This document shows, in pieces, positions 1 to 64,000 of a stretch of 64,000 nucleotides of DNA. How positions within the stretch are numbered: the stretch's first letter is position 1; the number at the start of each line of letters is the position of its first letter. This DNA comes from Lytechinus pictus (lineage: Eukaryota): positions 7,690,001-7,754,000 of the forward strand of contig NC_087245.1 in assembly GCF_037042905.1 (NCBI RefSeq). Direction: 5' to 3'. The notes beneath the pieces were generated by a model. It was given only the letters and a program-made list of their open reading frames with translations. It was not told where the DNA came from and did no database searches. Position numbers and translations under genes: made by a program.

Positions 1-343
1 GTGTAATCAGAGTACGAATGGTTTCGGGTCACCTCGCCCTGCATAAAATTGACATACTTCACATCGCCATCCATTGTTGCATTCCAACTAGGCTCTGAAC
101 CGACCCACTGTCCCTCACTTTAAATTGACAATTTAAATATATAATATAATTTGGGAAAGATTTTTCGAACCTATAACATGTGAAGGGATTTTTTTGCAGA
201 CACTGATATCTTCTTTAAAATCTTCCCTGATATTGATGAAATTCTGCGATTTGGGGAGCGAAAGTTCTAAACTGCATATTTTGAATTGGACGTGTGTACC
301 GAAACTACAGACTACAGATTTTGGAGCTCCACATAAAACAATC

Positions 344-530
344 ATGGCTGCTGACATGGCTGAGTTTGACGAATTGCAAGCTCCTGCTACCGAAAACCCT
401 CCCCCTGCCACAGAGGAAGATCCAGCAGCAGCATTTCTGGCTAGAGAACAGGATCAGCTTGCAGGAATTGAAGATGATGACTTTGGAATTGGTTCAGAAC
501 CCGCACAAACCGAAGCCGTCCCCGTTACCG
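344..530 (+). CDS. Clc: Clathrin light chain, coding exon 1
   Basis: ATG at 344; MAADMAEFDEL...EEDPAAAFLAREQDQLAGIEDD matches the conserved N-terminal clathrin light chain segment; donor G|GTAATG at 531 (phase 1). Confidence 0.95.
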
Positions 531-589
531 GTAATGTATCATTACTACATTAGACAAGTCATTACGGTACTGCCAGTATAATCTAGTAT

Positions 590-1290
590 TAGGGTGTCTG
601 GAGAAAAAAATTATTTTTCTTATTTCAAGAAAATATCACATTTTCTTTGTGAATTTGAAGAGAAATGACCTTCAGACTGACAGAAATGTAACATTTTTGA
701 AAAAAATCCAATTATTGGCTGCAAAAAAGAAGAATGAAATTAGGTAAATTTTCAGCATTTCTCTGCCATAGGCATAGATGATAGACTGTGTAGGCCTAGT
801 TAAGAAATGGACACACACAAATCCAAATTTTTAGCTTCTGAGAGCTGTTATAAATTTATTATTAATGCCAAAAACTTGTCCATAAAGAGTCGAATAGGAT
901 TTTTTATGCTCTATCTGATGGTATGATTTTTATAAAGATTTGGAAACAAGATCACAATGAAAAATTGCGACAAAGTGAAAAAAATTGTGCAAAACAGAAA
1001 TTTCATTTTCCCATAGAAGACGCATGGAGAAATGGCAATTTCAACACACACAAAAATAAGGGTTTGCAATTTATCTCTAAATCCTTATTTAAAATGATCA
1101 TATAAACTTGTCCTTACTGTCAAAAGAAGCCCCTGAATTTTCTCTTTCCATACATGCCAAACACAAGTTAATAATTAATTCAGATCACATTTTTCTAGTA
1201 GCCTGAACTTCCCCTAAAAAATGTGCCATATTTTCCCCTAAATTAGCCTGTTTTATGCTGACACTTTTCAGTGTGGCTTCAGACACCCTA
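590..1290. mobile_element. Non-autonomous DNA transposon (hAT-like termini, 7-bp TSD)
   Basis: TIR TAGGGTGTCTG (590-600) / CAGACACCCTA (1280-1290); CTAGTAT on both flanks (583-589, 1291-1297). Confidence 0.75.
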
Positions 1291-1984
1291 CTAGTATAGG
1301 CCTATACCGTACGGTACTCCTCGTAGACAGTATAAATAGTATACAAATAATGCATGCAGCCGAGTGCGTTAGTGGAAATGCAGAGCACGCGAGGTTTCTT
1401 TAGATAGGTGCCGCACTGTGTAGCCAGGCGGCTTCTTGAGAGTAAAAATCAAATTATAGAGAGTGATTGTATTAGTTACCGACCGGCCTAAGTTGTAGTT
1501 GTATTACCGAACATGCGCATCGTAGCTAGGGACGTACTCACGTAGCGTCAGAAAATGCTCAAAACTTTGCAGCATTCTTCCAAGGGGAACTTGAATAGAA
1601 AGATGATGAAAAATGGTCAAAAACACATTTTCAAAGTATTAATATTCTAAAAATAATAAAATACGATAAAAATGGCTCATCAGTAATTTTGTTGTTTTCT
1701 CAACTTTTCCCATAGAAAACACACGTTCGGTAATACAATACTTTTTTCAAGTGACCAAAATATTTCACATGCGAAGAGGGGTCCGATTGGAAGCTAATTT
1801 CGTAAAAAGGAAAAACGATTTCTGCAAAATTTTTACATGTTTATATTTTCTAGGTAATTGTGTATTTATGGTGAAAGTTTGGTGAATTTTATGAGAATAA
1901 TGTGTTTGATATGATTGAATTCATGAAAAGTGTTCGGTAATACGATCCACTACCATACTAACGTAGGTTTACTCTAAATGAAGC

Positions 1985-2240
1985 CAGGGAGTCCTATTCA
2001 TCTGCGTGTACCGCAAAAACCCTGAAACTTTTGCCCCCGAGATTTCTACTTTCCTTCTAAAACATCTAGCCATAAATCATGTACCCCTGTACATGGGATA
2101 AAACTTCATTTCCGACATTTCTACGCTCTCGTTGTTATTTTTAAACAAGAATTCATCAAAAAAATGAAAAAATATTGTGAAAAGACGGAAGAGACTTGCC
2201 CGATGTTTACGCCGCCATCTTGTTCTTATTTTACTTCCCC
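1985..2240 (+). repeat. Dispersed repeat, second copy at ~15080-15330
   Basis: Shared ATTCATCTGCGTGTAC...AAAAACCCTGAA...TTCTACTTTCCTTCTAAAA...AAACAAGAATTCAT blocks in both places. Confidence 0.7.
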
Positions 2241-2599
2241 AACGCTACTCATTTATTATTAATATTGAGCATGCATCATTCACATAATTCGAGCTTGACA
2301 TGGCCTGACAATCATTTGAATAAAAAATAGTAATAGTACGGACCTCCCTCATCACTGATGTCAAAAAACGGGCCGAGAAAATGCATCCTTGTTGTAGTGT
2401 CCATATTTCCTAAAAATTGGGGGTAGCTCTGTCATTTGTAAGCAGTAAAAGGAGAAATTTTCACTTCTGTTATGCTTAAAAAAGATCGGGTTTCGAATGA
2501 TCGTCTGTATCGCACACACTGAAATACATTGTTTGTGTGTATGTTGATAAACGTGGTTTCTTTCGTAACTATTTTTTTTAGCCAAGGAAATTGATAAAT

Positions 2600-3713
2600 T
2601 TTCTTCTTTATTTATGACTGGATAGTTTGAGCTTTCTTCCTCTCTATTTTCTTTCTTTCTGCCTATCTTTCCTTCTTTTGAATCTCTTTCTATTTCTTTA
2701 AATTTCCTTCCTTTTGTTCATTTTTTCTGTTACTATAGCTGTCTTTCTTTTTGTCATTCATTTTTTTTTGTTCTTTCTTCCTTCCATCCAACCTTTGTTT
2801 ACCTATTTCTTTAATCCTTCCTTCTTTTTCCCCTTCCTTTCCTTCTTTCTTACTGTCTTCCTTCGGTCCATCAATTCTTTACCTTTTCTTCCTTACTTTC
2901 TTCATCCCTTTCATTCTTTCTTTATTTCTTTCCTTCATTCCTTCCTTTCTTTTTGTCTTTCATTCTTTCTTTCTCCTTTCTTTCTTTCTTTCTGTTTTTC
3001 TTTATTTCTGTCTTTCGTTCTTTTGATCTTTCTTTTTTTCCATCCATCCTTTCTTTTCTTCCTTATTTTTTCTTTCTTCCTTCACTTCTTTCTGTCTTTC
3101 GTTCTATCTTTTTTTCCTTCCTTCCATCTATCCTTATACCTTTCCTTTTTTCTTATCTTCCTTCTTTCCTTTCTCTCGTTTTCTTTCTCTTTTCCTTCCT
3201 TCCATCAATCCTTTACCTTTTATTTTTCTCTTTTCTTTCTTCCTTTTCACCTTTTTTCTTTCTTTTTCTTTTTTTATTCGTTCCTTTCTTTCTTTCCTTT
3301 CTCTTCCCCTCAGTTTTTTTTCTATTTTTTTTCTTTCCTTCCTTCCTTCTTTCTTTCTGATTTTCTTTTTTTTGTCTTTTGTTCTTTTGATCTTTCTTTT
3401 TTTTTTCATCCATCCTTTCTTTTCTTCCTTATTTTTTCTTTCTGCCTTCCTTCATCTCTTACCTTCATTTCTTTCTGTCTTTCGTTGTATCTATCTTTTC
3501 TTTTTTTTTCTTTTTTCCTTCCTTCCTTATACCTTTTCTTTCTTCATGTTTTCCTTCTTTACTTTCTCTCGTTTCCTTCCTTTCTGTTTACCTTTTTTCT
3601 TTCTTTTTTTTCCTTTTATTCATTCCTTTCTTTCCTTCCTTTCTCTTCCTCTCATTTTTTTTCCTATTTTTTTCTTTCTTTTTTCTTTCCATCCTCCTTT
3701 TCCTTCTTTCTTC

Positions 3714-3748
<35 letters not shown>

Positions 3749-3925
3749 TTTATCTTTCTCTTCCCAGCAGCCATTCTCTCTTTCTTTCTTTATTTCTTAT
3801 TATTCTTTCTTCCTTTATTTCTTCGTCCTTTCTGTCTTTCTTCTTACTTTTTTTTCTTTCATTCTCTCCTCTCTTTTTTTTTTCTCTGGTTATTTTCAGT
3901 GATTTCCCCTTTTTTATTGTGTGTC
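2600..3925. repeat. TC-rich low-complexity tract (related tract at ~9650-10035; GA-rich tract at ~42700-42960)
   Basis: Degenerate (TTTC/TTCC)n; both TC tracts end with TATTTTCAGTGATT(T)CCC(C)TTTTTT. Confidence 0.9.
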
Positions 3926-4246
3926 CTAGTCCCCTCCAAAATATATGGAAAATATATGAGATTAGGAAATTAATTGAAGAGCATATTTACCTTATATTTT
4001 GTCATGATGTTCAAGATAAAAATCAGAAAAAAAAGAAATACAACTACAGGGTACATCAGTAGTCATGTTGAAAAATTTATTTTTAAAGCCGTCAATGGTA
4101 TGGTATGTAAAACTATAAGGCTATAACTTGTTTTGAAGGATTTTTTCGGGCAAGTGAAATCTACATTCGGGCAAGTATTTTCCAACTATTTGAAAATTTA
4201 CTTGCCCGACTGGGCAAGTGCTTCAAAAAAGTTATGTAGCACCCTG

Positions 4247-7138
4247 GTGTAAGCAAGTAATAAATCTAACAATCTTGTTTTGAATAATTATAAACTTTTT
4301 TTGATCAACCTTTCCAAGACTGCAGTACCATGCTGCATTAGCATAATCAAATAAACACTGTATTAATGAAAAGCTTAAAATGCGTCTGGATTTCGTATTC
4401 ATGCAATTTTGGTACCGGTATAGAAATTTCAAGCGAGCATTAGCTTTTTTGACAATAGAGTCAACCATAGATGTACATGAGAGATCACTATTTAATATCA
4501 GGCCTAAATACTTCACGGAATTCTGTCTCTTAATTAATTGATTGTTATAGTATATATTGAAATCATCTGTATGCTTAGACATGCCCCGCGAACAAAACAA
4601 AATACTTTCAGTCTTACCAACAAGCTAAGCTTATTATCTGTCATCCATTTAACACAATTTGATAATTCTAACTTAAGCTAAGTTTTTCACCGATCAGCTT
4701 AGGACTTGTATCAGAATAGAGTAAAACACTGTCGTCTGCATATAAAAGTAATTTACTTTCATTAACACAAATACACATATCATTGATATAGCACATAAAA
4801 AGAATGGGACCTAATATGCTCCCCTGTGGAACTCCACACTTTATAGGCATAGAATATGAAAGTACATTTTGCATGGATACCACTTGACGGCGATTGGTCA
4901 AGTAAGACCTAAACCAATTCAAGAATGCTGAATTCAAACCCATCACTTCTAATTTCTTTAAGAGTATTTCATGATTAACCGTATCGAATGCTTTTTGTAA
5001 GTCAAGAAGAACCATCCCAACATAACGGCCTTCGGAAATTTAATTCCTGACAAAATCCAACAAGTGAATTAAACATGTTTCAGTAGAATAACCATTCCTA
5101 AAACCAGACTGAAATTCATAAATGATTTTGTATTCTTTAAAGTATTTCTCAATTTGAGAATACACGCATTTCTCCAAAATATTCGACACTATGCTTAACA
5201 CACTAATAGGTCTATAATTCCCAACATGAGTTTTGTCTTTTTTTGTGTGTAGTGGTGTGACTTTAGTGATTTTCATTTCATCAGGGAAGGTACAAGTTGA
5301 AATAGATAGGTTAATAATGTAAGTTAAAGGTATAAAGACGTTTTTTGCACCATCCTTTAAAAATCTAGCAGGAACCAGGTCAAGTCCGGTACTTTTTGAT
5401 ATTTTCAACTTGGATAATTCATCAAATACAAACTTTTCTGTGACAGGAGAAAAATTAAAACAGCCTCTTTGTATACCTTTATTGTCATATAGTTTTTTGT
5501 CTCACCTGCATAGCAGAGTGAGACTATAGGCGCCGCTTTTCCGACGGCGGCGGCGGCGGCGTCAACACCAAATCTTAACCGAAGGTTAAGTTTTTGAAAT
5601 GACAGCATAACTTAGAAAGTATATGGACCTAGTTCATGAAACTTGGCCATAAGGTTAATCAAGTATCACTGAACATCCTGTGCGCATTTTAGGTCACATG
5701 ACCAAGGTCAAAGGTCAATGAACTTTGGCCATAATGGGGGTATATGTTGAATTACCATCATTACTTTGAAAGTTTATGGATCAGACTCGTGAAACTTGGA
5801 CATAAGAGTAATCATGTATCACTGAACATCCTGTGCGAGTTTCAGGTCACATGATCAAGGTCAAAGGTCATGTAAGGTCAATGAACTTTGGCCACCTTGG
5901 GGGTATTTGTTGAATTACCATTGTATCTCTGTAAGTGTATTGGTCTAGTTCATAAAACATGGACATAAGAGTAACCAAGTATCACTGAACATCTTGTGCG
6001 AGTTATAGTAGTTTTCAAAGTCAGCACTGCTGCTATATTGAATCGTGTGATGCAGGTGAGACCGCCAGAGGCATTCCACTTGTTTAAATTAGGACTGTCG
6101 GCCCCAAACTCACTTCTGTCCGTAATGGGGAGCTCACAAGCTAATTCATCGGCCACTGTTGTGAAATAATTGTTAAATTCATTGGCTATCTTTAGATTAT
6201 CATGACATAGTTCCCCTTTAATATTAATAACACTTTTCTGAATATTTTTTTGTTTGTTTTTTAAACCTAACTCTTTGAGATTCTTCCATAATTTCCTAGA
6301 ATCATGTTTATTGTCTTCAATTTGATTTTGGAAAAATTCGTCTTTAGCTTTCCTCACTTTCCTTTGTACCACATTTCGCAATAGTTTAAATTTCCTTTCG
6401 AGTTCTAAATTACCAATATCCTTTTTCATTTTCCTGAAAGCTATATTTCGTTGTCTTATCAAACCAATAATTTCACTGTTCATCCATCTTTCTGTTCTTT
6501 GCTTAATTCTTACTTGTTTTAAAGGTGCACACTTATCAACTACTGACATGAAAATACTTTTGAAGTGTGACCAAGCAATATTTACTTCATTACATTAAAA
6601 TATAACAGACCAATTGATTTGAGATAAAACGAAATTAAGATCATTTTCACAATGGTTTTTCATACATCGAATGCTTATAGTTCTATGCTGCCCGAATACA
6701 GGCCTGATAAGTTTCCTTGAACAATACGTTAAAAAGTGATCACTTAAGCCAATTTCAAAAACACCACTTTGACAAATATTTTCTTCTTTACTACAAATTA
6801 CATGGTCTATTAATGAAGAAGTGGTACATGTAGGTGTAGTTCGGGTGGGTTTTGTTATAAGTTGGCTCAAACCATATAAATTCAAAATATTCTTGTATCT
6901 TTTGGTCAGTGCTGATCGTTGTAATAGACAAATATTCATGTCCCCTAAAAGTATAACCTCGTCATCTTTTGTTAATATGTCCAATATATCAGGGAGAGAA
7001 TCAATAAAGTGATTGTCTCTCGGGGTCTGTATACTACACCTAAAGTAATAGGCTTTGTATGTGGTAATAGAATGTCGATCCACAATGATTCAATACCATC
7101 AGGTGTAAGATCTTCTCTTAGATTAAATGCAATATAAT
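4247..7138 (-). pseudogene. Decayed non-LTR retrotransposon ORF2 (CR1/L2-type; AP endonuclease + RT), frameshifted and interrupted by an insertion at 5493-6084
   Basis: Collinear minus-strand fragments carry LGDMN, LIDH, SDH (endonuclease) and NYRPISVL, FQSGFR, DLQKAFDTVNH, GVPQGSILGP, LYADD, KYLG (RT). Confidence 0.93.
5493..6084 (+). mobile_element. Helentron-type non-autonomous element (HINE/DINE-1-like), family A
   Basis: Subterminal IR GTCTCACCTGCAT / ATGCAGGTGAGAC, 5' hairpin, (GGC)n microsatellite, internal tandem repeats and 3' CTTGTT end; inserted in a T-run with no TSD. Removing it rejoins the LINE sequence. Confidence 0.8.
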
Positions 7139-8243
7139 TTTTGTCTCGCCTGCGTAGCGGAGCGAGACATAGGTATCACTATTTCCGGTGTCGGCGTCGT
7201 CGTCGTCAACAATTGTGTTGTACACCAAATAACTTTCTAAAGCTTTGAGGTGGGATCACCAAATTCATACCAGAGGTCCATCTCCTGAAGGCACAGGTCA
7301 AGTTGGAATATGAGTCAAATTGGAATAAGGTCAAAGGTCAATGAACTTTCCATGACTGGCACTGTGCTGTGTTGTACACATAATAACTTTCTATATCTTC
7401 GAGGTGGGATCACCAAATTCATACCAGAGGTCCATCTCCTGAAGGCACAGGTCAAGTTCGAATATGAGTCAAATTGGAATAAGGTCAAAGGTCAATGAAC
7501 TTTCCATGACTGGCACTGTGCTGTGTTGTACACATAATAACTTTCTATATCTTCGAGGTGGGATCACCAAATTCATACCAGAGGTCCATCTCCTGAAGGC
7601 ACAGGTCAAGTTCGAATATGAGTCGAATTTGAATAAGGTCAAAGGTCAATGAACTTTCCATGACTGGCACTGTGCTGTGTTGTACACACAATAACTTTCT
7701 ATAGCTTCGAGGTGAGATCGCCAAATTCATAACAGACGTCTATCTCTTGAAGGTACAGGTCAAGTTCGAATATGAGTCGAATTTGAATAAGGTCAAAGGT
7801 ACCATTTATTAGGAAATTCAGAGAGGAATCCAAAACATGCATCAAATAATGTATTGGAGCGGTTTATAAGGTCATGACCTTTGACCTTTACTTTGACCTT
7901 GAGTTTGACCCCCGGACAAATAATTTTTTAACTTGATTTTCGTGTATGATAATTATTAGTATGATATTGACAAAATATGTTAAAATCAATGATGATATTT
8001 TATTTCGTCACCTTTTAAAACTATTCCAAAGATACCATGAAATTTCACTCTAGTCCTACATACTGATATTCATGTTAGTAAAGTGTTTACCAGTTACATG
8101 ATTTCTTCCAATCTTAAGTTACAGTATGTATGCACATGAAAAGAAATTAAGCTCATCAGTTCACAAATGAAACATTAAACATTTATGCTCATGAATAGGT
8201 ATCTGTTTACATGTAGGCATTTTGATGTTCAGCAATATATATC

Positions 8244-8292
<49 letters not shown>

Positions 8293-9650
8293 TCTTGTTA
8301 GTAAATAGGCATATACTCAACAATTTGATGATAAAAGTAAACACTTTACTAACAAGAATATATATATATTGCTGAACATCAAAATGCCTAAACAGATACC
8401 TATTCATGAGCATAAATGTTTAAATTCTATATGTTTATTTCTATAGCTTCGAGGTGGGATCACCAAATTCATACCAGAGGTCCATCTCCTGAAGGCACAG
8501 GTCAAGTTCGAATATGAGTCAAATTGGAATAAGGTCAAAGGTCAATGAACTTTCCATGACTGGCACTGTGCTGTGTTGTACACATAATAACTTTCTATAT
8601 CTTCGAGGTGAGATCACCAAATTCATACCAGAGGTCCATCTCCTGAAGGCACAGGTCAAGTTCGAATATGAGTCGAATTTGAATAAGGTCAAAGGTCAAT
8701 GAACTTTCCATGACTGGCACTGTGCTGTGTTGTACACATACTAACTTTCTATATCTTAGAGGTGGGATCACCAAATTCATACCAGAGGTCCATCTCCTGA
8801 AGGCGCAGGTCAAGTTTGAATATGAGTCGAATTTGAATAAGGCCAAAGGTCAATGAACTTTCCATGACTGGCACTGTGCTGTGTTGTACACACAATAACT
8901 TTCTATAGCTTCGAGGTGAGATCGCCAAATTCATAACAGACGTCCATCTCTTGAAGGTACAGGTCAAGTTCGAATATGAGTCGAAATTGAATAAGGTCAA
9001 AGGTCAATGAACTTTCCATGACTGGCACTGTGCTGTGTTGTACACACAATAACTTTCTATAGCTTCGAGGTGAGATCGCCAAATTCATAACAGAGGTCCA
9101 TCTCTTGAATGTGCAGGCCAAGTTCAAATGTGTGCCGAATTTGAATAAGGTCAAAGGTCAATGAACTTTCCATGACTGGCACTGCTGTGCTGTACACACA
9201 ATAACTTTCTATATCTTCGAGTTAGGATAGCCAAATTCATACAAGAGGTCCATCTTTTGAAGGTGCAGGTCAAGTTCAAATGTGAGTTGAATTTGATTAA
9301 GGTCAAAGGTCAATGAACTTTCCATGACTGGCACTGTGCTTTGTTGTACACATAATAACTTTTTATATCTTCGAGGTAGGATTGCCAAATTCAAACAAGA
9401 GGTCCATCTCTTGAAGGTGCAGGTCAAGTTCGAATGTGAGTTGAATTTGATTAAGGTCAAAGGTCAATGAACTTTTCATGACTGGCACTGCTGTGTTGTA
9501 CACACAATAACTTTCTATAGCTTCGAGGGTGGATCGCCAAACTCGTAACAGAGGTCCATCTAAGTCATATAGCATACATGTAGTTTTGACATGCAGTCTC
9601 TTCATGACTGCAATATGCAGGCGAGACAACGCTTGGCGTTTGCCTTGTTT
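7139..9650 (+). mobile_element. Helentron-type non-autonomous element, family B, with a 154-bp tandem array (interrupted at ~7800-8440)
   Basis: Subterminal IR GTCTCGCCTGC / GCAGGCGAGAC, (GTC)n, 154-bp units (7310 vs 7464), 3' hairpin AACGC-TTG-GCGTT then CTTGTT. Confidence 0.82.
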
Positions 9651-10295
9651 ATTCTTTCCTTGCTCTCTTTCATCCTTTATTTCATTCTTTTTCCTTTTTT
9701 GCTATTCCCTTCCTTCCTTTCTCCCTCCCTTCCTGTTTTCTTCTTTCTTTTTGTCAAGGAATAAAAAAAAAAAAGTCTTTCCTTCATTCATCCTCCATGT
9801 TTTTTCTTTTCCTTTTTTTCGTTCAAACATTCATTCATCATCCCTTCCTTTCTTTTTCTTTCCTTTTTTCTGTTTTATTTATTTCAAAGAATGAAGGAAA
9901 CCTTTCTTCTTTCCTTTATTATTTCTTTCATCCTTTTATTCTAACTTTCTTTCTTTTTTCCTTCATTTTCTTTAATTCATTTTTTCTTTCTTTCTTCTTT
10001 TATAATTATTTTCAGTGATTCCCTTTTTTTATTTTGTGCCACGGTTCGGTCGTTTCGCTTTGTTATATTTTACAAAATACTTTTTTTTTAATCAAAATAC
10101 TGTTTTTTTTCCTCTCAGAATACTGTTTTTGCTTTTTGGAGGTTGGCATCTCTGATGCCTGCGTGTTCTGCTGCATGATGGGGGCCGGTGGCACAGGCGA
10201 AAGTCATGAAAGTGATTGATTGAGTCAGGGGAGCGGGGATTGCCAGGAGCCATTAATCTCCAGGAGCATCCTGGCTAAGGGGGGGGGGGGCAGAC

Positions 10296-10513
10296 CACTC
10301 ACACGTATTGCGAGGTTAGTATACTAACCTGGGGCACCCAAAGGTTCATTACATGCCGCCGTCACAGAAAAATCAAGCCATAGAAGTCGTGTGTTGTGGA
10401 CACAAGAAGTGGGATCCCAGCACTCGCTACCCACTAGTTAGAAATCCACTGCCAAACGCGGTTCATGGTGCGAGGTTAGTATACTAATACTAACCTCGCA
10501 ATATGTGTGAGTG
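10296..10513. mobile_element. Small MITE with CAC termini
   Basis: 27-bp TIR CACTCACAC(G/A)TATTGCGAGGTTAGTAT with one mismatch; no clean TSD. Confidence 0.6.
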
Positions 10514-10930
10514 AACCTGGGGGCAGGCAATGTTGCTGTACACATGTGTGACCAAAAAACGTGTTTGAACTTGAACTTTTTTGAAGGGGTGTTTTTTTTA
10601 GTTTCGGACGTGTGCCGTGCTTGCGCTCATTAAGCCTTAGGGTATCAAAAACACGGCCATATCGTGATTGCTGACTCCAGATCCAGAGTCATAAAGTATA
10701 CAGTACCTGAATTTCGCTAAGCACTACCACGACTTGTTGATTTTCAATAGATGATGCGAGAAATTCAGCTAGCTCTCTCATTGGACAAAACTCTTGCACA
10801 TGGGACAATTTCTGCGTTGACATGACATTGCACAGCAACTTAACTCATCATCACACTCCCCCCAATCATAATGGATCATTCTAGATGATATCATATCACA
10901 CACAGTCACACACATTAATTTTCAACGTCC

Positions 10931-11091
10931 TATTTATCTTCCTTTTTGACTCCAGCGCGTGTTATCGCGTTGTCAAAACCCATTGACGGAGCCAAAAAGG
11001 AGGATAAAACCTAGAATCTTATCTTTTTTGCTCCGTCTATGGGTTTTGGCCACGCGATAACACGCGCTGGAGTAAAAAAGGAAGATGAATA
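10931..11091. repeat. Long imperfect palindrome (~70-bp arms), followed by a ~157-bp tandem duplication at ~11110-11440
   Basis: ACTCCAGCGCGTGTTATCGCGT...GACGGAGC is mirrored by GCTCCGTC...ACGCGATAACACGCGCTGGAGT. Confidence 0.85.
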
Positions 11092-11706
11092 ATAAGCTTG
11101 TTGAAATTGTATTGGATGGATAACTAACTGTCTAAAAGTGGCAGAGTGGTTTTGAAGAGAAGGGAAAAGAGAAGTTGATGGATATACAGGTTGATTACCG
11201 TGCGTAATTTCGTCGGAAAAGTGGAGTAAAAAAGAACGCTAAAGATATAGACAGTTTGAATTGATTTATTTAGTGGATATCCTACTGTCTAAAAGTGGCA
11301 GAGTGGTTTTGAAGAGAAGGAAAAAGAGGGGTTGATGGAATATACAGGTTAATTACCGTGCGTAATTTCGTTGGAAAAGTAGAGTAAAAAAGAACGATAA
11401 ATATATAGATAGTTGATACTGTGACTTATTTGTGGATAGTAAAAAGTTGAAGAGTGAAGAGGAGACAAACGATGGGTTACTTAATAAATGACAGTGAAAT
11501 TTCTTTGAAAACAGTGAAGTAAAAAAATGTAAACTTAATTATCTCTGACTAAATGAAATGTAAGATTGATATATGACAGTTATTTCATAATTATATATTT
11601 TTTTCCTTTGTAACATATAAGAGATTGTTAGTAGGTTAACAAAATTTGTGGCACTGACTAAATAAATTGGTCGATCATTTTATTCAGATTTCGTCAGTTA
11701 AGTCAT

Positions 11707-11877
11707 GTGTGTGTATTTGAGTTTTGTCAGACGTGTATCAATCAGATATGATTATTTACGTCTGGGACCGACCTTTAACGTCACCATCCGATAGACGTGA
11801 CCAGGGCTCGAACCTCTGCATCAATTTGTAACTTCCCCACATAGCTTGGATTACAGGCGCACGCCACAACGCCCAGT
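11707..11877 (-). mobile_element. SINE-like retroposon with a 7SL RNA-derived head, B box, Deu/Nin-like body and (CA)n tail
   Basis: Minus strand reads ACTGGGCGTTGTGGCGTGCGCCTGTAATCCAAGCTA...GGTTCGAGCCC...CGGATGGTGACGTTAAAGGTCGGTCCC...ACACACAC; imperfect flanking direct repeat GTCAGT(TA/C)AGTCATG. Confidence 0.7.
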
Positions 11878-12031
11878 TTAGTCAGTCAGTCATGAGAGGC
11901 CTTTATAGATTCCCACTTGGCTGACAAAATAAGAAAGAACTTTGAATTGGGAAGATCATCAATCTGATTGTCGACCACTGACTAAATGAATTTAGGACGA
12001 TTTTAATTCTATCAACTTTCAAAAGACAGAT

Positions 12032-13669
12032 GGGCAATTCCATAGGTTGGTGGACATGAGCTCAAAAATTCAAATTCAATATTTTCTTGAATTTTAAATA
12101 CTTTAAGTCCTTCATACATGATAGTTTCAGGAACAAAAAATAAAAAGTTTATTTTCATATGTATACTTTGGAAAAAAATGGTCAAAAGTTGTGTCTTCCA
12201 TTCTGTACCAAAATACAAGAAAAATAGTGAAAATTGAAATATGCCTTATTACCATTTTGTTATTGCAACATCATACCACTTTATATATTTCTGAAGTTTA
12301 GAAGAGTCAAATTACTTAATATACACAACAGCTTTTCAAGTAAATTTGTAGTACTCATTTAAAAATAAATATTGCAACCTGCTCAGGTGATGTAACGTGA
12401 GTAACCCCAAAAACTGACTTTGTTTTCTGAGCGAAAAATTCTTCACAGTTAATTGGTGGGATTTCAAATTCTCTTCCTTCAAACAATCTTTAACACGGTG
12501 ATGACTATCAAAATCATTGAAAAATACAATTTTTTATAAAAATGATGAAGAAAAACTGTAACGTGAGTAACTGTGTAACATGAGTAACCATCATGTAATG
12601 TGAGTAACTAGGGAAAATTATGCAGTTAGGTAACATTTTCTGTGGGATATCAAGTTTGAAGTCTCATGGTGAGTTGTGAAGTTATTTTTGATTAATTAAA
12701 AGCAAAAAGAGGGTACACCTCTTTGATATTCATCAAAATATCAGTGGTCATACATGTACAATCACACAAAAAATTGAATACTAGTAAAAGTATTCACAAT
12801 GCGAGAGTGTAATAGTTAGGCTTAAAGTTTCGATTAACCAAACTTTACATAGTGTTCGAACAATACATTGAATGCCCTTACCTGTAACCCTATCTAGGCC
12901 GGGGTATTTTGGGAGTTGATATGGCCGGGGGGGGGGGGGGGGGGGCCTCCCAGGCCCCCCTTGAGATCTCGGCCATTGGTCGCGCGATCGCACCAAAAAT
13001 TTGCACACAGGTTGTCTTGGACATAATCTACAAAACTGTACAGTAATTTATTTCATGCAAATTGGTATTAAGCGATTATGCTAATTTATGCAAAATTAGT
13101 AAGCAAAATCATACTTTTCCCTCTTACTCCCTAAACAAAGCTCCAATTGTTCCAATTTTTGGTATAAAAACTCTTGTTGGTGTTCCTAGCAATGAATTTT
13201 CCACACATTATTGAATTTTTAGTGACATTTTTGCTGTTAACCATACATGGACAAAATGTAACGTGAGTAACTGTAACGTGAGTAACCACTTTATCTGCAC
13301 CCCTAGTAAAAACCATGTGTTCTTTATTTTTTTTATCATATACAAAGTTTGTCTCCCTAATATACTTCTTTGAAATGGATATAATCAACTTTCATAAAAA
13401 CCTTGTATGAGGACACTTTTCACTTATGTCGATTTTTCATTTTATGCATACATGTCCAAATCATGTAACGTGAGTAACCGACACATTTCAAAGATTTGCC
13501 AGGAGCATAATAAAATTTCCCAAGTTTTGTTTTTATACAAAGGATAGTCAGACTGTGTACTTTGTTGTGATAAGTAGATGTTTAGTTCCTATCAATAATA
13601 ATGGAGTTACAGCACTAAGTATGAGTCAAGGTGTCTCCAAATGTAACGTGAGTAACCGTGGAATAGCCC
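12032..13669. mobile_element. Non-autonomous DNA transposon with 4-bp TSD (Sola-like), containing a GC-rich nested fragment at ~12885-13190
   Basis: TIR GGGCAATTCCA / TGGAATAGCCC; AGAT on both flanks; repeated internal motif GTAACGTGAGTAAC. The superfamily call rests only on TSD length and termini. Confidence 0.72.
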
Positions 13670-14393
13670 AGATGCAAATTCTGCATTCTGTCAATCAACA
13701 GGTGTGAGAAATCAACAAGCATGTTGCACTCACTGGGTACGCGCACATATACGAGCCATGAAATTTACATGTCTATTGAATTAGGCATTCCTGCACACTT
13801 GCAATATACATTACTAGTATCATGTAGATATCATTTTGGGGAAAGTAATAAGTTTGTGAAAGCTGTGTATCGAGCTGCAAGGATTATTGATATTCATTTA
13901 GTTTGTTGAATGGTGGAGTTCAAGAATGATTTGACAAAGTGTGATACATTTTCCTCATATACACAAATTTTATTTTTTAGTCAGTTATCCCGTCAGTGAT
14001 AACAACGTTCTAGAAAAAAAAGAGCAGAATCAAACAAACCAGTTTCCAATAGGTTTTTTCTTTATTTTAGTCCAAGCCAACACTCGAAAAGTGAAAAAGA
14101 AAATGAGAGAGATTTGAGGGAGAGAGAGGATATTAAGAAAGTAAACCCTAGTGCGCACGCTCTGGAAGATTTTGATCGTGAGCCAACTCGAGCGCGGATG
14201 GAACTTCAGACCCAGTGTCGAGACGAAGCGTTGTAAGAAATTTTGTACCCCAGATCTTTTTTGTCTCCGGAGTCAGAAAGCACGATAAAGCCAAAAACAC
14301 TGATTTTTTTTTTTTTTAAGATGGTTTTGAGATTGGTCAATATGTTGAATATGGTCAATCGCACTCAAGCCAAGGCCGTAGGTAGGTAGGACT

Positions 14394-15007
14394 TAGCCTG
14401 GACTCCATGATGATATTTTAAAATATTTTGACATAGATCTATACTTCTTCATCATGGAGCCTTGAAACTCTGTCCATACAGCCATAAGCGACACCTACAT
14501 ACCTGGTTGGATTTCCCTAGGACATCCATATTTACAGGGTGAAATCGGTTTGTACGGTTGAATTTTATTTATCTATGAACCTTCGTACGCCTAATGCGTA
14601 TAAAGGGATAAAATTATTTCACTATAAATGGCAAAAAATGACAAGTTTCTTACCAGACCGATCTCGTGCAGATCCCTCAATCCGTTTGTCAACAAAGCAA
14701 ATACAATAGGCTTGACCCTTGAACCGCTTCGTTATGACGTACCTTCGATTAGCGATGTTACAAAATGCCGTTTTGAAGAACAAATTTCTCGATTAAATTA
14801 TAATTTAACAAATTCTAAAATTTAATACGTTATTATTAGAAATAATTATTTATTAAATTGTAGTATTTGTTTAATGAAAATAAATTTCCTAGGGAAATCC
14901 ATCCGGGTATGTAGGTGTCGCTTATGGCTGTATGGAGAGATTTTCAAGGCTTTATGATGAAGAAGTATGTCAAAATATTTTAAAATATCACGAAGTCCTC
15001 ATGGCTA
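14394..15007. mobile_element. Foldback MITE with ~125-bp inverted arms
   Basis: TGATATTTTAAAATATTTTGACATA...CATAAGCGACACCTACATACC...GATTTCCCTAGG is mirrored at 14888-15007; TSD unclear. Confidence 0.75.
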
Positions 15008-15373
15008 CCGGCTAGGACTAGCCAGGAGGCTCCTAGAGAGTAAAAATCATTTACTATCGTATGCTTACTCTCCACGGAGCCAGGGATTCCTTCCCATTCA
15101 TCTGCGTGTACTGTCAAAAACCCTGAACTTTCGCCCCCGAGTTTTCTACTTTCCTTCTAAAAGATCTACCCCTAAATCATTTAGATGGGATACAACTTTA
15201 TTTCCGACATTTCTACGATATTGATTTCATTTTTAAACAAGAATTCATTCAAAAAACGAGAAAAATGTTATGAAAAGACAGGGAAAACTTGCCACCGTAT
15301 TTACCTCGCCATTTTGATTTCATTGTCTTTCGCTTGGCGACAGCATGCAAGTCGCGGGATTATATATTAACAG

Positions 15374-15751
15374 CAGACCTGCCAACCAGTACGTTTTTGG
15401 CGTATTTAGTACGTTTTTGCAATCAAATTTTTTTTTTTTTACAAAATCGTAATTGAGGAAAATCGTCTCTATATGTCTCTATTTCATAAAACTTACACAC
15501 ATATGGTTATTTCAGGTAACTTGTTTTTTTTCCATCATTTTGTTAAAACCAGGGTGAGATAATTATGCACATGTTTCAATGGTTTTTTTTTTCATCTGCA
15601 AGAGCAGTGCGCATTTTAGCTTGCATGCAGCTTGAGCGCTGCGATGAGCGAGTGCGCCGCGCATTTTATTATGAAATACACTTTTTTTGGGAAAAATACA
15701 GTTTTTTTATCACAGAATACAATTTTTCATTCCCAGAGGTTGGCAGGTCTG
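15374..15751. mobile_element. MITE with 6-bp TSD
   Basis: Perfect TIR CAGACCTGCCAACC / GGTTGGCAGGTCTG; TAACAG on both flanks. A related right end lies at ~10060-10154. Confidence 0.8.
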
Positions 15752-15887
15752 TAACAGTACCAAGTATGGATCAAACAAGAATCTAATTTAAACTTCAAAT
15801 TAATGGGGGAATGAGCATCTGTGTCGACATTTTTAAATTTCTGTGACTACTTTCTATCATTTAGTGCACCCTGCAAAGTATTTGTAG

Positions 15888-17458
15888 TTTTTGTCTCACC
15901 TGCATAGCAGAGTGAGACAATAGGCGCCGCTTTTCCGACGACGGCGGCGGTGTCAACACCAAATGACAGCATAACTTAGAAAGTATATGGACCTAGTTCA
16001 TGAAACTTGGACATAAGGTTAATCAAGTATTACTGGACATCCTGCCTGAATTTCAGGTCACATGACCAAGGTCAAATGTCATTTAGGGTCAATGAACTTA
16101 GACCATGTTGGGGGAATCAACATCAAAATCTTAACCTAAGGTTAAGTTTTTGAAATGTCATCATAACTTAGAAAATATATGGACCTACATGTACATGTAG
16201 TTCATGAAACTTGGACATAAGGTAAATCAAGTATTACTGAACATCCTGCTTGAGTTTGAAGTCACATGACCAAGGTCAAAGGTCATTTAGGGTCAATGAA
16301 CTTTGGCCAAATTGGGGGTATCTGTTGAATTACCATCATAACTTTGAAAGTTTATGGATCTAATTCATGTAATTCATGAAATTTGGACATGAGGTTAATC
16401 AAGTATTACTGAACATCCTGCTTCATTTTCAAGTCACATGACTAAGGTCAAAGGTCATTTAGGGTCAATGAACTTTGGCCAAATTGGGGGTATCTGTTGA
16501 ATTACCATCATAACTTTGAAAGTTTATAGATATGTTTCATGAAACTTGGAAATAAGAGTCATCAAGTATCACTGAACATCTCATGCGAGTTTCAGGTCAC
16601 ATGACCAAAGTCAAAGGTCATTTAAAGTCATCAATTGACATTTGGCCATTTTAGAGGTAATTATTAGATTGCTGTCATAACTTTCAAAGTTTATAGATAT
16701 AGTGTATAAAATGTGTATATAGGGGTAATCAAGTATCATTGACAAGTTTTAGGTCACATGATCAAGGTCAAATGTCAATGAACGCAGAGGCGTCGATCCT
16801 GAACCTCAAAAGAACTCCCACTTCGATTTGCAATAATCTTTTGTTGGATATATATCTTGTTTTTTTAAATCAAAAACGTCCATTAAACTCATTTTTTTCA
16901 GATCGAAATATCAAAATTTTCAGCTCGAGCTTCGCGCTCGCATCTATTGTTCTTTTAGATACCAATCTTAATCATTGGTATAAAAAATGCTTACAGTATC
17001 AAGCTTTCAGGTCAGAATATATAGAAATTTCAGCTCGCTCTCGGCACTCGCATTATATCTGTTTTGTGAGATATGTATCCTCCTCATGAGTTACTACAAA
17101 CAGTCCTTAACAGGTAAGCTTTTCCTGTTTTAAGGTCAGTACATAAAAAATGTCAGCTCGCACTTTGCGCTCGCATTAATTTGTTGGTGAGATACGTGTC
17201 TGTATCTCATGAGTCATATATATGCCTATGTGTGTGTGTGGGGGGGGGGGTTGTATGATCGAGCGCCTTCGGAACGTTGTTCATGATTTTGCCCCCCCAA
17301 TCTGAAAAATGGATCGACGCCCCTGAATGAACGTAGTATTGTATCATTATATGAATGGTGTATTTTGTGAATAATTATTTTATAGTAGTTTTCAAAGTCA
17401 GCACTGCTGCTATGAATCGCGTGATGCAGGTTAGACTGCCAGAGGCGTTCCACTTGTT
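15888..17458 (+). mobile_element. Helentron-type non-autonomous element, family A (longer copy)
   Basis: Same termini as 5493-6084 (TTTTTGTCTCACCTGCATAGCAGAGTGAGAC ... GCCAGAGGCGTTCCACTTGTT) with more internal repeat units. Confidence 0.82.
16785..17325. mobile_element. hAT-type MITE nested in the family A element
   Basis: TIR CAGAGGCGTCGATCC / GGATCGACGCCCCTG; perfect 8-bp TSD AATGAACG. Confidence 0.88.
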
Positions 17459-17737
17459 ACTTGTTTATTTTGTTCGCTTTGCCATTTCGATAAAATAACG
17501 TACCTGCACTTTGGCTCAGTAGCATCAGTAGCAGGTCGATGTTCAAATCAATTAGACTCGTTTGGTCGTCAACACTATTCCACTGACTTGGAAGAGAGGG
17601 TGACCTGTTGGAAAAACGAGTTAATACTGACTGGACATCTGGATTATTGTTTGGTTTGGATAAATTAACTCTAGGGATCAAATAAAGGAACATATTTTCA
17701 GGTGGTGATGACAGAATTTTTTATTTCCTTTCTCTAG

Positions 17738-17805
17738 ATACAACTCAACAGCAAAATGACTTAGATCCTCTTGCTGGTATGGGTGGTGACATGGAAAGTG
17801 AAAAG
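17738..17805 (+). CDS. Clc: Clathrin light chain, coding exon 2
   Basis: Polypyrimidine tract + TAG acceptor and AAG|GTAAAA donor; 68 nt links the phase-1 end of exon 1 to phase-0 exon 3; reads DTTQQQNDLDPLAGMGGDMESEK (poorly conserved region). Confidence 0.8.
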
Positions 17806-18243
17806 GTAAAAATCTTTGTTTATTGTTGCTTTAACATGTAACCGTTTACTCTGATGGATAGGGACAGTGCCATAGAGGGGAGTGATCCTAACCTTGTATC
17901 CGTAAAGAGATTCATCTGATTGGTAAAACTCAAAATGTTCTATATAATCCCACCCTTGATTGTTTAAATATTGAATAAATCAACAGAAAGATGAAGAGAG
18001 ACAATGAGAGAAGATCATGTAGTTCTGTGGTACCTCTAATATTTTTTTATTAAATTTAAAAAAATAAACACCCCCCCCCCCCCCCTCATCAAAATAAGTT
18101 TTAATCTGTTTTTGTTTTTGAAAAATACCATAGTGGACTATACCACTATGGTATGTGTCAGTCATAACAAAAAACCTGTGACTTTTTTTAGTTTGCCTTT
18201 GGCAGACAGCCACAGAAATCCTCTCTTTTTCTTAAATTGACAG

Positions 18244-18376
18244 CCGGCTGATGACATGCAAACAAATGGACCAACAGACTTGTACTCTGCCATCTCACAT
18301 GCAGACACGAGAGCAAATGAACCAGAGAAGATCCGTTTATGGAGAGAAGAACAGAAAAATATACTTGCAAAGAAAG
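18244..18376 (+). CDS. Clc: Clathrin light chain, coding exon 3
   Basis: CAG acceptor, G|GTATAG donor; PADDMQTNGPTDLYSAISHADTRANEPEKIRLWREEQKNILAKK matches the NGPTD..Y.AI...EPE.IR.WREEQ motif. Confidence 0.95.
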
Positions 18377-18814
18377 GTATAGTGTTTATCCCATACATAC
18401 ATGTAAATAACATAATGGAACCGTGCTAAATATGTGTGTACAGTTTTCAAGGGACTGCTTGCATTTAATAAGGGTCTAGGGGGTTCACTTGTGGCTAAAT
18501 CATTTTTCAGGGAGATAAAATCATGTTAAATACAGTTAGCAATGAATTATTCATTCCCCTTGGAAATTTTTTTCATTTTTTCTTCAACATGAAATCCGAA
18601 TTGATTTTACTGGTATATCAACTGAGTGCACATAGCCGTCATCTTTGAAATAGTGCTCCTTCTGGTTTCACTCTATTTGTATGAAAATTGTGAGTTGGAG
18701 ATGTTCACAATATTTCACAAGCCACCTTACTACGATTCACCCTTAATTTTCCAAAAAAATACATAGAACTGCAATTGTCCAAGGGTTATGAATAATTTTG
18801 TTGTTGAACATGTA

Positions 18815-19045
18815 CAGTGGTGCTCAAAAGTTAGTGAACCCCACCAGAAAATGAAGATATTTAAAGTGTTCAATTTCTGCCATGTTTCAGATATTTAATT
18901 GTAAAGTCAGGTGATAAAATATTACATTCAATAAAGTTTGTTTCTCTTGGCTTGCTAAACATTGTAGTGTTGTTGTCTACATTCAATACTCAGTATGAAA
19001 GACTGCATTTTGTGATGAGGTTCACTAACTTTTGAGCACAACTTG
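18815..19045. mobile_element. Tc1/mariner-type MITE in Clc intron 3
   Basis: TA|CAGTGGTGCTCAAAAGTTAGTGAACC ... GGTTCACTAACTTTTGAGCACAACTTG|TA. Confidence 0.82.
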
Positions 19046-19666
19046 TACATGTATCTGTATACAATGTACGGCTACTAAAACATCTACTTTAGCTGTATAA
19101 ATAGCACACCCTGGTATGCCATTAGTTACTCTTTTTTTTTTTTTTTTTAATTATTAAAAGCACCCTCTAAGATTAAAGGATTTGAATGCGGGGGGGGGGG
19201 GGGTGGAGGTCAGATCATACAATATGTGGCTTTTAATGTATTTTATCATTTCAGTGTATGGAATTGCAGAAGAGTGAAGACGTGAAAGGCATGAATAAAG
19301 TTGCTATAAAATCAGCATGGGCTTCATTAAAGCAACATAATACATGTGAAATGCAATATATTTAACAAACCCCATTTAAATATTCCCAGTAAACAGAATT
19401 GATCATAATATCTCACTAAGAATATATATTTCAAAAGCTTTTTTATTATTGACTGTTTATTTCCTGCTGAACATCATAGAGCACAAGTGACCACAAACCC
19501 TCATTGTCTGTGAAGAAAGCTCCTATATTAAATCCCTTTCAGTGAGAAATAAATGGCTTACTACTTGAAAAATTTATTTTAACTTACATGTACCCCGAAA
19601 CCACTTTGATTGTCATCTTGTGAGGATAGGTATTTCATAGTCCATTGTTGTAATTGTTTTTTGTAG

Positions 19667-19778
19667 ATGAAGAAGCTGACGAGCTTGAATTAGATTGGAA
19701 AGAGTCTGCTAAGAAGGAGATTACAGATTGGTATGCCAGGCAAGCTGAGCAATTAGTCAAAGCAAAAGCGTCAAATAG
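19667..19778 (+). CDS. Clc: Clathrin light chain, coding exon 4
   Basis: TAG acceptor, AG|GTATGT donor; DEEADELELDWKESAKKEITDWYARQAEQLVKAKASNR is the heavy-chain-binding helix. Confidence 0.95.
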
Positions 19779-20187
19779 GTATGTTTTTTTTTTTAATCCA
19801 GTCATTAGCCGATATATGTTGTAGGAAGCATCAATAAAGATCATATTGCAGTGACAGTTAACACTTAACAATGATTTTATTCATATAGTTGCACTGGATT
19901 TTGTTTGTTTGAATAGAAGCATGCAAATGAGAGTAATAATACAATGAGGTAAGGTTGATAATATCCAAGTCTTTTGGAAGTGAATACAGACATATCATAA
20001 TGTGATATGTGCTGTATAATTATTATTCATGAAAGATTGAGGAAAACTTCATTTTCAGAGATGTGACCAATCCAGTACAAGTTGGCAGCTTTTTTATGAA
20101 TCATGTGACTAAACTTTTTCATACCTTTTCCTTTGATTTTTTTTCTGCATAGATCTTTTCAATTTTTTTTTTATACATCTCTCGCAG

Positions 20188-20199
20188 CTTAGATGACAA
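20188..20199 (+). CDS. Clc: Candidate 12-nt alternative microexon of clathrin light chain
   Basis: Long pyrimidine tract, CGCAG|CTTAGATGACAA|GTAATG; frame-preserving and stop-free (N-R-A becomes N-S-L-D-D-K-A). Confidence 0.6.
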
Positions 20200-20435
20200 G
20201 TAATGATTTTTTAAATTTTATTTAGAAATTAACATTGATGAATTGAATTGAACACATGAACTTGGGACTTTAAAGAATGCAAATGACTCTAAAATATTCA
20301 AATTGTATGCAACATGAGAGATAGGTAATGGGTATTTTTAGATTGTAATATAAAGCAAAGTGGTTTACATTTACCTTGGTATGTTTTCGATATGATATAA
20401 TCATGAAATATTATATCTTTTTTTGTTTGTTTTAG

Positions 20436-20613
20436 GGCGGCTGAGGAAGCATTCATCGAGAAACGTGATGAGGTAACACCGGGTCAGGAATGGGAACGTA
20501 TCGCTGGTCACTGTGATTTCAATCCAAAGAACAACAAGAATCTCAAGGACATCACACGCTTTAGGTCAATACTCCTTCACTTAAAGCAATCAGGTGTTCA
20601 GCCCTCCAAATAA
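20436..20613 (+). CDS. Clc: Clathrin light chain, last coding exon
   Basis: TTTAG acceptor; AAEEAFIEKRDEVTPGQEWERIAGHCDFNPKNNKNLKDITRFRSILLHLKQSGVQPSK* is the canonical C-terminus. The five exons sum to 678 nt = 225 aa + stop. Confidence 0.96.
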
Positions 20614-23600
20614 AACATATCTAGTCTAGTCAAGAAATAGCTGTCAACCTTCGTGGCAACTTTGTGTTTATTATTATTCAGTGGATCATTTTTTTCCCTC
20701 TTTCCAAGATTTATTTCCTAGCAGACTGCCCAGGTCACACCCTATAAGATGATCACAGGAACTTAAAAGAATATAGATGTGATTTATAGGTTTTGCTTGT
20801 TCGGTTCTGATAATCTTTTCAGAATAGCTGTATCTGATTTGTACAAATAAGATAAAACAGATACACACCAAACCATAGCATTTCTCTAGTGCAATTTATA
20901 ACTTGTCAGAATTAGATAGAGATACATGCTAACAATTAAAAAAAATATATATTTATCTATACCATTTTTTTTCTGATATGATTTTTTCAGAATAAGATAT
21001 TATTTTGTTTAGCTGTCACATTATTTAAAAGATAACCAAAGAGTGTCCTGATACTTTTCATTCTTTTTTTATTCATTTACCCACAAAAAATAACCGTTTT
21101 CTAGTCTTTCCAGGATGATAGGGGGTATTTCAATATTATTTACAAATTATTTTGGGGATTTATTTGTTGTGATATATTGAAATAGTTCCTTTTTTATCAC
21201 TCTGAGATGAATTATGATCCACTGATCTATGTATATTTTTATATTATACATTCATTCCTTCTAATTTGTTGTAAAATAGTACAATGAATCAGTAATCTTG
21301 ACCATTATATGGCAAAACTGTCTCTTTCTTAAAATGACAATTTTTTTATCTTTAGCCGCCGAATTGCTTTCGTAAATTAGATAATCATAAAACACCAACA
21401 CCACCGTTTTGCCATATTATGGTCAGTAGTGATACAAGTCAATTGATTTTTTTTTCTTTTTAAATGTCAGTGCTACTGTTTTGCATATTGTATGTAGTTC
21501 AGAGACATATTACGATAGAATGTTTCTTGAAATTCAAATATAGAGGTTTATAGCTGTCTATTAATGTTTTAAAAATGTAGATGCATGTTTATCAAAATCA
21601 ATTCCTACTCTTAGTTCAAATCCTAAAGATAATTCAGATGTTGCTAATGTCATGAATTACAATTTCAAAACAGATGTGTGAGAACAAAAGTTCTACCGTA
21701 TTTAAATGATTTAAATAATAATGAGTTTGGAGAAGAAGAGGAATGGGACTGGGCTCAAACTTTTCAATAATTTAGCATTCTGTAATGCACTAAGACCTTC
21801 TTTTGTCAAATGATAAATGATATTAAGATAGTTAAATGTCAATGCAATCTATTAAAAAAAAATAATGGAAATTTTATTACTCATATAGAACTGTACCATT
21901 ATGGTAATGAAAACTGCCGCTCTTTGGTCGAGAGATTGCATGCATACAACTACACAGACCATATAATCATGATTTATTTCTTATCAATGCATGCAAGTAT
22001 AAAAATGTTGCCCTGATCTGATGCATTTTAAAACATGGATTATTTCAAGACATGTAGTCTTAATGCTAGACAAGATGGCAAAGTTGCACATTGGATGCCC
22101 ACAGGCAAGGAAAAGTGTTCATACATTGTATTTCAGATTTGATATTATTTTTTAACATGTACTGTAGATAAGATGGAAAATATGCTGTTGATTTCTGGTT
22201 GAGGAAAATAAATCACAATAATGTTCACTGGGTCTTACATAGTCACATCTGATATTTAATGTTGTGAACTATGAACATACACTGAAATTGTTCAAGCCCT
22301 ATATCCCAGAGTCTAGTATTCAATACAGCTCATACATGCATTACTGTACAATTAATGACCAATATTTGTTGATAAAATGTGACATTGTAAATCATTTATC
22401 ATGTACACTTTCTTTTTTAGCTTCAGTTATTACACAAGTAATGCAAGTGTTGGTATACTTACATGAATATTAATTCTTGTATGGAGAATACCAAGAATAA
22501 TATTCATTGAGTATTGGGTATCTTAGCTCATGAATATTAAATAGATTGCATTGATTATTCATGATTGTTTGGGACAGTGATCATGGTCAAAGACTGTAAT
22601 GTGTTTGTATTTATTTGAGATTGCATTGAATAGAAATGAATCATATGATGAGTTTGTACCAGAGTGTAATCATTTCATGACTTCATTCGGCTTCATATGC
22701 TACATTATTTTAAAATCATATTGACATTCATACTGCACGGACTAGGAAATGTGCAGTCTGATTAGTAAAAAGTAAATCCTTTGATGAATAATAGATTTGG
22801 TCATCAAATGCAAGGAGTTGTTCTGCATTTCGGAAATCTCTCAAATTAACAACATCGATAAGTGTATTGTACTATCGTAGGCAAGCGGATTACTCTTTCC
22901 CATAAATAAGTCTAAACTCTTACATTTAAACAAATAGGGCACAAATTAGATTAAATTTTGTAGCTTTGCCCAAATCATATAATCACCTTTTAAATTCAGT
23001 GGATAAGACAGGCTCTCTATTATGAAAAGTGTATTACTCAGCCTCAATTTAGAAAGATAGGTTCATCTAAAACAATTTGTAATTTTGTCCCTTCACATTG
23101 ACCAAGGGTAATCATATTCTTACTCTTATTGAATGATAACGAAATAAGAGAGTAGATTAGTTGAAAGATAATTGGAATGTAGAATTGAAAGAAGGAAAGG
23201 AATAGGAGATGGAGCGATATAAAGGAGGAACACGTACATACAGAAAATGGAGGAGAAGAGAACGGGAATTGTGAAAAGAGAGAGGGAGAGAAAGGAAAGG
23301 GCTTGGAAAATTAGAGCTTAAGAGAGAGCATTGCAATTGAGTTTGATTTCCTTGATTAATTGAACATGGTAAACTCGCTTTGCATTGTGGCTGTTAATTT
23401 TAAAAACATCTGTGTCTTTGAACCAGGTCAAAAATGAAAAAAAAAAACACACGTTAAGAAAAAAGAAACCAAATGAAAAGATGAAAGTGCTGTTCAGAAG
23501 TCTTGGGGAATGCGCGCGCGGGACATAAGGGGCCTGTTGCATGAAAGGGTCTTTCGTAGAACCATTCTACGTAAGAACGAGATATCGCTCAACTGTTTCA

Positions 23601-26600
23601 CAAAGCCGATTTGGGCGATACGAAGAATGGTCCTTGAAAAGACCAAGAAGTTTCTATGACTGGAGTTCCAACAGGCAACAAATTTATTCAAGCAGCTGTT
23701 CATTTCTAAAGAAGCACAAAAGAAAGAACGGCGGTTGAGACCTTTTTGATGTCCGCCTTCGAAGCCGCCAGTTTCAGTGAAGAAATCCAAAGGGTGAATT
23801 TTACGAATATCCATTTGGATCAATTTTCCATATTTTATATTAATAAACAAACATAAATTTGTACGCATGACAAGACATCAATAACCAAGCGCTATTACGC
23901 TGAAATATTTGCCCAGATTATATCAATTTACCTTTAGTTAGTGGAAAAAGTAAGAATTTGACCTTTACTGAAACCAGATTTTAACACTTTTCCGATCGTT
24001 TGCGGCAAATAAAAATTTCAAATGTGGTCGATGGAATATTGCTATTCATTGTTGTATATGCCAGATGAGTGCCCGCACATGCCCAGTCGAGGAAATTTGA
24101 GTCATATTTCAGGACATATTGCATAGTTTTTTTTCGCATGCCTCCGAATTATGTACTACACATATAACCAGACCAGATGCGGCGAAAAAGTAATTATCAT
24201 CACAATAGCATATTTCCCTTGATATATGACCTATAGCTGCGGAGTCACGCGGGAATCATTTGTCTACACAATTGCCAGAGATGTTGAGCAAAGTGCATGC
24301 CTGACATACTTTCTGCTGGCGGCTTCGAAGCTTGTTCAAAGGGATTTTGTTTGCTGTTACTCCATCTCATTTAAACCTCCTTGGAAAGACACCTCCAGAC
24401 ATGTCCTACGTAGGCATGATCTTCTTTGCACACCGCCCGCCACCGTCGGCATTGAGAGAAAATGCATTTACGGCAAGCCACACTGACATATCACCTCTAA
24501 ACATTTTTTTTTGTTGCACTCTGATGCATTTTATCTGGGATGGTGCCAAGTTATGTTTTATATGGGGGCTATAGTTGTCATCAATTTCAGGTCGTCTTTT
24601 TGCACGGCAGGACGACCAAAAACGGATGTCATTTTAACTTCTCCGGGGTACATGTATTATTCCCGGGGGTAATGTATAGGGCCAAATATTTTTTAAAATA
24701 ATATGTTTTCTTCTATTCTCCCTCCGTCTTATCCCCACCCCTTTTCTATTAAAAAAAAAACTTGAAATACTTGAAATGGGCGGCACTATATCTCTTTAGC
24801 CGACCCCAGTCATGCTTTCTCATTAAAGATAAACAACAAATTTCTTTAAAAGAAATTATGTAAGGTAAAAAACGTCACGGTTCAATAACATTCAGCAAAA
24901 AAAAAAAACAAGACAAACAAAACTAAGATGTTAAACATGCTAAATCATTTATTTATTTTTATTTTATTTTCATTATAATTATTTTTTTTGCTGAGATTTA
25001 TTTTAATCAATGAAAATTAATTGTTGGATTTGAAACAGTGAAACAAAACAAAAAACCTGCAGCTAATATTGAATTTAAGATACAGATTAAGCCTATAGCT
25101 TACGAATCCATCACAATCATTACAAATGAAGATAAGTTCATTAAAGAAAAGATTATGGAAAGTCCATACGAAGAGGCGCATTTTAAATCTTTTATGTTAT
25201 TTCTTAAACCTTATATTCTTATATAAACTTCCATAAATTAAGTGATCATCTTTAAATATGACCAGCGTTTATGATCGTTGTCATATTTAGCATTATTTCT
25301 GTAAAAGTATTTTTCCATTGCGGATTGATTCACACCTTTTTCTATGTTTTAATTATTATTGCAAAGTACTACTTTATCCACTTGGACATGCTGGCAGCAA
25401 TTTTCATATTTTCATTTTCTTCTGTTACTCATCATGCAACTGAGGTATGTTTATACTCTAAACACTCACACTTGTATTTCTTGCGTTATATCTGACAAAT
25501 AAAATAAATAAATTAGATTTTTCACACGCAGCCTCTCATATTTTCCTTTTTAGTCTCATACAATCAGACACTGTTGATTTTGTTTACTCCATTCAAACCC
25601 TATATTTACCTCAACAAATAACATATTAACGCATAATTTGCAAAATTATCATTATATACAAGTATTCTATAAAAATACAGAATATTGAACTCATAAATGT
25701 CGAAATTACTTAGTTAAATCAATTCTTATGTCGGACAATGGTCTCTTTCGTTGAAATATCAATAAAAGGTGTCTCTAAAAAGACACCGTGTTCTAAATAA
25801 GGGAAATAATGAAAATTTCGATTTTATTTAGTTATGTTTGTGAATCTTTAAAGTTTTTTCTCTTTTAACCTCATAAAGTAAGCTCCGTACATCAATTCTA
25901 CTATCAGTAATAAATAAAACATTATTTGATCTCCTTTTATTGAAATATCGGATTTTATGTAAAGTCGTCATTCAGAAATAAAAGGTTCAGGTGACGATGA
26001 AGACTAAATTTTGTTTTGTAGTGATCTTTATTATTCATTCAAATAAATTTCATACATACATAATCAAGAAAATATAGAACAAAATGATAATTGCAGCAGT
26101 GCAATACACAAATTAAATAACAGTGTAATAAACATAGCAGGCAAATTGTATCAGAAAAGAGACATAATCCGAACTCATGCAAAAATAACATTTCAACAAC
26201 TTATGTATGCAGCTATAAAGCAAATAATAAAACAAAGACGTAACAACTACGCAAATTTTATGAATGAATGTATATGAGCATTCTCCCGTCCCATGAGCCC
26301 CCCCCCCCCTATCAGACCCCAAAGCTGAACAAACACACCAACAACAAGAAACGGGAGAAAAAGACAGAAAAAAAAAAACACCATGCACATAACGGAGAGA
26401 GAAAAAAAAAAAAAAAAAAAAAAAAAAAAGCAAAGGACAGGACAGGAACAATTAAAAGGATTAAAAAAAAAAAAAAAAAAAACACGAACCAATAACAGAC
26501 AGGACAGAGGTCAGTTTACAGCGACAGTGATCGATCGATTCCATGCACAGGCAGACGAGGGGCACCCCTCCCTTCCCCATCCTTTTTATTTTGGTTAATG

Positions 26601-26601
26601 T

Positions 26602-29600
26602 TTATAAAACCTTTAAATATTCCCATTTTTTATAGTGTCGCGTTAACGTATTACGCTCTAATGCAATTTTCTTTTCTTCTTCTTTGCTAATAAGTAACTT
26701 TTCCTTTATCTCTTCAGGAGTTGGTGGTTTACCCTTCCCTCTCCCTTGATATATTAAATATTTGATTAGCAAAATGATATGATTAAGTAATTGTATGTTT
26801 TCGGTTGTTTCCTCGAGACCAATATGGATTTCCATCCAGCTTAGTTTTTTTAGAATTGGAAGGCCAAACAAATTACTACTCCGTACCCACAAATCTCCTA
26901 CTTTTTCACATTCAAAAAATAAATGCTTATATGTTTCTTCGTATTTTCTACAGAAGGAACATTTATCACTTGCTATAAAATGAAACCTGTATAAGTGATG
27001 ATTCAGAAAGATGATATTGTATAACATTTTAAATTGAAATTCTCTCAATTTGTTATCCAACGTACTAAATCTAGGACGATAAAATGTTTTCTCAATTTCT
27101 TTATTTGACAGATTATATAATAATGCTAAGTTATGAAAACTGACTGGTTGTTCAGCAACTTGTTTTATACACCCTCTATATAGATTTTTGGAAGTAACCG
27201 AGTCGAATTGAATTTTTTTCTCATAAAAGACAAATTCAATATTCAAGCCGTCCACTGAAGTATTCCTTCTTAATCTGTCTTTCCATTCTCTGGGGGTATG
27301 TGCAAATATTTCTTGAATAACTGATACTTCCTCCTCGTCCAATCCCATACATCTGAAATAATTATCCGGCTTAAGTGCCCCCTTAACATCTGTAATGTGA
27401 TGAAATTTAAAAATATTTTTGAGGAACAGATTTTCATGAAAAAACGTTTTTCCTTTCTTCAAAATACACTTATTATTAAAGAAAATTTCATTTCTTTTAC
27501 TATTTGTATCTTTTTTAGTAAAAATATTCATATCAGACCAAATACATAACATTTCTCGGTAATATTTTGGTAATTTAACATCGACCATATCAGGGGAAAA
27601 ATTGCAGTAAAATATTAAAAGACCACCAAATGTTCTCAGGAGAAATTTAAAATATCTTTTCCATTTTGCTCTCTGGTCACCAGTAACTAATCTTTTAATC
27701 CACATCACTCTTTGTACCATTATAAATAGTTTGAAATTGAGCATTTTTAGCCCACCTTGTCGGTAATCCAGATATAAAGTATTTCTTTTTATTTTGTCTT
27801 TCCCCCGCCATAAAAAGTCAAAACATGTATCATCAATTTCTTTGAAAACCCAGTCTGGAACTGAAGATAGGGAGCTCACATAAGTCAATTTGGAAAACGC
27901 ATACGTTTTAAGCAAATGAATTTTTCCTATCAAAGTGAGATCTCGTTGTTTCCACCAATTTAATAACTTTTTGATTATGCTCAAAATTTCTTTGAAATTC
28001 ATTTCTTCAGCGACATCAGGATTGAGTGAAAAGTAAATACCCAGTATTTTCACAATATCAACTCTTTTACCGAATGGAAAGCTGTTCCCCGGTGGAACAG
28101 GAGGCCCTAGAGGCAAAATAAAAGTTTTATTTTTATTAATTTTCAGTCCAGATATTTTCTTGAACTTCTCAAGGATTATGTATAATCTATCTATAGAGTC
28201 TAAATCTTGCACAAATAGTGTCATGTCATCAGCATAAAGAACCTGCTTAATTTCTGTATCGCCAAAGCAAATACCCCTTACTGAATTATCGTTTCGAATA
28301 GAGTGAGTTAAACACTCTATACACAATATAAAAAGATATGGGGACAGGGGGTCCCCCTGCCTTAGCCCCCGCTCAACATCGAAATAGCCAGTTGATCTCC
28401 CTCCATTGAAAACGCAGCATAGTGTGTTAGTGTAAATTACTTTGACCCAATCCCTAAACATCGTTCCAAAACCGAATGAACAAAGTGCCTTTTGAAGAAA
28501 AGCGTGTGAAATTGAATCGAAAGCCTTTTCAAAATCGATTGCTAATAAATAACCCGATTTATTAAAATGTGAGGTATGAAATATCATTTCATTAATTAAT
28601 CTTACTGCTTCACCAATATTTCTGTCATTTAAATACCCTACCTGGTCAACTGAAATAATGTTACTCAGAATCGCTTTTATTCTTTTAGAAAGTATCTTAG
28701 TGAGAATTTTATAATCTACATTGAGAAGTGAAATGGGTCTGTAATTGCTAATGACTGTAGGGTCTTTATCCCCCTTGTGTATTAGTGTAATTACTGCTTG
28801 CCTCTGAGAGGGCGATAATTCTTTATGAATCAAACTATCATGAAGCCCGTTAATAACTAAATCACCTACAACATACCAAAATGTAATGTAAAACTCGACG
28901 CTCAGTCCATCATTCCCCGGAGATTTATTAAGTTGCATTTCTTTTAAGATTTCAATACAATCACCTTGGTTTATTTTTCCTTCACAGTGATTACTCTGAT
29001 TTTTTGTTAGTTTGGGTAAGCTATTGGGAAAAAACGTATTATCGTCGCATAATCCTGCCTCAGATTTAGCGTATAATGATGAATAAAACTTTCGGATTTC
29101 ATTTAAAATATTAATTTCATCACTAATTATATTTTCATTCACCTTAAGTTTTTTAATTACACATTTTTTCCCATTAGAATCTGTCAATTGTTTAAAATAT
29201 GCGGTTTCCCTTTCCCCACTTTCAAACCACGGCGCTCGAGATCTGATTTTTATACCTTCATTAACATAAGTATAAATTGCTTTTAATTCATTTCTTTTCC
29301 TGGTTAAAATGTCAATTGAATCCTTATTTTTATTACTTGGTCTTTGTTGCAGTTCTTCTTCTAATTTTACAATTTCCTTTTCCAACTTTGTAATCTTTTC
29401 TCTTCTTTCTTTTGCCTTTTTCTTTGAGTACTTCCTAGTAAAACTTCGGATTTCCATTTTAACATAATCCCATAAAATTCTGCTGTCCATAATCTCTATT
29501 GATAACATCTGTTTCAAACGAATAATTTCCTCCTTCATACTTTTAACATATTCTTCGTCCTTACATAAACTGTTATTAAATTTCCAATAACCAGTCTTAA

Positions 29601-30420
29601 TCGTTGGTTTGACCATATGATTAAAATTAATATTGAGTTCTATTGCTGAGTGATCAGGTGATAATGAAGGTATTATTTTACAATTCAACACTTTCTCTTC
29701 TAAAATATCTGAAACCACCCAGTAATCCAATCGACTTTGCATATACGGATTTCCTTGATGATAGGTATATTGTTTCTTGGAATCATTTTTAACACGCCAT
29801 ATATCTAAGGCCTTATAATCCGTAAGAAAATTTTCGAACATTGAACTAAGTTTAGATTGCTTCTTGTTTACGATTTTTCCATCATAATCTAAATAAATAT
29901 CCCTAACCATATTGAAGTCTCCTCCTATAATAAAAGGTTTATTTTGGAACTCCTTTCTTCCTAAAATCTTAATAATAGAATCCAAAAACTCAAGTTGCTC
30001 GTGCACTTTACTACTAACAGGGAAATAAACATTTCCCAATATTACTTCCTGATTTTGCAAAGATCCAATAATAAAAATGTATCTACCTCCTGTATCGATG
30101 ATTGTATGTTTTATTGAGATATCAAACCCTTTATCTACTAAAATCATAACGCCTTTACCGTGGTTTGTACCGTGACTAAAAATACAAAAGCCATCCCACA
30201 TGGAACTCCAATTACTAACAATATCTTGAGTGCTAAAAGTTTCCTGGAGAAAAATAATATGCCCTTTTTTATCCTTACACCATTTAAATATATTTTGCCT
30301 CTTATGACGTTCTCGAATTCCCTTAACATTTAAAGATATGAAGTTGCAGATTAAAGAATTAAACACAGGGGTATGGACAAGATAATAAATCGTGGGATGA
30401 GAAGTGGAAGAGCGCCGCAC
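26602..30420 (-). CDS. L1/Tx1 ORF2: AP endonuclease - reverse transcriptase - C-terminal CCHC zinc knuckle (uninterrupted frame)
   Basis: SLNVKG, FLQET, GGDFN, SRLDY, PDH (endonuclease); KSPGNDG, NYRPISLLNVDYK, DFEKAFDS, RQGDPLSP, YADD (RT); CSFC...ETYKHLFFEC. Start codon uncertain (GTG). Confidence 0.95.
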   Translation of the reverse strand: MRRSSTSHPTIYYLVHTPVFNSLICNFISLNVKGIRERHKRQNIFKWCKDKKGHIIFLQETFSTQDIVSNWSSMWDGFCIFSHGTNHGKGVMILVDKGFDISIKHTIIDTGGRYIFIIGSLQNQEVILGNVYFPVSSKVHEQLEFLDSIIKILGRKEFQNKPFIIGGDFNMVRDIYLDYDGKIVNKKQSKLSSMFENFLTDYKALDIWRVKNDSKKQYTYHQGNPYMQSRLDYWVVSDILEEKVLNCKIIPSLSPDHSAIELNINFNHMVKPTIKTGYWKFNNSLCKDEEYVKSMKEEIIRLKQMLSIEIMDSRILWDYVKMEIRSFTRKYSKKKAKERREKITKLEKEIVKLEEELQQRPSNKNKDSIDILTRKRNELKAIYTYVNEGIKIRSRAPWFESGERETAYFKQLTDSNGKKCVIKKLKVNENIISDEINILNEIRKFYSSLYAKSEAGLCDDNTFFPNSLPKLTKNQSNHCEGKINQGDCIEILKEMQLNKSPGNDGLSVEFYITFWYVVGDLVINGLHDSLIHKELSPSQRQAVITLIHKGDKDPTVISNYRPISLLNVDYKILTKILSKRIKAILSNIISVDQVGYLNDRNIGEAVRLINEMIFHTSHFNKSGYLLAIDFEKAFDSISHAFLQKALCSFGFGTMFRDWVKVIYTNTLCCVFNGGRSTGYFDVERGLRQGDPLSPYLFILCIECLTHSIRNDNSVRGICFGDTEIKQVLYADDMTLFVQDLDSIDRLYIILEKFKKISGLKINKNKTFILPLGPPVPPGNSFPFGKRVDIVKILGIYFSLNPDVAEEMNFKEILSIIKKLLNWWKQRDLTLIGKIHLLKTYAFSKLTYVSSLSSVPDWVFKEIDDTCFDFLWRGKDKIKRNTLYLDYRQGGLKMLNFKLFIMVQRVMWIKRLVTGDQRAKWKRYFKFLLRTFGGLLIFYCNFSPDMVDVKLPKYYREMLCIWSDMNIFTKKDTNSKRNEIFFNNKCILKKGKTFFHENLFLKNIFKFHHITDVKGALKPDNYFRCMGLDEEEVSVIQEIFAHTPREWKDRLRRNTSVDGLNIEFVFYEKKIQFDSVTSKNLYRGCIKQVAEQPVSFHNLALLYNLSNKEIEKTFYRPRFSTLDNKLREFQFKMLYNIIFLNHHLYRFHFIASDKCSFCRKYEETYKHLFFECEKVGDLWVRSSNLFGLPILKKLSWMEIHIGLEETTENIQLLNHIILLIKYLIYQGRGKGKPPTPEEIKEKLLISKEEEKKIALERNTLTRHYKKWEYLKVL

Positions 30421-31932
30421 CCTGTCCGCCCGGCCTACATGTAAATCTGATCATGATCAAAATGCCACTGCCAACTGACCCTGAAAGGAAAAAGGAAACG
30501 AAAAACAAAGTGCACATAAAACAAACATCAACAAGCAAGACTATCAAGGGAGATCTTCCTATGAAGGAAGTGTCTAAAACGAAAACTCTCTTACATGTCT
30601 TAGACATCTTCATGATGTCTCGCCAACCCCTCTCCCTATAACTTGAGATTTATTTTGAAGGTAAGTCAATAATGAGCAAAGGAAAATAAAGAGAAAAAAA
30701 AAACCTGTGGACTACAACATTATCCTGAGGAAATTGCCTCTCGACTATATTCATGCCCTAAATACCGGCGACCCACATACTAAGATATGGATTCAAAGTT
30801 AAATGTTTACCCAATTGATTTGCAACTTCTATATCTACATTCTTTTGAAAACCTTCTCCTTTAAGACCGAAAAGGATAATACAAAAGGACCACTATTGGA
30901 ACCTTAAACCTTTTCGAAATTTGCATCTAAGATACATTCATTCTAATTCAGTTTGATTTTAAAAGAGTATATGAGATCCCACCAACGATTCAATTAAGAT
31001 TTTCAAACCATGATCAGTAAGGTTATGTAATCATGGTTACTTATTATCTAATCAAATATACCACTGAATCTTTAAGCAGACATTGCATTCACCTAAAAGG
31101 TGTAGGAAGAGAAAAGGAATCTTCGTATACTTATTTCGAATTAAATTAAACGCATGCTTGACGAGATTCTCCCCCACCTCATTTGCATTATACAGACTTA
31201 TCATTTGCATTATGTTTTAACAATCTATTGAATACACATGAGGCGTATTATAACACACCCTCTTTACAAGAATTATTATGTTTTGTCTCTGAAATATTTG
31301 CTTTTCATTCCTTTTCATTCTAATGTCTATTAAAATACCAGTGGATTCACTGATTGCCATTACAATCGAGTTAATGTGGCCACTCGACCATATATCATTA
31401 TTTCTTATAATACACTGTCGGATTATATTGAACATGCTGAATCATTTGGAATCTTTCATCTTAAACATTTACAAGGAATAAAGGAAATTGCAGTCTAAAT
31501 GACATTAACAAGAATAAACAATCGTGTAAAAGAACATACCAGAGGACTATTGTTTACTGTACGACGCCTTTAAAGTATTAGCGTCTTATCAACATTCATT
31601 CCAGACGTCCAGTTCAAAATTAGATTCTAAAGTTCTGAAGAATGTCTCTTTAAGTAAGCGCAAGTTGAATTTTTCAAATCAACAGAATGGAATTTACACA
31701 TTACACCAATTGCCACTCTAACCATTGGATCTTTCTTTAAAATATGCATGTCAATCGCACAACATATCTTGCAGAAAAGGGAAAGAGGGGGAGAGAGAAG
31801 AAAGAAAGGAGTCATGCTGTAGCAATTGACATTAACAATTATATACTCCAGCGATTCCTCCTTCCATTCCTCTCCTTACCCTATCAAAATATTTTCTACC
31901 AATTATACGTTGATTACATAGAATAATCAAAC

Positions 31933-32660
31933 CTATACGCTGCAATTAAAAAGAAGAAGAAGAACAAGATTCCTCTTGAGTTGTATCATCTCTTTTTCCT
32001 ATGACCTATAGAATTCATTCTTTTGAACTGGGTGTGTCCATATAATATATATACGCTTCATTTGAAACATGACTGTGATGAGGTCATTGATTTCAAACTA
32101 CATGTATATATACAAATAGGTTATTGCTGTATCAGAGGCGCTTCTTCAATATATAACAAGATATGCAAATCAGCCGCAACCTCTTATCAACTACAATCTA
32201 TAACTGACCTAGTTTCTTTTGTTATTTTTCAACGAATGTAGTATTAGAATTACACAAATCTGTCTTTAATTGCTGATAAATACCATGCAGTTTGATATCA
32301 ATGACTATACGCTGCAATTAAAAAGAGCAATTAAGATTCCTCTTAAGTTGTATCATCTCTTTTTCCTATGGCCTATAGAATTCATTCTTTTGAACTGGGT
32401 GTGTCCATATATACGCTTCATTTGAAACATGTAAATGTGATGAGGTCACTGATATCAAACTACATGGCATTAACCTACAAATAGGTTATTGCTGTATCAG
32501 AGGCGCTTCTTCAATAAGTAACAAGATATGCAAATCACCCGCAACCTCTTATCAACTACAATCTATAATTGACCTAGTTTCTTTTGTTATTTATCAACGA
32601 ATGTAGTATTAGAATTACACTAATCTGTCTTTAATTGCTGATAATTTACATGCAGTTTGA
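31933..32660. repeat. ~372-bp tandem duplication in the L1/Tx1 inter-ORF spacer
   Basis: CTATACGCTGCAATTAAAA begins both units (31933, 32305); units are collinear and highly similar. Confidence 0.85.
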
Positions 32661-34849
32661 TTGCCAACATAAATAACATAAATTATATTCCATCAAACTA
32701 GATAATGTGAAACAGAATTAATATATTTCATATTTTACACGAAAGTGTCGTCTCTCGTCTCAGGTGTGGCATGATGAGCGGAAAAGACCCCCACAAATTT
32801 TGGGAATGAGTTTTTCTTCATTTCCCTCCTTCATTTTCTACATGCACTTCCTATTACCTTTTTCTTTTTCTAAAAATCATGAGTCAATATTTCATAAAAG
32901 TATCAAAAATCGACATTGTCATCAATGGCATTTTTTTCCTCCATTCCTCTCATCCTTTATTTCCATTTTACACGTAGTATTATGATCAAATAAACTTTAG
33001 ATGAAGGTTTTCTATTCATTATTTTTCAACATTAACCTAGTTTGAAAAAAAAAACAGCAACAAAATTCCAATCAGTTACAATCTGTCGTCTTAAAAAAAA
33101 AACCGTTATGAATCAATAACTTTCCTATGTAGTGTGTGTGTGTGTTTAAAATATAAGCTTAAGCTTCAGTTTGTTTGCAGGTTTAAATAAAGAAAAAGGG
33201 CTTCATCCAGCTTAAATAAACATGCCTTACATGCATGTATGACATAAACTGATCTATTAATGATTATGTATGAAACAAGAAAATATATTTCATATTTTCT
33301 TCAACTCTTCTTAAAGGCATGACATGATGAAAAAAAAAAAAAAACACCACACACACACACACATAGGCCTATACACAGAGGAATGTGTTTTCAAGCTAAT
33401 TAATAAACTTCTTGAAAGTTACTACATCGACCAATATATAGATCTTCAAACTTCAAATTCTTCTTCTCTGTCCATTCTTGTCCTCTAAATACATTCGTCA
33501 TTATTATTATTTTTCCGAATAACGTACAAACAGCAAAATTCCATCTGATGTGGTATGATCAATTATAACTGACATGACATTCAATTTTCCCCTCATTTTT
33601 ATTCATTTACAAGAACCAAAGATTGTGTCAAAATTACACTCCAGTCTGTTTCTTGTTGTATTTCATATATTTTTTTTTTCTCTGATTTATTATAAAAAAA
33701 AAAAAAAAAAAAAAAGTGCTTCCTTTCTTCAAACCCTTTATTTTTTTTAATCATTACTTTTTTGTGTGCATAATTCCTTGAGAGTATATCGTGTTCTTCC
33801 TCTTGGACAAGTGACTTATCTTATTCAATCAATAACTACCTCGCCAAAATTTTTAAACAAATTAAAAATCATTATTTTGTTTGACTAATTCTTATAGCTT
33901 TGAATTAGATGGCATTGCCTTGAATCCAGATAAAATTGGAGCAATTGTTATCATAGATTCGAGTAATTTCATGGGCTTTAAGCCACAGTTTAATGTCTTT
34001 AATATTTCAAAGTGATGAGAAGAATGAAACACATCAACAAAGAAAGGACTTCTCTCTGCTTTACTTTTAATTTGAGATGGGGAACAATATTCTTCGACCC
34101 TTCAACCGTCCATATAACTCCTTTTTTGGGGGGAGTCTATTCAAACCTTTCACAACTATGGTTACTTTTGCCATTGAATAAAACATATACATTATATACT
34201 GTGAAGCCTTATATTCAATACCAAATAAATCTGATGCAATGTATCCAAATTAAAAGAATTACTATCACAAACATCGCTCAACACAGCGTCTTATCTTTTT
34301 AGTGTTCTTCTTCTTTCCTTTTCGTATTTTTTTTTTTGGTTGTTGTTGACGTATTTCCTTCAGTAAATGATGATACTTGCATCCGATGTTAGTGAACTAA
34401 TATTTTGGCTTCGAATTCATGATCGCTTTCCTATATCTTCCAAATACTCAGCTCAAATTCTTCTTTACAATTCTTTTCTCTTCTTCTTTAGGAGAATTGA
34501 CGGTATATTGTTATAAGATGAGTAATTCATCGACTTTTTAACGTATAGTCATCAAAATAACATTTAAAGCGACGAATGCTTCCTCGTCTAGTATAGAGAA
34601 AACGGAAACGTGTAATTCGTTATATATTTATCAGCAACTGAGAATGGTATATTAAACAAGAAACAAGAGATGAGGCAAATCTTACTTTTCGATGGCATGG
34701 TTGGCATCAGGTCTGTTTATTCCTCAAACTTTCACTTTCTCCTTCTTAGCTTCTGTAACTGCTTGTATTCCTTAGGGCCTATCTCCTCCGTACAGCTTCC
34801 ACATCCAGTAATCCTATCGGCTTTAATTTTCCTTTATTACTGAAAATAT

Positions 34850-37349
34850 TTACAGAATTACGATTCTTTGACGTTTTCTCCTCCTACTGCTCCGGGCTAC
34901 TGCTCCTGCGAGATATCCCTCATGTTGCGTTGCTTCAGCGCCGATGCTTTCCATTGCTTCGATGCCGTTTTCGGTCAGACCCTCGTCACTCCTTGCCCAT
35001 ATCTTCCTCGCTGTAAACGATGCACTGTCACCTGCTTTTCCTCGTTGTATTCCTCCATTCCGCTCCATCCTAACTCCTGCCTGATCCCGATCCCGATGTA
35101 TCTGCAGGGAGGCGTTATTCATTCCTGCTCCACTCTGTTTCCCCCATATTCCGATGAGCTCCTCTTGGTCCTCCCGTGGGATCCATTTTCCAGCGACGAA
35201 GAGTTTAGTCGGCTCCGCCCGTGAGAAATAAGCAAGCTTCCCTGCGTTCCGTGCCGCTTTCAAGGCCGGTGCCTGCGCTTTCCTTTCTTCTCGAATTCGT
35301 TTGGGCAGATCTTGTGCAATGTACATCTTACTCCCCTTCAACAATTTAGCATTCTTGTCAATTGTCAACTTGTCTGCAAATCTAAGGAACCGTGCTTTGA
35401 TGGGGCGTGGTCTGTGTATAGCTTGCACCCGATGAACCCGTTGATATTCAATTTGTTTAACAAAATCTTGTCTCAACTTCAATTTCTCGACGAGAAATCT
35501 ATTCAAAGTTTCCTTCGTATTCTCATCACCCTCTCCACTTTCTGGGATTCCCAAAAAGACGAGGTTCTCTCGCGATATGTAGGCGGAAAGTCTATCAATT
35601 TCAGCTTCAAGTTTTTTCCCCTTCATATCACTTTCCTCTTGTACTTTCCTCAGTTTCGTTTTCAAATCATCCATTTCTTTTGCTTGAAAATTTAGCGATG
35701 CAACCAATTCCTCCATTCTATGTTCAAGTCTTGTATTCTGTACAGTAATTTGGCGTTCCAATGATGACAACCGTTCATTAATTTTCCCAAAATAGTCATC
35801 TAGATATGACTTCATTTCTGATGACACGCCCAAGTTGGCATCAGGGCTGGACGGGGTAGACGGGGTCAACCGCGTAGCCAGGATTTCATTTTGGAGGGGG
35901 CGGTAAATGCACGCGAAGCGTGCCATCACTTTCAGAGCGCGCGAAGCGCGCTCCCTAGGGGGTGGGTGCCGGGAGGGGGAGTTTCCCCCTCCCGCGCGAA
36001 GCTTTCAGTGTTTCATTAATTAAAATGAAAAGGAGCCATCTCTCTTGCCTCTAGTACCTATATCAGCCCCAATTCAGTTGACTATATTGCGATTTTGAAC
36101 CTTGTTTTCAAAAGTGATTGTGAACGCACAAAACAATTGAGGAAATTAAATGGAGGAAATTAACCCCGCGCGAAGCGCGGAAGTTTAAGTGTTTTATCAA
36201 TTTTTTTGCAAAGAAAAGGGTCCCGAGAATAGGTATTCTCTAAGTTATATTGAATACTTCCTTTGGAAAGATCAGATTTGGTTACCAACAATTTAGCGAC
36301 AGTGCATATCTTTAACTCGCAAAACAGAGGAGAAGGATATATGCCGGGAGGAAGATATTCCTCCCCCCGCAGAGCAATGAAATTTCAAAGGGCGGACGTT
36401 TCGTCAAATGCAGATATCTCTAATACCCCCATCTAATTCAATTGTTTTTCCTCTAAGATTATTGAACTTCATTACAAGGAAAATAATGCGCAAAGAGTTG
36501 AAACTTCTGTGATTTATTGAAATTATATAAAACAGGATGATGTATAATTATCCTGATGCGCTTCATTTTTAATGATAAAGACATTTAAGTGTCATTCAAA
36601 ATTTCAAACTTAGGACGCAAAACAGGACAGGAGATTAATGTGTAGGGAAATGACATGAAGTTTAGTAGAATTTGAAAAAAAATATTGTACTCTTTTATTT
36701 AATACAGCACGAATATTCTATACCTTCCTCTTTTAAGATTAGGAACCCGTTTGCCCCAAATTATGGTTATTTATAGTAATGAGCTGAAAAGCGGGATAAG
36801 TTGCCTATATGGAGGTGACGGCAGAAATTGATATAAAGATTTTACCCGCCCGGAGCCGACCCGACCAGAAGTTGCGCGACCAATTAAAAAAAATAATAAC
36901 TTCATATACTTCGGACCATCCTTACTCTAATTTCATGCCCTAATGTATATATCTGAACTTTAACTGGCAAGAAACACATATAGCTGAGGTAGAAAAACAG
37001 GGTTTAGAGAAGTGGTGAGGGAAACAAAGGGGAATTGCAATATCATTTAACCGCGCGCAGCGCGGAAGCAAAATCCTTGTATATAAATTTAGAGCAAGAG
37101 TGAAGGAGTTTCTTTTTAAGAAGAAAAAAAAGAATAAAAAAGAAAAACCCACAAAGCTACCTTTCTTCCCTTTCCTTCCTTCGCTTTTCCTTTTCTCTTC
37201 TCTTTTTTTCCCTTCTTTTTTTCTTTTTGGGGACGTTTTGGGGGGGGCGACCGCCCCCACCGCCCCCCCCTGGCTACGCGCCTGGACGGGGTAGCCGACG
37301 GCCTAGGCCGCTTAGCTCCTGATTGTCTCGTTGATGCGTGTTTGCTCAT
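34850..37349 (-). pseudogene. L1/Tx1 ORF1 (coiled coil + L1 ORF1-type RRM/CTD), interrupted by the MITE at 35867-37284
   Basis: SRENLVFLGIPE, YQRVHRV, PRPIKARF, IAQDLP motifs. Removing the MITE and one TSD gives a 1074-nt frame from ATG 37349 (MSKHASTRQSGAKRPRPSATPSTPSSPDA...), 357 aa. Confidence 0.88.
35867..37284. mobile_element. hAT-type non-autonomous element, copy 1
   Basis: TIR CAACCGCGTAGCCAGG / CCTGGCTACGCGCCTG; perfect 8-bp TSD GACGGGGT. Confidence 0.92.
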
Positions 37350-37842
37350 GCTGAATGCCCGACATATACCTATGTAGATTAAAACAGCTCGGGAGAGGGT
37401 ACGCGGCACGTCCTTACTCGTTGATGGTCATACTCCAATCTCTAAATAATTTTCCGATACTATCGATATCAAACGATGTCGCGGACTTGGAAGACAAAAT
37501 TGCCTTCGTGAAACGGAAAGCGCTGATTTGTCGCCAATCTTCCTATCTCGGAAGAATGGTCCTAGGACGTTCCTACGTATCGCTCATCTCGTCATGCAAC
37601 AGGCCCCAGGCCTACATGAAGAGGCGATGATTATTGCCCTGCGCGTAAAAGTTACTATCGTATTTAACGTGGAAAAGGTTTACGGTTCACCATGTGTAAT
37701 ATGAAGACGGGAAGAAAATACAGGCAGAAAGACTGAAATGGAAAGACGAGATAGGATGAAAAGAGAAAATGAGAAGTATTCTTCTCTTGAAAGTGATTGA
37801 AGTCCTGAAAGGGACTGTACACCAGATGAGATGAGCTGAATA

Positions 37843-39248
37843 CAACCGCGTAGCCAGGATTTCATTTTGGAGGGGGCGGTAAATGCACGCGAAGCGCGCC
37901 AACTCTTACAGAGCGCGCGAAGCGCGAAGCTTTTTGGTGTTTCATAGATTAAAATGAAAAGGAGCCGTCTCTCTTGTCTCTAGTACCTATATCAGCTCCA
38001 ATTCAGTTGACAATATTGTGATTTTGAACCTTTTTTTCATGAACCTTGTCTTCAAAAGTGATTGTGAGCGACCGCATAAAAAAGGAATACAATGGAGGAA
38101 ATTAAAATAATAATAACGAAGCGCGGAAGCTAAAGCGTTTTTTCATTTTTTTTCTGCCATGAAAAGGGTCCCGATAAAAGGGTATTTTCAAAGATATATT
38201 GAATACTTCCCTTGGAAAGATCAGATTTGATTACAAACAATTAGCGACAGTGCATAACTCGCAAAATAGAGGAGAAGAAGTGTATTATGCCGGGAGGAAA
38301 AAGTGTATTATGCCGGGAGGAAGATATTCCTCCCCGCGCAGAGCAATGAAACTCTGAAATTTCAAAGGGCGGACGTTCCATCAAATGCAGATATCTCTTA
38401 TACCCCATCGGCTCTAATTCAATTGATTTTCTAAGATTATTGAACTTCATTACAAGGAAAATAGTGCGCAAAAAGTTGAAACTTCTGTGATTTATTGAAA
38501 TTATATAAAAAAAAGGATGCCTAATTTCTTTGACTTATATCCTGAAGCGCTTCATTTTGAATTATAAAGAAACATAAGTGTCATTCAAAATTTCAAACTG
38601 AGTGCGCAAAACAGGACAGAGGATGAATATGCAGGGAAATGACATAAACTTTAATAGAATTTGATAATAAATATTGTACTTTTTTATTTAATACGACACG
38701 AATTTTATTCCTTCCTCTTTTTAAATTAGGAACCTGTTTGCCCCAAAATTATGGTTGTTTAGTAATGAGCTGAAAAGCGGGAGAAGTTGACTTTATGGAG
38801 GTGACGGCAGAAATTGATATAAAGATTTTACCCTCCCGCAGCCGACCCGTCCAGAAGTTGCGCGATCAATTAAAAAAAAGATAACTTCATATACTTCGGC
38901 CTAACCTTACTCTAATTCCATGCCCTAATGTATACATTTGAACTTAAACTGGCAAAAAACACATATAGCTGAGGTGGAAAAACAGGGTTAGAGAAAGGGT
39001 GGGGGAAACAATGGAGAACTTCAATATTATCATTCAACCGCGCGCAGCGCGGAAGCAAAATTCATAGCAAGAGTGAAGGAGTTTCTCTTTTGAGAAAAAA
39101 AAAAAAAAAAAAAAACCCACAAAGCTACCTTTCTCCCCTTTCCTTCCTTCCCTTTTCCTTTTCTCCCCTTTTTTTTTTCTTTTTGGGGACGTTTTTTTGG
39201 GGGGGGCGACCGCCCCCACCGCCCCCCCCCCCCCTGGCCACGCGCCTG
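37843..39248. mobile_element. hAT-type non-autonomous element, copy 2 (same family and orientation)
   Basis: Collinear with 35867-37284; perfect 8-bp TSD GCTGAATA. Confidence 0.92.
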
Positions 39249-41044
39249 GCTGAATATGGCTTGAGTAGCGATGGTTTGAGTACTAGCAGGTTGAAGTGAA
39301 GAGAGGTTACTCGACGTTTCGGGCTGGTTGACTGGCCGTCTTCGCTTCAGGATCTAGAGTGAACATGAAGACGGTGAATGAATATCAAAGTCCGCCAGAG
39401 GAGAATAGCGCCGCCTAGTGTGTGATGACGCAGAATCCTCAACTTTATCTTCATGTCTTTTATCTATCAGTATCATCTCATTGTTATCAAATTTATCACC
39501 GACACTTTAAAAACCCATGCTCAATATCATTGTCATACCCACCGTAAAAATAACCATCACCGCCATCATCTTTATCGTCATTATCAGCATCGTAATCAAA
39601 ATCTTCGCTCGTATCATGAGAATAATCTCCCCACTCCCGTCATTACTATCTTTATCATCATGACATGATTGATCACCAATATCATTTCATATCCGACTAT
39701 TGATTGTGAACAATTTATTTCAGTCTTTTAAGATTGTCGAATCTTAGGTAATTTGACATGGGGGAAGGATTCTTTATTTATTTCAATAAACCAATATAGA
39801 AATTGAATGGAGCATCATCATCAACAACATCACCACCACCACCACACTCGTAGTCATCACCACTACCTCATCAGAAACCATCTTTTGCTACATGTTGTTG
39901 CCATGGAGAATCGATGCTTAGTTCTTTGTGCTTAAGACGGTTTGCCATCTTTATGGACCTAATCCTTCCTATCATGAATATTTTCTGCAGTATTGCATAT
40001 CACTGTTAACTAAACCTAGTATGAGTACAAAATTATTAAACGATGAGAACGCACATGAATGATACTATAGGAAATAGAAGAAAATGCGAGAGAGAAAGCG
40101 ACAAAACAAGTTTTTAAGTTTTGTTTCCTGTGAGGCCATCCCAATTCACCACCTTGTGGTACAAGGGAATTTCGAAAGAAGGAGGAATAGATTACAAAAG
40201 GGAATTTATATGCCATCGAAATGACTGGATGCAAGTGGTAACTGGCTATGAATATGCATTTTGTGCGACACATCTTTCTTCATAATCGGTCCGCTCTTCT
40301 CCCCCAATGTATCTTGAAAAAGAATATCCACCCCTGGTACTGTAGGGAGATGTGTTTAATAGTTTGACCGCCAAGTTAATATTGATGGTACCAGTATTGT
40401 TTGGCTTCATAAAAGAATAATTGAATATAATTAATTTAATCTGAGTATAATAAAATATAATTTGAATTCACCTCACATCTTATGGTTTTGATGACTTTTA
40501 TTCGCTAGACGGGAATCACCTGCGCAATTATAATTACAACTATAATTATATATAGGAGACTCCCCAAAACAATAAATGATAAGATAACAACAATTGAAAA
40601 TGTATAAATATTGGTCTGTCTTGAACTATATATGTATAAAAAAAAAAGGGGGGGGGGGTGGAAGAGCATTTTGCCATGTTTACGGTAAGATTATTATCTA
40701 TCTATGCAGGATTATGATCATCATAAAAAATCAATAGATCATACAAACTTTTCAAAAGTATATGAATTATTTTTCACAAACAAAGCAATTGTATTACTTT
40801 CTTTTACACCAAAATGTTGTATAAAATCATTGAATACGAGCGACCCAAGCCGGAACTATTTTGATTGTTGAGAGTGAAGGAAGATGTGCAAGTTCGATAC
40901 AACCATGACAAAACAGCAACAACAACAAAAAAAGATTTCATTTGCTATCTCACTCTGTCACTCCCCTCTTTCTCTCCCCTTATCTCACTTTCTCTCTCTC
41001 TCCGTTTCTTAATTGTCTTCATTTTCTACCTTTCTTCTCATTAA

Positions 41045-41546
41045 AGGACTAGTCCACCCCAACAAAAAGTTGATTTTAATAGAAAGGGAAAAATCTAACA
41101 AGCATAACACTGAAAATTTCATCAAAATCACATGTAAAATAAGAAAGTTATCAAGTTCCGCTTAATTCACAAAACAGTTATTTGCACATCCTGGTCGGAA
41201 TGCAAATGACGGAACTGATGACATCACTCACTCACTATATATTTCTTTTATATTTTATTATATGAAATATGAGATACTCAATTTTTTTCCTCATTATCCT
41301 GTACGTGAAACAAAGTTTTATTCCTCCCTGAACATGTGGTGTTACCATTGTTACAACATTTTATGACTCAATTAGTTGTTCCATAAAAAAAATTGTATGA
41401 TTCAATCAATTAAAACAAAAAAGAAATAGTGAGTGATGGGCACCACCGACTCTCTTATTTGCATGCACACTTATAATGTTGGGCAACATACTGTCCACTG
41501 TGTTGGGTAATGTATGTTGGTAATATATATATATATATATATATTA

Positions 41547-41586
<40 letters not shown>

Positions 41587-41790
41587 CCCAATTATTAGTT
41601 TTTGTTGCAACTTGGACAGATTTTAACCAATACTTGTGTGGACAGTATGTTACCCAGGGTTGGGTAAATGTTTGGCATTTTTGCCCAACTATTTTACGAA
41701 TGTGTCACTGAGTTGTGTATGATTTATAACTGTTTTGTGAAAAATAAGCGCAACTTTAAAATGTCATAATTTTCTTATTTTACGTAAGAT
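41045..41790. mobile_element. Kolobok-like MITE, right end missing, with an inverted-repeat insertion at ~41466-41704; further fragments at ~42230-42665, ~43697-43822 and ~62945-63225
   Basis: TTAA|AGGACTAGTCCACCCC start; internal sequence shared with the complete copy at 48921-49492. Confidence 0.65.
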
Positions 41791-44029
41791 TTTTCTGAGG
41801 TGGCCGGAGATCAAGAATTAGATGAGTATGAGCAAGTTCGGCGTTTCTTTGCAATGAGACCTTTACCATATCCAGTGAAAACATTGTCCATAATTATTCC
41901 AAACTAGCTATTTTCTTTAATAGCCCGTTGCGTTAATCAGCTGAAATGAGTTAGTGGTGAGTAGGGATTTCCCGCTAAATTCAAGAGGAAATCACCATAG
42001 TTTATTGTAAATTATTATCCAAACAATCAAAATTAGAGTCCGATATTGTCCCAATCAAAATAGGTGATTGTATAGTGAGCCATATAATATTCAACATGGC
42101 GCATGAGACGATGCGCCACCCCTATAAAATGTATTCTAAATATGAAAAGGACAACATAAATTGTGTATACAATTTTTTTTCTTCTTCTTCTTATTCTTAT
42201 TTTTCTCCTTCTTCTTGGATATGCTTAAAAATCCAACAAGTATAACACTAAAAATTTCATCAAAAAGAAAAAGTTAATTTAAATGTAAAGATAAAAATCC
42301 AACAAGTATAAACTTTGAAAATTTCATCAAAATCGGATACAAAATAAGATTTTTTAAAGTTTTGCTTAATTTCGCAAACATAAGATATGCACACCCTGGT
42401 ACGTCGATATACAAATAAGGGGCGCCAGGGACTGATAACATTACCAACTCACTATTTCTTTTGTATTTCATTATGTGAAATATTTAATTTGGCCTCATTG
42501 TCATGAGAAATGAGGTTTTATTCCTTCCTGAGCACGTGGTATTACCATTATTTTAACATTTTGGCGATTCAGTCAAGTTGCTCATTTAATTCAAACAAAA
42601 AATAAAAAAATAGTGATTGGAGGACATCATCAGCCCTCTCATTTGCTTATCTTTGTGCATAACTGTTCAGTTACGTGAAAGTCAGGGCATTCAACTGGAA
42701 AGGGGGGAAGGGAGAGAAAGACAGAAAGAAATAAATTAAAAAAAGAAAGAAAGAAAAAGAAGGAAGGAAGGAAAGAAAGAAAGACTGAGAATGAAGAGAG
42801 AAAGAAAGAAAGAAAAAAAAACAGAAGGAAAGAAAGAAAAAAGAAAGAAAGAAAGAAATAAAGAAAGAAAGGGAAATGAAATCAGAAGAAAAGGAGGAAA
42901 GAGGGGGAAAAACGAAAAGAAAGGAAATGGAAAAGGAAAAAGAAAAGAAAGTATAGGCCTATAATGAGAAGAAAGATAAAACGGATAAAAAAGATAGCAC
43001 GGCTTGGCTGCCGATCGAGAATTAAAACTAAAGAACGGGGAAGAATGAATGGGATGGCACATGTGCATGAAGTCTATAACCTTGCCCAGTTCCCCTGAAG
43101 AAGCATTTCTATGTCCCTATAGTCAAGACATGCCCCTTTAATGACATAATCAGAATTTTATTTTAGAAGGCTCAATTTCTTTTCGATCGCTTCGCTGGCT
43201 CGCTGCGTTTTAGATTTTTTTTTCACATTTGTTATGTTGTGCCCCTCAAAATGTTTGGTTTATTAATAACATTACGCCATTGCGTTGAAGTAATGTGTTG
43301 TGTAAAACCTATAGGCCTATGGCTGACTCTCGAGAGGATCCAGGGGCTCCGCACTCGGACCCCTCCAACACAGCATTGGCGTACGTGCAAATGAAAGTGG
43401 TGGGCCCCAAAAACTTCTTAAAAAAAATGTAAGATGTTTTATTTTCTACCACGAAGTAAAATTAACGAAAAGGTGAACAAACTTCTCGCTCACTAGGGAT
43501 TTTATCAATTATTATCATTAAGTATTTTATTACTTTTTTTACTCATGACGCTAGTGCCGCCTAGAGCTTCGCGCTAACGCTCGCGTACAATGATTGAAAA
43601 TCCTGTTCACATCACCATAATTATGATATAATTTATGACTGGGAAATTTTTGGGCCCCTCCCACTGCCTATGGCCCTGAATACGCCCCTGGCCCTGTAAC
43701 TCTTTTGTGAAAAATGAGCAAATGTCATAACTTTCTTATTTTACTTCCAATTTTGATGAAATTTTCAGCGTTATGCTTCTCTTTTGATTAAAAACCAACA
43801 TTTTTCTGGGGTGGACTTGATCTTTAAGAAAGGTATAGTAGATTGTCATAGTGCTGCAAATTAAGGTAGTCAAGACAGCCCGATCCAACGCGATAGCCCT
43901 TGTAAAAAAAAACCATGGTTTGATGTTAAGGTAAAACCATGGTTTTGCATTGGATCCATCGTGCAGTAATTTCATAGTTTAACCATAGTAAGATATGGTT
44001 TAATTATGGTGAAATCATGGTGCACTAGT

Positions 44030-45890
44030 GTTTAACCATAGTTAAACTATAGCTTTAGCATGGGTAAACCATGGTAACCATGGTTAAATGGTGTTAAATT
44101 GGAACGCACTTACCATGACATTACTATGGCATAACCATGGTCACAACTGTGTTTTTACCATATTTTAACAATGGTTAAGAAAGTATAAAACCATGGTAAA
44201 GAGAAGGTGAAACCATGGTTAGAAAAAGGTGAAACCATTGTTTTACAGCTGCCAAACCACATAATTACAACCCGAATCACGGTAAAACCATAATCAATTG
44301 TATGGTAGACCCACCTTTTGACCATAGTGCAATATTGTATGATGATGGTTAAACCATGTCAAAGTACTGTCTAGCCATGGTTTAACCATGGTTTACCACG
44401 GTTAAACTATAGGTTTAGCATGGGTAAACCATGGTAACCATGGTTAAAAGGTGTTAAATTGGAACGCACTTACCATGTCATTACTATGGCATAACCATGG
44501 TCACAATTATGTTTTTACCATCGTTTAACAATGGTTAAGAAAGTATAAAACCATGGTAAAGAGAAGGTGAAACCATGGTTAGAAAAAGGTGAAACCATTG
44601 TTTTACAGCTGCCAAACCACATAATTACAACCCGAATCACGGTAAAACCATAATCAATTGTATGGTAGACCCACCTTTTGACCATAGTGCAATATTGTAT
44701 GATGATGGTTAAACCATGTCAAAGTACTGTCTAGCCATGGTTTAACCATGGTTTACCACGGTTAAACTATAGGTTTAGCATGGGTAAACCATGGTAACCA
44801 TGGTTAAAAGGTGTTAAATTGGAACGCACTTACCATGTCATTACTATGGCATAACCATGGTCACAATTATGTTTTTACCATCGTTTAACAATGGTTAAGA
44901 AAGTATAAAACCATGGTAAAGAGAAGGTGAAACCATGGTTAGAAAAAGGTGAAACCATTGTTTTACAGCTGCCAAACCACATAATTACAACCCGAATCAC
45001 GGTAAAACCATAATCAATTGTATGGTAGACCCACCTTTTGACCATAGTGCAATATTGTATGATGATGGTTAAACCATGTCAAAGTACTGTCTAGCCATGG
45101 TTTAACCATGGTTTACCACGGTTAAACTATAGGTTTAGCATGGGTAAACCATGGTAACCATGGTTAAAAGGTGTTAAATTGGAACGCACTTACCATGACA
45201 TTACTATGGCATAACCATGGTCACAATTATGTTTTTACCATAGTTTAACCATGGTTAAGAAAGTATAAAACCATGGTAAAGAGAAGGTGAAACCATGGTT
45301 AGAAAAAGGTGAAACCATTGTTTTACAGCTGCCAAACCACATAATTACAACCCAAATCACGGTAAAACCATAATCAATTGTATGGTAAACCCACCTTTTA
45401 ACCATAGTGCAATATTGTATGATGATGGTTGAACCATGTCAAAGTACTGTCTAGCCATGGTTTAACTATGGTGTACCACGGTTAAACTATAGGTTTAGCA
45501 TGGGTAAACCATGGTAACCATGGTTAAAAGGTGTTAAATTGGAACGCACTTACCATGGCATAACCATGGTCACAACTGTGTTTTTACCGTACCATAACCA
45601 CGGTTAAGAAAAGGTGAAACTATGGTTAAGAAAGTATAAAACCATGGTAAAGGGTAGGTAAAACCATGGTAAAGCGAAGGTGAAACCATGGTTAGAAAAC
45701 GGTGAAAACATTGTTTTACAGCAGCCAAACCACATAATTACAACCCAAATCACGGTAAAACCATGATCAATCATATGGTAAAACCACCTTTTAACCATTA
45801 GTGCAATATTGTATGATGATGGTTAAACCATGTCAAAGTACTGTCTAACCATGGTTTAACCATTGTATACCACGGTTTAACTATAATGTG
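44030..45890. repeat. Left subterminal tandem array, 360-bp period (~5 units), rich in AACCATGGTT
   Basis: Matching lines at 44041, 44401, 44761, 45121 and 45481. Confidence 0.95.
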
Positions 45891-46659
45891 CCACAGTTAA
45901 TCGATGGTTTCATTGTAGATAAACCATGGCTACCATGGTTTAACCGTGGTTACAACCTTGTTTTTATTGTGGTAAATCCATCGTTTCAAAGTGTCTTTAC
46001 TATGGTTAAGAAAAGGTGAAACAATGATTTTAAAACAGAAACGGCGATAATAACATGGTTATGCAATGAAATCCAAAGTATAACCATGGTTTCACTACAA
46101 ACCAATCATAGAATTACCATGGTCTTGCATCCTCAAAATCATGGTAAAAGCATGGTTAATATTGGATCCATTGTGCGACATACCCATGGTTTAACCATGG
46201 TGCATGATGGTCTGATGATGGTTAAACCATGGTGCACCTTGGTCTGCCCATGGTTTGGACATCCTTCAACCGTGATCGTACTACAGTTACTGTGATTTCA
46301 CTATGGTAAATTTGAAAGGATTTACAACAGTATTACCATTTCCATTCATGAATTCATCGTGCATAAATTATCTCGGCACGAGCAGACGACTTAGACTCGA
46401 ACTATGATCGAAATAAACTTCGAATTAGTGGTGAATAGGCATCATAATTACACAATAGGTGTTATTTTGGGGGCAATGTAGATCAAGTAAGTAGTAGTCA
46501 AGTTGGACATTACTGTTTATTTTGATGATTGTGTTAACCAAGCAAATCGGCCGGTCGACGTATTTTTTTTTTCTTTTCGATGCACCGATTTCGCAAAAAT
46601 CTGCACCGGCGCTCGATGACATCGATCAAACACCGATTTTAAAAACGATCAAAGTTATG

Positions 46660-46940
46660 ATATTTCAAAATCTTTGAGTTTTTTATATTGACACCTAAAC
46701 ATGGCCTAAGTTCAGTAACCCCAGATGACCTTTGACCTTGATCATGTGACCTGAAATGTATAGCAGATCGATCAGTGATACTTGGTTACCCTTATACCCA
46801 AGTTTCATGAAATAGGACCAAATTCTTCCAAAGTTATTATACCATTTCGAAAACTTAACCAAGGTTAAGATTTGGTGTTGACGCCGCCGCCGGAAAAGCG
46901 GCGCCTATGTCTCACTTCTGCTATGCAAGTGAGACAATAA
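46660..46940 (-). mobile_element. 5' fragment of a family A-related Helentron-type element
   Basis: Reverse complement of the family A 5' end (GGTGTTGACGCCGCCGCCGGAAAAGCGGCGCCTA...GTGAGACAA). Confidence 0.75.
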
Positions 46941-47919
46941 AACCGTGGTTCTCAAACTCAAACCAAAGTTTAACTGTAGTTTCACAGCCAGAAACGATGA
47001 TAAATCCCTGGTTCTACAAACCAAACCACAGTAGAGCCATGGTTTTACAACCGACCTCTGGTATAACCATCAACTGCTATACCACCCAAACCAGAGTATA
47101 ACCATGGTCGTATGGTCATACACAGCATACACGTCATCCAAGCTGTCTGCTTTTTACCTCTATCATATTATCTGCTGAAATGAGATAAAGTGGAAACTCA
47201 GTATAAGGAGGACCTTGGGATCATGAACCTTGTTATTATACCTGGAATCTAACTTCACCAGGGCACAAAAACAAAAGGACCTTGGACCGGCAAATTTGAC
47301 TGTTATATTGGGAATCTCTGTATATTGAGTTTCTAGTGTATCAGCGAAAGAAAAGAGTCAATTAAAATACAGTTACAATGTACACATTCGGCTACATCAT
47401 CAAAGAGCCACATTGGTGATGGTATAATAAGAAATTACATTTAAAATTGTAGGTCAGTCAGACAGATAATATGACAGAGGTCATATTCCACACTACACAT
47501 CGCCACTTATTGTATCAATCAGTGAGTGATCACACAATGACCTAAAAAGGGACAAAATGCAAATCAGTGTTAAGAACAACGCAATGAAAACTTTTAATAA
47601 AAATAAAGTCAAACACATCTAATACAGTACTACATGTACAGCTCTGGAAACATTACCCAAGTTAGCTGACAAAAGAGGCAAGTCTTTATACATGGCAGGT
47701 TTGAATACATATCTATAAAAGAACCCACATAAATTTTAATACATTCTTTATAAATTTTGTACTTTTCACACAAACAGTTAGCACAGATATGGCAAGCTAA
47801 ATTAAGTAAGGAATGTATACATGTACTCCTGAAAACTGTTTTATTACTGCTGATTTCATATAACTGATTTGGCCAAGAAGACATGTTAGAAAGACTTTAT
47901 ACGAAAAACAAAAGAAAAT

Positions 47920-48670
47920 AACTAGATGGATTCTCGACTGCACACAGTCGAAATTTATGCCTCCGCCATTGCCACTAGATCAGAAATATGTTGCACAGGT
48001 AATTTCCCATAAATCTTCAAATTTGTTCTATTCTTTTTATATTAAATAATTTATAATTTTTCTTTGGTTTATCACAAGAACAATTTCATGCATACACTGA
48101 CCTACAATCAAACTTGATATATGAAAATAATTTTTAGTATTCATAAAACACAAGAAAATTACTAAATGGATAAAAAAGTTGTAAGTATATGACCTTTATG
48201 ACCTTTGAACTTGGCCCTGCAATCCCCCCAAATTACCCCCCCCCCTATATCAAGCATATATGTACCAAGTTTGGAGTTACTTCCTCTAACATTCCTTTAG
48301 TTACACAAGAACAAGATATTTTAAGGCATACTGACCTCTGTGACCTTTGACCATGTGACCCCAAAATCCAATCAGATCATTCTCCCTCTATTATGTATAT
48401 AAAGAATGTACCAAGTTTGAAGTTATTAGCTCCAATGGTTAAGTTATCACAAGAACAGGACATTTTAAGGTATATAACGACCTCTGTGACCTTTCACCCG
48501 TGACCATAAAATCAAAACAAAGTATTATCCCCCCAGGATATACCCTCATACCAAGTTTGATGTAAAACCACTCCACGGTTCTTGAGATTTCGACAAAACA
48601 AAACGGGACGGACGTACGGACGACCCGAAAACGTAATGCCTCCGGCCACTTCGTTGGCGGAGGCATTAAA
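47920..48670 (-). mobile_element. Helentron-type non-autonomous element, family C
   Basis: Subterminal IR ATGCCTCCGCC / GGCGGAGGCAT, hairpin TCGACTG-CACA-CAGTCGA next to AACTAGA, (ACGG)n microsatellite, internal TGACCT repeats. Confidence 0.8.
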
Positions 48671-48920
48671 CAATCATAAATATTCTAAATAAATTAAGAG
48701 TTAGCACAGATATGTCAAGCTTAATTAAGTATGGAATGCAGAATGATGTCATATACTCCTGAAAACTGTTTTGTTTGGGCTGTTGATCTTATAAGATTTG
48801 GTTTGACTGAGAAGACAAGGTAGAAAGACTATATGTATATACAAAAAAAAATCCCTGAATAAACTAAATAAATTAATGTACTTTTCACACACAGAGGTAA
48901 CACAGATATGGCAAGATTAA

Positions 48921-49492
48921 AGGACAAGTCCACCCCCCCCCCAAAAAAAAAAAAAAAAAAACCTTGATCTGAATAAAAAGAGAAAAATTCAACAAGCATA
49001 ACACTGAAAATTTCATCAAAATCGGAAGTAAAATAAGAAAGTTATGACATTTTAAAGTTTTGCTTCATTTCACAAAACGCTTATATGCACACCTCAGTCG
49101 GTATGCAAATGAGGGAACTGATGACATCACTCACCCACTATTTCTTTTGTATTTTATTATATGAAGTATGAAATATTTTGATTTTCTCGTCATTGTCATG
49201 TGAAATGAAGTTTCATTCGTCCCTGAACACGTGGAATTCAATTATTTTAACATTTTGTGCTTCAGGCAAGGAGGTCCTAATCATCAAATTCGTAAAAATT
49301 GAAATATTGTATAATTCAAACAATAAAAAACAAAAGAAATAGTGAGTGACATCATTGGCTCACCTAGTTGTGCATATCACTGTTTTGTTGAAAATAAGCG
49401 AAACTTTAAAATTTCATGCTAGTTTGATTTTTCTCTATTTATTCTTTTCTCTATTTATTCAAATCAGCATTTTCCTGGGGTGGACTAGACCT
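48921..49492. mobile_element. Kolobok-like MITE (TTAA TSD)
   Basis: TTAA|AGGACAAGTCCACCCC ... GGGGTGGACTAGACCT|TTAA. Confidence 0.82.
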
Positions 49493-49767
49493 TTAATTTG
49501 AAGATTAGAGACATTGAGTCAAATTTTCAAAATCAGTCAATGAAATATACACTACTCAATGCATCCTCTTCCCAGTGATACATGCTAGCAGGTTTTACAT
49601 CCATATTTCATACTGTTAAGGTGACATTGCATTAACAAAGATATTACCTGAATTTCACAAATTTACTTTCGAGCTATATATTCCAAAATATATCCAGATC
49701 ATCTCCTATAGTGGTACATGTTAGCACCAAGTTTCACATTTATATTTCAAATTGTTAAGGTGACAAT

Positions 49768-52700
49768 GGCCCGTATTCTGATAGCGTGGTTTAACTTAAC
49801 CCTGGTCTAAGTGTGGTAATAAACTGCCATATTTAAACCTAGGTTTAAGTTTCGTATTCCGATAGCAAGGTTTAAGTTAACCCTGGTCTAAGTGTGGTAA
49901 TAAATCTTCAAAAAGTTAAACTCGCGCTGGGGGTAGTTTAAGCCTGGTTTAAATCCAACAAATCATGGCCAACAATTTTTTTAGAATGTATGCCTATATT
50001 GCATTGCAAGCTACTTCCTCAGTTTTTAACCGATTTTCATGGAATTTGGAACACACATTGTTCTCAAGGTAAGGAGGTGTAAGAATTTTTTTTTTCTTTT
50101 TTGGAAATTGTGTTGCCATGGAAACAGTATATTATGGCAAAAATTTTGCCGTTTAAAATATTTTTATCAGTTTTCTACCAATTCTCAAGAAAGTTGGCTC
50201 ACACATTGGTTTTGAGGTAAAGATGTGCAAGACACATATTTCCATGTGTCGGAAATTGTGTTGCCATGGTAACGGTATATTATGGCAAAAACTATGTATA
50301 AATCTTGCTGTTCCAACTACTTCCTCAGTTTTTAACCAATTCTCATGAAATTTGGCACATACATTAATGTTGAGGTGAAGATGTCCAAGATATATTTTTG
50401 TCTGTATCAGAAATCGTGTTGCCATGGTAACAACATATCAAATAAAGAAAATAAGGTGAGAATTTGGTAGTTCGAACTCCCATCTTTTTTCAGCCAATGC
50501 TCATAAAATTTGGCACACACATTAGTCTTAAGTTGAAGATGTGCAAGACATATTTTTGTATGTATGAGAAATCATGTTGCCATGGTAACAACATATTACA
50601 TAATGAAATTAGGTGAAAATCTGAACTCCTTCATTAGTTTTCAACTAATTCTTATAAAAGTTGGCTCACACATTGGTTTTGAGGTATAGATCTGCAAGAC
50701 ATATATTTGTGTGTGTTGGAAACTGTGTTGCCATGGTGACAGCATATTAAATCAATAAATGTGTAAACACATCTAATGGATTGAACTGCTTCTTCATTTT
50801 ATGACATAGGCCTACATGTATGCTCATGAAATTTAGAACACGAGGTTTTGACTTGAGGTAAAATAATCTGCAAGGCACATTTTCTCATTCATCAAAATAT
50901 GTGTTTGTACGGTAACTACACAAACCAAAATAAGATTAAGACAATGCTAACTGTTGTTTGGCTACACAGAGAACAACATGTAGCTGTAGGCTTAGTACTA
51001 GTTTTAAGGGGGTTGCTAGACCTCTAACTTTAGATCTCGAACTACAGTCCCACTACAGTCCCTAGCTTTAGATCTAGGTCTAGATCCTTTAGATCTAGTA
51101 ATAGAAATAATCCAACGTTAGATCTCCAGCCTACTTTATTTTAAGGCCTAACGTTAGATGATTAGATCTACTGTAGACTAGCCTCGAGACTAGCCAACAT
51201 TTACTTTTTTATTTATTTAGAATCTACATTGAGCATGTTGAGAGTCTACAAATCTCTAGATCTAGACCTATTACATGTATTACATTGATATAGATCTAGT
51301 TCTAGGTCTAGATAGGGTTTAACTTTTAGTCTAAGTTATTTAGTCTAGATCTAGGCCAGCGTTAGAGATTCTAGATCATACAGTAGACTAGATCAGCCAG
51401 TTAGGGCTAGGCTAGAAATCTAGAATGAATATATAGCACAGACTAACGTTAGGCCTAGGCCTAGATCTAAATTCTTACATAAATCTAGGCCAGGCCTAGT
51501 CTAGTCAAGACTTAACCCAGGGAGCTCCCTGGGTTAGTCAAGACTGAGCTGTTGGTCTAGGTTTGGGCCTGTTTTCTAGTCCTGGATCTGGAAACCTAAA
51601 CGAGTCCCCAAAAATGTTTGAATAAAAAACTCTTCAAAGAAACAGATATGGACCTAAAACAGGAGTAGAGAGATGTCTTGGACTAATTCTAAATTTAGCC
51701 AGGCCCAGTTACTTGGCAAGCAATGCAGCGATAATCAGATCTAACACTGTACTGTCTGTAGACAGGAATAACCGTTGTTTCTGGGGATTTATTTTAAAAA
51801 TTCTGACATTTTACTGTCATATAACATTGCCTTGGTGAGAGAGGCCAACGTAGAGTGTCATAATTCAGCGGAACAACCAATACAGAGACTGTTCAAAGCT
51901 TTTTGTCTAAGACAAATCAGATCCATTCCACTAGATCTAGCCTATGCCTAAGGTTACTTTAGAATAGTACTATAATCTATCCCTGTCCCTAAGCTAAGCC
52001 AGCCTAAGTCATGAATGCTGTTCTAGGCCTAGACCAATATTTATCTTCAGTCTTGGTTGCTCCACTAACTCACTAGACTATGTTTTGCTTCAGGAAAGTA
52101 AAAAAAAAATCAAATAGGCCTAGGCCTAACTTAGTTAGTAAAAACTATGTTCAATTCTCCTCCAAACAATTGGGCCTAGGCCAGATCTAACTATAGGCCT
52201 ATTTAGACCCAAGACTACTCTCAAAAGTTATAAAAAATTCCCTTACTTAAAGTTAGAATAAAGACGTCGACCTCTTAGCTTATTGTTTTAGATCTAGGAC
52301 TAGGGTCTAGACTCTAGTCTAGAGTGGTTGAGGGGAATCTATTCAATTTAGATTTTGACAAACATGAAAATAAATAAATGGGACTGATACTCAAAAAACT
52401 GTGCAGGTCACTCGGTTTGGGGTTGAAATGTTTTAGTAATTAACAAAAATAAATATAATTGAAATGAAAATTTCTTACCATATATGGGTGATGAATGCTT
52501 TTCTTTCACTACAATAGTTGTTATTAGTTTCCATAATATCAATTTTTTTAAGAAAAAACGACTTTAGTGCCATTTTTTCAACTTTGTTGCAATCACCCCT
52601 GCAGCAGTAATTTAACAAAAAGGTGCTAGTCTTGGTTAAAAGAGGGTTATTATTTTCAAAAAGAATTTTAAACCCGGGTTTAACCCAGGTTTAGTTAAAC

Positions 52701-52827
52701 CCGGCTATCAGAATACCAAAATAATTAAACTACACTTGGACCAGAGGTGAGGTTTAGAGGAGGTTTAATTAAACTAGGGTTAACTTTAGACTAGGGTTAA
52801 ATTAAACCTGCTATCAGAATACGGGCC
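49768..52827. mobile_element. Harbinger/ISL2EU-like non-autonomous element nested in the CACTA element
   Basis: Perfect 18-bp TIR GGCCCGTATTCTGATAGC / GCTATCAGAATACGGGCC, repeated subterminally; flanks AAT/CAT; splits a tandem repeat that resumes after 52830. Confidence 0.8.
50000..50930. repeat. ~150-158-bp diverged tandem repeat whose units carry GTTGCCATGG(T/A)AAC-type motifs
   Basis: Motif at 50112, 50260, 50418, 50576 and 50727. Confidence 0.85.
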
Positions 52828-53029
52828 CATGTGTTTAAACAAATAAATTTCACAAATTGACCTTTGACCTACATATTCCAAAATCCATTCAAATCGTCTT
52901 CCTAATGATGGTACATGTTAAACACCAAGTTTTTACATCCATACCTCAAGCTGTTTAGGTGATATTGCTTTGACAAGAAAATAACCTGAATTTTACATAC
53001 AAGGACCACATATGAAGTTCACACCTTAC

Positions 53030-54435
53030 GCAGTCTTGAATAAATTAAGTTTATGAGCAAGTTTGGATAATCCATGTGGAGTTAGAAGTTTCCAATACAT
53101 TCTGTAAATCACTGTAATAGGGAAACATTGAGTAAGCAACTCTATCAACGTCCGTCAGCATTCAATCAATCTCGGGATATTCAGTATATTTCAAAATCTG
53201 GTGAGAAAACTCTGCATAGATTACCTGATCCTCATCAAAGAGCCAAGGATACTTCAGTCGGTCATCAGTGATCCTTGGCCGAGGGACAGAATTTATGATC
53301 CATGCCCTTCTGTCTGCCAGTGTCTTCTGCATGCAGAACTCAACTCTCTTGAAGTCTGGCTGCCTTTTTTTCAGTGCTCATCCACTCTATGTGCCTTGCA
53401 ACAGTGTCAGATTTGGAAAGAATAAAAAATTATACTTAAAAAAAGAAAAAACAAAGAATAAAAAATTATACTTAAAAAAGAAAAAACAAATAGATTTAGA
53501 ATCCTCATTCATTTAGTTTCTGTCAAATCACTTTTCATCCGAGTCCTTAATAGATATTTACAGCAAATTTTACTATAATAGCAAGTTTTATGCAACGACA
53601 CGCCAGTCTTGTTGCCAAAGACAAGAACAGAAAAGCTCCACTTGGTCACACTTTGCGACTATCTGTCACAAACACACTGTACCAGTTAACATTTGGTGAA
53701 AGACATGCATAGCAGAACCATATACATGCGAGTTAGACTAAAAAATTAACTTTAGGTAAAATCTAACAGAGAAATGCATTACAAAATGTCACAACAATGT
53801 AGCCACTGTAAGATTCCTGCATCAATAGTGATACTCAAACATTAGTAAGTTATAATGCAAGAAATATTCTCATATTTTATGCATTTACTCACATTTACTT
53901 AATTCATCAACTCTTAAGGTGCCCCATACACGTTTAAAGCGTTTTTACTGGCCAAGTTCTAATTCTCTTTAATAATCCTTCTGGTTGAGTCTCATATATA
54001 ACTATGTCATGTGAAAAAGAGAAATGCCTTTAAGTTTGGCCATTATCAAGTAAAATATTTATCTAGAAGGATGAATCAATTGCCAAAGAAATTAAATGGC
54101 ATGCACTTGGGCAAGACTATGGCACATTGAGAGTTAATTGGGGTTTCTGTTTGGTACCAGATACTTACTCTCCACCATTCACCAGTTGCTGTGCACCGAG
54201 GACCACAGGTAGTTTGTAATTTTTACTCTCAATGGCCCTGTCACAAGTTCGTCCTCTTCCATGTCTGCAAAATCGTAGAATTTGTCTTGCCATGTCTGCA
54301 GGAAAAATATCTTCTTCTTTCACTCCAAATGTTGTGCACACCACCCTAAGCAGCTCCTGTTTTGAGGTCTCCTCTAACTTGTTGGTTACCAACACCCTTC
54401 TTTGATTTTGGCCATATATCAATAAAAATTTGTAC
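53030..54435 (-). pseudogene. Decayed, spliced SAMD3-like accessory gene of the CACTA element
   Basis: Exon 54169-54435 (CAG acceptor, GTAAGT donor) reads YKFLLIYGQNQRRVL...FGVKEEDIF then, after a frameshift, LQTWQDKFYDFADMEEDELVTGPLRVKI. Exon ending at 53225 reads QPDFKRVEFCMQKTLADRRAWIINSVPRPRITDDRLKYPWLFDEDQ. Resemblance to SAMD3-like proteins judged by eye. Confidence 0.55.
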
Positions 54436-54689
54436 CTGGAATGAAAAGTAATTGATTTTCTTACTAAACCTGAATTTTGAATAAATAATGTATGCAAAGA
54501 GCTTTCAGGATAAATGTGTGTAATCAAAAGATATTGCATGTACATGGACACAAATATTCAGCTTTTGCCTCGATGCAAGAGGCAAACAAGACATATTCCA
54601 ATGTTTGTCTGGGTTTGGTGATACATATTCCATTCATTTATCTTTTTTTCTAGTATTAGTTTCCTGTCTTCGAATATTAGTAAAATTGA

Positions 54690-55282
54690 AGGGATGGTCC
54701 AGGCTGGAAATATTTATATCTCAATAAATAGAAGAAAATTTACAGAGCAAAATGCTAAAAATTTAATCAAAATCGAATAACAAATAAAGTTTTTGAATTT
54801 CAAATGATATTATTCCGGTGAAACAGTTCTAGGCATGTCTTTATGAATATTCATTAGGTTGGCTGGTGATGTCATATCCCCACATGTTCTTTTGTGTTTT
54901 ATTATGTGAAATTTGGTTTAATAAAAAAAATTGCTACCAAGAACTAAAACAATTGGATTGACAACTGATTAAGTGGACTAGTTATTTATTGCCTCAACTT
55001 ATTTCATCATAATGGAGACACATCATTTACACATGTATGAAAAAATGAAAAATTTACGATGTCATGTAATGACATAAGAAAAAATTGAAATGTGACATCA
55101 TCAGCCCACCTATTGAATATTCATGATGATGTGCATATTCCAAAAAATATTGATAAACTTTGAAAATCAATAACTTTGTTATTTGATATCCAAGTTTGAT
55201 GAAATTTTCAGCATTTTACTCTGTGAATTTTACTCCATTTATATACTTTTAGATATAAATATTTTCAGCCTGGACCATCCCT
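54690..55282. mobile_element. Kolobok-like MITE, second family
   Basis: TT(G)A|AGGGATGGTCCAGGCTG ... CAGCCTGGACCATCCCT|TTAA. Confidence 0.8.
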
Positions 55283-57449
55283 TTAACTTCCCGCTACCAG
55301 GAAAGAAAATTGTATTGTAGTCTATTAAAAATTTTGATTTGAAATTAAGATACAGTACTATTACGACACAACGGTCCAGCGATGGTATTTCCATTTTTCA
55401 TCACATGAAAATTCATTCATTTCATAATAACCAACCATACTTAAAATTCATACAAATTTCAGACAATTCCACTATTAGTGACACATATGGAACAACACTT
55501 CCTAAATTAATAACTTAACCCATTTGTGACGAAATTCCACATTACGTGGTTTGGCCTCGGATTTTTCATGAATAGTTGTAGGGCCTATATGAAAATACCA
55601 AGGAGACTCGAAAGTAAACACTAGAACTATTGGCATTACTTTTCTTTTGGTAACAATCATCGCCGCTATGGCTAGGAAAATGCGCATATCTTTCAGTTGT
55701 GTACAACTGTGTAGATCTACTATCGTAATGTGCATGCATGCTGTAGAAATCGTCGAAACAAGGAGCCAGCCACGTTCCCACAACCACACTCTGAACTTAC
55801 CCAAAAAAAAAACAGATTTTCACATGGAAAAACATATAGGCCTACAGACATATGAATTGTACTCCCGCTTAAAAATAAAGGATTTATTAAAACATACTAC
55901 TTTGCAGCTAGCTGATCCATTGATCAAGTATTACTACTAATTGAATGAGGACTAATTAACCCGCAGTAGCAGAGTCTGTAGCCTATGCCTAGAGACTAGA
56001 CCCATCAAAAAAAAAGAATACAGATCAGTGGACTGAATGCTGTTGCCGTTCAAAAGTATAACATTAATTAGGACCACCGACACCGTACTCTAACCGTTAA
56101 CGTAAACTTTAAAAAGTTAAAGTATAGATCTAGATCTAGACCCTAGTCGATAGTCTAACGTTAATTAAGCCAGTAGGAGATCTAGTACAAAATTTTTCTT
56201 CATACTCAATGGCAGCCAACAAGTTTTTTTTTCAGGTAGGCCAAGCGCTAGCCTAAGTTAGGCCTAGGCTAGGGCCGGGACTAGGCTATGAGTACGACGT
56301 GTTCCACCATAATAATAAATCTAGTCCAAAGGCAAAGTCCAAGGCAAGCTCAAGCCTATAAATTATAATATATAGCCATAAATAACTTTTAGGCCCTACA
56401 TGTAGCCAGCCCCAATGCCTGGCTTCAACTTCAAGTTGAAGTCAGAATACATTTCTAGACCCATGCAACACTCCTAATCAAAATAAATGCAGCAACATTA
56501 CAGACTAAGGGCAAGGCAAACTCTTGAAATAATCCACTGCACTGACAGTGACACTGCCTGCTGCAGAGTGCAGTACCGTACGGTTCTACTCGGGCTTGGT
56601 ACGGTACGCGCACAATCCGCCGAGTGTTCAATTTCCGAGTCATGCAAGGCCAAGGAGGTGCCAGGAGTGGACTAATTCACGAGAATGCCCAACAGATTAC
56701 TGATTAGATAAGCTTACTTACCGTTAACTATCTCCTGACAGTTCCATAATTTGTCTGTTCTCCTATAGTTTCAGTTAAAAAATTAGTTGAATGCAGTTAA
56801 TTGCCTGAATTTCATGAACTTGAAGCTTAGCTAGCCCTTGGCCTTCGAAGCATTAAGCTGATTGTATCTGCACGGCCGGCGTACGTGTGTGTGTGCATTT
56901 GTCTATGGTGTGTATAGCATACATGTGCGGGTTGTGCGTTACACATGTGGTACTCGGTGGTACTACTAGTACATCGACGCGCATAAAAAAAGGGCGCGAA
57001 AATGAGCGGGAGGGGTGGGGGGGGGGGGCAGGCGGGGAATGCGCGAAATTCGTGTTGAACACAATTATAAAGTAGACAGGTTCAAAATGACAAATGATAT
57101 ATATATACGTATAGACAGACAATGTTTAGTGACTGGGCAGACATATTTTGAAATTATACAAAAAGATAATATAGTCCTATTAAAAAAAAAAAAAAAACAC
57201 CAGCGGCCACCCCCGGCCCGACTACCTTCAAGATCAACAACAACGGCCCTGCTTAGTTAGTAATTCAGGTCGCAGGCCTTTATAATTTTAGTCATGCCTT
57301 TGGATGGCCGAAAGTTAGTTAGTCAGAAACCACAAATGGTGTTAGTCAAGCCTGTCTTTTTACGAAATACGAGTAATGAAAAACCTCTCGTTAGTCCACA
57401 GCTGAGTTAGTCGTGACAAGCTTTATAGGCCCAGACTAACAAAGTTAGT

Positions 57450-60060
57450 ACCTTGGTAAAACGGGAATTTAATCATGCTTTTTGTAACCAATGTTTTTAC
57501 ACTTTCATTAAACCACGGTTAAAACCATGGTTATATAACAATCATTTTCAAACTATCATAAAACCATGGTTAAAATCATGGTGTATAACCGTCGTTTTCA
57601 ACCTTGGTAAAACGCAAATTTAACCATGGTTTTGTAACCACTGTTTTTACACTCTCATTAAACCACGGTTAAAACCATGGTTATATAACCATCATTTTCA
57701 AACTATCTTAAAACCATGGTTAAAATCATGGTTTATAACCGTCGTTTTCAACCTTGCTAAGACGAATGTTTAACCATGGTTTTGTAACCACTGTTTTGAC
57801 ACTTTCATTAAACCACGGTTAAAACCATGGTTATATAACCATAATTTTCAAACTATCATAAAGCCATGGTTAAAATCATGGTGTATAACCGTCGTTTTCA
57901 ACCATGGTAAAACGGAAATTTAACCATGGTATTGTAACCACTGTTTTTACACTTTCATAAAACCACGGTTAAAACCATGGTTATATAACCATAATTTTCA
58001 AACTATTATAAAACCATGGTTAAAATCATGGTGTATAACCATCGTTTTCAACCATGGTAAAACGGAAATTTAACCATGGTATTGTAACCACTGTTTTTAC
58101 ACTTTCATTGAACCACGGATAAAACCATGGTTATATAACAATCATTTTCAAACTATCATAAAACAATGGTTAAAATCATGGTGTATCACCATCGTTTTCA
58201 ACAATGGTAAAACGGAAATTTAACCATGGTATTGTAACCACTGTTTTTACACTTTCATTAAACCACGGTTAAAACCATGGTTATATAACCATCATTTTCA
58301 AACTATCATAAAACCATGGTTAAAATCATGGTGTATAACCGTCGTTTTCAACCTTGGTGAAACGGAAATTTAACCATGGTTTTGTAACCACTGTTTTTAC
58401 ACTTTCATTAAACCACGGTTAAAACCATGGTTATATAACAATCATTTTCAAACTATCATAAAACCATGGTTAAAATCATGGTGTATAACCGTCGTTTTCA
58501 ACCTTGGTAAAACGCAAATTTAACCATGGTTTTGTAACCACTGTTTTTACACTCTCATTAAACCACGGTTAAAACCATGGTTATATAACCATCATTTTCA
58601 AACTATCTTAAAACCATGGTTAAAATCATGGTTTATAACCGTCGTTTTCAACCTTGCTAAGACGAATGTTTAACCATGGTTTTGTAACCACTGTTTTGAC
58701 ACTTTCATTAAACCACGGTTAAAACCATGGTTATATAACCATAATTTTCAAACTATCATAAAACCATGGTTAAAATCATGGTGTATAACCGTCGTTTTCA
58801 ACCATGGTAAAACGGAAATTTAACCATGGTATTGTAACCACTGTTTTTACACTTTCATAAAACCACGGTTAAAACCATGGTTATATAACCATAATTTTCA
58901 AACTATTATAAAACCATGGTTAAAATCATGGTGTATAACCATCGTTTTCAACCATGGTAAAACGGAAATTTAACCATGGTTTTGTAACCACTGTTTTTAC
59001 ACTTTCATTAAACCACGGTTAAAACCATGGTTATATAACCATCGTTTTCAAACTATCTTAAAACCATGGTTAAAATTTTGGTTTATAACCGTTGTTTTCA
59101 ACCTTGCTAAGACGAATGTTTAACCATGGTCTTGTAACCAATGTTTTTACACTTTCATTAAACCACGGTTAAAACCATGGTTATATATAACAATCATTTT
59201 CAAACTATCATAAAACCATGGTTAAAATCATGGTGTATAACCGTCGTTTTCAACCTTGGTAAAACGGAAATTTAACCATGATTTTGTAACCACTGTTTTT
59301 ACACTTTCATTAAACCACGGTTAAAACCATAATTATATAACCATCATTTTCAAACTATCATAAAACCATGGTTAAAATCATGGTGTATAACCGTCGTTTT
59401 CAACCATGGTAAAACGGAAATTTAACCATGGTATTGTAACCACTGTTTTTACACTTTCATTAAACCACGGTTAAAACCATGGTTATATAACCATCATTTT
59501 CAAACTATCATAAAACCATGGTTAAAATCATGGTGTATAACCGACGTTTTCAACCATGGTAAAACAGAAATTTAACCATGGTATTGTAACCACTGTTTTT
59601 ACACTTTCATTAAACCACGGTTAAAACCATGGTTATATAACCATCATTTTCAAACAATCTTAAAACCATGGTTAAAATCATGGTGTATAACCGTCGTTTT
59701 CAACCTTGGTGAAACGGAAATTTAACCATGGTTTTGTAACCACTGTTTTGACACTCTCATTAAACCACGGTTAAAACCATGGTTATATAACCATCATTTT
59801 CAAACTATCTTAAAACCATGGTTAAAATCATGGTGTATAACCGTCGTTTTCAACCTTGGTGAAACGGAAATTTAACCATGGTTTTGTAACCACTGTTTTT
59901 ACACTCTCATTAAACCACGGTTAAAACCATGGTTATATAACCATCATTTTCAAACTATCTTAAAACCATGGTTAAAATCATGGTGTATAACCGTCGTTTT
60001 CAACCTTGGTAAAACGGAATTTTAACCATGGTATTATAAATACTGTTTTTATGCTATCAT
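57450..60060. repeat. Right subterminal tandem array, 150-bp period (~17 units; 3 x 50-bp subunits; partial 900-bp higher-order repeat)
   Basis: Lines recur every 300 bp; diagnostic variants AACGCAAATT (57611, 58511) and ACCTTGCTAAGACGAATG (57751, 58651) recur 900 bp apart. Confidence 0.95.
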
Positions 60061-61014
60061 AAAACCATGGTTTAAATCATGGTTTTATAACATTGATTTC
60101 CAACCTTAGTAGAACGGGAGTTAAACCAAGGTTTCCTAACCATTGTTTTTATACTACTGTGAAACCATGGTTACAACCATGGTTAAATTACTATGGTTTT
60201 TTTCACCAAAGTAGAACGATGATTTTGTCATGGTTTTATAACTATTGTTTTTTAACTTTCTTAAAACTGTGGTATAATGATGGTTTTAATAACCATGGTT
60301 TTAAAATCGTCATAAAATGACATTTTTATCATGTTATTATAACTATGGTATTTTAACAATGGTATTACCACACTTCCGCCACACATTTACCTTGGTTATG
60401 AATTTAAAACCATGGACTACCATCGATCCATTGTAAAACCGCCCCTAACCATGGTTATACCATGATTACGGTTGTAAAACCATGGTTTTTTTTTATAAGG
60501 GAGATGACGATTATGATGGCAAAATTCATCATGACATGCAATTATTTTAGCCCTAAAATATCCCCGGACTATATATAGCAAAAGAGTGATAATTTCTCTA
60601 TTTACTTCTGAATTCACTGTATCCAAAAGATGCCACTTAGATAATTTCATGGGTAATTATATGTAATGATAGTAATTCTATAGCTACAACTGCTGTGAAA
60701 CTGTCAAACCAAACTGAGAGAACCCGGCAAGTGCCACGAACAATGTACAACGGTTTAGTTCGCGTCTACTCTCACCGCTTTTACGACCGACCCGGCTCAG
60801 ATCCGACGACACTCTACTCTGGAGCTCTGCCCAACAGTGTATACATGTAATGCCGTGTGTCAGTTCGGTGTGTATTTACTATGTATACGATCACGACCAG
60901 CCAGCTAGCCGTATACCGTACGGACGATAATCGTACAGCTTTGAGAGGCTGTGTTGTTATTGAGGTTGCACGGATATAGTCGGGCAACATTGCCTGTTAC
61001 TAAATTTTCACAAG

Positions 61015-61192
61015 ATGGCCACACCGGCAACTTCGTTTTTTGGTCGTCAAGTGGACTTGAATCCCGTAAGAGACAGTGGGATGGATGCACATGGCCACAC
61101 ATTTGTGAAAAAGACTTTTCATAAGCCAACATTTTGTCACCATTGTACGGATATGTTGTGGGGATTCATTGGACAGGGTTACATATGCGAAG
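61015..61192 (+). CDS. DGKQ: Diacylglycerol kinase theta-like, first coding exon (start of the first C1 domain); gene continues beyond the window
   Basis: AAGATGG start; HGHTFVKKTFHKPTFCHHCTDMLWGFIGQGYICE resembles the invertebrate DGK-theta C1a; donor G|GTACGT at 61193. No second exon recognised. Confidence 0.8.
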
Positions 61193-63519
61193 GTACGTAC
61201 GTATACAGTATGTATACTATTGGTTGATTTACACTGCTGTATGTAGTATATATATGTCCTTACTATTCTGGTTTAGTTTAGGTGAAATCATTGTAAAAAA
61301 AAAGTTAGAGCTACGTGACTGCCTGAATCTATATATGATTCTGTTTTTTTAATGATATATAACAATTAACATTGCAATAAAGTTTGAGAGGATATAAATT
61401 CAATTTTCATAAATTTGTAATTGTACACAGATGTCGAGTCTACACTGTGTAGCTACAATTAATTGACTATAAATCGCAACCTAAATTAAATGTGATAAGA
61501 TCAGTTGCACTGTCAACGAGTAACATCGTTGGTGTGTGTAATATTGCCCTACATGTTCACATGCAGTTGATATTAAATTTTAATATTAGAATACATATAT
61601 CATACATATTATACTTGTGCTTTGTGGAAGAAGATTGAGCTTGGACAAAAGCTAGACCTGGAAACTTTGCTGCAGCTTTCTACATTTTTCCAGTACATCC
61701 AGTAATAGGGTGATATAATTTGTGTGATTATACTCTACGTCTATGACTGAGGAGTGTGGGAGGGGATATAGGTTTTCACAGGACGATCTCGGTTGGAACT
61801 TCAGAGTAAATTTGTTTTGTCAAAGAGTAATTTCTGATTGGAACAGACTGCCTAGAAGTAGTGGAAGCCAAATCAGTGGAAGGTTTAATCATCTGTTGGA
61901 CAAGTTTTGGAAGATTTAAAACCTCCATTTCTCAATGAACATACATTTAAAGTTTCACAAGTTCAAACTGTCTAGATAATTGTCAATTACCAGAAGTAAA
62001 GACTGGAAAAACCTACAGGAGAAGTCCTTCATTTCCATACCTGATACTTGTGATGTGATGTGATGGGGCATTTGTGCATCATAACACAAACTTGTTTTTA
62101 TATTTTTTTTCCGATGAAATGTAAATATAAAGAAAATGAGTTATGTAACTACAACTACATTGTAGGCCTGTATTGAGTCAGGATAACCTGGTACATGTAT
62201 GTATGTGATGAGTCAATACCGAGAAATACAGTTGATTATTTTAGGTTGTTTAAAGAACTAGGCCTATCTCTTTACATTATGTATCAAGACACTTGTCAGT
62301 GTGATTGGGCCTGTAGGTAAATAAACAGGGAAGAAAATAGACTGTCCATATTTGCTCAGATATAGGCCTACTGTGTACAAGGTTGTAATTGCACTCAGCA
62401 ACTTCCAAATCCAAATTGATGCTGGACCTGTAACATAATTGTTTATGTAGAATGGCAAATAGTTATGAAAGAACCACTCTGATTGGTCCCTGGTCGGTGC
62501 TTTGAAAAAAGTCCACATATACAGTGATGATCTTGCGTCTTGTGTCCCAGAAAACATGGAAATGTACAGGTAATTCAGTGTATTTTTTTTGCTATCATGA
62601 TCATACCGGTAATCATAATTTGCTTCATGTATATACATTACTGGGAAGATATTCCTCTCTTTTCATGACTGAGTTAGAACAATAGAAAGTGATCAATGCA
62701 ACCAAAGTTTCATTTGCACAAGCAAATTCTGATTTTGAGTGTTCTTTTTCTGGCTTTTGCTGCTATCTATTCGTAAACAAAGTTCACAATGTAAACGTAA
62801 TACTTTTTTTGTTAGGTATGAGACTTTAAGTGTAAGTTATGCATGGTCAAGAAAAAGTTGCATGAAAACATGCTAAAATGTCAAGTTCATCCCAGAAAAA
62901 TGTTGCTTTGAATAACTATAACAATCAAACAAACCTGTACCTATTTGAAAACACTGAAAATTTCATCAAAATTGGATGTAAAATAAGAAAGTTTATATGA
63001 CATTTTCAAATTTTGCTTATTTTTCACAGCACAACACAGTGATAAGAGAGTCAAATTATGTCCCTACGTGTAACTCACTATTTCTTTTGCTTTTTTATTA
63101 TTTGAATTATAATACAATATTTCTATTCTTTTTTTATAGATTTGACAATAAGGACCAACTTGACCCAACCACAAAAGTAATTTTACATGTTCTGGGAGCA
63201 ATAAAACTTATTTTTACATGACAGAGAAAAAAAAGAGAAAAAAGTTCAAAACAGAAAGAGAAGGGGGTTGGAAGTCTTATCAATTTAGAAAAAATACTGT
63301 TACTCAGTTAGTACATTATAAGGGAAAGATGTCTTTATAACAGTGCATTGAGTAATAATAGTAAACAATACCAACTTTGTCTGTGTGTGAATTGAGAAAG
63401 AACCAAAACTACAAAATGATACTTATTATATTATGCTGTCAATGTACATGTATCTGTAAGCAAGGCGAAATGAGGTCAATATGTTAATCAATTCTAAATT
63501 GTGCTGGACCTGTACAAAG

Positions 63520-64000
63520 GGCTTGTATTCAGGTCAATGTTAAAGTTTTATATGTGCAAGACTTTCTTATGGCACATAACTCTGCAACCGTTAGTCACTT
63601 TTCAACCAAGCTTGGAAGGTAGATGTACCTAGGATACCTGCATATTATGCTCCAGTCGGAGGTCACATGGTAAGGTCAAAGGTCATTTTCAGGTGAACGT
63701 TAATAGTTTGTGCAAGACTCTCTTATGACACATAACTCCACAACCGTAAGTCACTTTCCAACCAAACTTGGAAGGTACAGTAGATGTACATGTACAGGGG
63801 ACCTGCATGTTATGCTCCAGTCAGAGGTCACATGGTAAGGTCAGAGGTCATTTTCAAGTCAACATAAAAGTTTACGTGCAAGATTATTACACATACAGTA
63901 ACTCCGCAACCGTAATTAATTTTTCACCCAAACTTGAGTTGTAGATGTACTTAGGAGACCTGCATATCATGGCGCAGTCAGAGGTCCCATGGTATACAGG
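63520..64000 (+). repeat. ~160-170-bp tandem repeat of the Helentron-core type, runs off the window
   Basis: Three units with GAGGTCACATGGTAAGGTCA(A/G)AGGTCA-type and CAACCGT motifs. Confidence 0.75.

Follow-up and report, generated by a model that had tools for sequence, protein, structure and literature searches.

Known footprints at TA sites

Transposon excision usually leaves no trace that can be counted. In C. elegans, Tc1 leaves the footprint TACATGTA and also gives one-sided 4-base products; the Minos footprint is 6 bp. We know of no footprint equivalents in print for GGCC, GATC or ACGT. The canonical footprint of Sleeping Beauty, recorded in a cell-culture assay, is TACAGTA or TACTGTA, and Tc1/mariner footprints consist of 2-4 terminal bases (PMC6943129, in the part drawn on here). 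The target motifs given in the cited part of PMC2577343 are CAYATATRTG for Tc1, RCAYATATRTGY for Sleeping Beauty and CTAG for IS630. The same source describes target regeneration by the P element, in which a hit on a palindromic target leaves a good target again, leading to repeated hits.

The window, meaning the whole 64-kb stretch of Lytechinus pictus DNA that was analyzed, contains about 50 words in which a four-base core stands between two TAs, where about 4 are expected. As with Sleeping Beauty, TA-bounded fixed additions of 5 bp with a CAG or CTG core are found, and a CAG-ended, TA-flanked MITE is present. Unlike Sleeping Beauty, 6-bp palindromic forms predominate, several cores occur, the words are stacked, and the record is natural and germ-line. 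As with Tc1 and Minos, six bases are added at TA, and CA+TG fits CAG..CTG ends; unlike Tc1, one-sided 4-base products are not enriched in the window (TACATA 54 vs 60, TAGGTA 22 vs 24, TAGATA 36 vs 38). This lack of enrichment counts against footprints, since such products might be expected if fill-in followed a simple 2+2 scheme. The form of the words nevertheless matches Tc1/mariner footprints as the relevant part of PMC6943129 describes them, and we consider it probable that they are germ-line excision footprints of the IS630-Tc1-mariner type, with reuse of TA sites. The literature surveyed, mainly open-access main texts, yielded no report of TA-core-TA scars across a sea urchin genome and none of GGCC, GATC or ACGT footprints; the footprint letters are absent from the portions used here of the bindin intron paper (PMC4866015), PMC9976928 and PMC7913693.

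Enrichment of TA-core-TA words

Such motifs stand at every coordinate cited in the initial annotation. Under a Markov-2 model with tandem arrays masked, TAGGCCTA (GGCC core) occurs 16 times vs 0.46 expected, TACATGTA (CATG core) 21 times vs 2.0, and TAGATCTA (GATC core) 13 times vs 0.78. These are the top three among the 256 palindromic 8-mers, and all have the form TA-core-TA. With the same model, the ACGT core is found at TA 3 times vs 0.46 expected, and CAG/CTG shows a weak excess (16 vs 8.9, p 0.02, arrays masked). An early idea that GATC and GGCC mark unmethylated promoters and CATG gene bodies is unsupported by the local CpG o/e medians, which are 0.35 for CATG and 0.29 for both GGCC and GATC, with a background of 0.62.

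Among the 32 three-base cores, the top six are CCG, ACG, GAC, CAG, ACT and GCC, and in a post hoc comparison these six match enriched four-base cores. Part of the ACT count consists of repeat copies. Together the five partner cores occur 61 times (31 expected) and the other 27 cores 338 times (343 expected), in a test chosen after the 8-mer enrichment was known. Since the three- and four-base cores pair up, a single type of end may be the source of both CAG and CATG; the three-base cores could also be one-base deletions of the four-base cores. The initial annotation had proposed that each core reports a different transposon family, which this pairing does not bear out.

The strongest cores are perfect palindromes. 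A non-transposon process that writes fixed palindromes at TA breaks, for example when hairpins are opened, by snap-back, by templated end joining or through some nuclease/ligase route, would account for this, for the missing +4 by-products, and for the lack of a matching element in the window for most cores. Yet just 3-5 of the 16 palindromic cores are enriched, and hairpin or templated repair copies flanking sequence, whereas here the same core stands in unrelated flanks. Nearby templates were found for 6 of 21 CATG words (background 18%) and 2 of 16 GGCC words (background 4%), and judging by these background rates the CATG and GGCC cores are not copied from their flanks. The GATC words are borderline (3/13, p 0.04). 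We regard such a process as improbable.

Insertions between repeat copies

Comparison of repeat copies yielded 101 gap rows of 4-16 bp, including duplicate rows and alignment noise, of which 5 are a TA, a named core and a TA; chance would give 0.00097 per row, or about 0.1 in all. The enrichment foreseen in the initial annotation is thus strong, but its view of excision as a major source of small indels is not sustained, the named cores making up just those 5 rows. Nine of the 14 TA-bounded gap rows carry other cores (e.g. 36307, 16361, 49160).

Five sites have a single TA in the empty copy and two TAs around the added bases, the added cores being 3-4 bases long. At 8208-8215, a palindromic element carries TACATGTA in one of its arms, a gain of 6 bp relative to the mirrored arm, which has a plain TA at 8389. 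With only two arms, this site alone gives no direction of change. A double CATG stack at 16186-16199 adds 12 bp relative to sister repeat units; the extra block is missing from 7 of the 8 other aligned units, and the eighth (16361) shows a different event, a 9-bp tandem duplication, and was rejected as a footprint. A mixed stack, TA-GGCC-TA-CATG-TA, at 50807-50820 adds 12 bp relative to all four of its sister units, so that GGCC, earlier a guess, is now part of an insertion. TACAGTA at 63776-63782 and at 63894-63900 each adds 5 bp relative to neighboring units, and both sites are counted among the polarized insertions.

Two further sites are less clear. At 63787-63794, TACATGTA reads by eye as a 6-bp addition, and a tandem duplication of ATGTAC would fit equally well. 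At 14434-14443, TA-GATC-TA-TA confirms a length difference with a GATC core relative to the opposite arm, but its size is +8 (GATC plus two TA) rather than +6, and its direction is not fixed, there being two arms only. The GATC core has one indel behind it, an unpolarized one, and ACGT, also named in the initial annotation, has none among the compared copies.

A further case is seen at the protein level. TACATGTA at 6825-6832 lies within the dead ORF2 of a CR1/L2-type LINE (minus strand), where it is an in-frame insertion of two residues. The window has an R..LIDH spacing of 9, which none of the 87 scorable homologues reaches: 83 of them have a spacing of 7, and 4 have 6. The pattern failed to match the other 63 of 150 homologues. 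By contrast, TACCGGTA at 4413 was rejected as an insertion because the LINE coding sequence aligns there without a gap.

These comparisons bear on whether the indels arose by ordinary slippage, or because a sister copy lost sequence between two of its TAs. Such an origin could be read into the possible duplication at 63787, the other cores in the TA-bounded gap rows, and the support of 8208 and 14434 by two copies only. However, the longer form is derived at 6825, by comparison with the LINE homologues, and at 16186 and 50807, by comparison with several sister units, which upholds the claim of insertion rather than deletion. At 8208, 16186, 63776 and 63894, the alignment can slide by only 2-3 bases, so simple duplication is ruled out. 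Slippage and deletion are largely refuted for the polarized sites, and as a general account they are very unlikely.

In a strict ungapped search for empty alleles, 8208 was the sole success among the 21 CATG words, and none was found for the other three- and four-base cores in the window. In reads of 4 runs over 46300-57440, compared at 80% likeness and swamped by repeats, no indel lay at a word among the 12 rows listed of 503. A set of filled, empty and footprint alleles for one site was found at none of the words, which counts against the footprint reading.

A CAG-ended MITE and the search for source elements

The CAG-ended, TA-flanked MITE reported in the initial annotation is real, though its right end is imperfect, with one extra base. 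It spans 231 bp (18815-19045), begins with CAGTG, has inverted repeats of about 41 bp, and occurs as a single copy in the window, with no coding sequence. Its TA duplication and terminal inverted repeats starting with CAG fit the Tc1 family. The word AACATGTA at 18807-18814, probably a decayed CATG word, ends in its left TA, and TACATGTA at 19046-19053 begins at its right TA. Thus the only TA-flanked, CAG-ended MITE in the window has CATG on either side, whereas CATG precedes 0.8% of TA sites. Its position between two CATG words counts against a process that involves no transposon.

For the other cores, the 64-kb window yielded no element that is flanked by TA and ends in GG..CC, GA..TC or AC..GT, so that one family per core is not supported. 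Neither a transposase nor an autonomous element was found there, and these negatives count against the footprint reading. A 3-kb GGCC-ended element was rejected as a TA-type source, as it is flanked by AAT/CAT rather than TA. In viral and metagenome contigs the MITE-end pattern had 0 matches, so that neither the family of the MITE nor a DD34E transposase partner with the same ends turned up there. The repeat-family pattern of the window also gave 0 in those contigs and had none in genome contigs either. Stack patterns were matched at 125 loci in viral contigs, but by eye the majority are runs of hexamers of the kind seen in Ser-Arg/Pro-Arg coding repeats, and the loci were rejected as comparable stacks. 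The mixed-stack pattern had 0 matches in viral contigs.

Stacks and CTAG-rich patches

Across the window, 7 pairs of adjacent words share a TA vs 0.54 expected, and in one chain CATG, GGCC, GATC and ACGT share TAs. Two CTAG-rich patches are present. Patch 1 (50950-52350) holds 9 GATC, 6 GGCC, 2 ACGT and 7 GAC/GTC cores, among them a four-unit stack at 51444-51469. It is CpG-poor (o/e 0.28-0.29) and sits within a 3-kb inverted-repeat element (49768-52827), with a summed contig depth, which is no copy number, well above that of neighboring bins (X11, 434-3628 vs 15-66). Patch 2 (55690-56410) holds 3 GATC, 2 GGCC, 1 ACGT and 4 GCC/GGC cores, has low contig depth and adjoins CpG-rich sequence (about 56.5-57.1 kb); a putative gene beside it had no Pfam, Atlas or homologue match. 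Stacking inside the patches is only 5 vs 2.4 and 1 vs 0.6, a point against the footprint reading. Spacings from TA to TA peak at 5 and 6 in both, with 36 and 22 of 158 in patch 1 and 13 and 11 of 79 in patch 2; elsewhere each makes up about 7%.

When both patches are masked, the excess of GATC (1 vs 0.6) and ACGT (0 vs 0.4) is gone, and that of CATG (19 vs 2.0) and GGCC (8 vs 0.3) persists. The words may then be of mixed origin, CATG, CAG and dispersed GGCC being footprints and the GATC/ACGT/CTAG patches something else, either the inherited interior of a multi-copy element or selected protein-binding or nucleosome-positioning motifs near a promoter. The first option suits the inverted-repeat element and high depth of patch 1. 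The second suits the CpG-rich border of patch 2, and 6-mers such as GCTAAC in linkers mark hypomethylated promoters in medaka (PMC5607494, in the part cited). But patch 1 is CpG-poor, a GATC indel lies outside the patches at 14434, the spacing peaks recur in both patches, and a single chain joins all four cores. We think a mixed origin unlikely.

Agreement with a Tc1/mariner target preference differs between the classes of site. GGCC sites lie in an ATA-TA-type context, with A at -1 in 57% vs 35%, and their Tc1-consensus score has a p of 0.009 (one of four tests). No preference was seen for the CATG and CAG classes (p 0.21 and 0.35), and the GATC class was also not significant. For the 8 sites with indel support the score is 3.75 vs 2.73 (p 0.01), and by eye the center TA of a CATG double stack fits 8 of 10 Sleeping Beauty flank positions.

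A model of scar formation

Under the footprint reading, a plain TA becomes TA, core and TA, the core being fixed and not derived from the flank. Elements of this type are known to duplicate TA, and once the ends have been joined 2-4 of their terminal bases stay behind (PMC6943129, same part). One type of end would then give both a three-base core (CAG/CTG) and a four-base palindrome, the latter from two bases per end (CA+TG) or from a 4-base self-complementary overhang. The proposed pairs, CAG/CATG, GAC/GATC, GGC/GGCC, CCG/CCGG and AC-/ACGT, would correspond to about five end types. Stacking, which is observed, would arise because each scar turns one TA into two and surrounds them with a palindrome; the same spot would then be re-hit, and stacks of a single core or of several would grow. 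With the P element, the motif is rebuilt at insertion by the ends of the element itself, whereas here the excision scar is proposed to do so. Counted against footprints is the finding in rice that most excisions leave messy ends, with 8 of 94 perfect (PMC4423477, in the part cited).

A more far-reaching version is tentative, and we rate it as possible rather than likely. About five TA-targeting end types would leave paired 5- and 6-base scars, each rebuilding its preferred palindromic target, CATG-TA-CATG for Tc1-like and C-TA-G for IS630-like preferences. Scars would thus breed scars, giving kilobase CTAG-rich patches in gene bodies and beside promoters. The linker 6-mers of hypomethylated domains in medaka and zebrafish, such as GCTAAC, are likewise short TAG/CTA-type words near promoters with no known factor; unlike them, patch 1 is CpG-poor, and transposons go unmentioned in PMC5607494 (0 hits for the word). 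A link between the two sets of words is speculation.

Implications

If the words are footprints, the genome keeps a record of past hops that can be read and sorted by type. For each family, the rate of excision, the chemistry of the ends and the preferred chromatin would then be measurable without finding the elements. The most enriched motifs of such genomes, TACATGTA, TAGGCCTA and TAGATCTA, need not be factor-binding sites, and coding sequence can gain in-frame 6-bp additions, as at 6825. If scars do breed scars, departed transposons would have written much of the non-coding word content of marine invertebrates, and perhaps the promoter-linker words of fish.

TA-bounded words and small indels

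Every motif cited in the initial annotation was found in its place. Words were counted with tandem arrays masked, expectations were taken from a Markov-2 model, and significance was rechecked under Markov-4. In the window, the GGCC-core word TAGGCCTA occurs 16 times (0.46 expected), the CATG-core word TACATGTA 21 times (2.0 expected), and the GATC-core word TAGATCTA 13 times (0.78 expected). These are the top three of 256 palindromic 8-mers and are still significant under Markov-4. TAACGTTA and the CCGG-core word TACCGGTA occur three times each (0.3-0.5 expected), and the excess of TACAGTA/TACTGTA is small (16 vs 8.9). One TACCGGTA, at 62604 within a short ATCAT-type repeat and with no sister copy in the window, is a possible CCGG-core insertion. 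All word classes favor CpG-poor DNA.

Comparing the window with itself at high sensitivity, over 15,579 bases, gave 101 gap rows of 4-16 bp, duplicates retained and noise included; one case, at 50807, was missed by this search. TA+named core+TA accounts for 5 of the 101 rows (chance expectation, 0.00097 per row), the enrichment that the initial annotation had proposed to look for, and rows TA-bounded with any core for 14 (about 4% expected). The process is thus strongly over-represented, yet it contributes a minority of small indels rather than being their "major source", as had been suggested. A local 1.4-kb duplication (35867-37285 and 37843-39249) has a TA-bounded 6-bp indel, at 36307, with a non-palindromic core.

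Direction of change

Most of the indels first cited between repeat copies hold: 8208 is 6 bp longer than the other arm of its repeat; 63776 and 63894 are each 5 bp longer than neighboring units; and the extra 12-bp block at 16186 is missing from seven of eight other units, the eighth having an unrelated 9-bp duplication. Two are equivocal: 63787 (+6, by eye) reads equally as a tandem duplication, and 14434 (+8) compares two arms only, leaving its direction unpolarised. By core, GATC has one indel case, unpolarised, and ACGT none in the window.

Direction is established by two further cases. The TACATGTA copy at 6825 falls within the endonuclease region of a dead LINE, where R-to-LIDH spacing is 9 residues vs 7 in all three first homologues; among 150 further homologues it is 7 in 83, 6 in 4 and 9 in none, the pattern being unmatched in 63. 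At 50807, TA-GGCC-TA-CATG-TA exceeds four of four sister units by exactly 12 bp; GGCC was therefore inserted here, and a stack can combine different cores that share a TA.

Stacking and CTAG-rich patches

Among 53 palindromic words in the window, seven neighboring pairs share a TA (0.54 expected); two dense patches, taken by themselves, show little excess (5 vs 2.4 and 1 vs 0.6). CATG and GGCC words are dispersed over the window. GATC and ACGT words are restricted to these CTAG-rich patches (50.95-52.35 kb and 55.7-56.4 kb), where TA-to-TA spacing peaks at 6 and 5, plus 14434.

The first patch and a nested repeat (~50.0-50.95 kb) lie in a non-coding 3-kb element (49768-52827) whose inverted repeats start with GGCC and whose flanks are AAT/CAT rather than TA; we take it to be Harbinger-like, and it splits a tandem-unit repeat. 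Since this patch lies within the element and summed contig depth is high there, its words may have been passed down within a family instead of arising in place. At 51513-51536, a perfect 24-bp palindrome stands between 9-bp direct repeats (region 51504-51545), where contigs of X1, X11 and X2 skip 33 bp; this may be a micro-element, or a long scar from the excision of a transposon that duplicates 9 bp.

Genomic setting

The window is AT-rich, densely repetitive animal DNA. Pfam identifies the first coding exon of clathrin light chain (~344-527), a C1-domain exon near 61.1 kb, and a LINE with an open 1282-aa endonuclease/reverse-transcriptase ORF (26602-30450, minus strand), apparently young; further clathrin exons (17.7-20.6 kb) were recognised by eye. 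A separate 384-aa ORF (34850-36004, minus strand) has no Pfam match and is LINE ORF1-like by eye. The dead LINE (~4.2-7.1 kb) is broken by one copy (5494-6084) of a repeat family, presumably Helentron/Tsp-like, with internal tandem units of 160-172 bp; of its other copies, 15888-17458 and 46649-46943, the former is broken by an element with an 8-bp duplication (~16787-17326, by eye). Exon-like frames at 53162-53377 and 54165-54400 (minus strand) have no Pfam match, and Atlas and homologue searches with the latter were also negative. A CpG-rich stretch at 56.9-57.1 kb carries words that we assume to be E2F-like. Tandem arrays at 44041-45885 and 57450-60091 have 360-bp and 150-bp units based on AACCATGGTT-type palindromes. 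Repeats from the window had no match in the viral, metagenome and genome contig collections searched.

Probable origin of the insertions

According to PMC6943129, Tc1/mariner cleavage of the non-transferred strand falls a few bases inside the element, end joining after excision leaves a footprint of the first or last 2-4 bases, and the SB footprint is TACAGTA or TACTGTA. The window insertions are TA-bounded with a fixed core, CATG and GGCC not being templated by the flanks, and window cases match such footprints in both form and direction. The absence of enrichment of one-sided +4 words in the window favors a uniform joining route.

The sole CAG-ended MITE (18815-19045) has CATG words at both TAs; CATG precedes 0.8% of TAs in the window. 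Either a CAG element would have left and re-entered one spot repeatedly, or its true ends would start with CATG. Of 32 three-base cores, the six with the strongest enrichment (CCG, ACG, GAC, CAG, ACT, GCC) each have their first two bases, on either strand, in common with an enriched four-base palindrome. Five partner cores total 61 (31 expected) and the remaining cores 338 (343 expected), a pairing spotted post hoc, after the word counts, with ACT counts partly repeat copies. One-base deletions could mimic it. As a lead, the pairing suggests about five end types, each with two scars, instead of a different family per core as first proposed.

Scars could also be re-hit. Judged by the target motifs tabulated in PMC2577343, which include the SB/Tc1 consensus and the IS630 target CTAG, the center of a CATG double stack would resemble the former and G..C cores would restore the latter. 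Site context tends toward the Tc1 consensus at GGCC words and at the eight sites backed by an indel (p about 0.01); by the same scoring, the CATG, CAG and GATC classes show no such tendency.

The 64-kb window yielded no transposase, no trio of filled, empty and footprint alleles at one site, and no element between TAs that ends in GG..CC, GA..TC or AC..GT. The initial observation is confirmed and its interpretation partly supported: the insertions are probably best explained as Tc1/mariner-type excision footprints with reuse of TA sites. In the main texts of a mostly open-access literature, we found no account of genome-scale TA-core-TA scars in sea urchins, or of scars with these cores. The window adds polarisation at the protein level, a polarised mixed-core stack, a MITE sandwiched by CATG, the pairing of three- and four-base cores, and the CTAG patches.

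Follow-up and report, generated by a model that had tools for sequence, protein, structure and literature searches.

The locus at 11707–11877 of the window (the whole 64,000-nt stretch of Lytechinus pictus DNA analysed) raises the question of whether a SINE headed by 7SL RNA is present in an invertebrate genome and, if so, how much of it comes from 7SL RNA. The initial annotation had described it as an Alu-like SINE with a Deu/Nin-like body. The reading preferred here, with a joint probability of about 85% for both origin and SINE status, is that nt 1–47 of the element were copied from the host's own 7SL RNA and that the element is a SINE. It lies on the minus strand, reading from 11877 to 11707, antisense between two clathrin light chain coding exons (344–532 and within 18241–18426, both on the plus strand), and so is probably intronic. 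The first of these exons is closest to Strongylocentrotus purpuratus (the best of 12 hits, 85% identity), followed by Diadema (65%), in agreement with the invertebrate host proposed at the outset.

The window copy is 171 nt long and belongs to a short subfamily with one B box; with the long subfamilies included, the size of the SINE is 171–178 nt plus the tail. All parts are oriented in the minus direction. The 7SL-derived head (element nt 1–47, 11831–11877) comprises the 5′ part of the SRP Alu domain with helices 2–4, the U-turn and the loop-loop pairs, supported by RF00017, by identity to host 7SL and by pair counts. A putative A box within it (nt 5–14, 11864–11873) is placed by reference to box A of 7SL, which lies at nt 6–15 in the available text of PMC7245038. 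A linker (nt 48–63, 11815–11830) is followed by a tRNA-type Pol III B box, recognised in the initial annotation and seen directly at nt 64–74 (11804–11814), which is doubled by a 7-nt tandem repeat in the long subfamilies. Next come the Inv-like 5′ part of the Deu/Nin domain (nt 77–113, 11765–11801) and a 3′ stem-loop with stems of 7 bp and 6 bp (11728–11764). The stem-loop is found in both the MFE and the centroid structures and is a candidate signal for the reverse transcriptase of a partner LINE; the fold of the whole body is no better than that of shuffles (z = −1.0). The element ends in an A-rich stretch with the expected (CA)n tail (11707–11727), of which 4 CA units occupy 11707–11714. 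The imperfect flanking duplication noted earlier is seen directly as 7 nt at 11888–11894 on the 5′ side, with 10 extra bases between it and the element, and at 11701–11707 on the 3′ side, with a one-base overlap with the CA tail.

The origin of the head was assessed with covariance models and with the 7SL genes of the host. In the Rfam search of window positions 11000–12600, Metazoa_SRP (RF00017) ranked first among the 10 matches with E ≤ 10, scoring 29.5 bits (E = 2e-5) on 11820–11877; the score stays under the gathering threshold of 70 since the match is confined to the 5′ end. The ten matches included no tRNA or 5S family, and ARAGORN at default settings found 0 tRNA genes in the window; a better score as tRNA or 5S, named beforehand as grounds for dropping the 7SL reading, was thus not obtained. 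Among 25 scored SRP RNA candidates, 7 are full host genes with 272–283 bits, and the other 18 are heads of the 7SL-headed SINE. The comparison with the species' own 7SL genes, which had been advised, gave a clear match: the element is identical to the seven genes at 29–30 of the first 30 and 40–41 of the first 47 nt. Over 60 nt the identity is 45–46/60, the real signal stopping at nt 47. At positions 3/45, the head has the same base pair as the paralog on contig C12 (L037) and the other six genes have a different one; an L037-like gene is therefore the likely donor.

Past nt 47, no likeness to 7SL was found in ten shuffle tests, all with gene L033, against 7SL positions 36–100, 47–100, 47–299 and 250–299 (p = 0.16–0.92), so the S domain and the 3′ Alu strand are absent. 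Within this range, element nt 48–165 against 7SL 47–299 or 250–299 gave p = 0.2–0.92, and nt 48–76 taken as decayed 7SL gave p = 0.16–0.77. The linker matched 7SL 47–100 and the downstream flank of the 7SL genes no better than shuffles did; for nt 48–76 against that flank p was 0.05–0.85, and other B-box contexts among the 41 compared scored higher. The tRNA genes in this donor comparison numbered 16, all Lys(TTT), and hence do not amount to a survey of tRNA donors. With 29.5 bits and with the S domain and the 7SL 3′ end both missing, the element is not an SRP RNA gene (~300 nt, with an S domain and a T-run terminator), as the initial annotation had held. Only the 5′ Alu domain (nt 1–47) is 7SL-derived, so the description as Alu-like stands for the head and goes too far for the remainder.

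The element belongs to a large family. Searching the 812-Mb genome at the DNA level gave 40 other matches listed among the best-scored of 1,797 candidates, 39 of them at 98–99% identity and one at 93%. Exact head motifs occur 740 times genome-wide (7 of them in 7SL genes), and 1,423 tail motifs and 1,882 Deu motifs were counted in the whole genome within 3 mismatches, with 0 in the reversed controls. Capture-recapture on contig C1 scales to 1,425–2,045 copies. The family numbers about 1,400–2,000 copies, on many contigs and with distinct flanks; the suggested copy-number check thus disposed of the possibility of a single-copy sequence without duplication-flanked siblings. In a set of 76 full-length copies with distinct 5′ flanks, which is biased to the best hits, identity to the consensus has a median of 99.4% and falls no lower than 92%. 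The copies share the 5′ start and the (CA)n end, the latter with 3–13 CA units in 74/76 copies. Look-ups of the element's sequence gave no match in other genomes.

The marks of retrotransposition were sought in the flanks, in the truncation of copies and in empty sites. Flanking duplications reached at least 6 nt in 22/76 copies (2.3% in shuffled pairs) and at least 7 nt in 14/76 (0.8% in shuffled pairs); in most copies the duplication is therefore short or absent. For this count 76 of 95 copies were kept, those with identical 3′ flanks or with short flanks being dropped; a stricter count gave duplications of at least 5 nt in 26/92 copies against 6.2%, a figure that includes 3 tandem-dimer artefacts. 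Twenty sites chosen for having no exact head motif, two pairs of which are segmental duplicates, consisted of 14 with a mutated head and 6 truncated at the 5′ end, 5 of the latter with the tail intact. Each of the three tandem 7SL genes on contig C10 has a SINE copy about 35 nt upstream, inside the upstream promoter region (L031:1290-1467, L035:1294-1467 and L036:1315-1467; another copy is at L031:877-1047). In front of the C1 paralogs L033 and L034, both flanks of the C10 copy are present and adjoin each other (p ≤ 0.004); this is an empty paralogous site. Short target duplications, 5′-truncated copies and the empty site together identify retrotransposition, as generally expected of SINEs. 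An extra base in helix 4 is present in about 75/76 copies (1/76 without it, 2 not anchorable) and in 0/7 host genes; with the one common junction, it shows that the copies descend from master SINEs. Separate insertions that differ in their junctions lie within ~10 nt of one spot in other repeats (L019/L028/L029/L063; L010/L020/L047 and L077; L012/L078; L008/L070), which suggests a target-site preference.

The evidence above bears on several other accounts of the element. Chimeric retrocopies such as those of U6 and L1, and plain 7SL retrocopies such as P7SL, are known (PMC7245038, available part), and many separate events of this kind could in principle be taken for a self-propagating family; one fixed junction, head changes shared among copies and absent from 7/7 genes, and the existence of subfamilies already contradict this, the S domain and poly(A) are both lacking, and the account is very unlikely. 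An ordinary tRNA-derived Deu/Nin SINE with a chance resemblance to 7SL would fit the tRNA-like B box and the weak “tRNA-Pro” that ARAGORN reports at 85% of its threshold over about nt 5–87 of many copies. This is extremely improbable, being already contradicted by the 30/30 identity to a host 7SL gene as well as by the Rfam result (SRP at E = 2e-5, no tRNA at E ≤ 10) and the lack of an ARAGORN call at default. Contamination with a mammalian Alu, or its horizontal transfer, would be suggested by a weak head hit to mir-1268 (E = 0.022), which we take to be an Alu-derived family. The head follows host 7SL down to the paralog-specific pair, in contradiction to a mammalian source; the copies are spread over many large contigs and have distinct flanks, poly(A) and the Alu 3′ part are absent, and sequencing runs of two organisms from six studies hold 75–100% of the element's sampled words (14/24 rows), which leaves the probability of such a source practically negligible. 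An origin of the head in the host's own 7SL RNA, within a SINE family, is accordingly retained below.

The SRP Alu-domain features that had been read from the window copy are largely retained across the family. Helix-3 pairs are kept in 75–76/76 full-length copies, helix-2 pairs 2-46 and 3-45 in 72/76, and the helix-4 pairs in 75, 71, 76 and 55 of 76. The loop-loop pairs 14-34 and 15-33 are kept in 75/76 and 73/76 copies, and the U-turn is kept as well, so that together with helix 3 these elements are found in 73–76/76 copies. The 13-37 pair, presumably numbered as in human SRP structures, is Watson-Crick in 8/76 copies, wobble in 49/76 and lost by deletion in about 15; the 31-39 pair is broken in 16/76. 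The helix-4 loop drifts in young subfamilies. Substitution rates in the head are not below those of the body in the 76 copies, which indicates no extra constraint on the head. When folded alone, the head recovers helix 3; in the MFE structure of the whole consensus, computed with a program that cannot model the pseudoknot, the head does not take up the SRP fold. A search for the SRP9 gene gave 0/3 candidates, a blank that is uninformative in an intron-rich genome.

The promoter of the family appears to be composite. An internal B-box motif is absent in 7/7 host 7SL genes, and a bare 7SL copy would be without a B box for this reason. The motif was found 19–43 nt downstream of 6/7 genes (background 0.06 per kb), namely L031, L032, L033, L034, L035 and L036, at about locus position 1815–1845 on the gene's strand; none occurs within 200 nt downstream of L037. 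This downstream B box may be an extragenic promoter element; the literature search made returned nothing on such a box at animal 7SL genes. The need for a foreign B box may be the reason why the successful element is a fusion. No T4 run is present inside the element in 74/76 copies, and the first one lies at a median of 61 nt downstream. Six runs on record as RNA hold only 0.25–0.42 of the element's sampled words and were rejected as evidence of expression or habitat.

The Deu/Nin-like body claimed in the initial annotation holds for its 5′ part of ~37 nt, which probably corresponds to the Inv/Nin 5′ part, and not for the remainder of Deu. When nt 77–113 were compared by hand with the Deu rows of AmnSINE1 and EbuSINE1 in the supplement of PMC7245038, in the part available, about 28/37 columns at the Deu start agreed with AmnSINE1 (majority allele). 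The block is also like the bivalve MD rows. The Deu domain occupies ~140 nt in the alignment, of which the element has the first ~37 nt only, ending ~50 nt further on. No likeness to the 66-bp Meta domain of MetaSINEs was seen by eye against the Meta consensus in the same supplement. PMC5804259 (available text) describes Inv as the 5′ portion of Nin, which in turn lies within Deu, and lists echinoderms for each of them. No tRNA-headed parent was found among the 20 discordant sites, none of which had another head type, and a search with the canonical Deu motif, allowing 1 mismatch, returned 0 matches.

The proposed match of the 3′ end to a partner LINE was not obtained. The SINE tail was not matched in the flanks of the SINE copies examined or, by eye, in the two window LINE 3′ ends, nor in the 3′ regions of 16 of the 150 RT-bearing loci listed of 12,239 candidates (best E = 1.6); about 5 of these 16 regions stopped short of the true 3′ end. 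With its short duplications and microsatellite tail, the family is more in keeping with a partner of the CR1/L2 or I/Nimb type than with L1. Bivalve Deu-SINEs have been linked to CR1-Zenon (PMC11481361). The window itself carries LINE frames, typed by eye: an uninterrupted 1,282-codon Tx1/L1-like ORF2 frame with endonuclease and RT at 26602–30450, whose 3′ end is not shared with the SINE tail, a CR1/L2-type ORF2 broken into several frames at 4232–7089 and a 384-codon ORF1-like frame at 34850–36004, all on the minus strand.

A single origin of this young, non-autonomous retroposon in the sea-urchin lineage is proposed, in which the first 47 nt of host 7SL RNA would have been fused with a body that had a B box and the 5′ part of Deu/Nin. 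This fusion may have arisen by template switching in reverse transcription or by the landing of a 5′-truncated SINE in a 7SL gene copy. The A box of the head and the B box of the body would then direct Pol III transcription of each copy, with Pol III presumably reading past the tail as far as the first flanking T-run. The 3′ hairpin and the (CA)n terminus would serve as template for a host APE-type LINE in target-primed reverse transcription. The head, if it still folds as the 5′ Alu domain, would bind SRP9/14 and park the RNA on ribosomes making the LINE protein, as Alu does; the chances of this last step are judged about even.

The same origin is compatible with a head that serves as a promoter only, providing the A box and the start site, with no part for SRP9/14 and with the 47-nt boundary marking a template-switch point where a stable RNA domain ends. 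The drift of the helix-4 loop in successful young subfamilies and the lack of extra constraint on the head speak for this, as does the likewise replacement of the tRNA promoter by 5S heads in some Deu-SINEs (PMC4758252, available text). Against it stand the U-turn, helix 3 and the two loop-loop pairs, kept in nearly all copies as given above, and the length of the retained segment, which equals the functional minimum in the accessible part of PMC11760393. The kept pairs and the loop drift decide neither way because the family is too young, and a promoter-only head is given somewhat less than an even chance. The origin of the head in host 7SL RNA is common to both.

In order to place the 7SL-headed SINE among known elements, published definitions were applied. 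It is shorter than 1 kb, interspersed and present in more than the 100 copies required as a minimum by SINEBase (PMC3531059, available text), and its 45–46/60 identity to 7SL exceeds the 60% over at least 60 nt to tRNA, 5S or 7SL given in the same source. That source also names transcription by Pol III, for which the element carries a putative A box and a B box. Its 5′ head is taken from 7SL, unlike that of a full-length retrocopy, which is the mark of SINE1 (PMC7245038, available text). The element is SINE1 by head origin, but is outside the architecture common to Alu, B1, Urop and Ebu1-1, where both 7SL ends remain after a central deletion and the Alu domain is complete. The poly(A) tail and L1 partner of Alu, B1 and Urop do not apply to it either, 74/76 copies having (CA)n.

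The accessible text of PMC13023118 (2026) describes SINEs derived from 7SL as extremely rare and counts three known origins, each of them in vertebrates. Their hosts are primates, rodents and hagfishes according to PMC10886601 (2024, available part); PMC13023118 adds Urop of shrew-moles, notes a shared central deletion and, in its available text, states that no 7SL-derived SINE had been reported beyond these taxa. The list of known cases given initially, Alu/B1 and a hagfish family, lacked Urop. Alu, FLAM, B1 and Tu of Euarchontoglires and Urop likewise have the 7SL 5′ Alu domain as the head, with the A box in the same place; they differ in the central deletion of ~183 nt, the retained 7SL 3′ end, poly(A) and the use of L1, none of which applies to the sea-urchin SINE (PMC13023118, same part).

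The hagfish element SINE1-1_EBu (Ebu1-1) from Eptatretus burgeri was called the first evident SINE1 outside Euarchontoglires (PMC7245038, 2020, available text). It is similar in that an independent 7SL head has been placed on a body from other elements, and it is young, has a similar number of copies (2,363), ends in a microsatellite tail and is mobilised without a poly(A) tail. However, Ebu1-1 consists of 7SL nt 1–96 plus the 3′ end, that is, a full Alu domain with the 7SL B box, on an RTE-derived body with ~17-bp duplications, whereas the sea-urchin SINE keeps nt 1–47 only, took its B box from elsewhere, continues into a Deu/Nin piece and a (CA)n tail, shows short target duplications or none, and is found in an invertebrate. 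The Deu/Nin/Inv-SINEs, including AmnSINE1, EbuSINE1 and the sea-urchin SINE2-3_SP, have the same ~37 nt of the Deu/Nin 5′ part straight after the B box (PMC5804259, PMC4758252 and PMC7245038, in their available parts), and one Deu-SINE subgroup gained a 5S head in a comparable swap (PMC4758252). They differ in having tRNA or 5S heads and the remainder of the ~140-nt Deu alignment, which is missing here; the sequence of SINE2-3_SP lay outside the comparison.

The engineered minimal Alu domains SA46 and AY46 contain the same 7SL segment, about nt 2–47. In the available text of PMC11760393, this 46-nt 5′ Alu domain binds SRP9/14 and supports 86% (7SL form) or 73% (AluY form) of Alu retrotransposition in HeLa cells. 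These constructs have no B box; driven by an external promoter, they make a single jump that relies on L1 and poly(A). The sea-urchin SINE, in contrast, brings a B box of its own and has spread to many copies in a genome. The family retains exactly the segment found sufficient by deletion mapping in human cells and drops the remainder.

No invertebrate 7SL-derived SINE was listed in full-text searches of the open literature, including the available parts of PMC4824008, PMC5786205 and PMC13034634, and within these open papers the concern that the family was already catalogued was not borne out; the Repbase, Dfam and SINEBase files were outside this scope. The family is probably not yet described. 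It is proposed tentatively, at rather less than even odds, that it represents the first invertebrate 7SL-derived SINE, a fourth independent origin and the first on a bare 47-nt 5′ Alu domain, in which a portable module targeting SRP9/14 and ribosomes was grafted onto a Deu/Nin SINE with a non-L1 partner and no poly(A). If so, the Alu trick would work as a detachable part outside vertebrates, and the ~183-nt deletion shared by known SINE1s would reflect the need for a B box and not for the 3′ stem. The reason for the success of Alu, and whether its SRP9/14-binding fold is a selected trait, is a standing question with few independent cases; natural head-loop subfamilies and the sea urchin as a tractable embryo system make it directly testable by binding, expression and jumping.

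Several further observations were made in the course of the analysis. A diverged fragment at L071:250-330 resembles the head and linker, lacks the Deu part and agrees with a long-subfamily copy at 61/79 positions. It is possibly an old copy of the SINE; a search with it returned only itself and one unrelated match. It is followed by a tRNA-like head at about 385–470. Head-to-tail dimers of two subfamily copies were found at L039-L044 and L051-L055, with the same flanks on contigs C2, C4, C7 and C18, and a monomer with the dimer's 5′ flank is present on C5; the SINE dimer is probably carried inside a larger repeat. A cluster at G000:C4:9700711-9735957 (L110-L119) contains some 40 tandem tRNA genes, and those fetched are all Lys(TTT). 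In the window, a 160-bp palindrome is located 600 bp from the SINE (10931–11091), and tandem arrays with periods of ~154 and 360 bp occupy 7214–9561 and 44029–45885.
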